60,829 nucleotides of DNA from an uncultured virus (IMG/VR IMGVR_UViG_3300033064_004648) (IMGVR_UViG_3300033064_004648:62001-122829), one strand, 5' to 3'; shown: positions 1-60,829, numbered from the stretch's first letter. Notes: generated by a model from the letters alone, not told the origin. A program made the numbers and translations.

Positions 1-264
1 CAACGGACTAAATTAGAATTAGGGGCAACGGCGGCAGAATTTGTGGTAGGACCAATCGCAGAAGAATTGGCGTTGTGTATGAGATATTTCGAGAAGAATA
101 TCCCGACAGAAGAAACAGAATTCCCTCCAATTAAAAACTTCTTTCTACATCCATTAATAGAGGACATAGAAAATGATATAATGGCTCATGCGATTGAATA
201 TCCTGACCACGGTTTTAAAATAAAAGTTGAATGGATTCCTTCAGCTAAGAAGAAAACAAAATGA
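1..264 (+). CDS. hypothetical phage protein, probably 5'-truncated by the window edge
   Basis: Frame is open from base 1 to the TGA at 262-264; overlaps the next ATG (ATGA). Confidence 0.55.
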   Translation, partial: QRTKLELGATAAEFVVGPIAEELALCMRYFEKNIPTEETEFPPIKNFFLHPLIEDIENDIMAHAIEYPDHGFKIKVEWIPSAKKKTK

Positions 265-581
265 TAAAAATATATTCAGGAGCATTATCAAGATACTTTG
301 AAAAATTTACATTAAATAAAGACGACCCATTTTACATATTTTTTCCTTGTAAAAAAACATGGCGTGGAATAGAGGTAATTCCAACAGAATGTAGCAAATG
401 GGCAAATGAGATTGGTTCTTATAGAATGATATTTGATGAAAACAATCTCAAATATAATTCTTTTGCGATTACGAAGGAAGGTATTGAAATACAAATTTCT
501 AAAAACAGATTAATAGAAAGCCAAGAACAATTAGTCAACGAAATAAGCCAAGGATTTTTGGTGCCTTTAAAAACCAAATAA
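261..581 (+). CDS. hypothetical protein
   Basis: 106-aa ORF, ATGA-coupled to the upstream gene. Confidence 0.65.
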   Translation: MIKIYSGALSRYFEKFTLNKDDPFYIFFPCKKTWRGIEVIPTECSKWANEIGSYRMIFDENNLKYNSFAITKEGIEIQISKNRLIESQEQLVNEISQGFLVPLKTK

Positions 582-613
582 AATACATATTTTATGTGAA
601 AAGGAATATAAAA

Positions 614-811
614 ATGGAATATGAAATAGTAATGGAAGAACGGATGACTTTAAACAGTGCAGAAATCGATGCATTTATGTCGCTTGTAGGCGAAACGACT
701 AGAAAGCAAAAAATGGGTTTTAGAGTCTCTGAATCAGACTCTAATTTATTGGATGAAGTTTATTTTGAGGTGTGTGATTTGCGCAGACAGAATAACATAG
801 AAACCACATAG
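614..811 (+). CDS. hypothetical protein
   Basis: ORF 596..811; the ATG at 614 follows AAGGA. Confidence 0.55.
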   Translation: MEYEIVMEERMTLNSAEIDAFMSLVGETTRKQKMGFRVSESDSNLLDEVYFEVCDLRRQNNIETT

Positions 812-812
812 A

Positions 813-1016
813 ATGATAAGAAAAATATATCTAAGATTGCTTTTATGGGGTTTTAGAATCGGCGCATTTTTTCATTGGGAGTTTGCAGAAGACCAGTGCG
901 AGGATTTAGAACTTGCTCTTAACGATGAGTTTATTGCTGGTATGAGAAAAATAATTAAAGCTGTAGAATCTACGGATTTTGATATTGGTAAGGTAAAAAA
1001 GGTTGATAAGTTATAG
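813..1016 (+). CDS. hypothetical protein
   Basis: 67-aa ORF, 1 nt after the previous stop. Confidence 0.55.
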   Translation: MIRKIYLRLLLWGFRIGAFFHWEFAEDQCEDLELALNDEFIAGMRKIIKAVESTDFDIGKVKKVDKL

Positions 1017-1061
1017 TAAAAAACCACATAAAATGAGGGTTTTATCATAAAAGGAAAAAAT

Positions 1062-1697
1062 ATGGCGGCAATAGCATACGATAATAATGGAAATATAAGG
1101 ATACCAAAAAAAGAAAATAAAAAGGAGAAAATAATGAGTGCACTAAGTGATTATGTGAACGTAAAAAATTACAAAATAGAAATAGATGGCAATACTATGG
1201 GAGATTCAATTTTGAGCGGAGAAGTAAGTATTGGATTTGATTGGGCAGAAGAAAATAAAAAAGTTTTTACCAAGGAGATATTAAAAAGCATGAAAAACAA
1301 TAATGAATTTACTTTTATGAACAGGATAGGAGAGTTTGCAACATATATTCAAAATGAAACAAATTACGAAAATCTAGTACCAAAAAGAGTTATCTATAAT
1401 GGGCGCACCACTATTTGCAAATGGAAAGATGGTACAAAAACAGTTGTCAAAGCAACTAAAGATGATAATCCAACACATGAGCACGGCGTAGCCATGGCAG
1501 TTATTCGAAAACTATTTCCAAGCCGACAAGAATTTCTTAGGTTGGTGGATAGTGGATATGATGTGATTGAAGAGACAAAGAAAAGAGAGATAGAAAAAGC
1601 AGAACGAAAAGAAATTGCGAGACTTGAAAAAATAAGAATAAAAGATGAAAAAGAACGTGCAAAAGCAAAACTTGGCGAGTTTATCGTAAAGGAATAA
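1062..1697 (+). CDS. conserved phage protein (VIYNGRTTICKWKDGTKTVVK-type domain); alternative start at 1134
   Basis: Motif resembles a common phage family (VIFN..TIV.W.DGTKTVVK); AAGGAG precedes the ATG at 1134. Confidence 0.7.
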   Translation: MAAIAYDNNGNIRIPKKENKKEKIMSALSDYVNVKNYKIEIDGNTMGDSILSGEVSIGFDWAEENKKVFTKEILKSMKNNNEFTFMNRIGEFATYIQNETNYENLVPKRVIYNGRTTICKWKDGTKTVVKATKDDNPTHEHGVAMAVIRKLFPSRQEFLRLVDSGYDVIEETKKREIEKAERKEIARLEKIRIKDEKERAKAKLGEFIVKE

Positions 1698-1700
1698 GTA

Positions 1701-1865
1701 ATGGACAAAATCAATGTACTTGCAAAAAACATTATAGCTATGCTCATGGATTACGATGAGTCGCTTGCTGATTTTTTTATTGAATTAGATGAAATCGATA
1801 AAAAAGAACTCATGAGTGATTTAGAAGATATAATTTATATTGCCACAGAAAAATATTGGGCATAG
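1701..1865 (+). CDS. small acidic hypothetical protein (54 aa; below the ORF-track cutoff)
   Basis: ATG at 1701 after AAGGA; reads MDKINVLAKNIIAMLMDYDESLADFF...KYWA*; fills the gap between neighbours. Confidence 0.6.
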   Translation: MDKINVLAKNIIAMLMDYDESLADFFIELDEIDKKELMSDLEDIIYIATEKYWA

Positions 1866-1870
1866 ATAGA

Positions 1871-2707
1871 ATGAAACATGGAGTTTACAAAATTGAAAAT
1901 ATTTGTGATAAATCATTATATATTGGATCGGGGAATCTAAAGGAAAGATTTTATCATAACTTCAATGATCTAAAAAGAAATGCCCACTATAATTCCAATT
2001 TTCAAGAATCGTACAATTTATACGGCAAAGAAAATTTTGAATTTATTGTTCTTTTGTATTGTGAATCATTTGAGTTGATTCGTTATGAACAATTTCTTGT
2101 AGATAAATATAAAAATTCTGGCTTATTATATAATGTTTGTATTTATGATGTTCAAAACAGAAAAAAAGTTAAAGCAACCCAAAAAACGCGTGCAAAAATG
2201 TGTAAAAGCCATCCCGATATGAGAGGTAAAAACAATCCTATGTGGGGGAAGAAGGGAAAAAATAGCCCTCTTTATAGAAGGTATAACGGTAAAAGCAATC
2301 CTTTTTATGGCAAAACACATACTTCAGAGACAATTGAAAAGATGTCAGGAGAAAATAATCATGGCATTATAAAAGAAACAATAGTAAGGCAGGTAATAGA
2401 TCTGTTGGAAAAGAAAGTATTACAAAAGGATATTGTTAAAAAAACTGGTATTAGTTTATCTACTATAGCAAAAGTAAAACAAGGATTTTATAATGATATA
2501 TATAATCTTCCAACGAAAAAATATATTCGCGGAAATACTAAAGATAAAGAAATAGTTTTAGAAATTTTACAACTATTGAATAAAGGAATGATACAGTCTG
2601 ATATTGCCAAAAAATTAAACGTTGGAATAGGAACAGTTTATAAAGTAAAAAGTGGTGGATACAATAAGACTTATAATTTAGAAAATAATGAAAAAAATAA
2701 TAAATGA
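1871..2707 (+). CDS. GIY-YIG homing endonuclease with NUMOD3-like repeats and two C-terminal HTH modules
   Basis: GVYKIEN...LYIGS...LKER...H; NPMWGK/NPFYGKTHTSETIEKMS repeats; likely start is the ATG at 1871. Confidence 0.88.
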   Translation: MKHGVYKIENICDKSLYIGSGNLKERFYHNFNDLKRNAHYNSNFQESYNLYGKENFEFIVLLYCESFELIRYEQFLVDKYKNSGLLYNVCIYDVQNRKKVKATQKTRAKMCKSHPDMRGKNNPMWGKKGKNSPLYRRYNGKSNPFYGKTHTSETIEKMSGENNHGIIKETIVRQVIDLLEKKVLQKDIVKKTGISLSTIAKVKQGFYNDIYNLPTKKYIRGNTKDKEIVLEILQLLNKGMIQSDIAKKLNVGIGTVYKVKSGGYNKTYNLENNEKNNK

Positions 2708-3234
2708 AAACAATAATTCTCGACGTAGACGATGTTATTTTGGATCTTGTTCCTAACTGGTTAAGACTTTATAATAAAGATTTTAATGATAATTTAACAA
2801 CAGAACAAGTTACTGAATGGAATATTACAAAGTTTATAAAACCAGAGGCAAAACAATCTATTTATAAATATGTTCACGGTGGTGAAGTTTTTCGAACTGC
2901 TCAACCAATTAAAGGCGCCATAAAATCAATTCTCCAAATTATATCTTGGCAAAACAATAGAATTGTTTATGTAACGGCTGGCGATCCTATGGATGCTAAA
3001 TACAATTGGTTATGTAAACATAAAATACTGTTTCGTCGAGAAGATTTTGTGACGGCGTTTGATAAAAGTTTAATAAGAGGATTTTCAATTTTGGATGATA
3101 AATATGAAAATGTTGTTGGGTTTAAAGGAAAACAATATCTTTTTGATCGTCCGTGGAATAGACATTATAATGCCCCCAATAGAATATATGATTGGAAAGA
3201 GTATATGACACAACTAAGAAAGGATTTAGAATGA
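2704..3234 (+). CDS. 5'(3')-deoxyribonucleotidase (HAD family, NT5C-like)
   Basis: IILDVDDVILD HAD motif I; K..WL; ILDDK..N; LFDRPWN. Confidence 0.88.
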   Translation: MKTIILDVDDVILDLVPNWLRLYNKDFNDNLTTEQVTEWNITKFIKPEAKQSIYKYVHGGEVFRTAQPIKGAIKSILQIISWQNNRIVYVTAGDPMDAKYNWLCKHKILFRREDFVTAFDKSLIRGFSILDDKYENVVGFKGKQYLFDRPWNRHYNAPNRIYDWKEYMTQLRKDLE

Positions 3235-3905
3235 CCGAAATGCGAAATGATTTAACAGGACAAAAGTTTGGCAGATGGAAAGTAATTAAATTCAGTCATA
3301 TGGACAAAAGACAAGGAGCTCACTGGTTATGTGAATGCACCAACGACGGAAACAGAAGAGTTGTAAGTGCTGGTTCTTTAAGAAGCGGAAATTCAAAGAG
3401 TTGCGGATGTTTAAGTTCAGAAATAACAGCTAATAGGAATAAAAGAAATGCAAAATGGCAGGGTGATTCTACTACTAATCCAAAACTATATAATGCGTGG
3501 AATCATATGAAACAAAGATGCGAAAAAGATTATGTTCATAGCAAAAAATATTATAAAGACAGGGGAATTAAAGTTTGTAATGAATGGCAAAATTATAATA
3601 TTTTTAAAAAATGGTCATTGAAAAATGGTTTTGGGAAGGATTTATCTCTAGACAGAATTGATAATGACGGAAATTACGAACCTACAAATTGTCGATGGGT
3701 TGACGCACAAACACAAGCAAACAACACACGCACAAATCACCGAGTTGTTATAAACAATGTTTCAAAAACTTTAATGGAGTGGGAAAGATTTAGTGGGATT
3801 AAACGAGAAACTATTGCTTACAGAGTAAAAGCAGGATGGAAAGACCAAGACTTATTAAATCCGCCTAAAATTCAAGCGAAAGAACAAGGTTATGGAAAAA
3901 ATTAA
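3231..3905 (+). CDS. HNH-type homing endonuclease
   Basis: DLTGQKFGRWKV, WLCEC, SKSCGC, W..MKQRC, RGIKVC.EW, SLDRIDNDGNYEPTNCRW; start 3231 is ATGA-coupled. Confidence 0.85.
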   Translation: MTEMRNDLTGQKFGRWKVIKFSHMDKRQGAHWLCECTNDGNRRVVSAGSLRSGNSKSCGCLSSEITANRNKRNAKWQGDSTTNPKLYNAWNHMKQRCEKDYVHSKKYYKDRGIKVCNEWQNYNIFKKWSLKNGFGKDLSLDRIDNDGNYEPTNCRWVDAQTQANNTRTNHRVVINNVSKTLMEWERFSGIKRETIAYRVKAGWKDQDLLNPPKIQAKEQGYGKN

Positions 3906-4452
3906 AGTTATATTATTGTCGGGCAAGGCGGAATCAGGTAAAACATCTGTCGCAAAAATACTAAAAAAGAAATTAGAACAAGAAAATAAAAAAGTGTTGT
4001 TGATCAATTTTGCCGATTATCTTAAATTTGTTTCGCAAAAATATCTTGGATGGAATGGGATAAAAGACAAGAAAGGGAGAGGCATACTCCAATTTGTAGG
4101 TACGGATTTAGCGAGAAAAAAACAACCAGATTTTTGGGCAGATACAGTTGCAAGATTAGTTTTTGTATTGAATGATAATTTTGATTATTTTATTGCCGAC
4201 GATGCAAGGTTTATTGAAGAGATGGAATGTTTTAAAGATCAAGATGTATTTTCAACAACAATAAAAATTGTCCGATTAAATTATGAAAATTCATTGACCG
4301 AAAAACAGAAACAGCATTTATCAGAAACCTCATTAGATAATTTCTTATTTGATTATATTATTAAATCTGAAAGTGGATTGGATTATCTAGAAAAAGAAGT
4401 CGATAAATTTTTAATACAATATAACAACAATAATAACAATAGAGAAAGATAA
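3892..4452 (+). CDS. deoxynucleoside monophosphate kinase
   Basis: P-loop LSGKAESGKT, FADYLK, R..LQ.VGTD..R, DARF..E, H.SE..LD. Confidence 0.88.
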   Translation: MEKIKVILLSGKAESGKTSVAKILKKKLEQENKKVLLINFADYLKFVSQKYLGWNGIKDKKGRGILQFVGTDLARKKQPDFWADTVARLVFVLNDNFDYFIADDARFIEEMECFKDQDVFSTTIKIVRLNYENSLTEKQKQHLSETSLDNFLFDYIIKSESGLDYLEKEVDKFLIQYNNNNNNRER

Positions 4453-4459
4453 CAACAAT

Positions 4460-7408
4460 ATGAAATTTCCAATGACACAAAGTTTTCGATTAACACAAAG
4501 TTTTTTGGACAAGTATAAAAAAATAAAACCTAACTTTGGTTTTAATGGTCTTGGGGAATTCGTCTTCATGAGAACATATAGTCGAATAACAGAAACAGGC
4601 AAAAATGAAACATGGCAACAGACCGTACAGAGAGTGGTTGAGGGAATTTATTCTATTCAAAGACAACATATTGAAGATTATAATCTAGGGTGGAATCAGA
4701 CAAAATCTCAAAAATCTGCTCAAGAAATGTATGATAGAATTTTTAATTTTAAAATGCTTCCCTCTGGTCGTTCGCTCTGGGCAATGGGAACAAACATTAT
4801 TAAAGAAAGAGGGCTGGCAGAAGCGCTATATTCATGTTGTTTCTTGACAACTGAAAATATCAATGAAAATCCTAGTAAACCATTCGCTAACGCAATGGAT
4901 TTTCTTATGTGCGGAATTGGAATTGGAGCTGACCTAAAAGGGGCGAACAAAATTGTTGTAAAACAACCACATGAAAAAACACATGAATTTATTGTTCCAG
5001 ATAGCAGAGAAGGGTGGGTAGAATCAATAGAGTTGTTGATCGATTCTTTTTTTGTCGGAAAAAACTATGTTTTTGACTATAGTTTAATTCGTAAGGCTGG
5101 CGAACCAATTAGAACATTTGGAGGAATTTCAGCAGGAAGCAAGCCATTAAGAGAACTGCACAAATCTATTTCGAAATTTCTTACAAAAAATATCGGTAAA
5201 CCTATTACATCAAAAATTATTGCAGACATTTTTAACGTTATTGGTAAAGCAGTAGTTTCTGGAAACATTAGAAGATCTGCCGAAATTCTTATTGGTAGTT
5301 ACGAAGATAAAGAGTTTATGGATTTAAAAAATTATAAAATTAATCCCGATAGACGATCTTATGGATGGTCAAGCAACAATTCAATCTATGCGGATATTGG
5401 AATGGATTATTCAGATAGTTCTAGTAGAACTATAAAAACTGGTGAACCAGGTTATATTTGGATAGAAAATGCCCGTAAATACTCACGTATAAGGGCGACT
5501 GAAGCAAATTATAAAGACAAGAGGGCATCTGGATTAAATCCTTGTTTTGCCTATAGTTCAAGACTCCTAACCTCTGATGGATATAAAAAAATTGGTGACC
5601 TTGAAGGAAAATCTATTCAAATTTATGATAAAAATGGAGAAAAAGTAAAAGCCGAAATTATTAGCAGTGGCAATAAAGAAGTCATTGAACTAAAACTTTC
5701 TAATCGTCAAACCATTCAATGTACACCGAACCATATGTTCATGACACTCGAAGGCAAAAAAACTATGGCAAAGGATTTGAAAAATCAAAAGATTATGCCA
5801 TATATTAGATCGAAAACATTAGATGATAAATTTATCTTATTGGGATTTATTCAGGGAGACGGAAATTTAACTCGTCTAAATTCCAAGACACATAAGGGTC
5901 TGGAAATAAACGTTGGATTAAAAGATAAAGAAATTATTTTTCTGGCTGATAAATTAGGACTAAAATACACTCGCCCCCAAGAGGGAAGGACAATCTACGT
6001 TCAAGGATGGAATACCTATCTCTTAAGTCTTGATTTTGATGCATCTACTTTGCCAAATAGAGAATTTCCTTCGTCATATAATAACTTTACAAAAAAAGAG
6101 AAGGCTTCGTTCTTGAATGGTTGTTTTACCGCAAACGGATGTATTAATAACAAAGGAAGAATTACTTACAAAGCAACCAGCAACATTTTTATTAGCAAAC
6201 TAAAAGAAACTTTAAAAAGAGATTTTGGCATTGATTCTTATATCACAACCAATAAACCCAAAATGACTAAATTTAAAAATGGAACATATCTTTGTAAAGA
6301 AAGCTATGATTTAAATATTGCAAAATTTGAGCACAAACTACAGTTTTTCAACGAGATTGGGTTTTACCACAAATATAAAACAAATATACTGAAAAAACAT
6401 TTATTGAAAAAGTGTCCTTACGTTAGAAGCATCAGACCTATTGGGGTTCAACCAGTTTATGATTTTTCAATGGAAAAAACACATTGGGGTGTAGTCAATG
6501 GATTTATTGCCCATAACTGCGGAGAAATTACATTAGAGTCGGGAGAATTATGCAACCTTGTTGAAACTTTTCCAGACCACCATGAATCTTTAGATGACTA
6601 TAAAATAACATTGAAATATGCCTACCTATATGCAAAATCGATTACGTTACTAAATACGCATTGGTCAGAAACTAACAGAGTAATGTTACGCAATAGAAGG
6701 ATAGGGCTTTCAATGTCAGGGATTGCTCAGTTTGTTTCCTCAAGAGGATTGAACGAATTAAAGTTGTGGATGAAAGAGGGTTATGATACTGCAAAATATT
6801 ACGACAAAATATATAGCGATTGGCTTGCTATTCCTGAGTCTATAAAAATAACAACCATAAAGCCGTCTGGAACAATCTCTCTTTTAGCGGGTGCAACCCC
6901 AGGCATTCATTTCCCAGAATCACAATATTATATAAGGCGAGTTAGGATCGCAAATAATTCCTCATTTATAAATGTACTCAAAAGGGCTGGACATAAAATA
7001 GAAAAGGTGATAGGACAAGAGGATACAACTAGTGTTGTTGAATTTCCTGTGTTTGTAGGAAAAAACATAAGATCCATCAACGATGTGTCTATGTGGGAAC
7101 AATTGGGTCTCGCATCTTTCGTACAAAGAAACTGGTCTGATAATAGCGTCAGTGTTACAATTACATTTGGTAAGAAAGAAGAAAAAGATATTGCCAATGC
7201 TTTAAATATCTATCAGTTTCAATTAAAGGCTGTGTCTTTTTTACCAAAACTTAACAAAAATATTTATCCCCAAATGCCTTATGAAGCCATTACAGAAGAA
7301 GAATATAATACAATGGCTAAGAAATTAAAGCCTTTAAGATTCTCAAAAATGGAATCTACAAGAGCAATAGGCGAAAAATATTGCACTAATGATACATGTG
7401 AACTTTAA
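4460..7408 (+). CDS. nrdJ: class II (adenosylcobalamin-dependent, monomeric RTPR-type) ribonucleotide reductase containing an intein
   Basis: RTYSR, PSGRSLWAMG, VVSGNIRRSA, GEPG, NP/CGEI (split by the intein), CNLVE, TTIKPSGTISLLAG, C-terminal CTNDTC. Confidence 0.93.
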   Translation: MKFPMTQSFRLTQSFLDKYKKIKPNFGFNGLGEFVFMRTYSRITETGKNETWQQTVQRVVEGIYSIQRQHIEDYNLGWNQTKSQKSAQEMYDRIFNFKMLPSGRSLWAMGTNIIKERGLAEALYSCCFLTTENINENPSKPFANAMDFLMCGIGIGADLKGANKIVVKQPHEKTHEFIVPDSREGWVESIELLIDSFFVGKNYVFDYSLIRKAGEPIRTFGGISAGSKPLRELHKSISKFLTKNIGKPITSKIIADIFNVIGKAVVSGNIRRSAEILIGSYEDKEFMDLKNYKINPDRRSYGWSSNNSIYADIGMDYSDSSSRTIKTGEPGYIWIENARKYSRIRATEANYKDKRASGLNPCFAYSSRLLTSDGYKKIGDLEGKSIQIYDKNGEKVKAEIISSGNKEVIELKLSNRQTIQCTPNHMFMTLEGKKTMAKDLKNQKIMPYIRSKTLDDKFILLGFIQGDGNLTRLNSKTHKGLEINVGLKDKEIIFLADKLGLKYTRPQEGRTIYVQGWNTYLLSLDFDASTLPNREFPSSYNNFTKKEKASFLNGCFTANGCINNKGRITYKATSNIFISKLKETLKRDFGIDSYITTNKPKMTKFKNGTYLCKESYDLNIAKFEHKLQFFNEIGFYHKYKTNILKKHLLKKCPYVRSIRPIGVQPVYDFSMEKTHWGVVNGFIAHNCGEITLESGELCNLVETFPDHHESLDDYKITLKYAYLYAKSITLLNTHWSETNRVMLRNRRIGLSMSGIAQFVSSRGLNELKLWMKEGYDTAKYYDKIYSDWLAIPESIKITTIKPSGTISLLAGATPGIHFPESQYYIRRVRIANNSSFINVLKRAGHKIEKVIGQEDTTSVVEFPVFVGKNIRSINDVSMWEQLGLASFVQRNWSDNSVSVTITFGKKEEKDIANALNIYQFQLKAVSFLPKLNKNIYPQMPYEAITEEEYNTMAKKLKPLRFSKMESTRAIGEKYCTNDTCEL
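5543..6517 (+). mobile_element. intein (325 aa) with LAGLIDADG endonuclease, inserted in the RNR active-site NPCxE motif
   Basis: Begins CFAYSSRLLT after LNP; block B CTPNH; LLGFIQGDG and FLNGCFTANG; ends VYDF...NGFIAHN followed by +1 Cys (CGEITL). Confidence 0.93.
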
Positions 7409-7436
7409 TAAACAATAAAATTAAGGAATCAATACA

Positions 7437-7790
7437 ATGAAACTAAACGAATATGTAAAATGGACAGGAAATACTTGCGCTAAATTAGAATCAAAATTTA
7501 TGGACGACATTCATATGATATTTGGAATGTCTACAGAAATAGGGGAATTGCAAGATGTATATAAAAAACATATTGCATACAAAAAAAATATTGACTGGAT
7601 AAATGTTGAAGAAGAAATAGGTGATATTATGTTTTATCTTGCTTCTTTTTGTCGTATAAATAATTTTGATCTAGAAGAAATACTTGAAACAAATGTTAAA
7701 AAATTAGAATCAAGATACCCAGATAAATTTACGGAATATCATGCTTTAAACAGAGATCTTTCGAAAGAAAGAGAAATATTAGAAAAATAA
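7437..7790 (+). CDS. MazG-like nucleotide pyrophosphohydrolase
   Basis: GMSTEIGELQD..KK, EEIGDIMFY, N..KL..RYP.KF. Confidence 0.88.
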   Translation: MKLNEYVKWTGNTCAKLESKFMDDIHMIFGMSTEIGELQDVYKKHIAYKKNIDWINVEEEIGDIMFYLASFCRINNFDLEEILETNVKKLESRYPDKFTEYHALNRDLSKEREILEK

Positions 7791-7800
7791 AAAATCGTAA

Positions 7801-7824
7801 AAAAAAGCCCCCGAAGGGGCTTTA
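7801..7824. terminator. bidirectional intrinsic terminator between the convergent genome arms
   Basis: AAAAAAGCCCC-CGAA-GGGGCTTT located between convergent genes. Confidence 0.85.
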
Positions 7825-7841
7825 TAATTTGTTTTTAAATT

Positions 7842-8183
7842 TTATCCAAGAAATACATTCGCCAATAATCCTAAACCAGTTAAAACATTCATAATGATGG
7901 CAATTTTTACTTCTTTAGCAATATCTTTGCGTTCAAGGTGTTCATCCCACATTGTATCATTTTGAGATTTTATTCCTTTTTTACCATTTCCATTGATATC
8001 GGTATCAAGTTCATTGACTCTTTTAAAGTCAATTTTTCTATAAGCATGAATTTCGCGCATTTCTGATTTTATTTCATTCATGGCCTTTATTAGGTTTAAG
8101 TTAGTTTCATTTAATGTTTTTGTGAACTTAGAATCTTGTTCGTGTATTGCCTTCATTAGCTGGGTGTTAGTTATTCCTGCCAT
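7842..8183 (-). CDS. lysis-cassette membrane protein (holin/XhlA-like)
   Basis: Coiled coil plus one C-terminal transmembrane helix; immediately downstream of the endolysin. Confidence 0.55.
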   Translation of the reverse strand: MAGITNTQLMKAIHEQDSKFTKTLNETNLNLIKAMNEIKSEMREIHAYRKIDFKRVNELDTDINGNGKKGIKSQNDTMWDEHLERKDIAKEVKIAIIMNVLTGLGLLANVFLG

Positions 8184-9077
8184 TTATATTCTCTCCTTTA
8201 TGTATTTGGTGTTGGCAGATACATATACAATTCTTTCAGGAATTTTTATTGGCTGCCAGGTGATCCCACTGGCCTTTTCATATTTTGTTTCTCCTGCCTT
8301 TTCATAAATTTCGCCATCACGAGTAATAACTGAATGTGTTCGTGATTCAAATATCGGTTCTGAACGTCCCCATAATTGATTTACTAATATTTCAACGCGA
8401 GTTTTTTCGATTGGGTCTGGGGGAGTTGGAATAGTATTTTCATCGCCTATATAATCAAATAATTCTTGATTGGTGCCATTAAATCTGTTTAAGTCAAGGT
8501 TCTTTCCAGCAGATCCGTATTTTAATCCATCGCCATTTTCTGTAAATTGCCAGAATGTATAAGGAACATTATTATTTATCCACACAGAAGGCATAGATGG
8601 TTTTGATGCAAGTGTGTAGTTAGCAACCCATAAATCATATTTTAATGCCCAAGTTTGATTGACACTATTGACTAAACCATTCCAATATCCTTGAGAAGTA
8701 TAAATGATTATCTTTGTTTCTGGTAATAATCGTTCTATCTCTTTTATAAATGCTTGTAATTCTGAGAATGTAGGTTTACCATAATTTGCTGTGTTTTCAA
8801 AATCAACAACTATCGGAAGTTCGCCAATATCGTGTTTTACTCTATCGACAAAAACTTTTGCGGTTTTAACTTGGTTGAATCCATGTATGACCCAGCCATA
8901 CGCACCCCTTGCTATACCGGCTTTTTTTGCTTCAATCCAGTTTCGTTCAAATTGTTTGTCGTGCGTGTAACCAAATACGGCTCTCATAAAAGCGTATATT
9001 ACATTTTCTGATTTAGCTTTGTCCCAATTAAATATTCCATTGTGGTGAGATACATCTATTCCACTCGTTCCATTCAT
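8184..9077 (-). CDS. endolysin, glycoside hydrolase family 25 lysozyme
   Basis: GIDVSHHNG, RGAY, VVDFE, IIYTS, LWVANY, FWQFT, LDLNRFNG. Confidence 0.92.
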   Translation of the reverse strand: MNGTSGIDVSHHNGIFNWDKAKSENVIYAFMRAVFGYTHDKQFERNWIEAKKAGIARGAYGWVIHGFNQVKTAKVFVDRVKHDIGELPIVVDFENTANYGKPTFSELQAFIKEIERLLPETKIIIYTSQGYWNGLVNSVNQTWALKYDLWVANYTLASKPSMPSVWINNNVPYTFWQFTENGDGLKYGSAGKNLDLNRFNGTNQELFDYIGDENTIPTPPDPIEKTRVEILVNQLWGRSEPIFESRTHSVITRDGEIYEKAGETKYEKASGITWQPIKIPERIVYVSANTKYIKERI

Positions 9078-9189
9078 TGATTACCTCCTATTTATTTTTA
9101 TATTTTCCCTAGTTATGCAAAACACATAGATAGGAGTCGTTATTCATTTAAAACCACATAAAACAAACATTTTATTGGGTTCTTAATAT

Positions 9190-10884
9190 CTATGTGGCAA
9201 GAGCAATTGCCATCACTTGACTATATTCAACAGTTGCGGTATCCGTACTATAGGCATAAGCCTGCATTTTTACAACAACGTCTCCCGCACTACAATCCCT
9301 TATAGCAAACGCCGTACCACTACTGAATAAAATAGTGTTTAGAATTTGCGGGGGGGCACTGCCGTCTATGTTTACACCTATAAATGCGTTCCAGCCACCG
9401 CTTGACTTGAAACCACCAGAAGCTATCCCTATTACTACACCGGCCTTAGCCAAGGTCAGTGTAACTGTTGCGGATGTCACATCTTGCCATGACGCCGTAG
9501 CAGATGAAGTAAAATTAGTTCCAGTTGCTCGCGCCCAATCTAAAACAATTGAACTGCCACCAGTTCCACTTACGGCAGACATAATATGTCCCAAAGCATC
9601 GACTTCTATGTTAGCATTAGTAAAAGAGCCAGCAGTAACCGCACTAACATTATGTTTTACAGTAGACCCAGTTGTATCTGACATTACACCAGAACCTTCT
9701 ATAGTTGCAAGGCCGCTAACAAAACTACCCTCCGTTATACGACCATATACGTCTACTTCAACTTGATTATAGCTTCCTGACGCTATTCCTGTTTCACTTA
9801 AACCCAATGATCCCGAAACCACAGAAAGCATGCTTCCTGAATTGATAAATGACCCAGAAATATTGGTCTCGGAAGACACAATTATTCCTGAATCTATGGC
9901 GCTTCCGTCGCTATATCGAAGTAAATTGTTTTCCGTTCCCAAAGAATCAACATAAGAACCTGAAATTCTACTGCCAGAAGATACAACTACTCCCGAATCC
10001 GTTGCGCTTCCATTGACGTGTCGAAGCAAGTTATTCTCACTACCTAAAGATGCGATATATGAACCTGAAATTCTACTTCCCGAAGAAACAATTACGCCTG
10101 AATCTACGGCGCTTCCGCTAAAGTGTCTCAATAAATTGTCGTCCGTTCCTTGAGTGGCAACATAAGAACCCGAAATTCTACTTCCAGACGATACAACTAT
10201 TCCCGAATCTATTGCGCTTCCACCAAAATGTCTCAACAAATTGTCATCACTTCCTTGGGCATCAATATAAGAAGCGGATATTTTATTATTTGCTAAAAAT
10301 TCAACATAAGAACCTGAAATTCTACTGCCAGAAGATACAGAAACACCAGAATCTATAAGAACTTTACAGCCACTAACCATACTTAAGTTGTTTGCGGTTC
10401 CCAAAATACTTACTTGATCTGCAACTGTCGCACCAATTAAAGTAAATGACGTTCCATTATATTTGAAAAAATACTCTCTGTTTTTTTTTAGATCGCCTGC
10501 TTCTAATACTACTAAATCCCCATTATCATCTATTTTGTTAAGTGCTTTAGATGCCAATGCATTGATGCGAAGGTTTACTTCTCCGTCATTCTCAACATCC
10601 AGTCGTAAAGATAATACTTGATTTGTTTCATATGCCGAAATAGTAGAAACAGTTGCTCCATAATTATTTGAGCTAGCATATGAACCCGTAGTATTATAAA
10701 TCGGCTGCTCCGCCATTAAATCTACAATAGAACCGTTTGCTAAATACGCAAAATCATCTATAAGTTGCATATTTGAACTAGAAACAGAACCAGCTATATC
10801 TGTACGAAAATCCAAGAATAAAGCAGATGCATCTGTGACATTACTATATGTTATTAAATCCAAAAAAGATGTTGTGCCTGTCAT
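9190..10884 (-). CDS. tail fibre/receptor-binding protein with internal repeats
   Basis: About four 33-aa repeats (DSG..VSSGSRISGSY....G...NLLR) plus a VDxYGRI fibre motif; last gene of the tail module. Confidence 0.7.
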   Translation of the reverse strand: MTGTTSFLDLITYSNVTDASALFLDFRTDIAGSVSSSNMQLIDDFAYLANGSIVDLMAEQPIYNTTGSYASSNNYGATVSTISAYETNQVLSLRLDVENDGEVNLRINALASKALNKIDDNGDLVVLEAGDLKKNREYFFKYNGTSFTLIGATVADQVSILGTANNLSMVSGCKVLIDSGVSVSSGSRISGSYVEFLANNKISASYIDAQGSDDNLLRHFGGSAIDSGIVVSSGSRISGSYVATQGTDDNLLRHFSGSAVDSGVIVSSGSRISGSYIASLGSENNLLRHVNGSATDSGVVVSSGSRISGSYVDSLGTENNLLRYSDGSAIDSGIIVSSETNISGSFINSGSMLSVVSGSLGLSETGIASGSYNQVEVDVYGRITEGSFVSGLATIEGSGVMSDTTGSTVKHNVSAVTAGSFTNANIEVDALGHIMSAVSGTGGSSIVLDWARATGTNFTSSATASWQDVTSATVTLTLAKAGVVIGIASGGFKSSGGWNAFIGVNIDGSAPPQILNTILFSSGTAFAIRDCSAGDVVVKMQAYAYSTDTATVEYSQVMAIALAT

Positions 10885-10918
10885 ATTTTATTTTCCTTTT
10901 TTATATAATTTCTTAATA

Positions 10919-11485
10919 TCATGATGCAGTATAATCTAAGGCAGTCAACGTTTGTCCATCCATTTCCCATAGTTCATCTGGATCATAGACCCATAAAGGA
11001 TAGAACGTGCCTGTGCTCATAATAATATCAATAATAGCGATTTTTGGAACCGCAATAGTGACATTACCTAAACTCCATTCCATTATTGCGGTTGCTACAA
11101 TCTTGATTCTTTTTAAGGTAATTTCTATTGGGAGACCTAAAGTTTGTTGCATTATAGCACTAATCAAAATTCTTTTAAGTTTAATTTCTGAAACAAATTT
11201 TTGTGTTAATGAAGACAGGGCAGTTATAAATATTCTTTTTAATTTTATCGTTGACGTTAATGCAATTGAACACGTCATTGTAAAAACAACTGTAATACCC
11301 TGAACTATTCTTGCTAACCAAGAAGTTAATGTTGACGCACCATCTATAATAATATCAAATAAATTCCATTTGCTTATAGTAGATGAAAAACTATGGCTAT
11401 CGGATAAATCGGACGGTGTTCCCGTGGTAAGATCAAAAGTTCGTTCTTCTACAATATTTATATCGAAATCATGTTCATTAGCCAT
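10919..11485 (-). CDS. tail-associated structural protein
   Basis: Position in the tail module; IKLKRI repeats. Confidence 0.55.
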   Translation of the reverse strand: MANEHDFDINIVEERTFDLTTGTPSDLSDSHSFSSTISKWNLFDIIIDGASTLTSWLARIVQGITVVFTMTCSIALTSTIKLKRIFITALSSLTQKFVSEIKLKRILISAIMQQTLGLPIEITLKRIKIVATAIMEWSLGNVTIAVPKIAIIDIIMSTGTFYPLWVYDPDELWEMDGQTLTALDYTAS

Positions 11486-11495
11486 ATTGTCACAC

Positions 11496-11903
11496 CTATA
11501 CGTTTGTCATAGAAAAAGTCATTGCGGATGCCGCAAAGACAACGGTTGTTGCTGTTTGAACAGTTTTAGATGCAGGCAATGCTTCAAAAAAATAGATGTT
11601 TCCGCCTGAAAGAGCATCGGCTAGAAATACATAGGTGATGGTTCCCCAAGCATCAGTACTTTCGGTAAAAGATATGTTTATATCATTTGTCAATTCGCCC
11701 GAAGCGGCGGTTGTAAAAGTAGTTTTATTGTTTGTAATGGCCACCCTTGCATATGAGCCTCCTGATGGCTCTGTTTCGCCTGTTCCATCGATAAGTACAG
11801 TTGTTGTGGATAAACCCACATAATAAGTACCTGGTGGTGTATTTGCCGTAGCCCCCAAATTATTGTCAAGAATTTTATTGGCAGAAATATAACAAACAGA
11901 CAT
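11496..11903 (-). CDS. conserved tail-fibre-associated virion protein
   Basis: YVGLST...EPSGGSYARVAI...F.EST..WGTITY.FL.DA.SGGN, a widespread siphovirus tail family. Confidence 0.75.
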   Translation of the reverse strand: MSVCYISANKILDNNLGATANTPPGTYYVGLSTTTVLIDGTGETEPSGGSYARVAITNNKTTFTTAASGELTNDINISFTESTDAWGTITYVFLADALSGGNIYFFEALPASKTVQTATTVVFAASAMTFSMTNV

Positions 11904-11935
11904 AACAACCTCCTAAAAATTTATAGTTAATATAA

Positions 11936-12298
11936 TTAAACAGTAGCATTTCTACCCGTAATTAAAACAATACCTTGTGATGGTCTATATTCTTTTCCAG
12001 CAATATCAACCACGACAGGTTGCATAGTGTATTTTCCACTTAATGTTTGAGTGCTAGAACCAGTTAAAGTGGCAGTAAAAGTATTTGATGTAGCCAACGC
12101 AACACTTCCAGTAATAGTCATTGCAGCATAATTGTTTTGCCCATAAGGACTAAATACGACTGTACAAGTCGCGGTGGTTAAATCAACTTCAGATCCCGTA
12201 GAATCAACTACCGTGAAACTCAATGATTGTTCGTTGCCCCCAATAAACGAAAAAGAGTCAAGATCATTTATCACTAAAGTTGAAAAATTATCTGCCAT
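11936..12298 (-). CDS. baseplate upper-protein (BppU N-terminal)-like beta-rich protein
   Basis: VDLT..T.TV.F..YG, T..LSGKY..Q; position after Tal. Confidence 0.55.
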   Translation of the reverse strand: MADNFSTLVINDLDSFSFIGGNEQSLSFTVVDSTGSEVDLTTATCTVVFSPYGQNNYAAMTITGSVALATSNTFTATLTGSSTQTLSGKYTMQPVVVDIAGKEYRPSQGIVLITGRNATV

Positions 12299-12299
12299 T

Positions 12300-12506
12300 T
12301 TATTCTTTCTCCTTTTCCTTGTTTATTGGAAGATTGCTTATTTTTACTTTATCATCTGTCTCTTTCATGCTTTCTCGAAATTTCTGCAAGAGGGAGGCTA
12401 TATTAGTTATAGTAATATGGTTTTGTAATCCTTTAACTTCTATCTGATTCAATAATTCAAAAGCTTGTTCTAAATAACTTATTGATTCATTTTCTATTTT
12501 ATACAT
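12300..12506 (-). CDS. small tail-module protein
   Basis: 68-aa ORF with GGAGAG RBS. Confidence 0.6.
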   Translation of the reverse strand: MYKIENESISYLEQAFELLNQIEVKGLQNHITITNIASLLQKFRESMKETDDKVKISNLPINKEKEKE

Positions 12507-12556
12507 TTTCTCTCCGTTTTTTTATTTTTATCTAGTTTAAATAGTATATAATTTTA

Positions 12557-15211
12557 TTATGTATAGTTTGTTAATATTCCATTTGTAAAGGTTAAAACCC
12601 TTGTTCCATAAGGTGTTTCAACACTATAACCGATAGATTTTCCAAGATATCCATTGGTATAAAGCGAACCTTGTAGTCTTACATTAGACGGATAAATTAT
12701 AATATTCGGAGAACCACCTGCATACAAAGCCAGAGAGTTATTGCCCTTTATCCACGGATTACCAAGCACGGTCGTTCCCATAGAAGCTCCAGCCCAGGCA
12801 ATAGTACTACCATAAATAGTTCCTGCGGTAACTTTATTCGCACTTATATCGGCGATTTGGCTATTTACTACTTGCCCGTTTAGATTAGCCGCATAGATAT
12901 TACCAGAAAAAGTACCACTTGCAGCACTAATATCGCCTGAAAAAGTTCCTGTAGCTGCACTCAACGAACCCGCAAAAGTTCCAGTCGCTGCACTTAATGC
13001 GCCAGAAAAAGTTCCTGTAGCACCACTTAATTGTCCTTTAAAAATTACATTCCCAGCGCTATCTGCATAAAATTTATCTACCCAAGATGCATCCACCAAT
13101 GATTGAACCTTAATTCCATTTGTTGGGTCTAATAATATTTTTGTATTGCCATTTGTGGTTGTTAACGTCATAGTTGCATTAGTTAATGTTGCTCCTGAAC
13201 CATCTACTGAAAACGTACTGTCTTCGTTAGTGATGAGAAGGTCATTAGATGCAATCATATTTCCGACGATTACATTTGCAACCAGACCCCATGCAGAACC
13301 AGTTACAGTTGAAATTTGCCCTAATGCTAAACTTGAAGTATCCCAATTATCTTGAGTAAAGGCAATTATGCCATTATTCATCCATATTTGTTTAGGATCA
13401 TAGGTTCCACCATCTAACATTTGTCTGACACGAATTCCGTTAGAATCTATTAGTACGTTTTGAGAACTGCCACTAACAACATTATTAGTAGCAGTATCTA
13501 AAGCAGAATCAATAAACGTACTAACATCATCTTTATAATTCGTATTCCAACTACCCCATTGTTCTGAATTAAAAGATGTATTTATAGAAGAACTAACTGT
13601 TTGTTCAAATAAATCTGAAAATTGAAATGAACTATCATCTAATCTTAAACGATTACTAAATATTAATGAAAAATCTGATGGATCTTCATAATTAATATCC
13701 ATTCCTAATAATACAGGATAAATATATGTACCTGTATCTAATTCTAATGTAATGATTGCACCTAAAGATAACTGATCGATGAAAGTCTGAAATTCTGAAA
13801 GCATAGTAAAGTTTACGGCATTAACTTGGAACTCATATCTAGGCTGCGAAACTTTTGCTAATACTTCTAATGCTTGATCATATAATTCCTGTGCTTCTGC
13901 TTGAATTTCTGCATTAGTCATTAAATCTGTTTGGATGAAATTATCATTTTGATACGTACTACCAAAAGTGAAGTTAGATAATTCTGTTAATTGACTGCCA
14001 CTAAAATTACTATCAAAACTACAAAGTGTATTTATTGATTCAAGACTGGTCGTTGTAGTAGTTATTGAGCCACTAGTTGTTGTGATTAATGCTTCTTGTA
14101 CGGTTATTTCTGCTTCTTTGGCTACTATCAAAACATTTATTGCCGTTAGACTCAATCCTTGTTGAATTTGGGCGCTTTTTACTGCTTCTAACGCAGATAA
14201 TTCGCCTTGTAAATCGGTTAAATCTGATTCTTCTGTGATTAATGTTTCATTATAATCAAGTAAATCTGTTAATAAATTTGCATAACCTGTTTGATTATTA
14301 TCAACTACTATCTCCCAATTTTCAATATCTGTTAATAATGATTGTGTCATCCATGCAGTACTTTTGAAATAAGAGAAATCGTACAAAACATCATTTCCCA
14401 AAGGATTAACTTGGTTGATACTTAAATCGCCACCGCCATAAACGTTAAGAGCAGTTACTAATTCATCTGAAATTTCTGTAATATTAACTTCTTCCAACAG
14501 GTTGTCGAAACTCATGTAAATATCGGTCGAAGAAGTTGCGCCAGAAACGGTATAAGCATTGATTTCTTGTGTAAGGTAATTAAAGTCGAAAACCGCCTGA
14601 AACGCTTCAGATGCATCGTTTACAAGAAAGGCATATATGGTAGAATCCGAAATATCAAAATTTCTATATAGGGTCATTAATTCAGCATCCACTGTGCCAA
14701 TCGACCATCCAGGGAGATACGTCAGGATTGTGTTAAGAAGTGTATCTTCCGGCGAGATTAAATCGTAGAATTGATATGTGCCTGAAAAATTTGAAAGCTT
14801 CTTAAAGGTTAACTGTACTTCTAATGATTGAGCAACAACTGTCTTTAAATTTGTGATTCCATCATTAAATTCATCAACTTCCGTGATCATAAAATAACCT
14901 ATGTCTGGAAGAAAAATAATACGCTTAGTGACCAAATAATCGTAATACTCACAATCTGTTGAAACAACATCTGCTACTTGGAAAGCAGTCGTTTGGAAGG
15001 CATTTTCTTGAAATCCCAAAATTTCGCCAGTAATTGGCGAAACAAAAGTTTTAGACGGAGCGGTAAAAGATATTTCTGATAAGGCATTATAACGAGGGCA
15101 ATATTTTTTGTCGAAGATACTGCCGAGCGCATAAAGTTGTTCTTTGTTCGGGTTACAGAGAACAAATGTAGGTGTTTCCGCGATTCCGTGAAAATCGAAA
15201 TTTACGATCAT
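12557..15211 (-). CDS. tail tip/Tal (tail spike-like) protein
   Basis: N-terminal baseplate-hub-like region (ELVTALNVYGG.DL.I..VNP.G), coiled coil, C-terminal GxLSAATGTF repeats. Confidence 0.75.
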   Translation of the reverse strand: MIVNFDFHGIAETPTFVLCNPNKEQLYALGSIFDKKYCPRYNALSEISFTAPSKTFVSPITGEILGFQENAFQTTAFQVADVVSTDCEYYDYLVTKRIIFLPDIGYFMITEVDEFNDGITNLKTVVAQSLEVQLTFKKLSNFSGTYQFYDLISPEDTLLNTILTYLPGWSIGTVDAELMTLYRNFDISDSTIYAFLVNDASEAFQAVFDFNYLTQEINAYTVSGATSSTDIYMSFDNLLEEVNITEISDELVTALNVYGGGDLSINQVNPLGNDVLYDFSYFKSTAWMTQSLLTDIENWEIVVDNNQTGYANLLTDLLDYNETLITEESDLTDLQGELSALEAVKSAQIQQGLSLTAINVLIVAKEAEITVQEALITTTSGSITTTTTSLESINTLCSFDSNFSGSQLTELSNFTFGSTYQNDNFIQTDLMTNAEIQAEAQELYDQALEVLAKVSQPRYEFQVNAVNFTMLSEFQTFIDQLSLGAIITLELDTGTYIYPVLLGMDINYEDPSDFSLIFSNRLRLDDSSFQFSDLFEQTVSSSINTSFNSEQWGSWNTNYKDDVSTFIDSALDTATNNVVSGSSQNVLIDSNGIRVRQMLDGGTYDPKQIWMNNGIIAFTQDNWDTSSLALGQISTVTGSAWGLVANVIVGNMIASNDLLITNEDSTFSVDGSGATLTNATMTLTTTNGNTKILLDPTNGIKVQSLVDASWVDKFYADSAGNVIFKGQLSGATGTFSGALSAATGTFAGSLSAATGTFSGDISAASGTFSGNIYAANLNGQVVNSQIADISANKVTAGTIYGSTIAWAGASMGTTVLGNPWIKGNNSLALYAGGSPNIIIYPSNVRLQGSLYTNGYLGKSIGYSVETPYGTRVLTFTNGILTNYT

Positions 15212-15239
15212 TTATCCTCCTTATTATTATATTGTATTT

Positions 15240-16142
15240 CTATAAATCATAAATATCGTTATAAAATCCATTTTTTATTCTATAAACAGTTGACATACTA
15301 ATATCTATTTCTTTCAATATTTTTACTACGGGTATGCCATTATTTAATAGTTCTAAAATCTCTAAGACTATTTCTTCTTTAAAAATTTTGTAATTATTTT
15401 TACCACTATTTGCTTCAGATATTTTCTTTTTTGTTTCTTCGGAGTGAACTTTTCCAAGCATTCCTACATGATTTTCAGATATCTTTCTTTTTGTTTCCTC
15501 AGAATGTTTTTGCCCTTTTTTGGCTTTGCGCATTTTTTCTTTAGTTTCTTCAGAATGATGTTTTCCAAAATTAGGACTATCTTTTCCTCGTTTTCCCCAC
15601 ATAGGCGCATCTTCTCCAGAAAGACGTGCACTATTTTTAGATATTTTTCCTTTTGTTTTTTCAGAAAGATGTTTTCCCCACATATGATTTTTTTTACCAA
15701 CATATTTTCCTTTGAGGGTATTAGATATCTTCTTTATGGTTTCATCAGAATGATGTTTGCCAAAATTGGGATGGTCTTTGCCAGAAAGACGTACATGATT
15801 TTCAGACATTAATTTTTTTGTTTCTAATGAACGTTTTATTCCTTTATTGCTATCTACACAATCTCGAATATTGTAGGATAGTCCATGTGTTTTGTCTATA
15901 TCGCAAAATAACTGTTCATATTTAGTTAATTCTTTTTGCCTACAATAAATTAGAATTTCAAATACAAAAAATTCTTTTCCGTATTTGTTATAAGAATTTT
16001 GTAAATGCGAATTTTTATGTTTATTGTTTTTTAATTTACTCCAATGCTGCCCAGGTCTCTCTTTTAAATGTATACTCTGCCCAGCATAACAAACATTCGT
16101 TACAATATTCCTTATCTGATAAATCCCACAATTTAGATCCAT
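15240..16142 (-). CDS. GIY-YIG homing endonuclease, NUMOD3 repeats and C-terminal HTH
   Basis: CGIYQIRN...YAGQS..LKER..H; many GK.HSEETK.K repeats. Confidence 0.9.
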
Positions 16143-16237
16143 TTCTATTCCTCCAAGTACTCCATAAATTTAAAAAACGGGAAATAGTGGAGTTCTACTT
16201 ATCGGCTGGTCTATAAGTCCCAACCTATCCCGTTTTT
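16143..16237 (-). ncRNA. endonuclease-leader structured RNA, copy 1
   Basis: P1 AAAAACGGGA/UCCCGUUUUU; UAG; P2 GUUGG..CCAGC; GAU; P3 AAGUAG-AACUCCA-CUAUUU; loop pairs downstream UGGAGU next to the SD. Confidence 0.7.
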
Positions 16238-16276
16238 ACTGTATTAAAAACCACATAAAATACGAATTTTATTATG

Positions 16277-16525
16277 TTATTTTACCTTTAACTGTTTCTC
16301 AACTTCTTTAGCAATCTTCTCGCCCAATGTTTCCACTGGCTCAACAGGTGTTGGTTCTATTGATATCTCATAGTCCAATGGTGTTTTCTGTTTTTTGTTC
16401 CACTCAAGAAATTTACGAAAGTCCCTGTTTAGTGGTTCAAACGGAATAGACATATTACCTTTTTGAATTGACACTGGTTCGCCTGTAAAATCATAGTTTA
16501 TTTTATACATGTTATAGCTCCGCAT
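16277..16525 (-). CDS. tail fibre assembly/chaperone-like small protein
   Basis: SIPFEPLNRDF..FLEW motif typical of small proteins following fibres; overlaps the fibre stop. Confidence 0.65.
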   Translation of the reverse strand: MRSYNMYKINYDFTGEPVSIQKGNMSIPFEPLNRDFRKFLEWNKKQKTPLDYEISIEPTPVEPVETLGEKIAKEVEKQLKVK

Positions 16526-18524
16526 CTAAGTTTACCTGTCCATTCGGGGTCCACATGCAAGGTCTCTGGTTAGCTGCGACTGCCTGTGTTGTTAGGTCTA
16601 TATATCCTCCTTCAGAATCTGCATTCAAAGTTGCAACTGTAACATTGCGAAATTGTATTCCTGGGTCAACAACAGCATTTGCTCCTACAATCAATGTGCC
16701 AGTAGGTGTTATTCTCATAGATACTGGGAAAGGTCCAGAAACAGTTGCGCTTGTAGTACTGGTCGCCCACCATGAACCAAACCATTTCGGGAGAAATTGA
16801 AAATATCTTAGACATAAATCCTTTTCTGCCCCAATCGGTCTCGCCACAAAATCGGTACACGTTGCTCCTAATTCTAATTTCACCCATTGAATTTGCAGTA
16901 TGTCGTTAGCCGCAGCATCAGCGTCATCAACCCAAATAAATACACCAACGTTCTTTGTAGCCGCTGTATCAACCGCAATATTTTCAATCGTAAATGTTTG
17001 ATATGCGGCAGTTAGCAAATTGTCAGTAGCCACGTTTTCATAAGTCCAGTTAGCAACTAATGTTGGTACAGTTCCTTCTGCTTCCCATGCAGAAACCACA
17101 TCGCTTGTAACCGTGTCAGCCGCCCCGTCCCATGAAATAACCGCAGCCCTTACGTTCCTAATTGCAGCCCCGGTAGTCTTTGCCCTGAATGATAGTGAAA
17201 CAACCTGGTCTATTTGCGGACTGTCTTTGGTTTCAAGTATCTGTATAAAACCGAATTTCTTATTAGCCGTTGCTACAAGTGCCTGTATAGCAAACGGGTT
17301 TTCATCACTCGTTACTGCTAATTGCGAAACATCAACAATATCGTTACCATCTGACAATAATACCCACCTATCAAGCAAATAGGTATCATCACTATTTAAT
17401 GGAACAGTTGCTGCTGTGAACGCAGTTCCTCTTTGTGCTACTGCGAAACCAGGGTTGATTAGGGAGTTTTGATTTATAATTCTACTATCAATTTTGCTTC
17501 CACTAAGAACGTGTCCATAGGTGTCTACAATCACCGATGCGTAAGAACCTGCCGTGACAGCCGAGACATTATGTTTAGCAACAGAGCCAGAGGTATCGGA
17601 AAGTATTGCTGAGCCAGCAATAGTTGTTGCTCCCGCTACAACTTGACTCCCGCTAAGAACGTGTCCATAAGTATCCACGATCACCGAGCTATATGAACCT
17701 GCGGTGATTGCAGAGACATCATGTTTGACAACGGAGCCTGCTGTAGTTGTCATAATTGCAGAACCAGCGATCTCGATTAGCATCAAAGAACCAGCAGTCT
17801 CTATCGCTACGATTGAACCACTGTTCCAAACCACCTGTTCTTTTAGCAAAGAGCCAGCGGTCTCTATTGCTACAATTGACCCACTATTCCAAACAACTTG
17901 GTCATTTAACAAAGAGCCAGCGGTCTCAATTTCGACAATCGAACCTTGGATGTAGCCTATTAGACTTGAATTGGCTGAAATAGACCCGCTATTCCAGTCT
18001 ATGAGAGTATCTTGCGCCACATCATAGGATGCAACTTCGCTTCCACTAAGGACGTGCCCGTAAATATCGACAATTACCGAAGCATAAGAACCTGCTGTTA
18101 CAGCCGAGACATCATGTTTAACTACGGAACCAGTTGTTGTTGTCATGATCGCAGAACCGGCGATAGATGATAAATCTCCCGTCCCCGTTGTACTTCCATC
18201 TATAACATGTCCGTAGGCGTCAACAATAACTGCACTATAAGAACCCGCTGTGATTGCCGAGACATCGTGTTTGACAACTGAACCAGTGGTTGTTGTCATG
18301 ATTGCCGAGCCAGCGATTGGGTTTGCAATAAAGGTATCTATCTGGGCATGAGTATTTGTGCCTATGCTAGTTAGGTTTGTATGATCTACTGCACTACCGC
18401 TATCTGAATCAGTATGGTCGTGTATATTGGTTCCTACATGTGCGGCATTCCAATCAGAAGGACGAACATTAGCAGGATTTGCGGTATCAGCAACGCCAGA
18501 CACTTTCGAGTGTTTTGTACTCAT
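16512..18524 (-). CDS. tail fibre protein with repeats and a C-terminal receptor-binding region
   Basis: Four ~42-aa repeats (IAGSAIM.TT.GSV.KHDVSA.TAGSY.SVIVD.YGHV.SGS); N.LINPGF.VAQRGT...DRW; KLELG...T.F..RP...E..LC.RYF. Confidence 0.8.
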   Translation of the reverse strand: MSTKHSKVSGVADTANPANVRPSDWNAAHVGTNIHDHTDSDSGSAVDHTNLTSIGTNTHAQIDTFIANPIAGSAIMTTTTGSVVKHDVSAITAGSYSAVIVDAYGHVIDGSTTGTGDLSSIAGSAIMTTTTGSVVKHDVSAVTAGSYASVIVDIYGHVLSGSEVASYDVAQDTLIDWNSGSISANSSLIGYIQGSIVEIETAGSLLNDQVVWNSGSIVAIETAGSLLKEQVVWNSGSIVAIETAGSLMLIEIAGSAIMTTTAGSVVKHDVSAITAGSYSSVIVDTYGHVLSGSQVVAGATTIAGSAILSDTSGSVAKHNVSAVTAGSYASVIVDTYGHVLSGSKIDSRIINQNSLINPGFAVAQRGTAFTAATVPLNSDDTYLLDRWVLLSDGNDIVDVSQLAVTSDENPFAIQALVATANKKFGFIQILETKDSPQIDQVVSLSFRAKTTGAAIRNVRAAVISWDGAADTVTSDVVSAWEAEGTVPTLVANWTYENVATDNLLTAAYQTFTIENIAVDTAATKNVGVFIWVDDADAAANDILQIQWVKLELGATCTDFVARPIGAEKDLCLRYFQFLPKWFGSWWATSTTSATVSGPFPVSMRITPTGTLIVGANAVVDPGIQFRNVTVATLNADSEGGYIDLTTQAVAANQRPCMWTPNGQVNLDAEL

Positions 18525-18580
18525 ACTTAGTCCTCCTTATCGTTATATTTAAAATTAATTTATAAATGCATTTGTTCTTA

Positions 18581-19378
18581 CTATCCGCCAACAGCTCTTG
18601 CAAAACTATAAGTAAATTCAACAAAAGATATTGCACTTGTTATATGTAATGAATTTAAACCAGGTAAAAATCTTAACCAATTTTTATTGAAATATGAAAG
18701 ACGATAAAGACCAGTTGTTGAAGAAATTATTTGAAGGCTATTATCTACAGTAATACCTTCATCTGCACTTAGTCCTGTAAAAATAAATTCTCTACCATCA
18801 TCAGTTGTATTTGTAAATGTAAAATCTGCGCCCAGAGAATTGAGTGTAAATTCAATTGTTGGATAGAGATAATTGTTGTTGTCACTATCATTATAAAATG
18901 TAAAATCGAAGTCTTGTACTGCATCAGGCGAAAAATCATAAGAAAAAGATTGATCTTCTGTATGACCCCACGGAGCGTCACAAACTGCCCTTAAATCCAT
19001 CCCTACGGGTTTATTACCAACATAAATAGTCTCAGAACCAGTGAATATTACATTGAAATATATGCCCTGCATATCGTCTTGACATATGATTAATTTTTTA
19101 TAACCAGATTTACCAAGAAGCCATTTAGACATATTCCGTATATCTATAGACGATACAAAATTGTTGTAGCCTATTTTAAAAGTGAATTCTAGCGGGATGC
19201 TCTGACTGTTCCCAAAATGATAGGGGACAGTTCGACGATATGGCCACTTTTGATTAATTGTTGTTGCGTTACCCGAAGAAGACCTACTTGTCCCGGAGGT
19301 ACGCTCAAAATTAATTATTTGTACGCTGTAATTTTCTGAGGGAATTCCTCCGTAAATGAAGTTCGCGCCAAAAAACAT
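18581..19378 (-). CDS. distal tail protein (Dit)
   Basis: Follows the tape measure; F.Y.GI.SENY, WL.G..GYKKL, CDAPW, YLYPTIE, FNKNWLRFLPG.N.L.I. Confidence 0.8.
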   Translation of the reverse strand: MFFGANFIYGGIPSENYSVQIINFERTSGTSRSSSGNATTINQKWPYRRTVPYHFGNSQSIPLEFTFKIGYNNFVSSIDIRNMSKWLLGKSGYKKLIICQDDMQGIYFNVIFTGSETIYVGNKPVGMDLRAVCDAPWGHTEDQSFSYDFSPDAVQDFDFTFYNDSDNNNYLYPTIEFTLNSLGADFTFTNTTDDGREFIFTGLSADEGITVDNSLQIISSTTGLYRLSYFNKNWLRFLPGLNSLHITSAISFVEFTYSFARAVGG

Positions 19379-20137
19379 TTAGTCCTCCTTTGATAAATCA
19401 TAAATATCATCATATTCATGATTTTTTACTCTATAAACCGTACGAACACTAACATTAAGAGTTTTTGATATATTTATTGCCGAAATATTTTTGTCAAGCA
19501 TACACAAAATATCTATAACTATTTCTTTTTTTATAGATTTAGACCGACGCATTTTTAAAATAGATTCTGCTGTATGTTGTCTATTATAAAAAGGAGCATC
19601 TTTTCCCCTAACGCCCCACATAGGATTATTTTTACCTTTGAGATCTCTAGTCTTCCAATTTCTTTTTGGTAAATTATCATAAATATTATCATATCCGCCC
19701 TTTTTAATCTTGCCAATAGTATTCTTGCAAATACCCGTTTTCTTAGAAATCTCTTTCTGTGACATTTCTTTTGGCATTTTCAGTATTTTTAATACCATCT
19801 CTTCTTTTATAAGTTTAGGTTGACTTTTACATATTTTTGTTCTAGAAATCGATGGGTGATGATACCCGTAAGTACCTTCTCCTCCGCAACAAATATTATA
19901 CCCAATTTTACGATCTGTTGAACTATATTTTTTTATCCAATATATTTCTCTCTCACATAAATAATCATGGTCAGTTATTCCATCTTCTAATGTTTCTCTA
20001 GTAAAATTTTTTTTACCATATTTTTTAATAGCTTTTTTTAAATTTTTTCCTGAACCCAAATAAGATTTTTGATTCCCACAATACTTTCCTATATAAATCA
20101 TTCCATTGATTTTATTTGTTGTCTTATAAATAATCAT
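19379..20137 (-). CDS. GIY-YIG (Seg-like) homing endonuclease with two HTH modules
   Basis: IIYKTTNKINGMIYIGK, YLGSG, KYGK.NF, EREIYWI, GYNI..GG. Confidence 0.9.
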   Translation of the reverse strand: MIIYKTTNKINGMIYIGKYCGNQKSYLGSGKNLKKAIKKYGKKNFTRETLEDGITDHDYLCEREIYWIKKYSSTDRKIGYNICCGGEGTYGYHHPSISRTKICKSQPKLIKEEMVLKILKMPKEMSQKEISKKTGICKNTIGKIKKGGYDNIYDNLPKRNWKTRDLKGKNNPMWGVRGKDAPFYNRQHTAESILKMRRSKSIKKEIVIDILCMLDKNISAINISKTLNVSVRTVYRVKNHEYDDIYDLSKED

Positions 20138-20228
20138 CTATTCCTCCATATCTCCATAAACTTTAAAAATGGGAAATAGTGGAGTTCTACTTATCAGTTT
20201 AAGAGCGACCTAAACCTATCCCATTTTT
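20138..20228 (-). ncRNA. endonuclease-leader structured RNA, copy 2
   Basis: P1 AAAAAUGGGA/UCCCAUUUUU (compensatory change versus copy 1); P2 GUUUAGG/CUUAAAC; P3 identical to copy 1; downstream UGGAGA and UGGAGG. Confidence 0.7.
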
Positions 20229-20250
20229 ATCATACTTAATATTCTTTTTA

Positions 20251-20282
20251 AAACCACATAAAACTATAATTTTATTTGGTTT
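20251..20282. promoter_or_regulatory. 13-6-13 palindromic site (representative of ~6 copies)
   Basis: AAACCACATAAAA-CTATAA-TTTTATTTGGTTT; related copies at 571-602, 1021-1052, 9151-9182, 16248-16279, 33573-33604. Confidence 0.65.
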
Positions 20283-23200
20283 CTAAAGAGAAAAATCTTT
20301 AGCATTACGCGAGACTCCTCTTTTTGTAATTGCTTGATATACTGCCTTGGTTATGTTTTCTTTTAATTCTGGCATAACATTTTTATCAACATTGCCTTCT
20401 ATTGTTATACTTACAGGAACATTTGTTTCGCCAGATTTATTTGCAAGAGACAAAAGACCTGGTAACGTATTTCTAATAAAATTATAAGCTTGATTTTCTG
20501 TAACTATAACTTCTTCTTTCAATACATTTGCAAGAACTTCATTTTCTTTCGTTGATGAAGTTGTCGACAAGTCTCTTCCAACAATACCGCCATCATGATA
20601 TTTGGGAAGTTCGCTGTACTTATCAAGAGAAATATAAGTACCTGTAATTTTATTTTGATACATTTCTCTATTGTTATACCATCTTCTTTGATAGTCTGAT
20701 TGTTTTCCCGTAAGGTCGGCAGAAGCGGCAGCCATGGCATTGGCGGCAGCAGAACCATAACTATTTGCCGAATTAGTTGCATTATTCCATTTTTGCGCAA
20801 GATCATCTATGCCTGACCCATACTGTCTATTCCATTCCATCAAATTATTATAAAATTCTTGATTTCTACTTTCTAATAATGAAATAGCTTCTGCGCGAAT
20901 AGCCCCTTCTCTTTTTAAATAATCATCAAGAGCATCGATTTTCTTACTTAATTGATCTTCATATCTATCATACTCTTCATCCAATGCATCTTTTTGAATA
21001 TCTACACTTCTATCGGCCTGAAATTGATCTATTTCAGTGATTTTCTTAGCTTTTTCATCTTCAAGTTCAAGTCGACGTCTTTTAGCTTCATCACTATTAT
21101 CAAATTGTATTTGTAATAATTCATTTTCAATATCAGATAAATCTTCATTCTTTTCAGCAAGTTCATCCTGATATTTATCTTCTTCTTGCATTTGATCGAG
21201 TATTTTTTTCTTTGCATCTATAATTTTTTTATAACCATCAAGTTGTGCTTTTAATGCATCTTTTTGATCGTTTGCTTGTTGTTTAAGCATTGAAATAGTG
21301 TCTTTGAGAAGATCATTATAAGTTTTTTGGGCATCACTAACGCCACTAACTCCAGCAGATACTTTTGGCAACCAAAACGACGTACTTTTAACTTGTGTTA
21401 AATACCCCTTAGCTAACGCCAACATTCTTTGTAGTGCAACATTTTCAGTATCAAGAGCAAGTGCATGTTCCGCCGCTTTAAATGCCGCTTGTGCTTTTTC
21501 TACAACCAATGCTTTTAATGCTTGAATATTTAGATAAACCAATCCAGTTGTTTGATCAATCATCATGGCTTCTTGGTATTCTAATGGGAACATTGTTTGA
21601 AGCGACTGAGCCTGTTCTATGGTCATGCCATTAAGTTCATCGTAGCCATTTATAAGATCACGAACCGCAGTTGCATTTTGATAAATAGCATCCATATGAG
21701 CAAGAAGTGATTCGGGGCTTGCAGCCTGTTCCATTTCTTCGCCAATATTTGCGGCAGCTATGGCTAAATCATTTGCATATAGTAAAACTTCTGTTAATAA
21801 AGTTTTTCCGTCTTCGGCAGAATCTATAATCATTTGCATAAAAGCATTGGATGCAACTTCGCCTTCTTTTTGAGCAACCATGTATAATTCTGTAAGCATT
21901 TGTATAGTTTCAGTTTTTATATTTTGTTGTTCTTTTAATTGAGACTGTAAATCTTTTTCATATCCGGTTTGAAAATCGCCTTGATATGCTCTACTTTTAC
22001 CGAATTCTCCGGCAATTTCAATTGAACCAACTAGTTTTACTTCTTTTTTAGTAGCTAAATTATATGCTTCAATAGATAACTGAGCTTGTCTTTCTTTATC
22101 TAATACTAATTGATCTTTTGCCAACTGAATTTCTATCATTCTTTGCTTGTTTAATTCGGTTAAATTAATTCCAGCCGTTAAAATAAAGTTGCCTTGTTCG
22201 TCATAGAATCCAGAAATGTTTGGCATTAATGCTTTTAATTCATTTTGTAAATCATAAAATCTTTGTTGTTCTTCATTATTTCTATTAGTATTATTTCTTA
22301 AATTTTCAAATTCATCACTTAGTTCTTCAACTCTTTTGATGATACCACTCAAACCAGAAATAGTTGATTCTGTTGCCGATATTGATTTATTAACTTCATT
22401 TATACTATCAACATTCTTTTGAATTGTTCTATCTAATGATCCAGACAAATAGATTAATCCACCTATCGCGGCAGTTATAGCAACAATTGCAAGCGCATAT
22501 GGATTCCAAAGAGCTGCCCCCAACGCCCCAGCTTTTGTTAAACCTCCCGCTAATCCCGACAAGTTGGCGGCAAAAGACGCTTTAGGAATAGTTGATAAAA
22601 GTGCAATAACTACAGTTAAGACAGGAATAAGTCCCCCCATAGCCGCAATTAGATTATATATGCCAGTCGTTGCATTTATACTCCATTTTACTAAACCAGA
22701 ACTAATAGTAGTCTGCCACATTCTTTCTAAAGCAGCGGCATTTTTATTGGCAGTAGCCTCTATGCTTCCAAGATATATTTCGTATCTTTGTAATGCCAAT
22801 CCTGCCGAATTTAATTCTACTGCCTGTGCTATCAAAACTTCGTTATAATTATTCATTAAAACTAAGAAGTTTTCTCTTTGGCGAATACCGGCAATAGTAG
22901 TTGCAAGAGCACTTTGTTCTGTAGTACTCAAAGTAGACCATTTTGAGGATATCTCGTCTAGTACATCTCCCATAGGTCTAAATGTATCACTTGTTTCTCT
23001 AAGTGTTATATCTACTAATGATAAAGCTTTTTCAACATCGTTTATATTGGTTGCTTCATCTTCAAACATTTTTCCTAATTTGATGTTTTGCATTCTCGCA
23101 AACATAGTTCGAAGGGATGTGCCAATAGATTCTCCCGATTGTCTTGTTATTGAACTGATAACTGTGATATATGATGCTAATTCATCAAAACTAACTCCCG

Positions 23201-24101
23201 CTTGTTGTGCAGAGTTACTTGATTTTTGAAGAGCTTCTGCTATTTCTGCAACACTTGTAGCATAATCATTATCCAAAGCTACTAATTTATCTATAACCGT
23301 AGTTGCATCTTCGGCTTCAAGTTTAAAACCATTTAAAGTTGAAGTAAGATATTCTGTTGATTGCGCTGCCTCTACATTGCCTAGTTTGCTCATCATTATA
23401 GAAGCTTTTGTTAATTCAACCGCTTCTTGAGCAGTTTTACCTTGTCTAAACCATTCCAAACTACCTTTGGCAATTTCTAGAGTAGTGGCGCCCATTTGTT
23501 GAGCCAAGTCACTATAGTCAGTGATTAAGGATTTGATTTGTTTGCCATTCATTCCGGTAACAATTTGAATATTTGTCATTTCTTTATTCAAATCTTTGAC
23601 ATACTGAATTCCTTCTTTTAAAGCGCGTAAAGTTCCATAAATTACGCCAGTGACAAGACCCCACTGCACAACCTTGCGAAAAGCAACACCTAGATCTTTG
23701 ATAAGTCCTTGTCCATCTTTTTGAAGATTTTGAAATGAAGTGTTTGCTTTTTTTACCGAACTAGTTACAGTAGTAAAAGCTGTATTAATTTCATAAACGC
23801 CTTCGGCTGTTTTCTGATAATGCGCAAAAAGAGGTTCCAACTTGTCTAGTTCTTTTTGTACTTCCGGCATAGCGGCTGCCGCTGGATGCAGTGTTTTTAT
23901 GTCTTTTATTCTATTGCGCCACCGAGTCATTTGTTGTTCTATATGTTCGGTGTCAAGTTTTAATTTTATCCCTGTTTTAGTAGTTCCTGCGCTGGATAAT
24001 TTTTTATTGGCTTTATTCTGTACTTCTGCAATTTGTTTTAAAAGGTCAGCGTCAGCTAATTTAGCATAAATCAATACTTCATATCTATTTGGTGTTGCCA
24101 T
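20283..24101 (-). CDS. tape measure protein (TP901-like core)
   Basis: 1272 aa, helical; W.RQG, LTSTLNGFKL, SGESIGTSLRT.FAR, hydrophobic segment, C-terminal YHDGG.VG. Confidence 0.9.
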   Translation of the reverse strand: MATPNRYEVLIYAKLADADLLKQIAEVQNKANKKLSSAGTTKTGIKLKLDTEHIEQQMTRWRNRIKDIKTLHPAAAAMPEVQKELDKLEPLFAHYQKTAEGVYEINTAFTTVTSSVKKANTSFQNLQKDGQGLIKDLGVAFRKVVQWGLVTGVIYGTLRALKEGIQYVKDLNKEMTNIQIVTGMNGKQIKSLITDYSDLAQQMGATTLEIAKGSLEWFRQGKTAQEAVELTKASIMMSKLGNVEAAQSTEYLTSTLNGFKLEAEDATTVIDKLVALDNDYATSVAEIAEALQKSSNSAQQAGVSFDELASYITVISSITRQSGESIGTSLRTMFARMQNIKLGKMFEDEATNINDVEKALSLVDITLRETSDTFRPMGDVLDEISSKWSTLSTTEQSALATTIAGIRQRENFLVLMNNYNEVLIAQAVELNSAGLALQRYEIYLGSIEATANKNAAALERMWQTTISSGLVKWSINATTGIYNLIAAMGGLIPVLTVVIALLSTIPKASFAANLSGLAGGLTKAGALGAALWNPYALAIVAITAAIGGLIYLSGSLDRTIQKNVDSINEVNKSISATESTISGLSGIIKRVEELSDEFENLRNNTNRNNEEQQRFYDLQNELKALMPNISGFYDEQGNFILTAGINLTELNKQRMIEIQLAKDQLVLDKERQAQLSIEAYNLATKKEVKLVGSIEIAGEFGKSRAYQGDFQTGYEKDLQSQLKEQQNIKTETIQMLTELYMVAQKEGEVASNAFMQMIIDSAEDGKTLLTEVLLYANDLAIAAANIGEEMEQAASPESLLAHMDAIYQNATAVRDLINGYDELNGMTIEQAQSLQTMFPLEYQEAMMIDQTTGLVYLNIQALKALVVEKAQAAFKAAEHALALDTENVALQRMLALAKGYLTQVKSTSFWLPKVSAGVSGVSDAQKTYNDLLKDTISMLKQQANDQKDALKAQLDGYKKIIDAKKKILDQMQEEDKYQDELAEKNEDLSDIENELLQIQFDNSDEAKRRRLELEDEKAKKITEIDQFQADRSVDIQKDALDEEYDRYEDQLSKKIDALDDYLKREGAIRAEAISLLESRNQEFYNNLMEWNRQYGSGIDDLAQKWNNATNSANSYGSAAANAMAAASADLTGKQSDYQRRWYNNREMYQNKITGTYISLDKYSELPKYHDGGIVGRDLSTTSSTKENEVLANVLKEEVIVTENQAYNFIRNTLPGLLSLANKSGETNVPVSITIEGNVDKNVMPELKENITKAVYQAITKRGVSRNAKDFSL

Positions 24102-24141
24102 AGTTAGCCTGCCTCCTTTTATAAAGAATTAGTATTGATAT

Positions 24142-25161
24142 TTAAATATCATTATCCAAAGAATCTTTTAATTTGTCTAAATCCTTCCATTCTCTATCCT
24201 TTGCTGAAAGGTCGTTATAAATCTTATACATCTCTACCGAAGACCAGCCCATCAGTTCTATAATAAGATCTGCATTAATTCCTATCCGAGAAAGATATGT
24301 AACGATAAAATGTCTCGAACAATGAGGATAAAAAGGTATTTCTAGATACTTTTCTATTCGAACACACCAACTACGAACAGTACTTTCCTTCGCAATATCT
24401 CCATTATTTTTGATAAAAATAGAATTATGTTCTTTATTATTTTTTAACATTATCTTTTGTCTCTCAATAAGCCAGCGCCCATAATGTGGTAAAAATATAT
24501 CTTTGACAATATATTTCTTGAGCATCTTACCGTTTTTTGTTCTGCCTTTTGTCTTTATTGCTTGAGTTGTTTCCAAAAAAATATCGTTGAATACTAGATT
24601 ATTCTCATCAATAATATCTGTGGTGAATCTTAATAATTCAGCAAAACGTGCCCCTGAACCAATAGCTAAACTTAGCCAACAAACCAATTGCCATTCTTTC
24701 TTTTCAGAAAAATGTCTAAGTAAATCCCATACTTGTTCTTCTGTTAAAATGGTTTTCTCGCGCCTTATTTCTTTAGGCATTGAATCTACTGCGCGAAGTA
24801 CAATATTCCTAAAATCCGTATACACGTCGTCGTAAAACTTTTCAATAAAGTTACTAAAAGACGATAAGGTAGATTTAGTTCTAGCAAATTTTGCGCTCCC
24901 CCACCTCAACTCTTCAGTAGCATAAGAAAAGAAATTTGAAAACTCAATTTTTCGAATGTCTGTAAACAACTTGTTTTCGCAATGCTGTAATAACCATGTA
25001 AAGAATATTAATAAGTCAGAACGATAATTTTTTATTGTTAAATCAGCACATCTAATGCCCTTTTCTCTCAGAAAACCTTCCATTAACGAAATATTTTTAG
25101 GATTAATTTTTGAGATTAATTCATTGCTAGTAATAATTTTTTTAAATGTTTTTCTAGGCAT
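24142..25161 (-). CDS. tyrosine recombinase (XerC/D-like)
   Basis: TIKNYRSDL; catalytic set R (GARFAEL), K (TKGR), HxxR (HCSRH), W (MGW), Y (KIY); adjacent to the tape measure as in SPbeta-like phages. Confidence 0.88.
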   Translation of the reverse strand: MPRKTFKKIITSNELISKINPKNISLMEGFLREKGIRCADLTIKNYRSDLLIFFTWLLQHCENKLFTDIRKIEFSNFFSYATEELRWGSAKFARTKSTLSSFSNFIEKFYDDVYTDFRNIVLRAVDSMPKEIRREKTILTEEQVWDLLRHFSEKKEWQLVCWLSLAIGSGARFAELLRFTTDIIDENNLVFNDIFLETTQAIKTKGRTKNGKMLKKYIVKDIFLPHYGRWLIERQKIMLKNNKEHNSIFIKNNGDIAKESTVRSWCVRIEKYLEIPFYPHCSRHFIVTYLSRIGINADLIIELMGWSSVEMYKIYNDLSAKDREWKDLDKLKDSLDNDI

Positions 25162-25175
25162 TAAACAATCTCCTT

Positions 25176-25634
25176 TTATATAATCCCCGCCTCAATGAAA
25201 TAGCATAATCCCACCGCAAAACTATCGCTTTGGTCGTCGTTTTCAAATGACACACTATATTTTTTTTCAATAATTCCCCGTAATTCAGCCTTCTTCATGT
25301 GTCCGTGTCCACCTACTATTTTTTTTATTGTTGCTGGCGAATAATATATCGTTTTACAGTCATGAAATATATAATTTGCTACACCTATTGTTTTAAACAA
25401 GGCTTGTGTTGAATTATTGTATCTGGTGAAACCCCTTTCAAAAACCGCTACATCAATATCATATTGATGTCGTAGATCCGATAAAACATCTGCAATAATT
25501 TTTAGCCTTTCACCATGTGAATTTTTACTTTTTGTAGCTATACTGCCTATTTTTAAAGGATTTCCTTTCGTATCAAAAACACAATATCCTGTATTTGACA
25601 AACTTGTATCTAATGATATTACATATTTTTCCAT
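25176..25634 (-). CDS. ruvC: Holliday junction resolvase, RuvC-like
   Basis: ISLDTSLSNTGY, AVFE, P.TIKK.VGGHG...K, DD.SD.FAV. Confidence 0.85.
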   Translation of the reverse strand: MEKYVISLDTSLSNTGYCVFDTKGNPLKIGSIATKSKNSHGERLKIIADVLSDLRHQYDIDVAVFERGFTRYNNSTQALFKTIGVANYIFHDCKTIYYSPATIKKIVGGHGHMKKAELRGIIEKKYSVSFENDDQSDSFAVGLCYFIEAGII

Positions 25635-25769
25635 AAAATCCCTCTTTTATTGTGTTTTGTCATAAGTTTTACACATTGATAAAATGCAAAAAAAAGAGGA
25701 CACCTAAATAATTTAAGTATCCTCCAATTTTTTTGTTTTTATTGAATTTATTTATTGGGCGATACGAAA

Positions 25770-26027
25770 TTATTCTCCTACAATTGCTTCGCCAACAGTA
25801 TATCCAATAGCACTCGCAACAATAGAATAGACTGCTGCAACAACTATAATAACCAACTGAGGTGCTTCAAAACTAAATTCCGCCAATAAAGCAATAGCCA
25901 TCGCTCCTAAAGCCGAGAGGACAATATTTGCTATACGAGCATGATCACCTGTGACAATAATCCCAACCTTTTTTAATAACTCAACTAATAGTCCGACTAT
26001 CGCCGGAAGGCTCAATCCAAATAACAT
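25770..26027 (-). CDS. small three-helix membrane protein (putative holin)
   Basis: 85 aa, three hydrophobic segments, LVELLKK.G motif. Confidence 0.55.
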   Translation of the reverse strand: MLFGLSLPAIVGLLVELLKKVGIIVTGDHARIANIVLSALGAMAIALLAEFSFEAPQLVIIVVAAVYSIVASAIGYTVGEAIVGE

Positions 26028-26051
26028 TTTTAAATCTCCTTTTTATTTTAA

Positions 26052-26552
26052 TTATTTTTTTATACTTATAATCCCGCGCCTTATAAAAGCCTCTTCAATA
26101 AACTTATTTCCATTTTTATTTAATTCTTTTATAAACGGCTCCCAAAAATCTCGTGGTTCTCGCCAAAATCCCTTTTTTCCAAACCTCGGTCCACTTTTCC
26201 CCTCAATAATAATTTCTGCAAGAATATCTCTTATATCATTTCGATACCAATCATTACTTCCATGAACATAATTATCTACATCGAGTTTCATTGACATAGG
26301 ATCATGATCAATTTTAGAATTTACGGCTAATCCAGCGGTTTGCGCATCTTCTTTTTCGAAACTTCCTTGCAAACCACCGTCCATACGGTTTCTTTTATAC
26401 GTTGTTGGTTCTCCTGCACCATAAACTATTGTTTCAATGGAGTCCTGCAGGTTCTTTAATAATTTTTCTGTAACTTCATCGATAATACTATTTAAATCAT
26501 TTATCATTACTTGTTGTAACTGCATATCATTAGTAATAGCCATAATAATCAA
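26052..26552 (-). CDS. tail-completion/neck-type structural protein
   Basis: VY....P..YKR, PRDF...F; position in the tail module. Confidence 0.5.
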   Translation of the reverse strand: MIIMAITNDMQLQQVMINDLNSIIDEVTEKLLKNLQDSIETIVYGAGEPTTYKRNRMDGGLQGSFEKEDAQTAGLAVNSKIDHDPMSMKLDVDNYVHGSNDWYRNDIRDILAEIIIEGKSGPRFGKKGFWREPRDFWEPFIKELNKNGNKFIEEAFIRRGIISIKK

Positions 26553-26749
26553 TCCATATAGTTAACCCTTTTATGTTTTTTTTTAGCTCCAGTATATTTT
26601 AAATATTCACATATTTCACATTCTATAAACTGTTCAATATATGCGAATCCCTTTTTTTCAGTTGTATAACCAACTATATTTAAACTTGCCCCACACTCAG
26701 GACATTTTTTATGTAGTCTTTTTTGAATACGTCTTTTTTTGTATGACAT
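26549..26749 (-). CDS. small Zn-ribbon protein
   Basis: CPECG...CEICEY. Confidence 0.6.
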   Translation of the reverse strand: MSYKKRRIQKRLHKKCPECGASLNIVGYTTEKKGFAYIEQFIECEICEYLKYTGAKKKHKRVNYMD

Positions 26750-26761
26750 AACACAAATATC

Positions 26762-27289
26762 CTATGGTTTTTTATATTTTTCGTCAAAGTCTTGTGATAC
26801 TTCCTGAAATTGTTTTATAATTTTTTGAACACCTTCTGAAGATAAATCAATACCTTGAATAAACTCAAGAATCGCCATCGATAACTTATCAAAAGCAACT
26901 CCCATTGATTTTTCTGCAACTCTTTGTTCAGAACATAGTTTAATAATATTATATAGATCACCTTGTACTTCTTGATAATTAACTATTTTTGATTTAATTT
27001 TAACCCACATACCACTACTAATAAAATCATTCATATCTAACTTCTCTACACTAATATTGGTGCAAAGATCAACAACACCCAACATTAATCCATAAAACGC
27101 ATTTATATAATTATCAACAAAATCATCTGAAGCAAAATATGAAGAAGCATAATTTTTAAATAATATCATTTTATTTTCTAATGATATATATGGATTTACT
27201 TTAATGTTTGGATTTCCCTCATCCATCATTTCTACCCATTTAATAGGTTTAAATTCTAGTTGAATCTTATCTCTAGTTTTTTTGGCCAT
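26762..27289 (-). CDS. hypothetical protein (possible tail assembly chaperone)
   Basis: 175-aa ORF between the major tail gene and the tape measure. Confidence 0.55.
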   Translation of the reverse strand: MAKKTRDKIQLEFKPIKWVEMMDEGNPNIKVNPYISLENKMILFKNYASSYFASDDFVDNYINAFYGLMLGVVDLCTNISVEKLDMNDFISSGMWVKIKSKIVNYQEVQGDLYNIIKLCSEQRVAEKSMGVAFDKLSMAILEFIQGIDLSSEGVQKIIKQFQEVSQDFDEKYKKP

Positions 27290-27971
27290 GATACGATCCT
27301 TTTATTTTTTTAGGCGGGGTTTTGTCCCCGCCCATTTTTATATTTTTTTTAACTTCATCCCCAACTGTAAATTTTATTTTAAATTCAGCATTATCATTTG
27401 ATTCGGACTGTTTAATAAAATTATTGATTATTTCATCAGCAATTTTATCCGCTAACTCTTCGGCTGTCTCTTCAATGTTTTCTTTAACGCTTGTTTCAAT
27501 AGGTTCTTTGATGTTTTTTTTTATGGGGAGTTCAATGTTTTTTTTAATAGATTGTTTGACCTTTTTCTTGATAGGTTTTTCAACTATTTCTTCAATAGGC
27601 TCTTTAACTGATTCCACAACGACTTCTACAACAGGTGCTTCAATAATAGACTTTTCTATGGGGTCTTCGGTAATTTTTTCAATAACTTCTTCCACTATTT
27701 GCTCTGGTTCTTTTTCTTTACTACATTCACCAGGATTAGCAAGAATTTCTTGAATACGCTCATCCATACTTTTTTGTTGTTCAATGCTTTCCTCTGTTGA
27801 AAAATCAGGACAAGCGTTGCCGTATTTGTCTGTTTGAACTATATATGAGCGAGATTCAGCACACCATTTTGAATAACGACAATGATTTCCCTTATATTGT
27901 CCGTATTGGCAGATAAAATAAATTCCACTTTGTCCAAGCGGACTTACCTGTTCACCATGTATACAAATCAT
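27273..27971 (-). CDS. hypothetical protein, Cys-rich N-terminus and Glu/Lys low-complexity region
   Basis: CIHG..C..C..WC..CP followed by EPIE/KKNI repeats. Confidence 0.55.
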   Translation of the reverse strand: MICIHGEQVSPLGQSGIYFICQYGQYKGNHCRYSKWCAESRSYIVQTDKYGNACPDFSTEESIEQQKSMDERIQEILANPGECSKEKEPEQIVEEVIEKITEDPIEKSIIEAPVVEVVVESVKEPIEEIVEKPIKKKVKQSIKKNIELPIKKNIKEPIETSVKENIEETAEELADKIADEIINNFIKQSESNDNAEFKIKFTVGDEVKKNIKMGGDKTPPKKIKGSYHGQKN

Positions 27972-27984
27972 TATTTCTCTCTTT

Positions 27985-29046
27985 CTATGCAGTAATACTC
28001 ACATAAACAGTATCAGTTATACTTCCCGAAGTTACATCCCAATAAGCTACACCAATAACCGCATCATCGCCATCGGCCATAAGTGAACCACTAACAGTCA
28101 CCAAACCAGTTGCCGCACCAACATCAATACATGTGGCAGAACTAGAACTACACCAAGACCCAGCCGTAAGTGAATAAACACAATCGGTTGTTACATCCGT
28201 AGTTGAATGTATTGGTCCACGATAACCAAGGACCGAGATTTGCTGTGTTGCACTTCCTGTCGCATCTGAAAAAGACATAGGCGATGGCGTAGCAGCAATA
28301 ATAGTATATGGAGAAGTCGATGAGTCGACATTAATATATCTTGCTTTGTAGTAATAATCACCACTTGCACAGTCCGCCGAAGTTGAAAGCAAGGCTTTAC
28401 CACTTAAAGTTTGTTTACTAATATCGTTTGCCACCATAGATAGACTATAATTACCGTCCAATTTAAATTGGGGCACAATAACTTGGAAGTTTTGTATTAC
28501 TGTTGTATGATCTTGATCGTATACAGGTGCAGTCATAACTAATTCAACTACAGAAGGTTGTGTTGTCCCTTCAACCAATATTTGATCTGCCGCTGCTAAA
28601 TAATCATAAACAGCATATCCTTTTCTGTTAACACCTGCGGCTACTGTAATATTACTCCCACTAGGCGTTACTAAAACCGAAGCACCTGTGTCATCAAAGA
28701 AAAATGTTACATCACCAGTTGGAGTATTGTCGAGTTGTCCTGAGCCACTAGAAAGCACTAAACAATCTGTGGCGACAACTGAATAGTTGCCACTACTAAC
28801 GTCAACGCCAGTCTGTAAGGCTAAAATCCAAGTATTCCACGTTGGCATCTCAATTGAAAATTCTACTGCTCGGTCTGTAGCATAAGTATAGAGTAGTTGA
28901 TTACCTATGCCACCACGAGCCTCTACCGCCGACATTGTTTGAGTTAACGAAGTGGTGGTGTTAGTTCTGCCGTGAGCTATTGCTTCGTAAGTGGTTGCGT
29001 CGCGCAACACAACATCTGCAACAGACGTTTGAAATTTGTTTGTCAT
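27985..29046 (-). CDS. major tail protein with C-terminal Ig-like extension
   Basis: SVADV, E.RGG.GNQL, FKLDG..SLSM; position after the head-tail genes. Confidence 0.75.
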   Translation of the reverse strand: MTNKFQTSVADVVLRDATTYEAIAHGRTNTTTSLTQTMSAVEARGGIGNQLLYTYATDRAVEFSIEMPTWNTWILALQTGVDVSSGNYSVVATDCLVLSSGSGQLDNTPTGDVTFFFDDTGASVLVTPSGSNITVAAGVNRKGYAVYDYLAAADQILVEGTTQPSVVELVMTAPVYDQDHTTVIQNFQVIVPQFKLDGNYSLSMVANDISKQTLSGKALLSTSADCASGDYYYKARYINVDSSTSPYTIIAATPSPMSFSDATGSATQQISVLGYRGPIHSTTDVTTDCVYSLTAGSWCSSSSATCIDVGAATGLVTVSGSLMADGDDAVIGVAYWDVTSGSITDTVYVSITA

Positions 29047-29119
29047 AAATTTATTCTCCTTTTTTAATTTTTTTTATTTTTACTGTCCCAATATTTGTTG
29101 ATATTATTAAAATAAGATA

Positions 29120-29920
29120 TTATTTAAAATAAGATGTATCTTCTTTAAATTCATCAACAGTCTGTAATATTTCGTCATATCTACCCCTAATTTTTAAATT
29201 CTTCATGTAATGCTTAACATCATATTCTTTTCCTACCTCTGTCAACGGAATCGTTTGCATACGATATGTTTCAACTGCACCTTTGCTGTCCAATAAATTT
29301 TTCATTTGGAATAATGTGCAATCTTTTATTTCTTCCATTGTCTTATTAAATAATGCCGCAAATGAAAATATTTGATCACTAAAATTATATTTTTCAATGT
29401 TGCGCATTGCAAACTGTAAATCTTTTTCCAATTCCGGCCTATAGGCTTCTACATATTCAGTACTAGAACCGTTTTGTTGTAAAATAATATCTCGAATAAT
29501 GCTAAAGTCTGCCTCTGTAAAAATTTCAGAATCCTCACCTATATATAGGCTGATAATTAAATTTTCTATTTGATCATCTATTCGATCATCTCTATTCCTG
29601 CTACTCAATTCTATATCTTCTACATCTGTTTTCGTAACATAAGCTAAAAATATTCTTAAATCTTCTCTAAAGTCTATATTTTCTTTATTTTCGCCCAGAA
29701 GATAGGGCAACACGTAAATGAGAAATTTTAAGAAAGACATCTTGTATATTACAGGATTGTCATTTGTTGCTGATTTTGGATATGAAAATAATTTGTTAAA
29801 TTCATTTATTTGTATTTCATCTGATATTTTTAATGGATGGAATTTAATACCTTTATAAGACTGGGGGAGTCCCCACACATCAGCGTTTTTTTTATAAATC
29901 TGGTCAAATTTATTAGTCAT
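29120..29920 (-). CDS. conserved SPbeta-like tail-region protein
   Basis: YKGIKFHP.KI, F..IR.IIL.QN; synteny. Confidence 0.6.
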   Translation of the reverse strand: MTNKFDQIYKKNADVWGLPQSYKGIKFHPLKISDEIQINEFNKLFSYPKSATNDNPVIYKMSFLKFLIYVLPYLLGENKENIDFREDLRIFLAYVTKTDVEDIELSSRNRDDRIDDQIENLIISLYIGEDSEIFTEADFSIIRDIILQQNGSSTEYVEAYRPELEKDLQFAMRNIEKYNFSDQIFSFAALFNKTMEEIKDCTLFQMKNLLDSKGAVETYRMQTIPLTEVGKEYDVKHYMKNLKIRGRYDEILQTVDEFKEDTSYFK

Positions 29921-30486
29921 TATGTTATATTATTACCGAAGAGTATTCTTCGTCCTTTGAATGGTATGGTGCCTATCACCGTTGCGCCACATTGACGACT
30001 TGCCTTCCTGTCAAAATAAAGTTTCCCAATGCCATCTATGTTGGCACCATTTAGAGAAGAAATTATTAGTTGGGTTATGGTGTCCGTTCTCGTTTGATAT
30101 GAAGATAAAGTATTTACCTTAAAATGTGAATAAATTTCTACAGCCAGTATGATTTTCCCAATTATATGATTTGTAGGTTCTAATAAAGCAGGCGAAACTC
30201 TTATTTGAGAAGACTCTACCATCCATGGGTCTGATATTCCTATATCCATAAATACTCGATAATCAATTTCGTCTATTGAACCATCATATACCAGTGCGCC
30301 TTTTTGTACTCGTGTTAAGTCAGGATGAGCAGCATTATCTTTCCATGCGTTATTATCATTGTAATATAATAATTTCCAGAGAAGTTCTATATTTTCATCG
30401 TCAATCAAGTGAGATATACAACGATATGCAAATAAGGGAAAATCAGAATAATCATTATAAGAATATGTAGAATAATCAATAGACAT
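29920..30486 (-). CDS. putative tail terminator
   Basis: LWKLLYY, LNG..I.GIG.L.F; position directly before the major tail cluster. Confidence 0.55.
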   Translation of the reverse strand: MSIDYSTYSYNDYSDFPLFAYRCISHLIDDENIELLWKLLYYNDNNAWKDNAAHPDLTRVQKGALVYDGSIDEIDYRVFMDIGISDPWMVESSQIRVSPALLEPTNHIIGKIILAVEIYSHFKVNTLSSYQTRTDTITQLIISSLNGANIDGIGKLYFDRKASRQCGATVIGTIPFKGRRILFGNNIT

Positions 30487-30507
30487 TTGTATCTCCTTTT
30501 ATTTTAG

Positions 30508-31803
30508 TTACCAAGCGCCACGTAAATCGATAGAAATATCCTCTGTGTAAGAACCACTCGTGGCAGAAATTATTAACGGATACGCTAAGTACATGCTTAC
30601 ATTCTGCACGGAAAAACTATTATCGTTTATTGTCGTCAACGTATAATTTGCTGAAGGAACATTGGTGTTCTTGAGAGCGAACGTGTACAGATTTGCCTGT
30701 TGCACGCCTCCCACATAACCATAGACTGTAAATGTAGTTGTCGTTCCTTCTAAAATTGTATCATTCGCAGGATCAATTCTTGTCTCATAAGAGGCTGTTG
30801 AACTTGCTGAAACTACAACGGAACATGTAGCAGAAGCTGAAGTAGTATCTGTCGCGTATGCCAAAATATCTGTGCTACCATTTCCGGTCAGTACAACGCC
30901 ACCAGAACCAGATACAGTTGCTATTGCACTTGAACTACTCACGTAACTCATATCCTTAGTTACAGAAATATCGTTGATTTCTAAATTAGAAGCCAACAAA
31001 AACGAATCTCCTATTGTTCCCGTAATTGAAGAAGGAGTTAGTGTAAGAGCATAAACAGACTTGTTCTTGTCGGCTACGCCTAGCGTAATATCGTCAGTGT
31101 TTTCGTTCACGGTGTCTGCGCCCATCTCTAACATAAGAAGTTTACAAGAATCATTGTCTTCTGTTTCTTGATTTAAGAAAGATCTTACGCCGTTTCCAAA
31201 TATTTTGAATGCCTGCCAATTATTACTATTCCCAAATAAGAATCTTTGTCCCGATTTTATTTGTCTCGAAACACTGTTGAGTTGTGTGTAAACTATAATA
31301 AATCCTTGAGAAGTTACTGGATCTTTTTTCCCAACACTATCAGAAGGCCTTTTGATAGAATAATCTACGATACAGTGCTCAGATAAATCATTTCCGTCAT
31401 TGTCTGTCCATCTTAAAACGTTATTACATCTCCGAACAGTAATAGATGAAACAAAACTTTTAGTTATCTCAGTATTAACTGCTAAATAATAATTATTATC
31501 AAAATAATATTGATAACCTATTTCTGTAGTGTGTTCCAAATCCTGAAATATGATCTTCTTAAAATCATCAATTAATTTAATTCCCGTTTCACTATTGATT
31601 GCACTATTAATGCGTACATTTACATCAATATATGACCCCGTAGAAAATGGAACTTCTTCTTGTATTGTATATATATCGGGGGCAACTGAAAATTCGGCAT
31701 CTATATTTGCCTGAAAATCTGCTAAAATTGATTCTTTGGGAGTCTGAAAAGTTGTGGCTGATGCAGAGGTAAAATACTTATATGGCATTTTCAGCACCTC
31801 CAT
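30508..31803 (-). CDS. head-closure/neck protein with Ig-like domains
   Basis: VRRCNN.LRW.D..G, QRFLFG; C-terminal Ig-like repeats (SS.SAIATV...G.V...GNG...I). Confidence 0.6.
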   Translation of the reverse strand: MEVLKMPYKYFTSASATTFQTPKESILADFQANIDAEFSVAPDIYTIQEEVPFSTGSYIDVNVRINSAINSETGIKLIDDFKKIIFQDLEHTTEIGYQYYFDNNYYLAVNTEITKSFVSSITVRRCNNVLRWTDNDGNDLSEHCIVDYSIKRPSDSVGKKDPVTSQGFIIVYTQLNSVSRQIKSGQRFLFGNSNNWQAFKIFGNGVRSFLNQETEDNDSCKLLMLEMGADTVNENTDDITLGVADKNKSVYALTLTPSSITGTIGDSFLLASNLEINDISVTKDMSYVSSSSAIATVSGSGGVVLTGNGSTDILAYATDTTSASATCSVVVSASSTASYETRIDPANDTILEGTTTTFTVYGYVGGVQQANLYTFALKNTNVPSANYTLTTINDNSFSVQNVSMYLAYPLIISATSGSYTEDISIDLRGAW

Positions 31804-31824
31804 TTATCTAATTTTTAAATCATG

Positions 31825-32697
31825 TCAATCATCATAAAAACCATTTCGAATTTTATAAACAGTGGCTATATTGATACCAAGTTCTCTAGCAATCTTTGGG
31901 CCAGATATTTTTTTCTTCAATAATTTTTTTGTTTGCAAAATTGTTTCCTTTTTCAAGGCATTAGATTTAACCCATTTTCGACTTGGCAAACTATATATTT
32001 CATTATAAAAACCTCTACTGGCCCTACTCACAACGCTCTTGCTGATTTTTAAATTTTCAGCAATTTCTTTTTGGGATAGCCCTTTATCAAGATATTTTAT
32101 AATTCTTAATATAATTTCTTTTTTAAAAATTTTAGACATTCTCATTTTCTTTTTTGTTTCTAGGGAAGGTGTTTTTCCATACATGCCATTTAACTTGCCA
32201 CATAGTCTGACTCCCCACATCGGATTGTTTTCATTTTTATGTGCCTTAGACATTTTTTCAATTGTTTCTGGAGAATGTGTTCTGCCATAATTTGGATTAT
32301 CTTTTCCTAGTTTTCCATAGTTAGGATTATTTTTGCCACTTTGAGCAGCACACATTTTCTTAATAGTTTCAGGAGAAAGTTTTATTCCCCTATTGCTTTC
32401 AACACACTCACGAATATTATAGGATAAGCCATGTGCTTTGTTTATATCACAAAATAATTGCTCATAATAAGTCAATTTTTCTGGTATACAATATATCAAT
32501 ATTTCAAAAATAAAATTTGTTTCTCCATGTTTATTAAAAGAACTTTGCAAATAAGGATTATGATGTTGATTTCTTCGTAAATCACCCAAATGGTCATTTT
32601 TCCTAGATTTTAAATGTATGCTCTGTCCAACATAGCACTTTCCATTTATAAGATTTCTAATTTGATATATTCCGCAATTAAAATCAGCTTTTTTCAT
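31825..32697 (-). CDS. GIY-YIG homing endonuclease, NUMOD3 repeats and two HTH modules
   Basis: [23 protein letters not shown]; paralogue of 15240..16142. Confidence 0.9.
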   Translation of the reverse strand: MKKADFNCGIYQIRNLINGKCYVGQSIHLKSRKNDHLGDLRRNQHHNPYLQSSFNKHGETNFIFEILIYCIPEKLTYYEQLFCDINKAHGLSYNIRECVESNRGIKLSPETIKKMCAAQSGKNNPNYGKLGKDNPNYGRTHSPETIEKMSKAHKNENNPMWGVRLCGKLNGMYGKTPSLETKKKMRMSKIFKKEIILRIIKYLDKGLSQKEIAENLKISKSVVSRASRGFYNEIYSLPSRKWVKSNALKKETILQTKKLLKKKISGPKIARELGINIATVYKIRNGFYDD

Positions 32698-32782
32698 TTT
32701 TTCCTCAACCTCTAAGATAAGAGATAAGAATGGGGAGGTTTCCCTTTCATTTCAGTAATTAATTGAAACTATCTTATCTCTT
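32698..32782 (-). ncRNA. endonuclease-leader structured RNA, copy 3
   Basis: P1 AAGAGAUAAGA/UCUUAUCUCUU; UAG; P2 UUUCA/UGAAA; P3 GGG-AAACCUC-CCC; loop AACCUC pairs downstream GAGGUU. Confidence 0.65.
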
Positions 32783-32795
32783 TTTTAATATCATT

Positions 32796-33263
32796 TTAAC
32801 TATAGAAAATTTGGTTTCTCCAGCTTGACCAACTATTTTTGCGATATGAATAATCATTTAGTTTCTGGGAAACATCTTCTTTTATTGAATTATAATAACT
32901 TTGTTTTGCTCGAAGACTGTTTGCTTCAGAGTACATCTTAAAATCTCGGTCTTGGAGCATATTTCGACTTTGTAAAATATCATTGATTTCTTTCTTCATC
33001 CAATATTTAACCATAATGGCCGAAAGCATTAATTGGTTTTCAGTTGTAAGATCTACGTCAAAATATCCTTCAATGACACTTCCGGAGACAGTATATGTTA
33101 GTGATTGATTGCATTCATTAAATTCTAAAATACTGTTAAGCAAAAATGGTTCTAAATAAATGTCTAACACGAGACTGCCAGACGTAGTATAAATATTTGT
33201 AAGTCTATAGTCCGTAATATTGGTCAAAAAAAAGTCAAATATTGTTGACGATAAAGTTCCCAT
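32796..33263 (-). CDS. head-tail adaptor-like protein
   Basis: IFD.FL..I.DY.L, F..DLT..NQ..L...MV..W, DFK.YSEAN.L.AK. Confidence 0.65.
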   Translation of the reverse strand: MGTLSSTIFDFFLTNITDYRLTNIYTTSGSLVLDIYLEPFLLNSILEFNECNQSLTYTVSGSVIEGYFDVDLTTENQLMLSAIMVKYWMKKEINDILQSRNMLQDRDFKMYSEANSLRAKQSYYNSIKEDVSQKLNDYSYRKNSWSSWRNQIFYS

Positions 33264-33350
33264 TAAGTAACCTCCTATTTAAATGCAAAATCCCACTACT
33301 TATAGAGGGAATATTTTATATATGTAAATAAACTTATTAAACATCAAAAT

Positions 33351-33427
33351 TAGACAGGTAGGGAGTCGAACCCTATTTAATCGGAAGTATGAATCCAATG
33401 ATTGCACCAATTACTACAATAGGCCTA
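33351..33427 (-). tRNA. degenerate tRNA-like gene (CAU anticodon; probably a pseudo-tRNA)
   Basis: Perfect T arm UAGGG-UUCGACU-CCCUA, D-loop AAUUGGU, anticodon stem UUGGA/UCCGA with an 8-nt loop UUCAUACU; mismatched acceptor stem. Confidence 0.5.
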
Positions 33428-33593
33428 TCTATTTATAGGTGTTCAGGTCACTCAATTGTCCGATGTATCGGGCTTCTTGGGAATATTCCCGCACCCTTAC
33501 CCCAGACGCATCGCCCTCAATGTACCTATTTCTTCAATCCGTCAATTTATCACGCCGACGGAAAGCGTTTTCTTTTACGATAAAATGCCCATT

Positions 33594-34250
33594 TTATGGG
33601 ACAAGAGGCATTTTTCTGTAAGAACCAGAAAATTCAGCCTCTTCAATTATTTTTACGCCAGAAATACGAGCGAATTTGTCTACAATATTCAAATCTAATT
33701 TTTCACCATTTATAATACGTTCTATTATCATTCTACTAACATGTAGTTGTTGAGTTTTATTAGTAGTTTCAAGTAATTCAGCGCATTTTTCAGAATCACA
33801 TTTGAGTACTTCTTGCATTTGTTCAAAATCAAGGAGGTTTTCGTAGATTTCGTTGAATCCAGATTTCTTTACAACATCTTTATCGTTAATATACACATAT
33901 CCTTCGCGGAAAAAATCAGTATAAAGACCGCTACCATGACTTTTTATTAGAAGTTGTAAATCTGAATAAACTATTTGTGATACATCTCCAAAATTAACCC
34001 AAGTATATGGAAAACCCATGCCTTTTGTTTCGGTGGTCATTGTCAGCATGTTTGGACACAATGAGATTACTTCAATGTAATCGTCTTGACTTACACTATC
34101 TCTTTTAGATCTAGGTGCATCACTATCAATTTGTCTTTGCATGTTTCTTATCTGTATTTGTGATTCCAGAATCAATTTTTCCATTTTGTCGATCTGCGAA
34201 TCTTTAGGAACCTGTCTTGTTGTAGTTCTTTTCTTAGGTTGTTCAGCCAT
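33594..34250 (-). CDS. conserved SPbeta-like head-region protein
   Basis: Y.W..FGD...I.Y.DL, FF.EG..YI.D..VV; follows the capsid gene. Confidence 0.65.
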   Translation of the reverse strand: MAEQPKKRTTTRQVPKDSQIDKMEKLILESQIQIRNMQRQIDSDAPRSKRDSVSQDDYIEVISLCPNMLTMTTETKGMGFPYTWVNFGDVSQIVYSDLQLLIKSHGSGLYTDFFREGYVYINDKDVVKKSGFNEIYENLLDFEQMQEVLKCDSEKCAELLETTNKTQQLHVSRMIIERIINGEKLDLNIVDKFARISGVKIIEEAEFSGSYRKMPLVP

Positions 34251-34333
34251 AAAATCCTCTCAATTATTTTTTATACTATTATTATTACCAAATCAATTTG
34301 TTAGATTATCTAATTAATTAATTTATTAATAAT

Positions 34334-34362
34334 ATTATACCATATAATTCTTTTTAAGTCAA
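34334..34362 (-). promoter_or_regulatory. sigma70/sigmaA-type promoter
   Basis: TTGACT-N17-TATAAT with extended -10 TG. Confidence 0.8.
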
Positions 34363-34399
34363 GGGTTAATTAGAGATATTTATAATTAATTTTATTTAG

Positions 34400-35443
34400 T
34401 TATTGATCTTTAATTTTACCTGATTTAATTTTTTCTAAAAATTCATACCACATTTCGGGAGTTGTATCTCCATACCCATAAATATTATGAAATTTCATAT
34501 GCCAATCACGAGTCAAACATGCTCCAAGAGGATATCTCATATGAAGTTCTCTTAATTTTTTTAGAAGTAATTTTAAATCATCTTTTTTATAATCACCAGC
34601 ATTTTCTTTTAATTCAAAATTCAATTCTTTTATAGATTCTTTAAATATTGAGTTGAAAGAATATACATGATGTATATCATCATATTTTTCTCCGCTAATA
34701 ACGCATTTTCCACCACATTGTTTTATAGATTCTTTTTTCCAGCGAGTTATTCTATTTTGCAAATAATCTCTAATATTTGTTAGTCCTCCCCGCCAATTAC
34801 TTGCATTAACTCCACTTATTCTCTCTATTAAGTCTATTCTTGAACAAACAAAACATTTATGCCACTTTAAAAAACTACTAAATGCCACATAATTAATATG
34901 ATTATAATTACAAGTATATTTTATTTTAGAGTTTCTATTGATATACTCATCAGGAAAATCTATAAAGATTAGATTGTTGTCTTCCATTATCTTATTTATT
35001 CTTTCCATGGAATATTTTCTAGAAACTTTTGATTTTTCTAATCCACATATCCTACATCTTCTTCCTCTTTTAAAAGACTCAAAGTTTGTCTTTTTGCCGA
35101 TATGACTACATTCAAATTGTATTATCAATGGTATTTTGCTATTTTTATATTCGATTGAAAGCAATTTGCAATTTTTTAATTTAATATATTCTTTTACATC
35201 TTCAAATTTAAAACTATATTTCTCACTAAATATACGATTTCGACATTCTGTACATCCATTACCGCTCCATACAGACCAAGTATCAGCATTCCATTTGTTA
35301 CCACATATTTTACATTCAAATAAACTTTTTCCGTGAGATCCTTTAAATTCTAGTAAGGCAATTTTATCTCCATGGGTATCAAAAGTTCTTTTTATTGCAA
35401 CTTCATTTGTAATTGTATCTTTTCTTTTATAGTAGTCTCTCAA
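34400..35443 (-). CDS. HNH endonuclease with repeated Zn-binding modules
   Basis: Multiple CxxC motifs; C-terminal CVISG...IHH..SF...GACL...H..FH..YG; likely start is the TTG at 35443 after AAGGAGG. Confidence 0.8.
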   Translation of the reverse strand: MRDYYKRKDTITNEVAIKRTFDTHGDKIALLEFKGSHGKSLFECKICGNKWNADTWSVWSGNGCTECRNRIFSEKYSFKFEDVKEYIKLKNCKLLSIEYKNSKIPLIIQFECSHIGKKTNFESFKRGRRCRICGLEKSKVSRKYSMERINKIMEDNNLIFIDFPDEYINRNSKIKYTCNYNHINYVAFSSFLKWHKCFVCSRIDLIERISGVNASNWRGGLTNIRDYLQNRITRWKKESIKQCGGKCVISGEKYDDIHHVYSFNSIFKESIKELNFELKENAGDYKKDDLKLLLKKLRELHMRYPLGACLTRDWHMKFHNIYGYGDTTPEMWYEFLEKIKSGKIKDQ

Positions 35444-35546
35444 TTCATCCTCCTTTAGATGATTATTTAATATTAATAGGTAGAAAGACAACTAAGGAAA
35501 GTTATCTTTATCGGTAAGTTAGCAAAATTCACCTATCTACCTATTA
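35444..35546 (-). ncRNA. endonuclease-leader structured RNA, copy 4
   Basis: P1 UAAUAGGUAGA/UCUACCUAUUA; UAGG..CCGAU; P3 AAAGAUAAC-UUUCCUUA-GUUGUCUUU; loop complementary to AAGGAG. Confidence 0.68.
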
Positions 35547-35550
35547 TTAT

Positions 35551-35579
35551 ATTTTATCACATAATGTTATTCTTGTCAA
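35551..35579 (-). promoter_or_regulatory. sigma70-type promoter whose predicted start coincides with the leader RNA 5' end
   Basis: TTGACA-N17-TAAAAT with TG extension. Confidence 0.75.
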
Positions 35580-35624
35580 GACCCAATTTAATAATATCAA
35601 ATCAAATCGGACAATTTTTATCCA

Positions 35625-36716
35625 CTATAACGTGATGGTTCCGGCCGTTGAGTTTGTCGCTACCCCAACTCCCCAACTCTTCCAAAGGGTAGTTGTCTGT
35701 TTTAGATCGGCTTTTTCAAATTCTCGCGTTGTATTGGCGAGTGTATTACCTTCCAAAACTAGTTTTACGATTTTATTTACCGCCGGTGAAACAAGCCAAA
35801 GAACCGTGTCACTTAAAACTCTGCCCCAAGGCGTATAAATGTCAGCAACCTGTGGTAATCTCATTATATCAATACCTGAGATTGTAGGAATATGTCCAAT
35901 AGAAACATACTTAGATTCTAAATCATATCTATAGTTTGCATCATTTGGTAGCACGTTTAACAAACCGACTGCCGTTCCTAAAAGCACGGCTTTTGCTCCA
36001 CCGTTCCAAGCAGCAACTTGTTCTGAAAGTCTAACTAGTCCAGCTTGTGTATAGCCAGAAATTCGCAGTCCAGTCGTTGCCGTAGTGGGCAGCGCGGCCA
36101 TAGCAGATGCCATTGAATTATAAACATCTACTGTCATCTGAGTTTCAATGGATTTAATAGCCTTTGTTGTAAAAACTGCCAGACTTTCTTTTCCAGACAA
36201 AACTCTATATAGCGAAACGCCAGTTGTAATAGCATGAACATCGGGAATAATGGTTACTTGACCATTCCACTGCTTTTTTACTTCAGCTTCTCGTTTTCCT
36301 AAAGTTGCTTTGCTTACCACAAACAAATCTCTTGGTTCAATATCAAAAGAGGCACTATCTCCCCATCCAATCACGCTCACATCAGCATATGTGCCAATGG
36401 TGTCTATAATACTATCAGGAAGAATCATATCTATTAGCGAACCAACAACGGAAAATGCCGCTGGTGCAACATTTGGAAAAAAGAACCATTCTTCAACGGG
36501 TTTTTCTGCCATATTGCCAAGATTGGCGCGCATAATAATCTCTTCTTTTAAAGCTTTATTAAGTATTGCTTCTTTCTCGTCTAAACTAATATCGGTACTA
36601 AATCGTCCTGCCACATTGGTGCTGTGGTACCAATAGTCGAGAAAGCAACGAGCTAAATCCTCATTGTTTAAGGATTTAGTTGAGAACGAAACTAAATTAT
36701 CTACTGTATTTTTCAT
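35625..36716 (-). CDS. major capsid protein
   Basis: 363 aa; follows the scaffold and decoration genes; GWGDSASF.I, beta-rich C-terminus. Confidence 0.8.
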   Translation of the reverse strand: MKNTVDNLVSFSTKSLNNEDLARCFLDYWYHSTNVAGRFSTDISLDEKEAILNKALKEEIIMRANLGNMAEKPVEEWFFFPNVAPAAFSVVGSLIDMILPDSIIDTIGTYADVSVIGWGDSASFDIEPRDLFVVSKATLGKREAEVKKQWNGQVTIIPDVHAITTGVSLYRVLSGKESLAVFTTKAIKSIETQMTVDVYNSMASAMAALPTTATTGLRISGYTQAGLVRLSEQVAAWNGGAKAVLLGTAVGLLNVLPNDANYRYDLESKYVSIGHIPTISGIDIMRLPQVADIYTPWGRVLSDTVLWLVSPAVNKIVKLVLEGNTLANTTREFEKADLKQTTTLWKSWGVGVATNSTAGTITL

Positions 36717-36731
36717 TTTCTCTCCTTATCC

Positions 36732-37301
36732 TTAGTTATCCACACATACAAGTTTGTATGCGTCTACGCGCTGATTGTTGATAGCACCAGTACCTATTGA
36801 AAAATAGGTTGTTGCCAAATACAGGAACGACATTCTGCTACCACTTCCAACAGCACTATCCCAATATAGGGTGTAAACATTACTGCCAGAATTAGCATGG
36901 GTATGCGAACTAAAAGTATTTACAAAACAATCTGCACTTAGTTCTATAACATCGCCAACTTGTGGCTTGAAAGCACTAAACACATTGCCTCCAATATTAT
37001 AAAAGTTTCGTGGATCGTCGTTTAGTCCTTTATACTGATAAGTGCCGGAAACTGTTGTATTACAATTTTCTTCACTTGCCATCCATAGACCGTCCATATT
37101 TGAACCAGATGGGCTAGGCGCAGAGACATCCCATACTTCTGAGTATCCAGATGAGCCCGATGAGTTCCACATATTCTGTGTATCTAGACGAAAAACATTT
37201 CCGTTATCGATATCAACAGAACTTGCAGTTATAGCATATCTATTATATGCAACTACATCGTTAGCCGCACACGATTTCTGTAATAGAATTCCTTGTGACA
37301 T
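36732..37301 (-). CDS. head decoration/capsid cement-like protein
   Basis: DIDNGNV..L, F.N..G....AFKPQVGD.IE; directly before the capsid gene. Confidence 0.6.
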   Translation of the reverse strand: MSQGILLQKSCAANDVVAYNRYAITASSVDIDNGNVFRLDTQNMWNSSGSSGYSEVWDVSAPSPSGSNMDGLWMASEENCNTTVSGTYQYKGLNDDPRNFYNIGGNVFSAFKPQVGDVIELSADCFVNTFSSHTHANSGSNVYTLYWDSAVGSGSRMSFLYLATTYFSIGTGAINNQRVDAYKLVCVDN

Positions 37302-37320
37302 ATTTTTATTCCTCCTTTAA

Positions 37321-39291
37321 TTATTTTCTACTTAAGTTTGCCCAAATAGATTTTTTTTGATTTACTTTTCCCCACGGGAAAGCAACTTTGCCTTCTGTAG
37401 GTTCAACGTCGGTTTTTTTGATTGCATAAGAAAAAGCTTGGGCCTTACAATCATTTTTCCATTCATCGATTGTTTCTAAATTATGTTCTAAAGATTTTTC
37501 GCGCATTGCCTTGATTGCATTTTCGGGAATATCGACAGTCGCCTGTAACTCTTCTAATGCGGCATCAACTTCGAAATTAAATCTTTCTTCTTCGATTACA
37601 TCTTTAAATTCCTGTAATTTTTCATTTAACGAAGCAAATTCTTTATTTGAATCAAATAAAGCTTTCATTTTTGCTAACATCAAATTTATAATCACAGAAA
37701 AATCTTTATCTTCCTTGTCGAATTCAGATTTAAGCACATCGCTTATTTCTTCTTCTTTGTCAAACAATGACATGAGTTCACTAATATCAACTTTCTCACT
37801 CATTGGGACAAAATCCTCTTCGTCTCCGACAACCTTATAATCGCTTTTTATAACTTCTTCTTTTTTATCCAAATGTACCTCGCCTACTTCTGCGTCAATA
37901 GTATATTTGGCGCGATATTCTTTTTCATCTTCTTGATCACGTAAGTAAACATATTCTTTATCAACAGATTCTACCCAATATTTGGCAAGTTTTTGTTCGC
38001 CGTATTTGAATTCCGATAAAGAGCTATTGAGCACTTCAATGGTCTGTAAAGAATCAAAAGAAGTTTTATCTTGATCTACTTTTTGATTTTTCACACTATT
38101 TTCGTCCTCCTTTTCTATTTTTTTGTCTTTATCTACGGATATGCCGCCATCAGGATCTTCCGCAGAAAAATCATCTTCTTCTTTTTTGACCCATCGCTCA
38201 TCTATAACCACATGAGATTTTTCAAAGTTAGCGATTGCAATAGCCCACCCATTTTTATCTTCATCAACACCGATGGCGTCGGCTTGCGCAGATATCGAGT
38301 TAGCCTGCCCAAGAGTAACTGGTGGATCAACATTTTTTAAAGCACCATTAATTTCACCTAAATTTTTATAAGGCATAATGTCTCCTTCTTCTTCAAAATA
38401 AGTTAGATTTTTCTCATCTTCTTCATCTAACAAACCTTCTACATTTTCAATCCATTCATATCCTTCATTTCCCCCATATAGCATAAATCTAATGTAAGAA
38501 TCAGAAATTGAATCTTCATCAATATCTTCAAACTTTTTGCTTGAAAAAATTTTATACATATGTCGGATTTTTAAATGATTGGTTTTTCCGTTTTTAACTA
38601 AATGACGTGCCAGCGCCAAAGAAACAGGATTTCCGCCTCTTCCAAGTTCTTTATATAAATCAAGTCCTTTTTGTGCGTTTGTTTTCACTTTTTTTGGAAC
38701 TGAAAAATCAATTGACTCATATTTTTTTGAAAACTCTAATTCATAATCACGTTTGTAATCTTTCGCAAACTTTAATACTGTGGCATGAGCCAAAGGAATT
38801 GCGGGTTCGATTTCACTACCTAGAATTGTGATTGCCTGAAATTTATAATCGCATAATTCTATAACGTCATCCTCTAATTCTTCAAAATCAATGACTTCAA
38901 TTTCAACACTGACAGGCTTATCTCCATCTCTTTTGAAAAAGTCCAGCAATTTTCCGGAATAGTATTTCCACACAAAAGTCTTTACAGACAACATAGTTCT
39001 TCCGTCTGGCATCTTTTTTTCAATAATTTCCGCATCTTTTGGAACAAACCCGCCAGGAATCTGGTCGGGACCGTGACCACCAATATCGTCATGCAATCTA
39101 TTATATTGCCAGACCAAAGGACAGTTTTTTATTGTTGACGCCGTTTTACGCAAAGTTTCTTCGCTAACATAAGTATTATGTAAGTTCCTTCCAGATGCAA
39201 AAAAGTCAAGCAATAATATACTAAAACGTGAATCTGGATTTTCTTCTAATAATTCTATGTTGTCAATAGCAAATAACATTTTATTGTTCAA
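37321..39291 (-). CDS. prohead protease/scaffold fusion with inserted domains
   Basis: SGRNLH, WKYYS, VSVEIEV, F.AITILG...PAI..A; acidic coiled-coil C-terminus; likely start is the TTG at 39291 after AAGGAGG. Confidence 0.78.
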   Translation of the reverse strand: MNNKMLFAIDNIELLEENPDSRFSILLLDFFASGRNLHNTYVSEETLRKTASTIKNCPLVWQYNRLHDDIGGHGPDQIPGGFVPKDAEIIEKKMPDGRTMLSVKTFVWKYYSGKLLDFFKRDGDKPVSVEIEVIDFEELEDDVIELCDYKFQAITILGSEIEPAIPLAHATVLKFAKDYKRDYELEFSKKYESIDFSVPKKVKTNAQKGLDLYKELGRGGNPVSLALARHLVKNGKTNHLKIRHMYKIFSSKKFEDIDEDSISDSYIRFMLYGGNEGYEWIENVEGLLDEEDEKNLTYFEEEGDIMPYKNLGEINGALKNVDPPVTLGQANSISAQADAIGVDEDKNGWAIAIANFEKSHVVIDERWVKKEEDDFSAEDPDGGISVDKDKKIEKEDENSVKNQKVDQDKTSFDSLQTIEVLNSSLSEFKYGEQKLAKYWVESVDKEYVYLRDQEDEKEYRAKYTIDAEVGEVHLDKKEEVIKSDYKVVGDEEDFVPMSEKVDISELMSLFDKEEEISDVLKSEFDKEDKDFSVIINLMLAKMKALFDSNKEFASLNEKLQEFKDVIEEERFNFEVDAALEELQATVDIPENAIKAMREKSLEHNLETIDEWKNDCKAQAFSYAIKKTDVEPTEGKVAFPWGKVNQKKSIWANLSRK

Positions 39292-39323
39292 TACATGCCT
39301 CCTTTCTAAAGACAATCATGCCC

Positions 39324-39515
39324 TTAAAATAATTTTGCAACTTTTAACCATAAAGGAATATCTTGTAAGATCTCTTGTAATAATGAAGTGTCTGAAAAAT
39401 AATAATCTTTTCCAATAACACTCAAAACCGGAAAATGTTTATCATAAACGAGATAATCAGCCATTATTTTATTGCATCTATACTTGCGTTTTATAAAATC
39501 TGGATTTACAAACAT
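39324..39515 (-). CDS. small conserved hypothetical protein
   Basis: 63 aa with strong AAAGGAGG RBS. Confidence 0.65.
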   Translation of the reverse strand: MFVNPDFIKRKYRCNKIMADYLVYDKHFPVLSVIGKDYYFSDTSLLQEILQDIPLWLKVAKLF

Positions 39516-39548
39516 GTCATCCTCCTTTCATAGTTAAATTTCATTAGA

Positions 39549-39590
39549 TAAAAACACTTGTCAAACAATATTGTTAACAAGTGTTTTATT
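39549..39590 (-). terminator. intrinsic terminator-like hairpin
   Basis: AAAACACTTG...CAAGTGTTTT inverted repeat. Confidence 0.6.
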
Positions 39591-39620
39591 TTTAATGGTT
39601 TTTAATTTCGTTATAAAATA

Positions 39621-40007
39621 TTAAAATACTATCCAGCTAACTACGTCGCCTGCATCAATAGCGCTCCAGCTTCCAGTAGTTGTTGGAGTAACTGTGAGGT
39701 TACTGCCACCTGCGCTATTTGCGACATGAGACGTCATGGTTGAACCAGTTTGATAAACTTGTACGATAAAACCAGCAATACCAGTTGTTCCCGTCAAGAT
39801 TTCAATAGAACTTCCGTCTGCGTCTGCCAATGTTGCCGTATAGCTACCACTTGTATATTCTGCCTCCAAAACAATTATTGAAGCGCTATTGGCTAAACTT
39901 ATAGCCTGCATTTCATCAATTTGCGTCCCTAGCCCCGCTCTTTGGGAAGCCACATTCATACCGTCAATTTGTGATGCTTCTGCTGGGGTTATGTCATCAT
40001 ATGCCAT
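39621..40007 (-). CDS. putative head fibre/decoration protein (paralogue of 40085..40720)
   Basis: Shares QI..MN.ASQRA..G..I and L.D.D.SSI...TGT..IAG..V.V.Q.GS...TPTTTGSWS....GD.V.W.VF with its neighbour. Confidence 0.6.
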   Translation of the reverse strand: MAYDDITPAEASQIDGMNVASQRAGLGTQIDEMQAISLANSASIIVLEAEYTSGSYTATLADADGSSIEILTGTTGIAGFIVQVYQTGSTMTSHVANSAGGSNLTVTPTTTGSWSAIDAGDVVSWIVF

Positions 40008-40084
40008 AATTTATTCCTCCTTATTTTTTATATATGTATTTTTAATTAAGAATTCTTTGAATCCTTACTTGTTGTCTTAATTTT

Positions 40085-40720
40085 TTAGAAAACCATCCAA
40101 TTAACTAGATCTCCCACTGCAACCACACTCCAACTTCCTGTGGTTGTTGGAGTAATAGTCAATTCACTCCCACTAGCTACAACATTATAAACTAGGTTAG
40201 AGCCTGATTGAAAGACGTCCACTAGATATCCAGCAATGCTACTTGTTCCTGTCGCGACAGCAATTGAACTTGCATCTACGTCCGCTAAAACGGCAGCATA
40301 GCTTCCGGTTACGACAGACAACGCTTCTAATGCTGTAATCGAACCGCTATTCCAAGATATTAAGGTGTCCTGTGCGGAACCAGTGCTCTCTATTTGCACA
40401 ATTGAACCTTGGATATAGGTGATCAAATTGTCTTGCGCGGAACCAGCAGTTTCAACAGCTACGATTGAGCCGCTATTCCAAACCACCTGGTCGTTTAACA
40501 AAGAACCAGCAGTTTCAACAGCTACGATCGAGCCACTATTCCAAACCACCTGATCATCTCTTGACGAACCAGAAACCGATATCGCTATAATTGAAGCACT
40601 GTTTATTGCAATTTCGTTTTGGTTATCCTGAATTACATTCCCCATGTCTGCTCTTTGGGACGCTTCATTCATATTGTTGATTTGCACTACTTCTGCATCG
40701 GTTAATGGGTATGTCGCCAT
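40085..40720 (-). CDS. putative head fibre/decoration protein with 21-aa repeats
   Basis: DQVVWNSGSIVAVETAGS repeats; located between portal and protease. Confidence 0.6.
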   Translation of the reverse strand: MATYPLTDAEVVQINNMNEASQRADMGNVIQDNQNEIAINSASIIAISVSGSSRDDQVVWNSGSIVAVETAGSLLNDQVVWNSGSIVAVETAGSAQDNLITYIQGSIVQIESTGSAQDTLISWNSGSITALEALSVVTGSYAAVLADVDASSIAVATGTSSIAGYLVDVFQSGSNLVYNVVASGSELTITPTTTGSWSVVAVGDLVNWMVF

Positions 40721-40832
40721 AATTTATTCCTCCTTACTAACAAATATACGTTATTATCTAAAAACTTTTCTGTCCTATGATATATCTCTCAAAGTATATT
40801 GTTCAGTTTTTATTTATTATAACCTTTCCTCT

Positions 40833-42425
40833 TTATTTTTTTCCACCTTTATCAATATTTGAAGCACTATCTTGTGTATCTGTTGATTTAATTTCACTAT
40901 CAGATTTCTGTGGTCTTCCATTATCTTTTCCACTAAGTTGTGCTCCTGGCGTTACTGGAGTCAAGTTATCAACAAATTTGTTTGCCCTTGCCTCATCAAG
41001 TTGTCGTTGAAAATTAAAAGGCGACATCCCAATGCTTGCGGCTATCTTTTGTGGTAAAACAATTCCTTGTCCTATCAACGCCATTTGGTCATTGAATCGC
41101 TGTTGGCGATTTAAGTAAAAATTGGTTCCTTCAAAATGAAATTTAAATTCAAAATGTTTAGTTTCTTTATTGACGTGATAATTTAAAAATTTCTCAAAAT
41201 CTGGATAAAGTGCAATCAACTGATTTTCATCAACATTAAGTGCTAATTGAGATTCAATTGCATTTTGTTTTACATCCGAAGTAAACAAAAGATTTGTATT
41301 TACTCCAGAGGACGCCAAAGTAGTTTTTATATAAGAACTATATAGTTCATTATCGGATTCAAAATCTATTCCTTTTATATTTGTCAATGGTACAGCGGCA
41401 GTTTTTATAGCAGACCCAATTGCAGCTTTCACTAAAGCTAGAAATTGTCCCAAGTTTTTGGCAGAAATACCAAACTGATCTTTAGTTGAAGCTTGCGTAG
41501 TTTTATTTAATAAGGGGATTTCTCCAATTATTAATTTTGCCGCCTCAGCCATATTTACGCTTTTTTGTAATGCCCTCATTGTAGGCTGTTGAATTAGATC
41601 TAAAAATAGTCCAGTATATAATGGCAGTCTTGTTGCCATAGATACATTCATTTTCCACGCCCATCCTTCTTCGGGCGGAATATCTTGCCAATCCATATAA
41701 GAACTACGTCCGCGATAAATTGGATTGACGGGTGGATTGTATGAAGTTTGTAGTTTTCTCTCGTTATGTTTTCTCTTAAAAAATGGTGGATAAAAATCTA
41801 TATCAACACCTTGTTGCATAAACCAATTCATATTAAATGAAAATAATAACCCATAATCCCATCTTCCGGTTATTAATGTCCAATCGACCGAATTAGGCAA
41901 CTCTTGTAAAACATATTGATCGCCTTCAAGTCTTGGCGTACAGAAAAATGTATCATTTCTAATCATTTCTTGTACGGCAATTTTGAACTCTCTACGATAA
42001 TCAAATTTATCTAAAAATTCTTTTACTTTATCTAAGTCTTTTTTATATTTTGGGGTAGTATAATCTTTATATTTTGCATTTATGCAGTCATAAGTTAAAT
42101 CAAACGCCAATATGTTACTCTGATATTCCAAGAGGGTCTTGTACACCTGTGAATTAATTTCAAAATCTTGTGAAATCTGTTGTAATTTTAATTCACTGGT
42201 TTTCGGACTGTTTAAAGCTTTTATTAAATCTGCTTCTGTAGTTTGAAAAGGATTTAATGTAATGTCCTGCATTCTTGCATTTATCATTTGGGGAGATAAA
42301 TACTGTTGTCCTATTGGCCCCATAAGATTTTGGGCAAATTCTAGGACATACTTTGTATTTTCTTCAGATATAAGAATTTCTCCATCGGAGCCACTATCTT
42401 CCTGTATTTTTTCATTTTCTTTCAA
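40833..42425 (-). CDS. portal protein
   Basis: 530 aa after the terminase; LQELP..., F.FNM.WF, C-terminal GRPQK.DSE. Confidence 0.8.
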   Translation of the reverse strand: MKENEKIQEDSGSDGEILISEENTKYVLEFAQNLMGPIGQQYLSPQMINARMQDITLNPFQTTEADLIKALNSPKTSELKLQQISQDFEINSQVYKTLLEYQSNILAFDLTYDCINAKYKDYTTPKYKKDLDKVKEFLDKFDYRREFKIAVQEMIRNDTFFCTPRLEGDQYVLQELPNSVDWTLITGRWDYGLLFSFNMNWFMQQGVDIDFYPPFFKRKHNERKLQTSYNPPVNPIYRGRSSYMDWQDIPPEEGWAWKMNVSMATRLPLYTGLFLDLIQQPTMRALQKSVNMAEAAKLIIGEIPLLNKTTQASTKDQFGISAKNLGQFLALVKAAIGSAIKTAAVPLTNIKGIDFESDNELYSSYIKTTLASSGVNTNLLFTSDVKQNAIESQLALNVDENQLIALYPDFEKFLNYHVNKETKHFEFKFHFEGTNFYLNRQQRFNDQMALIGQGIVLPQKIAASIGMSPFNFQRQLDEARANKFVDNLTPVTPGAQLSGKDNGRPQKSDSEIKSTDTQDSASNIDKGGKK

Positions 42426-42437
42426 GGTAATCTCCTT

Positions 42438-43586
42438 CTATGAGAAATTTTTATTTAAATTTAATTTTTTTTCTAAAATTGATTCTATATTGTTAAAATC
42501 CCAATATGGAATTGCTATTAATTTGATGTTATTTTTTTTACAGTAATCTTCTTTCATCTTATCTCTATATTTTTGTAACTCAAAAATTTCTTTACCTCCG
42601 AAAAACTCTATAGGTTCATAATGTTGTTTGCCATTATATTCTAATAAAAATTTTAATTTTTTACAGTCATTAAAAACCCCAAAATCATATTTTAACATAC
42701 GATTGTTTTTAGTTCTAAGATTATCAAAACTATATTGAAATATATAATTAGTATCATTATTTTTCAACCAATTATCAATACGACATTCACCACCGGACAT
42801 AATACAAAACCTACAGGCACTTCCATTGAACCTATTAAGACAACTCGATAAATATGATCTTCCACAAAAATTGCATATCCAATAAAATTTCTTTTTCGTA
42901 CCGTACACAACATCCGTTGGTTTTAAAGGATAATTTTTTGAATAATCCCATTCTAATGCCAAATCAGGTCTTAGGTATGCTAAATTATTTTTAGAAGAAA
43001 CTCTTTTCCCATTACGGTAAGGGCAACTTTGTCCTCCAAATATAACCATCCAACTAGAATTCCATGTACAACCACATTCTTTACAACGAAAAACGAGAGA
43101 ACTATCTATGGCGTTCTTAAAAACTCCTTCAACAAAACTAAAATCTTTATGTTGTTTTTCTATCCATAATTTAATATTATCTATAGTAAAAATGTTTGTG
43201 CCAGAAAACCGATCGGGAGTGCCTCCCTTTGAAAATGTTGCAAATGTGGTCACATATTTATACCCGTTTTTATCTATTAAATATATCTTTTTTGTATTTC
43301 CTTCGTACTGATCGTTCAACAATAAAAATTTTCTACCTTCAACAATACTTTTGACATATTTTAAACTATGTCTTCTTTTCAATCCATTTTTTGCAAAAGA
43401 ACATTTATTACAAAATACTTTTTTAATTTTTTTAAAATTCGGAAAAGTAATAAAATAAGATTCTCCACAATTCTTACATCTTAGTTCTATTTTTTCATTT
43501 GAATTTATATATACTTTACTTAATAACTTTACATCAAAACTTTCAACGTAATTTTTTACAAAATCATAAGACAATTTTTTACCCAT
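42438..43586 (-). CDS. Zn-ribbon plus PD-(D/E)xK (Vsr/DUF559-like) endonuclease
   Basis: CxxC repeats, PDLA.EWDYSKN, S.GE..I..WL, YDF, EYNG.QHY.P..FFGG, RD..K..YC; likely start is the ATG at 43586. Confidence 0.8.
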   Translation of the reverse strand: MGKKLSYDFVKNYVESFDVKLLSKVYINSNEKIELRCKNCGESYFITFPNFKKIKKVFCNKCSFAKNGLKRRHSLKYVKSIVEGRKFLLLNDQYEGNTKKIYLIDKNGYKYVTTFATFSKGGTPDRFSGTNIFTIDNIKLWIEKQHKDFSFVEGVFKNAIDSSLVFRCKECGCTWNSSWMVIFGGQSCPYRNGKRVSSKNNLAYLRPDLALEWDYSKNYPLKPTDVVYGTKKKFYWICNFCGRSYLSSCLNRFNGSACRFCIMSGGECRIDNWLKNNDTNYIFQYSFDNLRTKNNRMLKYDFGVFNDCKKLKFLLEYNGKQHYEPIEFFGGKEIFELQKYRDKMKEDYCKKNNIKLIAIPYWDFNNIESILEKKLNLNKNFS

Positions 43587-43711
43587 ATTCTTCAATATTC
43601 CTTTCACAATATTGTTTTTCGATTATATTAAAAATGGATGAAAATAGTCGAAAGCCTACTTTTTAATTATTATAAGAGTTGCAACTCTAATAAAAATCTA
43701 TTCATCCATTT
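43587..43711 (-). ncRNA. endonuclease-leader structured RNA, copy 5
   Basis: P1 AAAUGGAUGA/UCAUCCAUUU; long P2 (AGAGUU-GC-AACUCU); P3 AAAGUAG-GCUUUCGA-CUAUUUU; loop UUUCGA pairs downstream UCGAAA. Confidence 0.65.
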
Positions 43712-43720
43712 GTAACCAAT

Positions 43721-45538
43721 TTATACAGATTGTACTAAAGACATCATTTCTGCCGTTGAATCATAAGTATCTTCCTTAAGAAGTTCTTGATCTAATATTG
43801 AAGCATAATATGTCCCATATAATAAACTACTAAATCTATCTTTTCGACTTCCTGGTATTTCTGTTAGTTTAATGTTTCCTATACTCACAGACATTGATAA
43901 GTTAATACATTCATTAATAAGTAATGAAGTTTGTACGTATGGTGCTAAAAAAAAACTTTTTGCTGTTGGGTCATTTTGACTAAGAAATTCTTTTTTATAC
44001 GAGGACTTTATTAGATAATCGTCGGCAGACATTTCATCTACTAAGAAACTAAACATTCTTTTTTGAAGTTTATCCCTCATTTGTACCGCCATAATCGAAT
44101 TTAATTTAGCGGTTGCAGAAATAGGATATATGTTTTGTACCGCCCCTACTCCTAAAGTACGTTTAGATAATTCTTCATAATTATCATTGCTAATAGTTGC
44201 ATCTGGAATAATCGTCCATGCAGGCCATTCTGCCCCACTATCCGAATCAATAGTAATTTGACCTAGTTGATCATACATAGGAAGTCCACCACCACCAGTA
44301 CCAACATCTAATACTAATACATCGGCATCAAAAGCATAATATAATTGCTTAATTCTTGCGCTCTGCGAAATTGAATCTACGCCAGAGAAAGTCTCCATAT
44401 ATACCAAGTCTATTGTGTATCCCTTGCGAGTAGGGGATAGTCTTAAACAACTTGTTGCAGACAGGTCGTTGCTTTTGCCGGCTTTTTGAGCAACGTCACA
44501 AGATATAAGCCTTATTTCACCATCCTTTTTTTTGATAGCATAAGGATTTTTTTTAAAATTATATGTTTCCATTCTCTGAGGATAAAATGCCTTCTTTATT
44601 GTTCTCGCTCTATCAAACATCTTTAATTTAAAATAAGCATCAGAATTTTCGCCATATGGAATGTTAAAATATTCTTCTTGGGCTGTTATTTCGTCCATTT
44701 TAGATATTTCGTTTCTAATTTGCCTTGCTGTTTTAATATGATGTCTGATAGACACAGCAAAATCTATGGCGATAAATCCAGCATTGTCACCTTTCAACAT
44801 TGCTATAATATTCTTTTTTGTTTCGTCGAACCACCAAAGAAACTTCCTGTAGGCACTGGAGATAAAAATCTCTTTTGGTTCTTCTCCTAGGTGTTCATAT
44901 TTAGGATTTTTTAAATATGGGGCCTGTCTTATGTAAGCGAATGGTCTAATAACTGCATCTAAAACTTTCTTATCAATTAATCTGAATTCTTCGTATAAAA
45001 TAAAAGTAGCTCGCTTGCCTCTGCTTGAATCACGGCTAGCCACAATTTTTATTACACTTCCATTATAAAAATCCACTTGCCATTTGTTCATGTTCTCTGT
45101 AAGTTTTTTAATTTCTCTTGCAAGATTAGGATAATCGTTGCGAAGACTTGTAATTTTGTCACTAACAATAATTCCCGCTTGTTGTTTTGTGCTACTAACA
45201 ACAACTATTTCACTGTTTGGATATAAAACTGCTTTCGCACAAACAAAAACACCTACCAACCATGTTTTCCCTGTGGCACGACTACAAATTGCTACAAATG
45301 AATCACTAACATTCATAAGATAAACAAGCAGTATTTGATAAGGATGTAATTTTATACCGAAATAATGTTCAATAAATCTATGCATATTTCGACGATAAAA
45401 AGTTATCCAATCAATTAATTTATCTCTTCTTATCTTGCTCATATCGACTTCTCTTATGGTCGAAATGGGTTTTTTGAAAATATCTTGTCCTTCTGAATTT
45501 CTTTGTTTTTGGTTTTTAAAATTTTTATAAGAAGGCAT
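43721..45538 (-). CDS. terminase large subunit
   Basis: LHPYQ, Walker A SRATGKT, RGKRA, Walker B ILYEEFR, nuclease ISCDVA..ND, KDRFSS..Y. Confidence 0.9.
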   Translation of the reverse strand: MPSYKNFKNQKQRNSEGQDIFKKPISTIREVDMSKIRRDKLIDWITFYRRNMHRFIEHYFGIKLHPYQILLVYLMNVSDSFVAICSRATGKTWLVGVFVCAKAVLYPNSEIVVVSSTKQQAGIIVSDKITSLRNDYPNLAREIKKLTENMNKWQVDFYNGSVIKIVASRDSSRGKRATFILYEEFRLIDKKVLDAVIRPFAYIRQAPYLKNPKYEHLGEEPKEIFISSAYRKFLWWFDETKKNIIAMLKGDNAGFIAIDFAVSIRHHIKTARQIRNEISKMDEITAQEEYFNIPYGENSDAYFKLKMFDRARTIKKAFYPQRMETYNFKKNPYAIKKKDGEIRLISCDVAQKAGKSNDLSATSCLRLSPTRKGYTIDLVYMETFSGVDSISQSARIKQLYYAFDADVLVLDVGTGGGGLPMYDQLGQITIDSDSGAEWPAWTIIPDATISNDNYEELSKRTLGVGAVQNIYPISATAKLNSIMAVQMRDKLQKRMFSFLVDEMSADDYLIKSSYKKEFLSQNDPTAKSFFLAPYVQTSLLINECINLSMSVSIGNIKLTEIPGSRKDRFSSLLYGTYYASILDQELLKEDTYDSTAEMMSLVQSV

Positions 45539-45541
45539 ATT

Positions 45542-46483
45542 TTATTCTCCTTCATTTATTTCTTCAGCCATTCCAATTGATTCTAATTCGGAAGTATTAA
45601 AATCGCGAGAACCAGTAATAAAATTGCGAATAGATCTAATAATGTCTTTTCGGTCTTCCTCTATTCCATCTATATCGTGATATTTTGTTTGGTCTTGCCA
45701 CCATTCAGCGGGAGTTTTGTTTTCAATATCTTTTATCCACACACCAAATGCATCGGCAAATTTATTTGAGTCGGCTGCATTTTGTAATGCAGGAGTAAGC
45801 GCACTGTTTTTCATAATTTCTTGTAATTGTTTTACTAAATTACTTGTAGACCCTCCCGTTATTCTTTCTTTGCGGATCTCGTTTTGTTTGTGACAAATTT
45901 CTCTTACGAGAACGATTTCACTCTGAGTATTACATTTAGTAGTTCTCTTCCATTTAGAAAATTCTCGCTCCAGATATTTATAATCATCTATGTTTAAATT
46001 ATCGCCTTCCCCCCAACTATCTTCATAATATTCTTTGTCTGGAATTATTTCGGTAGACAAGGATTCGATAACTTTTTTAGTCGGTTCAACAAAAGTCAAG
46101 TCTTCGTCTGTATTTCTTTTTCCGATTTGTGAATGCTGTAAAGCCCCTAGTTTAGATTTGTAGGTGCCAAAAATACTCTTTACTTTAGTGCCGCGTTCTT
46201 CATATGTTTGTATATGTTTTTTTGTTGATTCTATTGCCTCTTCGTCATATCGAACATTCAATAGTCGACACATTCGCAATAAAGTTTTTTCCATTGTTTT
46301 TTCAACAACAAAAAACGATACATACATATTATTTATACAATCTTTGCACACCGACATTAAATTGTTTTTGTCCAAGAAAAAATCGGTCGCTTTGTAGAAG
46401 TATATTATTGGTTTATTTTTCATACATTTACGACAATAGTTTTTAGGTTTGTCTACTTTTTTTATTCTTTTGGAAATCGCCAT
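45542..46483 (-). CDS. Zn-finger protein preceding the terminase (possible small terminase)
   Basis: CRKC...FY...CKDC; FGVWIKDIE..TPAE; SPbeta-like synteny. Confidence 0.6.
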   Translation of the reverse strand: MAISKRIKKVDKPKNYCRKCMKNKPIIYFYKATDFFLDKNNLMSVCKDCINNMYVSFFVVEKTMEKTLLRMCRLLNVRYDEEAIESTKKHIQTYEERGTKVKSIFGTYKSKLGALQHSQIGKRNTDEDLTFVEPTKKVIESLSTEIIPDKEYYEDSWGEGDNLNIDDYKYLEREFSKWKRTTKCNTQSEIVLVREICHKQNEIRKERITGGSTSNLVKQLQEIMKNSALTPALQNAADSNKFADAFGVWIKDIENKTPAEWWQDQTKYHDIDGIEEDRKDIIRSIRNFITGSRDFNTSELESIGMAEEINEGE

Positions 46484-46501
46484 AGAACCTCTTTTAAATT
46501 A

Positions 46502-46528
46502 AAAAAGACTATAAAAATATAGTCTTTT
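46502..46528 (-). terminator. intrinsic terminator-like hairpin
   Basis: AAAAAGACTATA-AAAA-TATAGTCTTTT. Confidence 0.6.
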
Positions 46529-46554
46529 GATAATGTGATAATTAGTTTTTTTAT

Positions 46555-47343
46555 TTAAATGTCGTAGATTTCGTTGTACCATCCGTTTTTGACTTTATAG
46601 ACGGTGGTTTTCCCAACATTCACCTCTTTTAATATTTTTGTTACGGATAAACCTTTACTTAATAATTTTGAAATATCTAAAATAACTTCTTTTTTTATAA
46701 GTTTCACTTCAGACATTTTTTCAAGTGTTTCTTCTGTATGGTGTTTCCCATACAGGGGGTTATTCACGCCCTTTTGTGCTTCGGACATTCTTTCAATTGT
46801 TTCTGGCGTGTGATGTCTTCCATACATAGGATGATTTTCCCCACCATTATCCCAATGATTTTCGGACATCTTCTTGCATGATTCTGGCGCGTGATGTCTT
46901 CCATAATTAGGGTTGTCTTTTCCTTTTTTCCCGTACATCGGATGATTTTCGCCACTAATATCCGCATGGTTTTCAGATATTTTTCTACACGTTTCTTCAG
47001 TCATAGGCGATCTATTTTTAGCGGATTCCGACATTTTCTCACGTGTTTCTGGCGTATGGATAAGCCCAGAAAAACCGCTTTTGCCACCCTCGCTAAGGTT
47101 ATATCCAACATCTGGATTAGTAGAATCATAGAATTCTATCCAATAAATTTCTCTCTCACATAAATAATCATGATCGGTGATGCCGTCTTCTAAAGTTATT
47201 CTGCTAAAATTTTCTTTACCGTATTTCTTGATCGCTCGCCCGACATATGTGCCAGATCCGAGATAAGTTAATTTGTTCTCGTTAACTAATTTCCCCACGT
47301 AAACTTTATTTTTTATATTATTAGTCGTCAAATATATTATCAT
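46555..47343 (-). CDS. GIY-YIG (Seg-like) homing endonuclease, NUMOD3 repeats and HTH
   Basis: IIYLTTNNIKNKVYVGK, YLGSG, EREIYWI; GENHPMYG repeats. Confidence 0.9.
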   Translation of the reverse strand: MIIYLTTNNIKNKVYVGKLVNENKLTYLGSGTYVGRAIKKYGKENFSRITLEDGITDHDYLCEREIYWIEFYDSTNPDVGYNLSEGGKSGFSGLIHTPETREKMSESAKNRSPMTEETCRKISENHADISGENHPMYGKKGKDNPNYGRHHAPESCKKMSENHWDNGGENHPMYGRHHTPETIERMSEAQKGVNNPLYGKHHTEETLEKMSEVKLIKKEVILDISKLLSKGLSVTKILKEVNVGKTTVYKVKNGWYNEIYDI

Positions 47344-47430
47344 TTCTCTCCATACTCCATTAAATAAAAAGAATGGGAAAAAGGAGTCTTTTTTATCGGG
47401 TCGGTGATCATTCCGTTCCTATCCCATTCT
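47344..47430 (-). ncRNA. endonuclease-leader structured RNA, copy 6
   Basis: P1 AGAAUGGGA/UCCCAUUCU; UAGG..CCGAU; P3 AAAAAG-ACUC-CUUUUU; downstream UGGAGU and UGGAGA. Confidence 0.68.
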
Positions 47431-47442
47431 AATTTAAACATT

Positions 47443-48396
47443 TTATTTACTGTTTACCAATAAACTTTTTCTCTTATCCTTACTTAGCAAATTTTCTTTC
47501 TTCCTTGAAACACACTGGCAGTTTTGACATCTCATTGTTTCTCTTTTACCAGCGGGAGTATAATAATATCCTTCGGATTTTAAATCAGTACTTCCACATA
47601 CGGGACACTGAAATTCATCTATTTCATTATATAGCGCAACATTAAAATTCCTCACATAAGGTCTAATTCGATAGAATAAATCTTCTGTAGCGTAAATATC
47701 ACCAATATTATAATCTAGCATTGTCTGTAACGATTCTTTATTTCCCTCGCTACATTTTTTCCAAAGCTCAAAACCATCATTTTCAGTTTTTTGCTTAATT
47801 CCTAATTTCTTGTTTATAAACTTTAATTTGTTACTCATAAAACGAAAATTCTGCCTTGCAACTTTCAAAGTATCAACTATCACAAACTTAAGTGGAGGTA
47901 AATCATGCATTAGAAATGAGGAGTTAATTATTTTATTATCAAAAGCATAAAAATTGTGTCCAACAACAACATCGCATTTACTAAGAAATTTCCAAATAGA
48001 TAAAGCTATTTTTTTATCATCTCTTTTTCTTGCCTCTTTAGAAGTCATAATATCTGAGAACATATCGTTTTCATTAAGATGTTTTCCTGCCCAACTTAAA
48101 AAACATGTATCATGAATTATTTGATCTACGGAAATATTCTGATCCCATAATCCCCAATGGTAAGATATTCCCGGCAAGGTTTCTATATCAACAACCCCTA
48201 CTCTAGGGCCACCATGGGTTCCCTTGTTATTGGTTTTGCCCAACATCCCTCGACTTTTTCGCTCATTTTTAAATGCCCATCGCAAGTTCTCACCACTTTT
48301 ATAGCCATGTTTCTTTGCAAGTTTCTCCCAAAACGGCTTTACTCCACCATTTATTTGTTTTTGTTTTTGGCAATCTAAAAATATGCTTTCCTTCAA
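47443..48396 (-). CDS. RNase H-like (DEDD) 3'-5' exonuclease with C-terminal Zn ribbon
   Basis: VVDIET, VGHN...FD, YN..DI; CPVCGS...CQNC; likely start is the TTG at 48396 after AGGAG. Confidence 0.82.
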   Translation of the reverse strand: MKESIFLDCQKQKQINGGVKPFWEKLAKKHGYKSGENLRWAFKNERKSRGMLGKTNNKGTHGGPRVGVVDIETLPGISYHWGLWDQNISVDQIIHDTCFLSWAGKHLNENDMFSDIMTSKEARKRDDKKIALSIWKFLSKCDVVVGHNFYAFDNKIINSSFLMHDLPPLKFVIVDTLKVARQNFRFMSNKLKFINKKLGIKQKTENDGFELWKKCSEGNKESLQTMLDYNIGDIYATEDLFYRIRPYVRNFNVALYNEIDEFQCPVCGSTDLKSEGYYYTPAGKRETMRCQNCQCVSRKKENLLSKDKRKSLLVNSK

Positions 48397-48437
48397 TGGT
48401 TTTCTCCTGATTTGTTGATTATATTGATAAAATACTT

Positions 48438-48575
48438 TTACTTTTGTAACTTTTTTCCGCATTTGTAACAAAATAAATTTGAATATCTGTTTTGTTCGCC
48501 ACAATTAGGGCATATTATTGTTTCTATGCCACTATTTTTGTCATAAGTTTTTGGGATTTCTTTTTCGTTTTGCAT
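48438..48575 (-). CDS. small Zn-ribbon protein
   Basis: CPNCG..N.....FC.KCG.KL; ATG at 48575 after AAAGGA. Confidence 0.65.
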   Translation of the reverse strand: MQNEKEIPKTYDKNSGIETIICPNCGEQNRYSNLFCYKCGKKLQK

Positions 48576-48602
48576 TGTTCCTTTTCTGTTTTTAAAAGCA
48601 AA

Positions 48603-48675
48603 AGCTTTGAGATGGGCTCGAACCATCAAGAATGGTTTACAAAACCATCGTTTTACCAATTAAAACTATCAAAGC
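48603..48675 (-). tRNA. tRNA-Thr(UGU), CCA not encoded
   Basis: Acceptor GCUUUGA/UCAAAGC; D arm GUUU/AAAC with UGG; anticodon arm AUGGU-UUUGUAA-ACCAU; T arm GAUGG-UUCGAGC-CCAUC. Confidence 0.85.
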
Positions 48676-48826
48676 ATATATAGTAAAGTTCTCTCTGGTT
48701 GTCCCTCTAAAAACGAGAGAACTCTACAAACGACTCGCCTGAATAATATAACTTGCTTCAATAAAATATATAATAATTTGCGAAGCAAAGGTTTTCCAGA
48801 CGTTTCGGGCACCCCCACAATAAATC

Positions 48827-49177
48827 TTATTCTTCTGTTGGTGGCGGAACAATAACTCGACTCTTAGGCTGATTAGCTTTCTTTTGTGAAGAAATATATT
48901 TATCTAATTTAGATGAAATATCAGATATAGATTTACTGTTCACAGATATCAAGCTAGAATATTTATCTTCTGAAGCTAATGCATTAACCTTATCTTCTAA
49001 TCCACCAATCAACTCTAAAATTCCATCTAATTCTTCTCGAAATGCATCTAAACTTCCAGAAACATCTCCGCCACTTGCATTGGATTCTATTTCTGCCAAT
49101 ATATTACCTAACCCTATTCTTTGTGTCGCAGAATTAATCCTATTTATAATGTCAATATATTCCTGTATTAATGTCAT
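48827..49177 (-). CDS. coiled-coil protein; N-terminus resembles those of 39621/40085
   Basis: IN.INSATQRIGLG..L resembles I..MN.ASQRAGLG..I. Confidence 0.6.
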   Translation of the reverse strand: MTLIQEYIDIINRINSATQRIGLGNILAEIESNASGGDVSGSLDAFREELDGILELIGGLEDKVNALASEDKYSSLISVNSKSISDISSKLDKYISSQKKANQPKSRVIVPPPTEE

Positions 49178-49229
49178 TTTATTTCCTTTTATTCAATTTT
49201 TATTCATTTTTTATTCAATTTCAATAAAG

Positions 49230-49258
49230 ATTATATCATACCTCTGTATTTTTGTCAA
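49230..49258 (-). promoter_or_regulatory. consensus sigma70 promoter overlapped by an 11-bp inverted repeat
   Basis: TTGACA-N17-TATAAT; TATATCATACC (49232-49242) / GGTATGATATA (49260-49270). Confidence 0.8.
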
Positions 49259-49358
49259 GGGTATGATATATATTGATTATAAATTATATTGTTACAACTT
49301 CATTAGCTTGTAGTCCTTTTTCTGTTTGTTCAATTATAAACTCTCCGCCAATAGTTTT

Positions 49359-50138
49359 TTAAAAAACATTTAATGGATTTGAAAGATTGTTTTCGATGAT
49401 GTATTCGTTATATGCCTTTGCGGCATCCATTTCTTTTCTAAAACACCCTAATCGTTTTAAATTTCCGTTTGCTCTTATTCGGCTCTGCCATTTTAGACCA
49501 CCGTCTACATACTTATCTGTGTGAAGACATACTCCACGGTATTTAGAAGTAGAATTTACTCTCTTTTTTCCAAGATTTAAAACCGATATTTTTTTACATG
49601 TTTCTTCTGTCATTGGAGATCTATTTTTAGCAGTTATAGACATATTTTTACGAGTTTCTTCAGTGGGATTTTGGCGTGCTTCGGACATCTTTTTACATGT
49701 TTCTTCTGAAAGTTTTCTTCCTTTGTTTGCTTCAGAAATTGCTTTTTTGGTTTCATCTGAGTGTGTTTTCCCAAGCATTCCCACATGATTTTCAGATATC
49801 AATTTTTTAGACTTGTCTGAATGGATTCGGTTTTTCATAGGAGATTTTCCTCCCCACGAAATATTATAACCATTTTCGGAAACATGGGAATGTAATGTTT
49901 TTATCCAATATATTTCCTTTTCATCTAATTGCTCGATTGTACATTTCTCGACTATCCAAAATTTAAAGTTTTTTTCACCATAATTGTTCCAAGCATTTTG
50001 AAAATACATACTGTCTTTTTTCTTTTTGCTTTTTAAAACATATAAATGACTTTTTTCTCTATTTTTAATGCGTTTTGATTGTCCGACATACTTCTTTTTA
50101 TCGGCTAAATTCTCAAAACAATAAATTCCACTTTTCAT
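49359..50138 (-). CDS. GIY-YIG homing endonuclease, NUMOD3 repeats and C-terminal AP2 domain
   Basis: SGIYC.EN....KYVGQS..I..R..H; SKYRGV..KW..RI....LG.F..E.DAA.AYN. Confidence 0.88.
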   Translation of the reverse strand: MKSGIYCFENLADKKKYVGQSKRIKNREKSHLYVLKSKKKKDSMYFQNAWNNYGEKNFKFWIVEKCTIEQLDEKEIYWIKTLHSHVSENGYNISWGGKSPMKNRIHSDKSKKLISENHVGMLGKTHSDETKKAISEANKGRKLSEETCKKMSEARQNPTEETRKNMSITAKNRSPMTEETCKKISVLNLGKKRVNSTSKYRGVCLHTDKYVDGGLKWQSRIRANGNLKRLGCFRKEMDAAKAYNEYIIENNLSNPLNVF

Positions 50139-50142
50139 ATTT

Positions 50143-50352
50143 CTATAGAATTACAACATCTGTAGCTTGTAATCCTTTGTCTCCTTCTACTACAGAAAAT
50201 TCTACCTGTTGTCCTTCATTTAATGACTTGAATCCCTCTTGTAAGATACCGGAATAATGTACGAATACATCTTCACCTTCTTCGCGTTCTATAAAGCCGT
50301 ACCCTTTTGTGGCGTTGAACCATTTAACTGTACCTTGTTCTTTTTCTGACAT
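50143..50352 (-). CDS. csp: cold-shock domain protein
   Basis: [15 protein letters not shown] (RNP1), DVFVHYS (RNP2), [12 protein letters not shown]. Confidence 0.95.
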
Positions 50353-50426
50353 TTTTACTTTTTTCCTTTTTTTCTTTCTGCTGTTATTATATTAATATTA
50401 CAATATTCCGATTAAGAAATATAATA

Positions 50427-50675
50427 TTATCCTTCATACTCATGTAATCCTATAAAGAAGTCTATTTGAAAAGGGTTTGATGTTATCCCGATTCTGTCTG
50501 CAAAATGTGTAGCTGTTGGTGTACCAGCTAATCCTAACCACCTACCGCCACTATGGATATGGCGTTCAATCATATGCACCTTATACGCTAATGAATTTGA
50601 AACACCTGATAATCCATTGACCGCCAAAGAATCTATTTTTTCTATATTGGTGCTTAATCCATTGATAATAGGCAT
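50427..50675 (-). CDS. short virion-associated hypothetical protein (possibly internally deleted)
   Basis: 82 aa with AAGGAGG RBS; SLAYKVH.IERH.H...GLHEYEG. Confidence 0.55.
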   Translation of the reverse strand: MPIINGLSTNIEKIDSLAVNGLSGVSNSLAYKVHMIERHIHSGGRWLGLAGTPTATHFADRIGITSNPFQIDFFIGLHEYEG

Positions 50676-50684
50676 TTATCCTCC

Positions 50685-51539
50685 TTATATATATTGAGCG
50701 TAATATCGAAGACTAATGTCGGATGCTCCCATGATAGTTATATCTGTAATAATTTGTCCATTTATTGCTACATTATTGCTTGGTGCAATATAGATACAAT
50801 GACTGCCACTGTTTATTTTTGCATAAATAGGCGAAGCGCTTGCGTAAATTGTAAGAGCATTAACTTGTTCGGCAAAAGTAATTACTTGACTAGCTGAAGA
50901 AGTTATCATCCATGGTGTAAGATCTCCAATATTTACGCTAGACATAAATCCGTTACTAGTTATGTTTTTATCCTCTATCGCGACTATAGAACCACCTGCG
51001 ACAAGACTTGCAGAGATTACATTATCAATTGTGATGTTTCCGTCGTTAACCCAAACTGCACTTCCTCCATAGGCAAGCGAAGCCGAAATTACATTATCAA
51101 TTGTGATGTTTCCATCGTTAATCCAAACTGCACTTCCTCCATAGGCAAATGATGCCGAAACCACATTAGTTATTGAACCACTATAAACCGTAGGATAAGT
51201 TACATTTGCGTCATGCACAGCGATAGCCATATCATTCAATGTTATCGAACTTCCCTGAATTATTTTCGCACGACTATCGGTAGTACCATCTTTTAATTCA
51301 ACTGCACCTATTTCAATATCTCCACTCGAAAGAGATACTGTAATAGAACCCGAAGAGGGAGGGTTGACAAGAGGTACGAGATACATATCTGGTATAACTC
51401 TGTACCACTCTTTTGTATCTGTTACAAATAAATTTGCCCCTACCCATGAAATTCCATCGACTGGTGTAGACCCACTCATGTCTGTTGAAAGACATTGATA
51501 ATCAACACCATTCCGCTTAGGTATAAAGGTTACACTCAT
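50685..51539 (-). CDS. putative structural protein with 23-aa repeats
   Basis: NV.SAS.AYGGSAVW.NDGNITID repeats; DIEIGAVELKD motif. Confidence 0.6.
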   Translation of the reverse strand: MSVTFIPKRNGVDYQCLSTDMSGSTPVDGISWVGANLFVTDTKEWYRVIPDMYLVPLVNPPSSGSITVSLSSGDIEIGAVELKDGTTDSRAKIIQGSSITLNDMAIAVHDANVTYPTVYSGSITNVVSASFAYGGSAVWINDGNITIDNVISASLAYGGSAVWVNDGNITIDNVISASLVAGGSIVAIEDKNITSNGFMSSVNIGDLTPWMITSSASQVITFAEQVNALTIYASASPIYAKINSGSHCIYIAPSNNVAINGQIITDITIMGASDISLRYYAQYI

Positions 51540-51603
51540 AAAAATTCCTCCTTTTCATTTTCATCATCTTCTATATGAAATAATTCCTCCAAAAGGAGGG
51601 AAC

Positions 51604-51909
51604 TTATTCTTCTTTTTCTTCTTCAAATAAGTCAAGCAATGTTCTACTTGCCTTAAAAACGATACGTTGTGATTCTGGTATTTCTATTTCTTTCTTTTTA
51701 TTTGGGCTCCATCCTTTATGTGACTTAATTGTTGTTACATAAAGTTTAAAAAGACCCATAATTTTTAATTCACTTCTATCATAAATAATATCTTTAATGA
51801 TTTCTTCAAATGTTTCCCATATAATTAGAATATCGTCTCGTGTGAAACTTGCTCTATGGGCTAATTCCCGTATAAGCCATTCTTTGTTATAGACAGTTTT
51901 TTCTGACAT
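51604..51909 (-). CDS. HU/IHF-like DNA-binding protein
   Basis: NK..LI.ELA.RA, L.I.GLFK..V......G..P.....IEIP....I.FK.S..L. Confidence 0.85.
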   Translation of the reverse strand: MSEKTVYNKEWLIRELAHRASFTRDDILIIWETFEEIIKDIIYDRSELKIMGLFKLYVTTIKSHKGWSPNKKKEIEIPESQRIVFKASRTLLDLFEEEKEE

Positions 51910-52025
51910 TCTTGTTCCCTTTTATAATATTTATTGATGTAGAGATAAACACGCGTTGAAAATCGTGTAAGTCTCTCTATTATATAAGGAGAACGATGGC
52001 TGTCCAAATAATCTTGGAATTGTTT

Positions 52026-52793
52026 CTATATTTTTTTTGATTTTTGGTATATTTTTTGAGCACTTTCCTTTTTTACTTGAATTCTTTGTTTTTCATAGCA
52101 TTTATCGCATATTTCCTTAAGCCTTTTTGTTTGCGAAGACATCTCTTCTCCACACTCAATACATTTTTGGGGATAAAAAGAAACTATTCTGTTCATATCA
52201 GTAACAATTATTCCGTCAGGTGATTCTTCGCCTATAAAAAGCAATTCAAACATCTCACCATGTCTGTTATACTCTGATTTTTTGTTTGGGTTAGGAGCAC
52301 AAATCATACCTAATTTGAAAAGATCGTGCTTAATTTTGTTTCGCTCTTTTTTGTTAGCGTGAACTTTGGCTATTTTCAGTATCTCGGAAAAGTTTACATT
52401 AAGGTAATATCGAGATGATTTGCTATTGAATGCTTTTCGATTTGAACGCGAAATTGTAAGCATGACAAAGCAGATTTTTTCAAACTTGTAGTTTTTTAGT
52501 GCACGAATGGCGGTTATTTCAGATTCGGTAATTACAACCGAAGTACTAATGCGCAAAGGATACTTTTCACTTTTTTTGATAGCGTTATCCAACTTGTTTC
52601 CAACGATAGATTCGTTGTAGTTGGAAAATTTTGTGTAAAATTCAATTATAGATTTCTTGATTTGGGGATTATTCAAGTTTTTATAGCGAAAATATTTAGA
52701 GAGAATCTTTAAGTCGTGCCAGACAAGGTAGTCGGTAAAGCCGTCGTGTAATAATTGTTCGGCGTATTCTAGTTCATTGAAAATTATATTCAT
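52026..52793 (-). CDS. conserved protein downstream of the phage RNAP, C-terminal Zn finger
   Basis: IFNE..YAE.LL..GF, I.I..SE...I, CIECG...ICDKC. Confidence 0.65.
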   Translation of the reverse strand: MNIIFNELEYAEQLLHDGFTDYLVWHDLKILSKYFRYKNLNNPQIKKSIIEFYTKFSNYNESIVGNKLDNAIKKSEKYPLRISTSVVITESEITAIRALKNYKFEKICFVMLTISRSNRKAFNSKSSRYYLNVNFSEILKIAKVHANKKERNKIKHDLFKLGMICAPNPNKKSEYNRHGEMFELLFIGEESPDGIIVTDMNRIVSFYPQKCIECGEEMSSQTKRLKEICDKCYEKQRIQVKKESAQKIYQKSKKI

Positions 52794-53749
52794 TTTGTGA
52801 TGTCTTTTTCGGGTAAGTCATAAATGTCGTTATACCAACCGTTTTTGACTTTGTAAATTGTATTTTTACTAACCTCTATTTCTTTAAATATTTTTGTTAC
52901 AGATAGACCATTTTCTAATAATTTTAAAATTTCTAAAACTATTTCTTTTTTAGTTATTCCTGGATTATTTGTCCCACTGTTTGCCTTAGACAATTTCTTA
53001 CGTGTTTCATCTGACGGATGCTTTCCGAAATTATGATTTTTTTCACCCTTTTTCGATTCAGACATTTTTTTACACGTTTCTTTAGAATGTGGAGGTCTAT
53101 TTTTAGCGGAGATGGACATTTTCTTGCACGTTTCTTCAGAAGGATTGCTATTTGCTTTGCTTATTTTCTTACATGTTTCTTCCGTATGATGTTTTCCGGA
53201 CATAGGGTTATTTGTAAGCATGAATTTTCTCTGATCTGGCCTAATCATTCCTGTTTTACTTTTTGACATTCTGTTGCGTGTTTCTTCAGACGGATGTTTC
53301 CCATACATTGGGTGGTTTTCGCCCTTTTGTGCTTCGGACATATTTTTACGTGATTCTTCAGTGCGGCGTTTTCCAAAATTAGGGCTATCTTCTCCTCGTT
53401 TCCCAAACATAGGATTGTTTTCACCTTTATGTGCTTCCGACATTTTATTACGTGTTTCTTTGGTGGCTTTATGCCCAGAATTACCGCTTCTTCCACCTTT
53501 ACTAAGATTATAGCCAATATCAGGATTAGTAGAATCATAGAAATTAATCCAATAAATTTCCCTTTCACACAAGTAATCATGATCTGTTATTCCGTCTTCT
53601 AAAGTTATTCTTGAGAAATTTTCTTTACCGTATTTTTTGATAGCACGTTTAATATATTTTCCAGAACCCAAATATTTTTCATCGTTCCCGCAATGTTTTC
53701 CAACATATATTTTTTCTTTTATATTATTTGTTGTAAGGTATATTATCAT
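52790..53749 (-). CDS. GIY-YIG (Seg-like) homing endonuclease, NUMOD3 repeats and HTH
   Basis: N-terminus nearly identical to 46555..47343 (RITLEDGITDHDYLCEREIYWI.FYDSTNPD.GYNLS). Confidence 0.9.
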   Translation of the reverse strand: MIIYLTTNNIKEKIYVGKHCGNDEKYLGSGKYIKRAIKKYGKENFSRITLEDGITDHDYLCEREIYWINFYDSTNPDIGYNLSKGGRSGNSGHKATKETRNKMSEAHKGENNPMFGKRGEDSPNFGKRRTEESRKNMSEAQKGENHPMYGKHPSEETRNRMSKSKTGMIRPDQRKFMLTNNPMSGKHHTEETCKKISKANSNPSEETCKKMSISAKNRPPHSKETCKKMSESKKGEKNHNFGKHPSDETRKKLSKANSGTNNPGITKKEIVLEILKLLENGLSVTKIFKEIEVSKNTIYKVKNGWYNDIYDLPEKDITK

Positions 53750-53751
53750 AA

Positions 53752-56475
53752 TTAATTCTTTTCCACATCAATTTTTTGTAGCGAATATTTTTTTCCCAAA
53801 TAATCTATATCTCCCGTATCACTTACTAGTGGGATGAAATTTTCTTTCTGCTTATTTTCTGTAATATTCGCCAAAAGCCCATCCTCAAAAATTGACCACA
53901 AAAAATTTTTTCCATCTCCGGGATGTTTTACATAGCAGATTTCAACAGCAAGATTTGCAAGTTCCTGCATATTATTCGATATCTTCGTGGCTTTGTTACG
54001 GATGTATATGTTGTAATGCTGCAATGTTCTGTAAGACCGTTCACCGCTATTATTTTTAATATTTGCAAAATTTCTTTTTCCTGTCTTAAACTCTTCATAT
54101 AGTTTGTACAATTTTTTAAATTTTTGTTCATCAAATTCATATTTAGATGTTTTTAATAAAGAAATGTTGAATTTTTTACTTCTTGCCCGCATGTCGAACT
54201 TAATAACTTTTACTGATTTTTCCATGAAACGACACACTTTGTTCATGGCACAAGGACTATCTAACAAAGGTGAATACCTATGGTACTTTTCAACAACTTC
54301 TTTTTCTTGTTCTGTTTGCGGGCTATCTAACATTTCCTCTAAACTTTTGCCGTAGTTAGTTTGACAGAAATTCTCGTATGTTTTTTGATAATTTTTATAA
54401 CGCTTATTATAATTTTGGTAACGATAGCGGAAAAAATAAGGTCTTTGATTTATTCTAATACTATTGTTGAAATTACATAAGTCAATTTCTTCGCTCATAT
54501 TGTCATTATCGGCTGTGATATATTTTGTCCAATATTTTGGAAGCGGCACTACTTCTAAACCCTTTGCGTGATCTATATTTAGCCCCTGTAGTTTTCTACA
54601 TAGTTTTAATCTTTTTTCGATTTCTATGAATTCATGTGAACCAACGTCGTAGGAAGCCTGCATGGCAAACAAAGTTGTAGAAATGTTTGTGATAAATCCA
54701 ATTTTTGAATTGAACCCAAGTGTATCTATCTTCCACAAATTGTTCTCTATAATAGGTTCCTTTTTAGCGGTTTCTCTACTATACGTTATCGGCAGACCTC
54801 GAAAAGCGCCTTCTATTATTTGTTGCTGATCAGTTGTTGCAATTAAGTCGCCATCAAAGTCAGCATCGGCATGCAGCATCATGTCAGTTCCATGAACATC
54901 ATAGATAGTGCATCCGTTTTGCAAATGTTTATACCATTTGTCGGTTTCATCATTATCAACAAGATTTAAAACATTAACTTCTGATCGCCATGTAAGAGGC
55001 GCACGCATTGCGGCAACTTTAGAAACATTTCTTTTATTCCAAAATCCGCTATAATGCTGCCACTCATCTAAAAGCCCTTTTATTGGTTTGTCAAATATGT
55101 ACTCACAAAAAGCGACGGGGTCCGCTACTATGAAAGAATAATTCCCATTTACGATGAGACTTCCAACATAACTTTCTTTAATCTTCTTATTGAGACTTTT
55201 TATTAAATAATTTTTTACATGCGGATCTTGAATAAGCGAGTTGTTAAGGATTATTGCCTTAGTCACTGTATCATTAATACTATTAAACAGGTTGTCATTG
55301 TTATCTACGTCGGCAAGAGACCCCATTAAATAAAGCGCGGCGAAAGTCCAGTCACTATTTACAGTTTTATCAAAATATTCAACCGTTTTCTCACATAGTA
55401 ATTCTATTTGTTCGTCATCCAGATCGAGTGCCTGTAGAAACTGGTAATTTGTAGTTACACTTGTTTTATCTGTTTCTGGTGCTACTCTTACTACTCCGAA
55501 ATGGAAATCGTTTTCTTTACAATTTCTTTGATATTCTTGTAATGAGTCATAGTTCTGCCATGCCTTAAATTGGCTCGTTGTCAAAATAAGATCCATGTCA
55601 CGTATATTGACGGAATTTCCCCAAGCATCTTTAAAAATATGTTTTTCGGCTACTTCTTCAGAATACATGTGAAAATCGAATACACACACTAAACCTTTCA
55701 AGAATGATGATCGTATTAAAAAAGAACTGGGTATGTAGTCAAGCCGCAGATCTTTCGCCCATTTCTTCGCCATTTTTGGTGACACTAGCCCCATTCCATC
55801 AAAAATGTTTCCGGACAACTCCATTTCTTTTACAGACACTTCATTATTATCATCAATAAATTCAACTTTGGTGTCTTTTTTAATCTCGCAGTCCTGAACC
55901 ACACAAAAATAAGGATCACTTACTGGAATTGTCCCGCTATAAGAAAGAGCAAAATAAGCGTTATTCTTCGCTAAGACTATATCGTCTAGTCTTCGCCCAT
56001 TATTCAGCATTCTTTTCAGCTCTTTTTCAATGTGTTTGGAGCAGAAAATTACTGTATTTCTTCTGCTATGCCCTGCACCGCATAATAATCTCGTAAACTC
56101 CACCCCATTTATTTTGAATCCTTTTTTTATTATTTTTTTGTACTGCGATTTACTATCTACCGTTAAAGAAACAATATCTGGCACAAATAATATGCCATCA
56201 ATAGTTGTCTGGATATTAATTAATTCTTCAATATTCTCTGTACATGACTCTAATTTTCGTATATCTCGTCTGTTCTGAATTAGGACGTCCAGATAACTTT
56301 TATCGAATAACTTACCTTTTATCTTAAATACAGATAAAATAACTTGATTTTGTGAAATCGATATCAGCTCTGCATTTTTTCGTGCTTGAGAAATACTGAG
56401 TTCGACATTATAATTTGCTTTTTTGATCCTACTAGAAGATAACTTAAAAACAAAAAACTGTTGATTTTTCTTCAA
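53752..56475 (-). CDS. yonO: YonO-like single-subunit DNA-dependent RNA polymerase (cellular RdRP-related two-barrel polymerase)
   Basis: 907 aa; AGHSRR, FDGMGLVSP, R..F.KG, RAP, catalytic ADFDGD, IG.ITN; SPbeta-like synteny (RNAP-HU-terminase). Confidence 0.87.
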   Translation of the reverse strand: MKKNQQFFVFKLSSSRIKKANYNVELSISQARKNAELISISQNQVILSVFKIKGKLFDKSYLDVLIQNRRDIRKLESCTENIEELINIQTTIDGILFVPDIVSLTVDSKSQYKKIIKKGFKINGVEFTRLLCGAGHSRRNTVIFCSKHIEKELKRMLNNGRRLDDIVLAKNNAYFALSYSGTIPVSDPYFCVVQDCEIKKDTKVEFIDDNNEVSVKEMELSGNIFDGMGLVSPKMAKKWAKDLRLDYIPSSFLIRSSFLKGLVCVFDFHMYSEEVAEKHIFKDAWGNSVNIRDMDLILTTSQFKAWQNYDSLQEYQRNCKENDFHFGVVRVAPETDKTSVTTNYQFLQALDLDDEQIELLCEKTVEYFDKTVNSDWTFAALYLMGSLADVDNNDNLFNSINDTVTKAIILNNSLIQDPHVKNYLIKSLNKKIKESYVGSLIVNGNYSFIVADPVAFCEYIFDKPIKGLLDEWQHYSGFWNKRNVSKVAAMRAPLTWRSEVNVLNLVDNDETDKWYKHLQNGCTIYDVHGTDMMLHADADFDGDLIATTDQQQIIEGAFRGLPITYSRETAKKEPIIENNLWKIDTLGFNSKIGFITNISTTLFAMQASYDVGSHEFIEIEKRLKLCRKLQGLNIDHAKGLEVVPLPKYWTKYITADNDNMSEEIDLCNFNNSIRINQRPYFFRYRYQNYNKRYKNYQKTYENFCQTNYGKSLEEMLDSPQTEQEKEVVEKYHRYSPLLDSPCAMNKVCRFMEKSVKVIKFDMRARSKKFNISLLKTSKYEFDEQKFKKLYKLYEEFKTGKRNFANIKNNSGERSYRTLQHYNIYIRNKATKISNNMQELANLAVEICYVKHPGDGKNFLWSIFEDGLLANITENKQKENFIPLVSDTGDIDYLGKKYSLQKIDVEKN

Positions 56476-56485
56476 AATACTCCTT

Positions 56486-56743
56486 TTAATTATCTTCTAT
56501 GTAATTGTATAATTTATCTACATATTTATTCCAGCTCATCTCCCGCCATATATTTTCTTCATCTGTTCTGTTCCAAGCATCTTCATCTTCATCATCTATT
56601 TCGTCAAGATAAAAATTATTTATATTTGTAAAGTTACTGCATCCATTGTCTAAAGAGTTATCTAATAATTTTTCCCATGGCGTGCACAATTCTCGGAATA
56701 CGCATTGGTTACAACATTGATTGCATATGCACTGCCCGCTCAT
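56486..56743 (-). CDS. small Cys-rich acidic protein
   Basis: CICNQCCNQC..C...C; AAAGGA RBS. Confidence 0.6.
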   Translation of the reverse strand: MSGQCICNQCCNQCVFRELCTPWEKLLDNSLDNGCSNFTNINNFYLDEIDDEDEDAWNRTDEENIWREMSWNKYVDKLYNYIEDN

Positions 56744-56800
56744 ACTGTTTTCCTTTCATTTAATTATAGTTTTACTATTATCGTTCTTTTCGTAGTGATA

Positions 56801-56829
56801 ATTATACCATATAATTCTTATTAAGTCAA
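56801..56829 (-). promoter_or_regulatory. sigma70-type promoter driving the RNAP operon
   Basis: TTGACT-N17-TATAAT; near-identical to 34334-34362. Confidence 0.8.
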
Positions 56830-56964
56830 GGGTGTAAATTTTATTCTTTGCCATAATTGCCATAAGATAAAAAGCAAATGATAAAGTATTCTACAATGTA
56901 ATTATACCCCCTAATAATCGTTTCTAATCAATGTAACTCCTTTTTATGATAGATTACATGTGTT

Positions 56965-57195
56965 TTAGGTAGAATCCAAATTACCTCTAATTAACTTAAG
57001 TTCTTTTAGTGAAACAAGTACATCTACATATTCTTTATTGATCTCAGGATCTCCGTCACATAAAGGAAGAGTTTTTTGAACGAGAAATTCGTGTATTGCT
57101 ATTAATTCATCTAACCTTTTACTAGATACCCTACTTAATAATATTCCTCCTTCCTTCATACTTTCTACTAGTTTATCAAAATCTTTTTTGTTCAT
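56965..57195 (-). CDS. hypothetical protein
   Basis: 76 aa with AAAGGA RBS. Confidence 0.55.
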   Translation of the reverse strand: MNKKDFDKLVESMKEGGILLSRVSSKRLDELIAIHEFLVQKTLPLCDGDPEINKEYVDVLVSLKELKLIRGNLDST

Positions 57196-57260
57196 GTGTT
57201 TTCCTTTATATTTTTAAACGTTTAGTATTATATTTGTTTGAAACAGTCAAAATGTAAAGC
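57196..57260 (-). repeat. ~60-bp dispersed repeat, inverted copy of 59641-59704
   Basis: GCTTTAC.TT(T)TGACTGTTT.AAACAA.TA.AATA..AACGTTTAAAAA..TAAAGGAAAACAC is shared by both copies. Confidence 0.7.
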
Positions 57261-57388
57261 ATACTTGTCCTTTTATGTTTTAAATAATTTGTATTATAAT
57301 CGATTACTTTAGTCGAAGTAAAGCATTTTCAACTCTTTCCTTTTTGGATATAGTTCATGTTCTCCTGATTATTTACTGTGTTTTACTG

Positions 57389-57979
57389 TTATTTAAGATA
57401 TTCAATGGCGTTTTGCAATATTTTGGGACTATCTTGGGCATACCCTAACATCATATTACATCTAGAACATAATAAACCTCTAATGGCACCACTTGTATGA
57501 TTATGATCTACCGCCAAAGATTTCTTAAATTCATTAAAATGTCTTCCGCAAATTGCACAACAACCATTTTGCTCTTGCAACATTTCATCATATCGTGTCG
57601 GTGTTATGTCAAACATTCTTTTTAATCGTTCTTTTCTTGATTTAGCATAATCATAATTATTTATAGGAATATATTTAGTAAATGATTTCTTAAAAGTTCT
57701 TTCTGTCTCGTTGTTTAATTTTTTCACTATCCAATATGTCTTTCCCCTATTTTTTGCCATTCTTTCTCGAAAACTATTTACTTCATATAATAACTCATCT
57801 TCCTTCAATAATAGATTTATTTTATTCAATCCCTTTGTTCTAAATGTAATTTCAGAATTATTTTCCGCTAGAGAAAGAAGCATATTTATAAAATCTTCTT
57901 TTTCTTTATCACAAATATATAATTTTTTCCCTATATATGATTCTAATATCTTTTTTAGTTTTGTGTTCTTTTTTTTCAT
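57389..57979 (-). CDS. recombination endonuclease VII-type nuclease fused to a helicase C-terminal-like domain
   Basis: YDEML.EQNGCCAIC, LAVDHNH.SG.IRGLLCSRCN..LG...DS...L.NAIEYL. Confidence 0.85.
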   Translation of the reverse strand: MKKKNTKLKKILESYIGKKLYICDKEKEDFINMLLSLAENNSEITFRTKGLNKINLLLKEDELLYEVNSFRERMAKNRGKTYWIVKKLNNETERTFKKSFTKYIPINNYDYAKSRKERLKRMFDITPTRYDEMLQEQNGCCAICGRHFNEFKKSLAVDHNHTSGAIRGLLCSRCNMMLGYAQDSPKILQNAIEYLK

Positions 57980-58002
57980 TTTATTCCTTTATCAAAAATG
58001 TT

Positions 58003-59439
58003 CTACGGTTTAATCAACACCCAATAGGTTTTTCCTCTAAATGGTTTTTTCCCATCTTGGATGCTGGTCAATCTAAAAGGTAAATTGTCTTCTTCTAATA
58101 TAGAGTTAATACAATTGATTCCTCTGTGTCTAACATCGATATTTCTATGTAGATTGAATATGTTTGCAAAGAAGACATTTTTAAATTCCCTTTGTTCTTC
58201 CTTATATAGTCTTTTCCCCATATAAGATTCTAAAATATCTGATAAGTTTTTCTTTTCAAATACATCTTCTGCTTGCAAAAAATCATTTATTTCAAATAAT
58301 TCTATGATATGAGACTTATACCCTTCACTATTCTCCATCATTTTAGAAAATATGTTTTCAAGATATTTTGCATAATACATTTTTGCCCAATTGATTTTCC
58401 CGTCGTTCATAATAATACTGTCTATTTGTTTTCGCGCATACTTTTCTTGAAATGATTCTTTTCCTAATTCTTGAAATTCTTCAACCAGTTTTAGTTTTTC
58501 TCTAACGTTTTTAAGGCGAGGATAGATATTTCTTCCGTTTTGATTCTTTATATATAAAGTTATTTGTTCATTATCAATAATTCTCTTTCTGCCTAAGCAT
58601 TGAATAACGTCTATGGGATCTATCATATCTATAATAATATGTTTCAATTCAGGCATTATGATGTTAACCCCATTATCTAATACTTTTGTGGAAAAAAGTA
58701 TTCTACTGGAAAACTTGTTTTCAGAAACTATCTCTTTTATCGTTGCTTGAGAAGATCTGCGCCTGAAAGCATTGTTGCTGTTTGAACATATGAATTGTGA
58801 ATCAAGTCTCTCCATAGAAAATTCAAATCCGTCTAAGGCATTACCAAAATACAATATTTTCTCATCTAAAGGTATATTATCAATTATATTATTGATTATT
58901 TCATTTTTATTATAAAAATAAAGTTCTTTTATAAATGAATAATCTGGCTTCAAAATATAGGAGTGTTCAAATATTTTATTATATTTCAGAACTGCTTGTG
59001 GAGTTGCTGTAAGGAAGATGCTTATTTTATCTTTTAAAGGAAATTTAACACTATCTAATAAAATATCGGTATTCCTATTGAAGGAACTATCTGACATCAG
59101 GTAATGTACTTCATCAAAACAAATATAATCATAGTTCGAAAAAAGATTCTTTATCTTATTCCCCATCAATACATTGGATTCTAACCCTTGATAATTCTTT
59201 AGAGTGATAATATCTATTTTACTGTCTGATAATTCTGCTAGGTTTTGATTTTTTAATAGATTTCTATTACTCAGTAATAGAATTTTCTTATCTCTCTTTT
59301 GACAATAATCATACAGTACGTCTTTAATGAACTGACTTTTTCCTGTACCTGTCTGACTATGGATGAGTATCCTGTCACCGTTTTCCCACAAAGCTATTTC
59401 TTTTTGATCTATAACGTCTGATATAAATTGTTTTGACAT
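58003..59439 (-). CDS. superfamily 2 helicase (DExH), possible origin-binding protein
   Basis: SQTGTGKS, FDEVH, LTATP, STKVLDNGVNI, IQCLGRKR. Confidence 0.88.
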   Translation of the reverse strand: MSKQFISDVIDQKEIALWENGDRILIHSQTGTGKSQFIKDVLYDYCQKRDKKILLLSNRNLLKNQNLAELSDSKIDIITLKNYQGLESNVLMGNKIKNLFSNYDYICFDEVHYLMSDSSFNRNTDILLDSVKFPLKDKISIFLTATPQAVLKYNKIFEHSYILKPDYSFIKELYFYNKNEIINNIIDNIPLDEKILYFGNALDGFEFSMERLDSQFICSNSNNAFRRRSSQATIKEIVSENKFSSRILFSTKVLDNGVNIIMPELKHIIIDMIDPIDVIQCLGRKRIIDNEQITLYIKNQNGRNIYPRLKNVREKLKLVEEFQELGKESFQEKYARKQIDSIIMNDGKINWAKMYYAKYLENIFSKMMENSEGYKSHIIELFEINDFLQAEDVFEKKNLSDILESYMGKRLYKEEQREFKNVFFANIFNLHRNIDVRHRGINCINSILEEDNLPFRLTSIQDGKKPFRGKTYWVLIKP

Positions 59440-59451
59440 AAGTTTTATATA

Positions 59452-59480
59452 ATTATATCACATAACTGTCTTTAAGTCAA
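59452..59480 (-). promoter_or_regulatory. sigma70-type promoter for the helicase, near-leaderless mRNA
   Basis: TTGACT-N17-TATAAT ending 12 nt before the ATG; no SD sequence. Confidence 0.75.
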
Positions 59481-59640
59481 TAGGCTTTACCATAGGAATG
59501 TGCTTTTAAATCGGTAGCCGTGTGTATGTAATACATATATAATGTAAATTGCTTAAAAAATCACAATCTCTTCTTATATACTCGTTGTGGAAAAATATGC
59601 ATTTTTAAGTTCTTTTGATCTCTCCCTATAATGGTTTGAA

Positions 59641-59921
59641 GCTTTACCTTTGACTGTTTTAAACAATTACAATAACTAACGTTTAAAAAGGTAAAGGAAA
59701 ACACTATCTTTTCTGGAAACGGTCGAGATGAATTTTTTAAAAAAAATTTTTAAATTTTTAAATGTTTTCACTTTTACATTTTTAAACATTATATTATTCT
59801 ATATTTAAAGCGTTCAAAGTAAAAGCATTTTATTCTCTCCATAATGGCTTCTATATTGATGCTTTATTTTTTATTGTTAAACCTTTTAATATTGAAATTG
59901 TTTAAAACAATAAAGGTAAAA
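59641..59921. repeat. cluster of ~60-bp repeats (59641-59704 +, 59763-59826 -, partial 59896-59920 -)
   Basis: Shared TTTAC.TTT..TGTTT.AAACA / TTTAAAC cores in inverted arrangement. Confidence 0.6.
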
Positions 59922-60660
59922 CTGTAATAGCCTATAAACTATATCATTTGTAATGTTACTTGCCTTATAATCATATAATTTATTTTTTAAATATATTATT
60001 ATTCAACACTATATTTATGTCTTAAAAGTAGTGTCTAATCCTATCAATCATATTGTTAAAAGCATTAATTTATTGTATTACACATTAATTTTATAATAAT
60101 AATAAAACATATAATACCTCTTTTAAAGTATGATTCGTAAGATAATAAGGCATTTATTGTGTTATTGATGAAATAATATGGTTCTAAAACATTATGAATG
60201 ATATATGTAGCATACAATTATATAGGGGAAAAATTTATAGTTTAATGATTTTTTTTAATAATTTTAATAAAGTGTGTTTATATAATGGCTAAGCACGTTT
60301 TTCTCTGTCCCTGATTATTCGAGTATGTAAAATGGGGGGATTGGTGCGTCAATCTCTGGGTTTATTATTATATATAGTTAGACAATCACGTTAAAAATGT
60401 TAAAAAATTTATGTATGAGTTATTAATAGATATGCTTAAAATCTTGTTTTTTTTGGTGGTTTCTCTCTCTTATAACATGCGGTTTTTTGTATCTCGATTA
60501 TTATTAATATTTATCATTATATATTATTATTATTTTTATTAATCAATAATTATTATTAATAATTGTTCAGTCAATCATTTATTTATTTTATTATTACCAG
60601 TCAATGACTGTTTATCTTTTAGAATCTTACGGCTGACTATAAAAATATATATGTGAGTGA

Positions 60661-60829
60661 AGGAACCTTCCAGCAGGCAAGCTTGAGAAGGAACCTTCCG
60701 GCAGGATAGCTTGAGAAGGAACCTTCCGGCAGGCAAGCTTGAGAAGGAACCTTCCAGCAGGCAAGCTTGAGAAGGAACCTTCCGGCAGGCAAGCTTGAGA
60801 AGGAACCTTCCAGCAGGCAAGCTTGAGAA
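60661..60829 (+). repeat. 28-bp tandem repeat, at least 6 units, running off the window end
   Basis: Unit AGGAACCTTCCRGCAGGCAAGCTTGAGA, with no spacers. Confidence 0.95.

What the first reader, a model, noticed from the sequence alone, without database searches (positions are those of the whole stretch)
16143..47430. A conserved three-way-junction/pseudoknot RNA leads six endonuclease genes of three unrelated folds
Seen directly: the - strand leaders at 16143-16237, 20138-20228, 32698-32782, 35444-35546, 43587-43711 and 47344-47430 share one architecture. It has a 9-11 bp P1 stem, a UAG linker, a variable P2 hairpin, usually a GAU/UGA linker, a P3 hairpin, then the P1 3' arm (followed by a U-run in four copies), a short AU linker and the RBS. 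P1 sequences differ but stay paired (CGGG/CCCG, UGGG/CCCA, GAGAUAAG/CUUAUCUC, AGGUAG/CUACCU, UGGAUG/CAUCCA). The P3 loop covaries with a downstream segment: ACUCCA/UGGAGU, AACCUC/GAGGUU, UUUCGA/UCGAAA, UUCCUU/AAGGAG. In most copies that segment is, or is a tandem duplicate of, the Shine-Dalgarno sequence. The genes are four GIY-YIG, one HNH and one PD-(D/E)xK nuclease, so the RNA tracks 'free-standing nuclease in the morphogenesis operon', not a protein family. The five other free-standing nucleases abut an upstream gene and lack it. Established: T4 I-TevI-type homing endonucleases are repressed by simple RBS-sequestering hairpins. Inference: this is a more elaborate cis-acting RNA, such as a translational switch, attenuator, processing signal/ribozyme or nuclease-bound RNA, that may define an uncharacterised RNA-plus-nuclease mobile cassette.
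Basis: partly seen in the sequence, partly recalled or inferred. Interest (0 to 1): 0.9.

Follow-up and report, generated by a model that had tools for sequence, protein, structure and literature searches.

The report
Folded leader RNA before phage nucleases
Six selfish DNA-cutting-enzyme genes of this phage each begin with the same small three-armed folded RNA, a divergent form of a catalogued but untested RNA family, whose loop matches the gene's ribosome-binding site and so probably limits how much enzyme is made.

Summary
Five of the six leaders are clear copies of one RNA. A model built from c1, c2 and c6 alone finds c3 and c4 at E about 5e-8, and the next hit scores 16 bits. The sixth copy, c5, is a divergent probable copy (22.4 bits, E about 0.015). 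In 37 members from this and 32 other viral loci, all three helices covary (91-94% of cells paired against 70% in shuffles). The P3 loop matches two downstream boxes: a "decoy" about 8 nt after P1, and a second box over the ribosome-binding site. The two boxes use the same loop bases, so only one can pair at a time.

The motif precedes GIY-YIG, NUMOD4-HNH, DUF4379 and other nuclease genes. Nuclease-free alleles in related phages lack leader and gene together, so the leader is part of the mobile cassette.

It is not wholly new. It is a long-armed relative of Rfam int-alpA (RF02996), a candidate motif of untested function. The window's copies do not reach that model. True int-alpA RNAs show the same two-box design.

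The most likely function is a portable throttle or switch on translation. The trigger, if there is one, is unknown. This scan reached the same reading in eight earlier findings on other genomes.

The parts
16173..16237 (-). c1 leader core: P1a 16228-16237, UA, P2 16204-16225, GAUA, P3/L3 (AACUCCA 16188-16194), P1b 16173-16182
16159..16164 (-). c1 box1 (decoy) UGGAGU, complementary to L3
16151..16155 (-). c1 box2 UGGAG, which is the Shine-Dalgarno, 8 nt before ATG 16142
15240..16142 (-). c1 gene: GIY-YIG + NUMOD3 + HTH homing endonuclease, 300 aa
20165..20228 (-). c2 leader core (L3 AACUCCA 20180-20186)
20144..20156 (-). c2 box1 UGGAG (20152-20156) and box2 UGGAG, the SD (20144-20148)
19379..20137 (-). 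c2 gene: GIY-YIG-type homing endonuclease (PHROG 314/7168; weak Pfam SegE), 252 aa
32720..32781 (-). c3 leader core (L3 AACCUC 32735-32740; J2/3 GAA)
32703..32712 (-). c3 box1 GAGGUU (32707-32712) abutting box2 GAGG, the SD (32703-32706)
31825..32697 (-). c3 gene: GIY-YIG + NUMOD3 + HTH, 290 aa
35475..35545 (-). c4 leader core (long P3; L3 region AACUUUCCUUAGUU 35490-35503)
35450..35455 (-). c4 single box AAGGA(G), the SD itself; no decoy box found
35551..35579 (-). Consensus sigma-70 promoter (TTGACA-17-TG-TAAAAT) ending 5 nt before P1 of c4
34400..35443 (-). c4 gene (TTG start 35443): PHROG 681/559 endonuclease, CapR + weak DUF4379, 347 aa
43632..43711 (-). c5 leader core, divergent: J1/2 AUA, P2 34 nt (43665-43698), J2/3 A-run, L3 GCUUUCGA 43648-43655
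43601..43622 (-). c5 box1 UCGAAA (43617-43622) and box2 GAAAG (43601-43605), 14 nt before ATG 43586
   Evidence: read by eye
42438..43586 (-). c5 gene: DUF4379 zinc-ribbon nuclease-like protein (PHROG 559/9084), 382 aa; start supported by MGKK N-termini of relatives
47369..47431 (-). c6 leader core (L3 GACUC 47384-47388)
47348..47358 (-). c6 box1 GGAGU (47354-47358) and box2 GGAG, the SD (47348-47351)
46555..47343 (-). c6 gene: GIY-YIG-type (PHROG 314) + NUMOD3 + HTH, 262 aa

Best explanation
Each leader is an int-alpA-type structured 5' leader. It travels with a homing-endonuclease gene as one mobile cassette and acts in cis on the start of translation.

A three-way junction has a conserved core (5'-GA|UA|G...GAnAA|A...U|UC-3'). 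It holds out the P3 loop (L3), whose sequence is free to vary. L3 is complementary to two downstream sites. Box1 is a decoy about 8 nt after the P1 3' arm. Box2 lies over the Shine-Dalgarno/start region. The two pairings use the same loop bases, so the RNA is in one of two states. With L3:box2 the ribosome-binding site is closed. With L3:box1 it is free. The balance between the states sets a low level of nuclease synthesis, and something may shift that balance.

Shown here: the fold, the covariation, the two boxes and their positions, the linkage to the gene, and cassette co-mobility. Inferred: that box2 pairing blocks initiation, and that box1 competes with it. Unknown: whether any signal moves the balance.
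For: Fold:
- 94.1% of 478 cells are paired in 23 sequences, against 70.4% in shuffles (0 of 500 reach it) and at most 58.6% when partners are slid. 17 of 21 pairs change on both sides.
- In 39 rows the figures are 91.3% against 70.2%, with 19 of 21 pairs changing on both sides.
- Seven members came from a protein-based search that did not use the RNA.

Strand-specific RNA:
- The first P2 pair is G-U in 23 rows and G-C in 16.
- Antisense scores are far lower, for example 107 against 16 bits.

Two boxes:
- The mean best exact run is 6.41 and the mean second run 5.46. With loops permuted among members the means are 4.45 and 3.56 (maxima 4.95 and 4.11 in 300 permutations).
- 25 of 37 members have a second box of at least 5 nt, against a permuted mean of 5.0 and a maximum of 11.
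- 35 of 37 have two boxes of at least 5 and 4 nt. Box2 ends a median 5 nt before the start codon. 34 of 35 share at least 4 loop bases between the two boxes.
- Loop codes unrelated to the SD occur with matching boxes, for example UGCACCC, UGCCAAAC, CUCAGUG and UUCUCUGA.
- The same design is seen around true int-alpA RNAs: 30 of 65 pattern sites have a second box of at least 5 nt, against a permuted mean of 5.8.

Cis linkage: in 37 of 37 members an ORF of at least 165 aa starts 20-100 nt after P1.

Cassette: the c5 unit is absent in L397 and L398. The c6 unit is absent in L397 and present in L398. The flanks align on both sides.

Precedent: RBS-sequestering structures limit T4 homing endonucleases (PMC2988022, section 12 passages).
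Against: - No expression or probing data. No RNA run holds this phage.
- If box1 always wins, being closer and more stable by duplex energy in 19 of 35 members, the RBS would stay open and the RNA would not repress.
- c4 has only the RBS box, and L358 has no box.
- In some true int-alpA loci, for example L419, box2 lies about 20 nt upstream of the SD rather than on it.
- The strongly conserved junction and the self-complementary P2 loops are not needed by a plain occlusion model. They point to an extra partner or signal.
- The alignments used for pair counts were fitted to the model's structure.
Confidence: 0.55

Rival explanations
1. A signal-responsive switch, of riboswitch, protein-binding or thermosensor type. 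The conserved three-way-junction core would bind a ligand or factor that decides whether L3 reaches box1 (on) or box2 (off).
For: The junction letters are nearly invariant while the helices and L3 vary freely, across phages of 29-57% G+C. The layout of anti-RBS, RBS and anti-anti-RBS is the classic expression-platform logic.
Against: No match to any riboswitch class in Rfam. It is hard to see one metabolite signal that would suit homing endonucleases, satellite cargo genes and phages of very different hosts. The junction is small (2 + 4-5 + 0 nt). Part of the junction conservation was forced by my search patterns. The seven protein-derived members do keep UA and GAnAA.
Confidence: 0.15
2. A processed, stable small RNA of the P1/P7 c4 or P4 CI type. 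The tRNA-like three-way junction would be cut out of the transcript, for example by RNase P. Its loop would then act as an antisense repressor on the two boxes, in cis and perhaps in trans, giving self-limiting expression.
For: Rfam types int-alpA as 'Gene; sRNA'. The layout is tRNA-like: P1 followed by UA, and a 5-bp P3 with a loop of about 7 nt abutting the P1 3' arm. The model's next hit after c5 is the window's tRNA-Thr gene, at 19.9 bits. c4 is co-transcribed with its targets icd and ant and acts as an antisense RNA (PMC8198154, introduction passages). That c4 and CI each have two complementary target boxes and are processed by RNase P is my recollection, not a call.
Against: No hit to the Rfam C4 or tRNA models at the leaders, and ARAGORN finds only the true tRNA. 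An ACUCC loop acting in trans would match every Shine-Dalgarno in the cell. No member stands without a gene directly downstream. No RNA ends are available.
Confidence: 0.12
3. An mRNA insulator or stability element. A compact junction-plus-pseudoknot knot placed right after the upstream stop codon would shield the upstream late cistron from 3'-5' decay starting in the poorly translated nuclease gene, or would protect the 5' end of the nuclease mRNA. Box2 likeness would be secondary.
For: The cassette begins 0-14 nt after the upstream gene's stop codon at c3, c5 and c6. It sits between essential morphogenesis genes. At c4 a consensus promoter puts P1 at the very 5' end of the transcript.
Against: This does not explain why a second box matching L3 is kept exactly at the RBS, even when the code is unrelated to the SD. 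A plain hairpin would be enough.
Confidence: 0.08
4. A DNA-level element (operator, nuclease recognition site or recombination hairpin) or an intrinsic terminator, rather than an RNA regulator.
For: P2 carries 6-nt palindromes. P1 is flanked by A- and U-runs in c1, c2, c5 and c6.
Against: G-U pairs occur on one strand only and antisense model scores are much lower. Helix sequences change freely with compensation. The terminator scan finds nothing at the six sites. The U-run is missing in many members. A terminator between essential late genes would be harmful.
Confidence: 0.04

Closest known systems
int-alpA RNA motif, Rfam RF02996 (typed 'Gene; sRNA'; by my recollection one of the candidates of Weinberg et al. 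2017, PMC5737381, whose main text does not name it and whose supplement I could not read)
   Same: The architecture and junction letters are the same: P1, UA, P2, GAAAA, P3 with a variable loop, P1', a U-rich linker, then a box that matches the loop (consensus printed). One relative of the window's leaders (L284) scores 31.9 bits over the whole model. My model hits true int-alpA loci at 21-27 bits, full length. True int-alpA RNAs also end at a start codon and carry two loop-matching boxes. Some precede HNH or endonuclease VII genes.
   Different: The window's six copies give no RF02996 hit even at E<=10. P2 is 6-8 bp with an 8-10 nt loop that is often palindromic (c5: a 34-nt arm), where the consensus has a 4-bp stem with a tetraloop. 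There are no unpaired bases between P3 and P1', where the consensus has 'CU'. P1 is 10 bp against 8. The context is lytic-phage morphogenesis modules and homing endonucleases, not integrase/alpA neighbourhoods. The cis-regulatory two-box reading is not in any paper I could find.
RBS-sequestering hairpins of T4-type homing endonuclease genes (I-TevI, I-TevII, I-TevIII, segB, mobE)
   Same: Both are cis RNA structures that hide the ribosome-binding site of a selfish nuclease gene inside a phage operon (PMC2988022, passages of section 12).
   Different: Those are single local hairpins, relieved by a late promoter placed inside the hairpin. Here the RNA is a conserved three-way junction with a long-range loop pairing, a decoy site and a swappable code. 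A promoter directly upstream is not general (5 of 36 members).
P1/P7 c4 and P4 CI antisense RNAs
   Same: A small structured RNA is co-transcribed with its target, and its loop pairs with sites that control the downstream genes (c4: PMC8198154 passages). The two target boxes and tRNA-like processing are recalled from memory.
   Different: No sequence or model match. Here only one loop carries the code, both boxes lie downstream, and neither processing nor trans action has been shown.
Unnamed candidates in the IMG/VR catalogue of Fremin et al. 2023 (PMC10690425), e.g. DNAVirus_1290 and DNAVirus_8080
   Same: These are candidate structured RNAs within 25 bp upstream of GIY-YIG and HNH genes. They are 79-92 nt long and come from freshwater and other viromes (supplement tables).
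   Different: Identity is untested, because the files with their sequences could not be read here. The paper's main text does not discuss them.

Membership tests
Rfam RF02996 int-alpA | Score at or above the curated gathering threshold (35.8 bits) with the Rfam covariance model | tested here: not met
   No hit for any window copy at gathering or at E<=10. None in the whole genome. The relative L284 scores 31.9 bits, below the threshold.
Rfam RF02996 int-alpA | Three-way junction P1 - UA - P2 - GAnAA - P3 - P1' with covarying helices | tested here: met
   The consensus printed matches the members. Covariation is shown.
Rfam RF02996 int-alpA | P3 loop complementary to a box after a U-rich linker (the AgGG end of the consensus) | tested here: met
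   for the leaders. for true int-alpA loci.
Rfam RF02996 int-alpA | Recognition in the other direction: a model of the leaders finds true int-alpA RNAs | tested here: met
   R2 gives 18 hits at E<0.1 (21-34.5 bits) among 80 loci, all at the pattern site. 13 of the 20 loci tested pass Rfam's threshold. The scores are weak.
Rfam RF02996 int-alpA | Short P2 (4 bp plus a small loop) and two unpaired bases between P3 and P1' | tested here: not met
   The window copies have 6-8 bp P2 arms with 8-10 nt loops, c5 has a 34-nt arm, and P3 abuts P1'.
Rfam RF02996 int-alpA | Neighbourhood of integrase and alpA genes (from the family's name; the details are recalled) | not tested
   I looked only at the gene directly downstream. 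Here these are nuclease genes. For true int-alpA they were DUF6387, endonuclease VII, HNH, or no Pfam family in 9 of 13.
T4-type RBS-sequestering hairpin | A single local hairpin containing the SD, with a promoter inside it that yields an unrepressed transcript | tested here: not met
   The structure is a junction plus a long-range pairing. TATAAT-like boxes between box1 and box2 were seen by eye only in some long-spacer members.
Known riboswitch or ribozyme classes | Match to a curated model | tested here: not met
   The only related hit is int-alpA.
Intrinsic terminator | G+C-rich hairpin with a short loop followed by a U-run | tested here: not met
   No site at the six leaders. The U-run is absent in c3, c4, L026, L036 and L248.
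tRNA or tRNA-like element | Detected by tRNA models | tested here: inconclusive
   ARAGORN and the Rfam tRNA model find only tRNA-Thr at 48603-48675. The leader model does score that tRNA gene at 19.9 bits, E 0.054.

The most novel reading that the evidence does not exclude
The int-alpA class may be a portable, address-coded translation silencer. In that reading it is a self-contained RNA module whose loop/box 'code' can be rewritten at will, and which mobile genes carry with them (homing endonucleases, satellite cargo genes). It may be released as a small tRNA-like RNA that also acts in trans, as c4 and CI do. It may pair up through the self-complementary P2 loop. The result would be self-limiting expression, or expression that depends on copy number or co-infection.
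Probability: 0.15. Interest if true: 0.8.

Novelty: new variant of a known kind. Interest (0 to 1): 0.6.

Why it matters
Homing endonucleases are toxic passengers inside essential phage operons. Outside T4, little is known about how they are kept quiet.

This work adds three things. It gives an orphan Rfam motif a concrete, testable role and a clear anatomy: a conserved scaffold, a free code loop, a decoy site and an RBS site. It shows that the RNA moves together with the gene as one cassette. It shows that one scaffold serves at least four nuclease families, as well as unrelated cargo genes, in hosts with and without Shine-Dalgarno use.

If the two-state model holds, this is a compact natural part for tuning translation by base-pair code. 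It would also correct the family's 'sRNA' label.

Tried and rejected
- Megablast of 6 kb of the window against the phage records gave no match.
- Public runs: 8 DNA holders, and no RNA holder listed. Laying contigs of 4 runs on 14000-33999 showed no nuclease-free joint. The few joints have short sides and lie in repeated NUMOD3 modules.
- Relatives of the c4 protein: only the same phage in a 168-kb record. Relatives of the c5 protein: three weak loci (L070-L072) with no leader hit.
- A promoter directly 5' of P1 as a general feature is rejected. The median member is no better than random positions, and only 5 of 36 are at or below 0.05. Bacteroides-type TTTG/TAnnTTTG boxes before four members were seen by eye only.
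- A conserved mini-ORF starting at box1 (c1, c2, c6, L335) is rejected, because it is not present in most members.
- Hammerhead-like reading of the GAAA junction: no model hit.
- PDB sequence search for the c4 and c5 nuclease folds found only the zinc ribbon of c5.
- Searching five bacterial genomes and the 14 control genomes for RF02996 found nothing over the threshold.
- The pattern run on bacterial and archaeal genomes gave 0 of 80 fetched matches that fold as the motif. I used this as a negative control.
- Supplements of PMC5737381, and the sequence files of PMC10690425, could not be read.

Full report
**What the window is.** The window is the second half of a 122,829-bp IMG/VR virus record. 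Its - strand carries a siphovirus-type morphogenesis module: large terminase 43721-45538, portal 40833-42425, tape measure 20283-24101, Dit 18581-19378 and endolysin 8184-9077. Many nuclease genes are interspersed among them. A 168-kb record holds the same phage.

**The observation.** RNAfold gives the three-way junction as the best fold in 5 of 6 copies. Single-sequence z-scores are weak for four of them, so the case rests on comparison.

- A covariance model built only from c1, c2 and c6 was run unfiltered on both strands. It finds c4 (41.0 bits, E 4.6e-8) and c3 (40.6 bits, E 6.1e-8).
- The next hit scores 16.3 bits, and c5 gets only 12 bits.
- A second model from 23 members without c5 ranks c5 first among non-seeds (22.4 bits, E 0.015, full length).
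- c5 keeps P1, P3, the loop/box pairs and the position, but has a 34-nt P2 and altered linkers. I count it as a probable, divergent copy.
- The other 62 kb of the genome holds no copy.

**Relatives elsewhere.**
- A pattern of conserved letters found 61 viral loci, and 19 of them fold as the motif.
- The same pattern in bacterial and archaeal genomes gave 0 of 80 fetched matches that do.
- A protein-based search for GIY-YIG relatives, blind to the RNA, gave 80 loci. Seven carry the leader, always on the gene's strand and ending at its start codon.
- A second pattern that left the P3 loop free gave at least 115 matches. 80 were fetched and 78 searched, leaving out the two from the window's own phage. 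26 of the 78 hit.
- After removing duplicates, 37 sense members were aligned: 5 from the window and 32 loci.

**Structure.**
- On 23 sequences, 94.1% of cells pair, against 70.4% in shuffles (0 of 500 reach it) and at most 58.6% when partners are slid. 17 of 21 pairs change on both sides.
- On 39 rows, two of which are antisense echoes that I could not remove, the figures are 91.3% against 70.2%, with 19 of 21 pairs.
- These alignments are fitted to the model, which favours the structure. The slid controls and the many pair types argue that the signal is real.
- The first P2 pair is G-U in 23 rows and G-C in 16. Antisense scores are far lower. The signal therefore belongs to the transcribed strand.
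- Conserved letters sit at the junction: GA|UA|G at P1/P2, GAnAA before P3, and U|UC after it. My patterns forced part of this, but the protein-derived members and c3 keep UA and GA(n)AA.

**The pseudoknot, generalised.** Looking across members, I saw that the P3 loop (L3) matches not one but two downstream sites.

- In 37 members the mean best exact complementary run is 6.41 and the mean second, non-overlapping run is 5.46.
- With L3 shuffled the means are 3.91 and 3.10. With L3 permuted among members they are 4.45 and 3.56 (maxima 4.95 and 4.11 in 300 permutations).
- 25 of 37 have a second box of at least 5 nt, against a permuted mean of 5.0 and a maximum of 11.
- 35 of 37 have two boxes of at least 5 and 4 nt. 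Box1 starts a median 8 nt (3-20) after P1. Box2 ends a median 5 nt (-1 to 11) before the start codon.
- In 34 of 35 the two boxes use at least 4 of the same loop bases, so the pairings exclude each other.
- Duplex energy favours box1 in 19 members, box2 in 11, and neither in 5.
- Where the host uses Shine-Dalgarno sequences the code is ACUCC/GGAG-like. This explains the 'tandem SD'.
- Elsewhere the code is arbitrary, yet both boxes follow it: UGCACCC, UGCCAAAC, CUCAGUG, UUCUCUGA and CCUCGUAA.
- c4 has only the RBS box, and L358 has no box.

**Genes behind it.** Of the 37 members:
- 19 precede GIY-YIG genes. The motif was seen in the N-termini, and Pfam confirmed those tested.
- 6 precede NUMOD4 + HNH_3 genes.
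- 2 precede DUF4379 zinc-ribbon proteins, as does c5.
- 1 precedes a gene with the homing-endonuclease-associated HNH_repeat, and 1 a Myb-like protein.
- 3 match only PHROG nuclease families (c4, L018, L014).
- 5 have no family.

c4 and c5 are not unrelated to each other: they are 27% identical over about 139 aa. I could not confirm a PD-(D/E)xK fold.

**Cassette.** Phages with an 87%-identical portal have the terminase stop codon 22 nt from the portal start, with no c5 unit (L397, L398). L397 also lacks the c6 unit, while L398 has it with its leader. Alignments show the insert starting 0-14 nt after the upstream stop codon, at P1, and ending at the nuclease stop codon. After that the nuclease-free intergenic sequence resumes. 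Leader and gene therefore move as one unit.

**What it is related to.** The window gives no Rfam hit except a tRNA. One relative, L284, matches RF02996 int-alpA over the whole model at 31.9 bits, where the threshold is 35.8. The printed consensus has the same plan and junction letters, and it ends in a box that matches its loop.

- A pattern from that consensus fetched 80 viral loci. 13 of the 20 tested pass Rfam's threshold.
- My model hits 18 of the 80 at 21-34.5 bits.
- True int-alpA RNAs also stop at a start codon and show two loop-matching boxes: 30 of 65 pattern sites have a second box of at least 5 nt, against a permuted mean of 5.8.
- Their downstream genes include endonuclease VII, HNH and DUF6387, and 9 of 13 have no Pfam family.
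- The window's copies themselves do not reach RF02996 even at E<=10. They differ in P2 length and in the P3/P1 joint.

I file them as a long-armed variant of a known but functionally untested class, not as Rfam members.

**Literature.**
- Three full-text searches found no paper on such a leader.
- The 2017 survey's main text does not name int-alpA, and its supplement was unreadable.
- A 2023 catalogue lists unnamed candidates upstream of GIY-YIG and HNH genes that may overlap this motif.
- Eight earlier findings of this scan on other genomes reached the same reading. I read them after my own, and they agree.

**Mechanism.** The best-supported reading is a cis translation throttle or switch, as set out under the best explanation. 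The fold, the boxes, their positions and the linkage are shown. Occlusion and competition are inferred, by analogy with the T4 RBS hairpins.

Several things remain unexplained:
- why the junction is so conserved;
- what, if anything, shifts the balance between the two states;
- why the P2 apical loop is so often self-complementary. 19 of 34 distinct P2 arms have a 6-nt palindrome (shuffle mean 2.6, maximum 8). 28 of 34 have a 4-nt palindrome (shuffle mean 13.2, maximum 22). This hints at loop-loop dimers.

A promoter just upstream is not general, although c4 has a consensus one. The U-run is not conserved, and no terminator is predicted.

Noticed in passing
P2 apical loops, e.g. window 47405-47410 (c6 UGAUCA), 32756-32761 (c3 UAAUUA), 43679-43684 (c5 UUGCAA): The P2 loop is very often a self-complementary hexamer (UCAUGA, UAAUUA, UGAUCA, UAGCUA), with positions 2 and 5 covarying. 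19 of 34 distinct arms have a 6-nt palindrome, against a shuffle mean of 2.6. Possible causes are kissing-loop dimerisation or template-switch mutation. Unexplained.
   Followed up: partly
window 35551-35579 (-) and 34334-34362 (-): The two best sigma-70-like promoters of the region (11 of 12 matches, each with TG) bracket the c4 nuclease gene. One lies just before its leader and one just after its stop codon, ahead of the next phage gene.
   Followed up: partly
window 48573-48681 (-): The tRNA-Thr gene (48603-48675) is the leader model's next-best hit after c5 (19.9 bits). The leader's layout resembles a tRNA that lacks one arm.
   Followed up: partly
L335:1282-1312 (+): A perfect 13-nt direct repeat, AAUGGGUGCAGAA, provides box1 and box2. 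The first copy opens a 6-codon mini-ORF whose stop codon overlaps the next AUG. Similar mini-ORFs occur in c1, c2 and c6, but they are not general.
   Followed up: partly
L255, L343, L014, L018, L055, L311 (spacer between box1 and box2): In members with a 22-56 nt spacer between the boxes, TATAAT-like hexamers lie a few bases before box2. This recalls the internal late promoter of T4 I-TevI. Seen by eye only.
   Followed up: no
window 24142-25634 (-): An integrase-like ORF (PHROG 1) and a RuvC-like resolvase ORF sit inside the tail/head module, next to the tape-measure gene.
   Followed up: no
window 46490-46540 (-) and L397:385-425: A hairpin followed by a T-run (AGACTATA...TATAGTC TTTTTT) before the next gene's RBS is kept in both the nuclease-free and the nuclease-bearing allele, just outside the c6 cassette.
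   Followed up: no
L399:2140-3069 and L400:3510-4439: More distant relatives (portal 77% identical) carry a different 309-aa ORF of no known family between terminase and portal. It starts 36 nt after the terminase stop codon and has no leader.
   Followed up: partly
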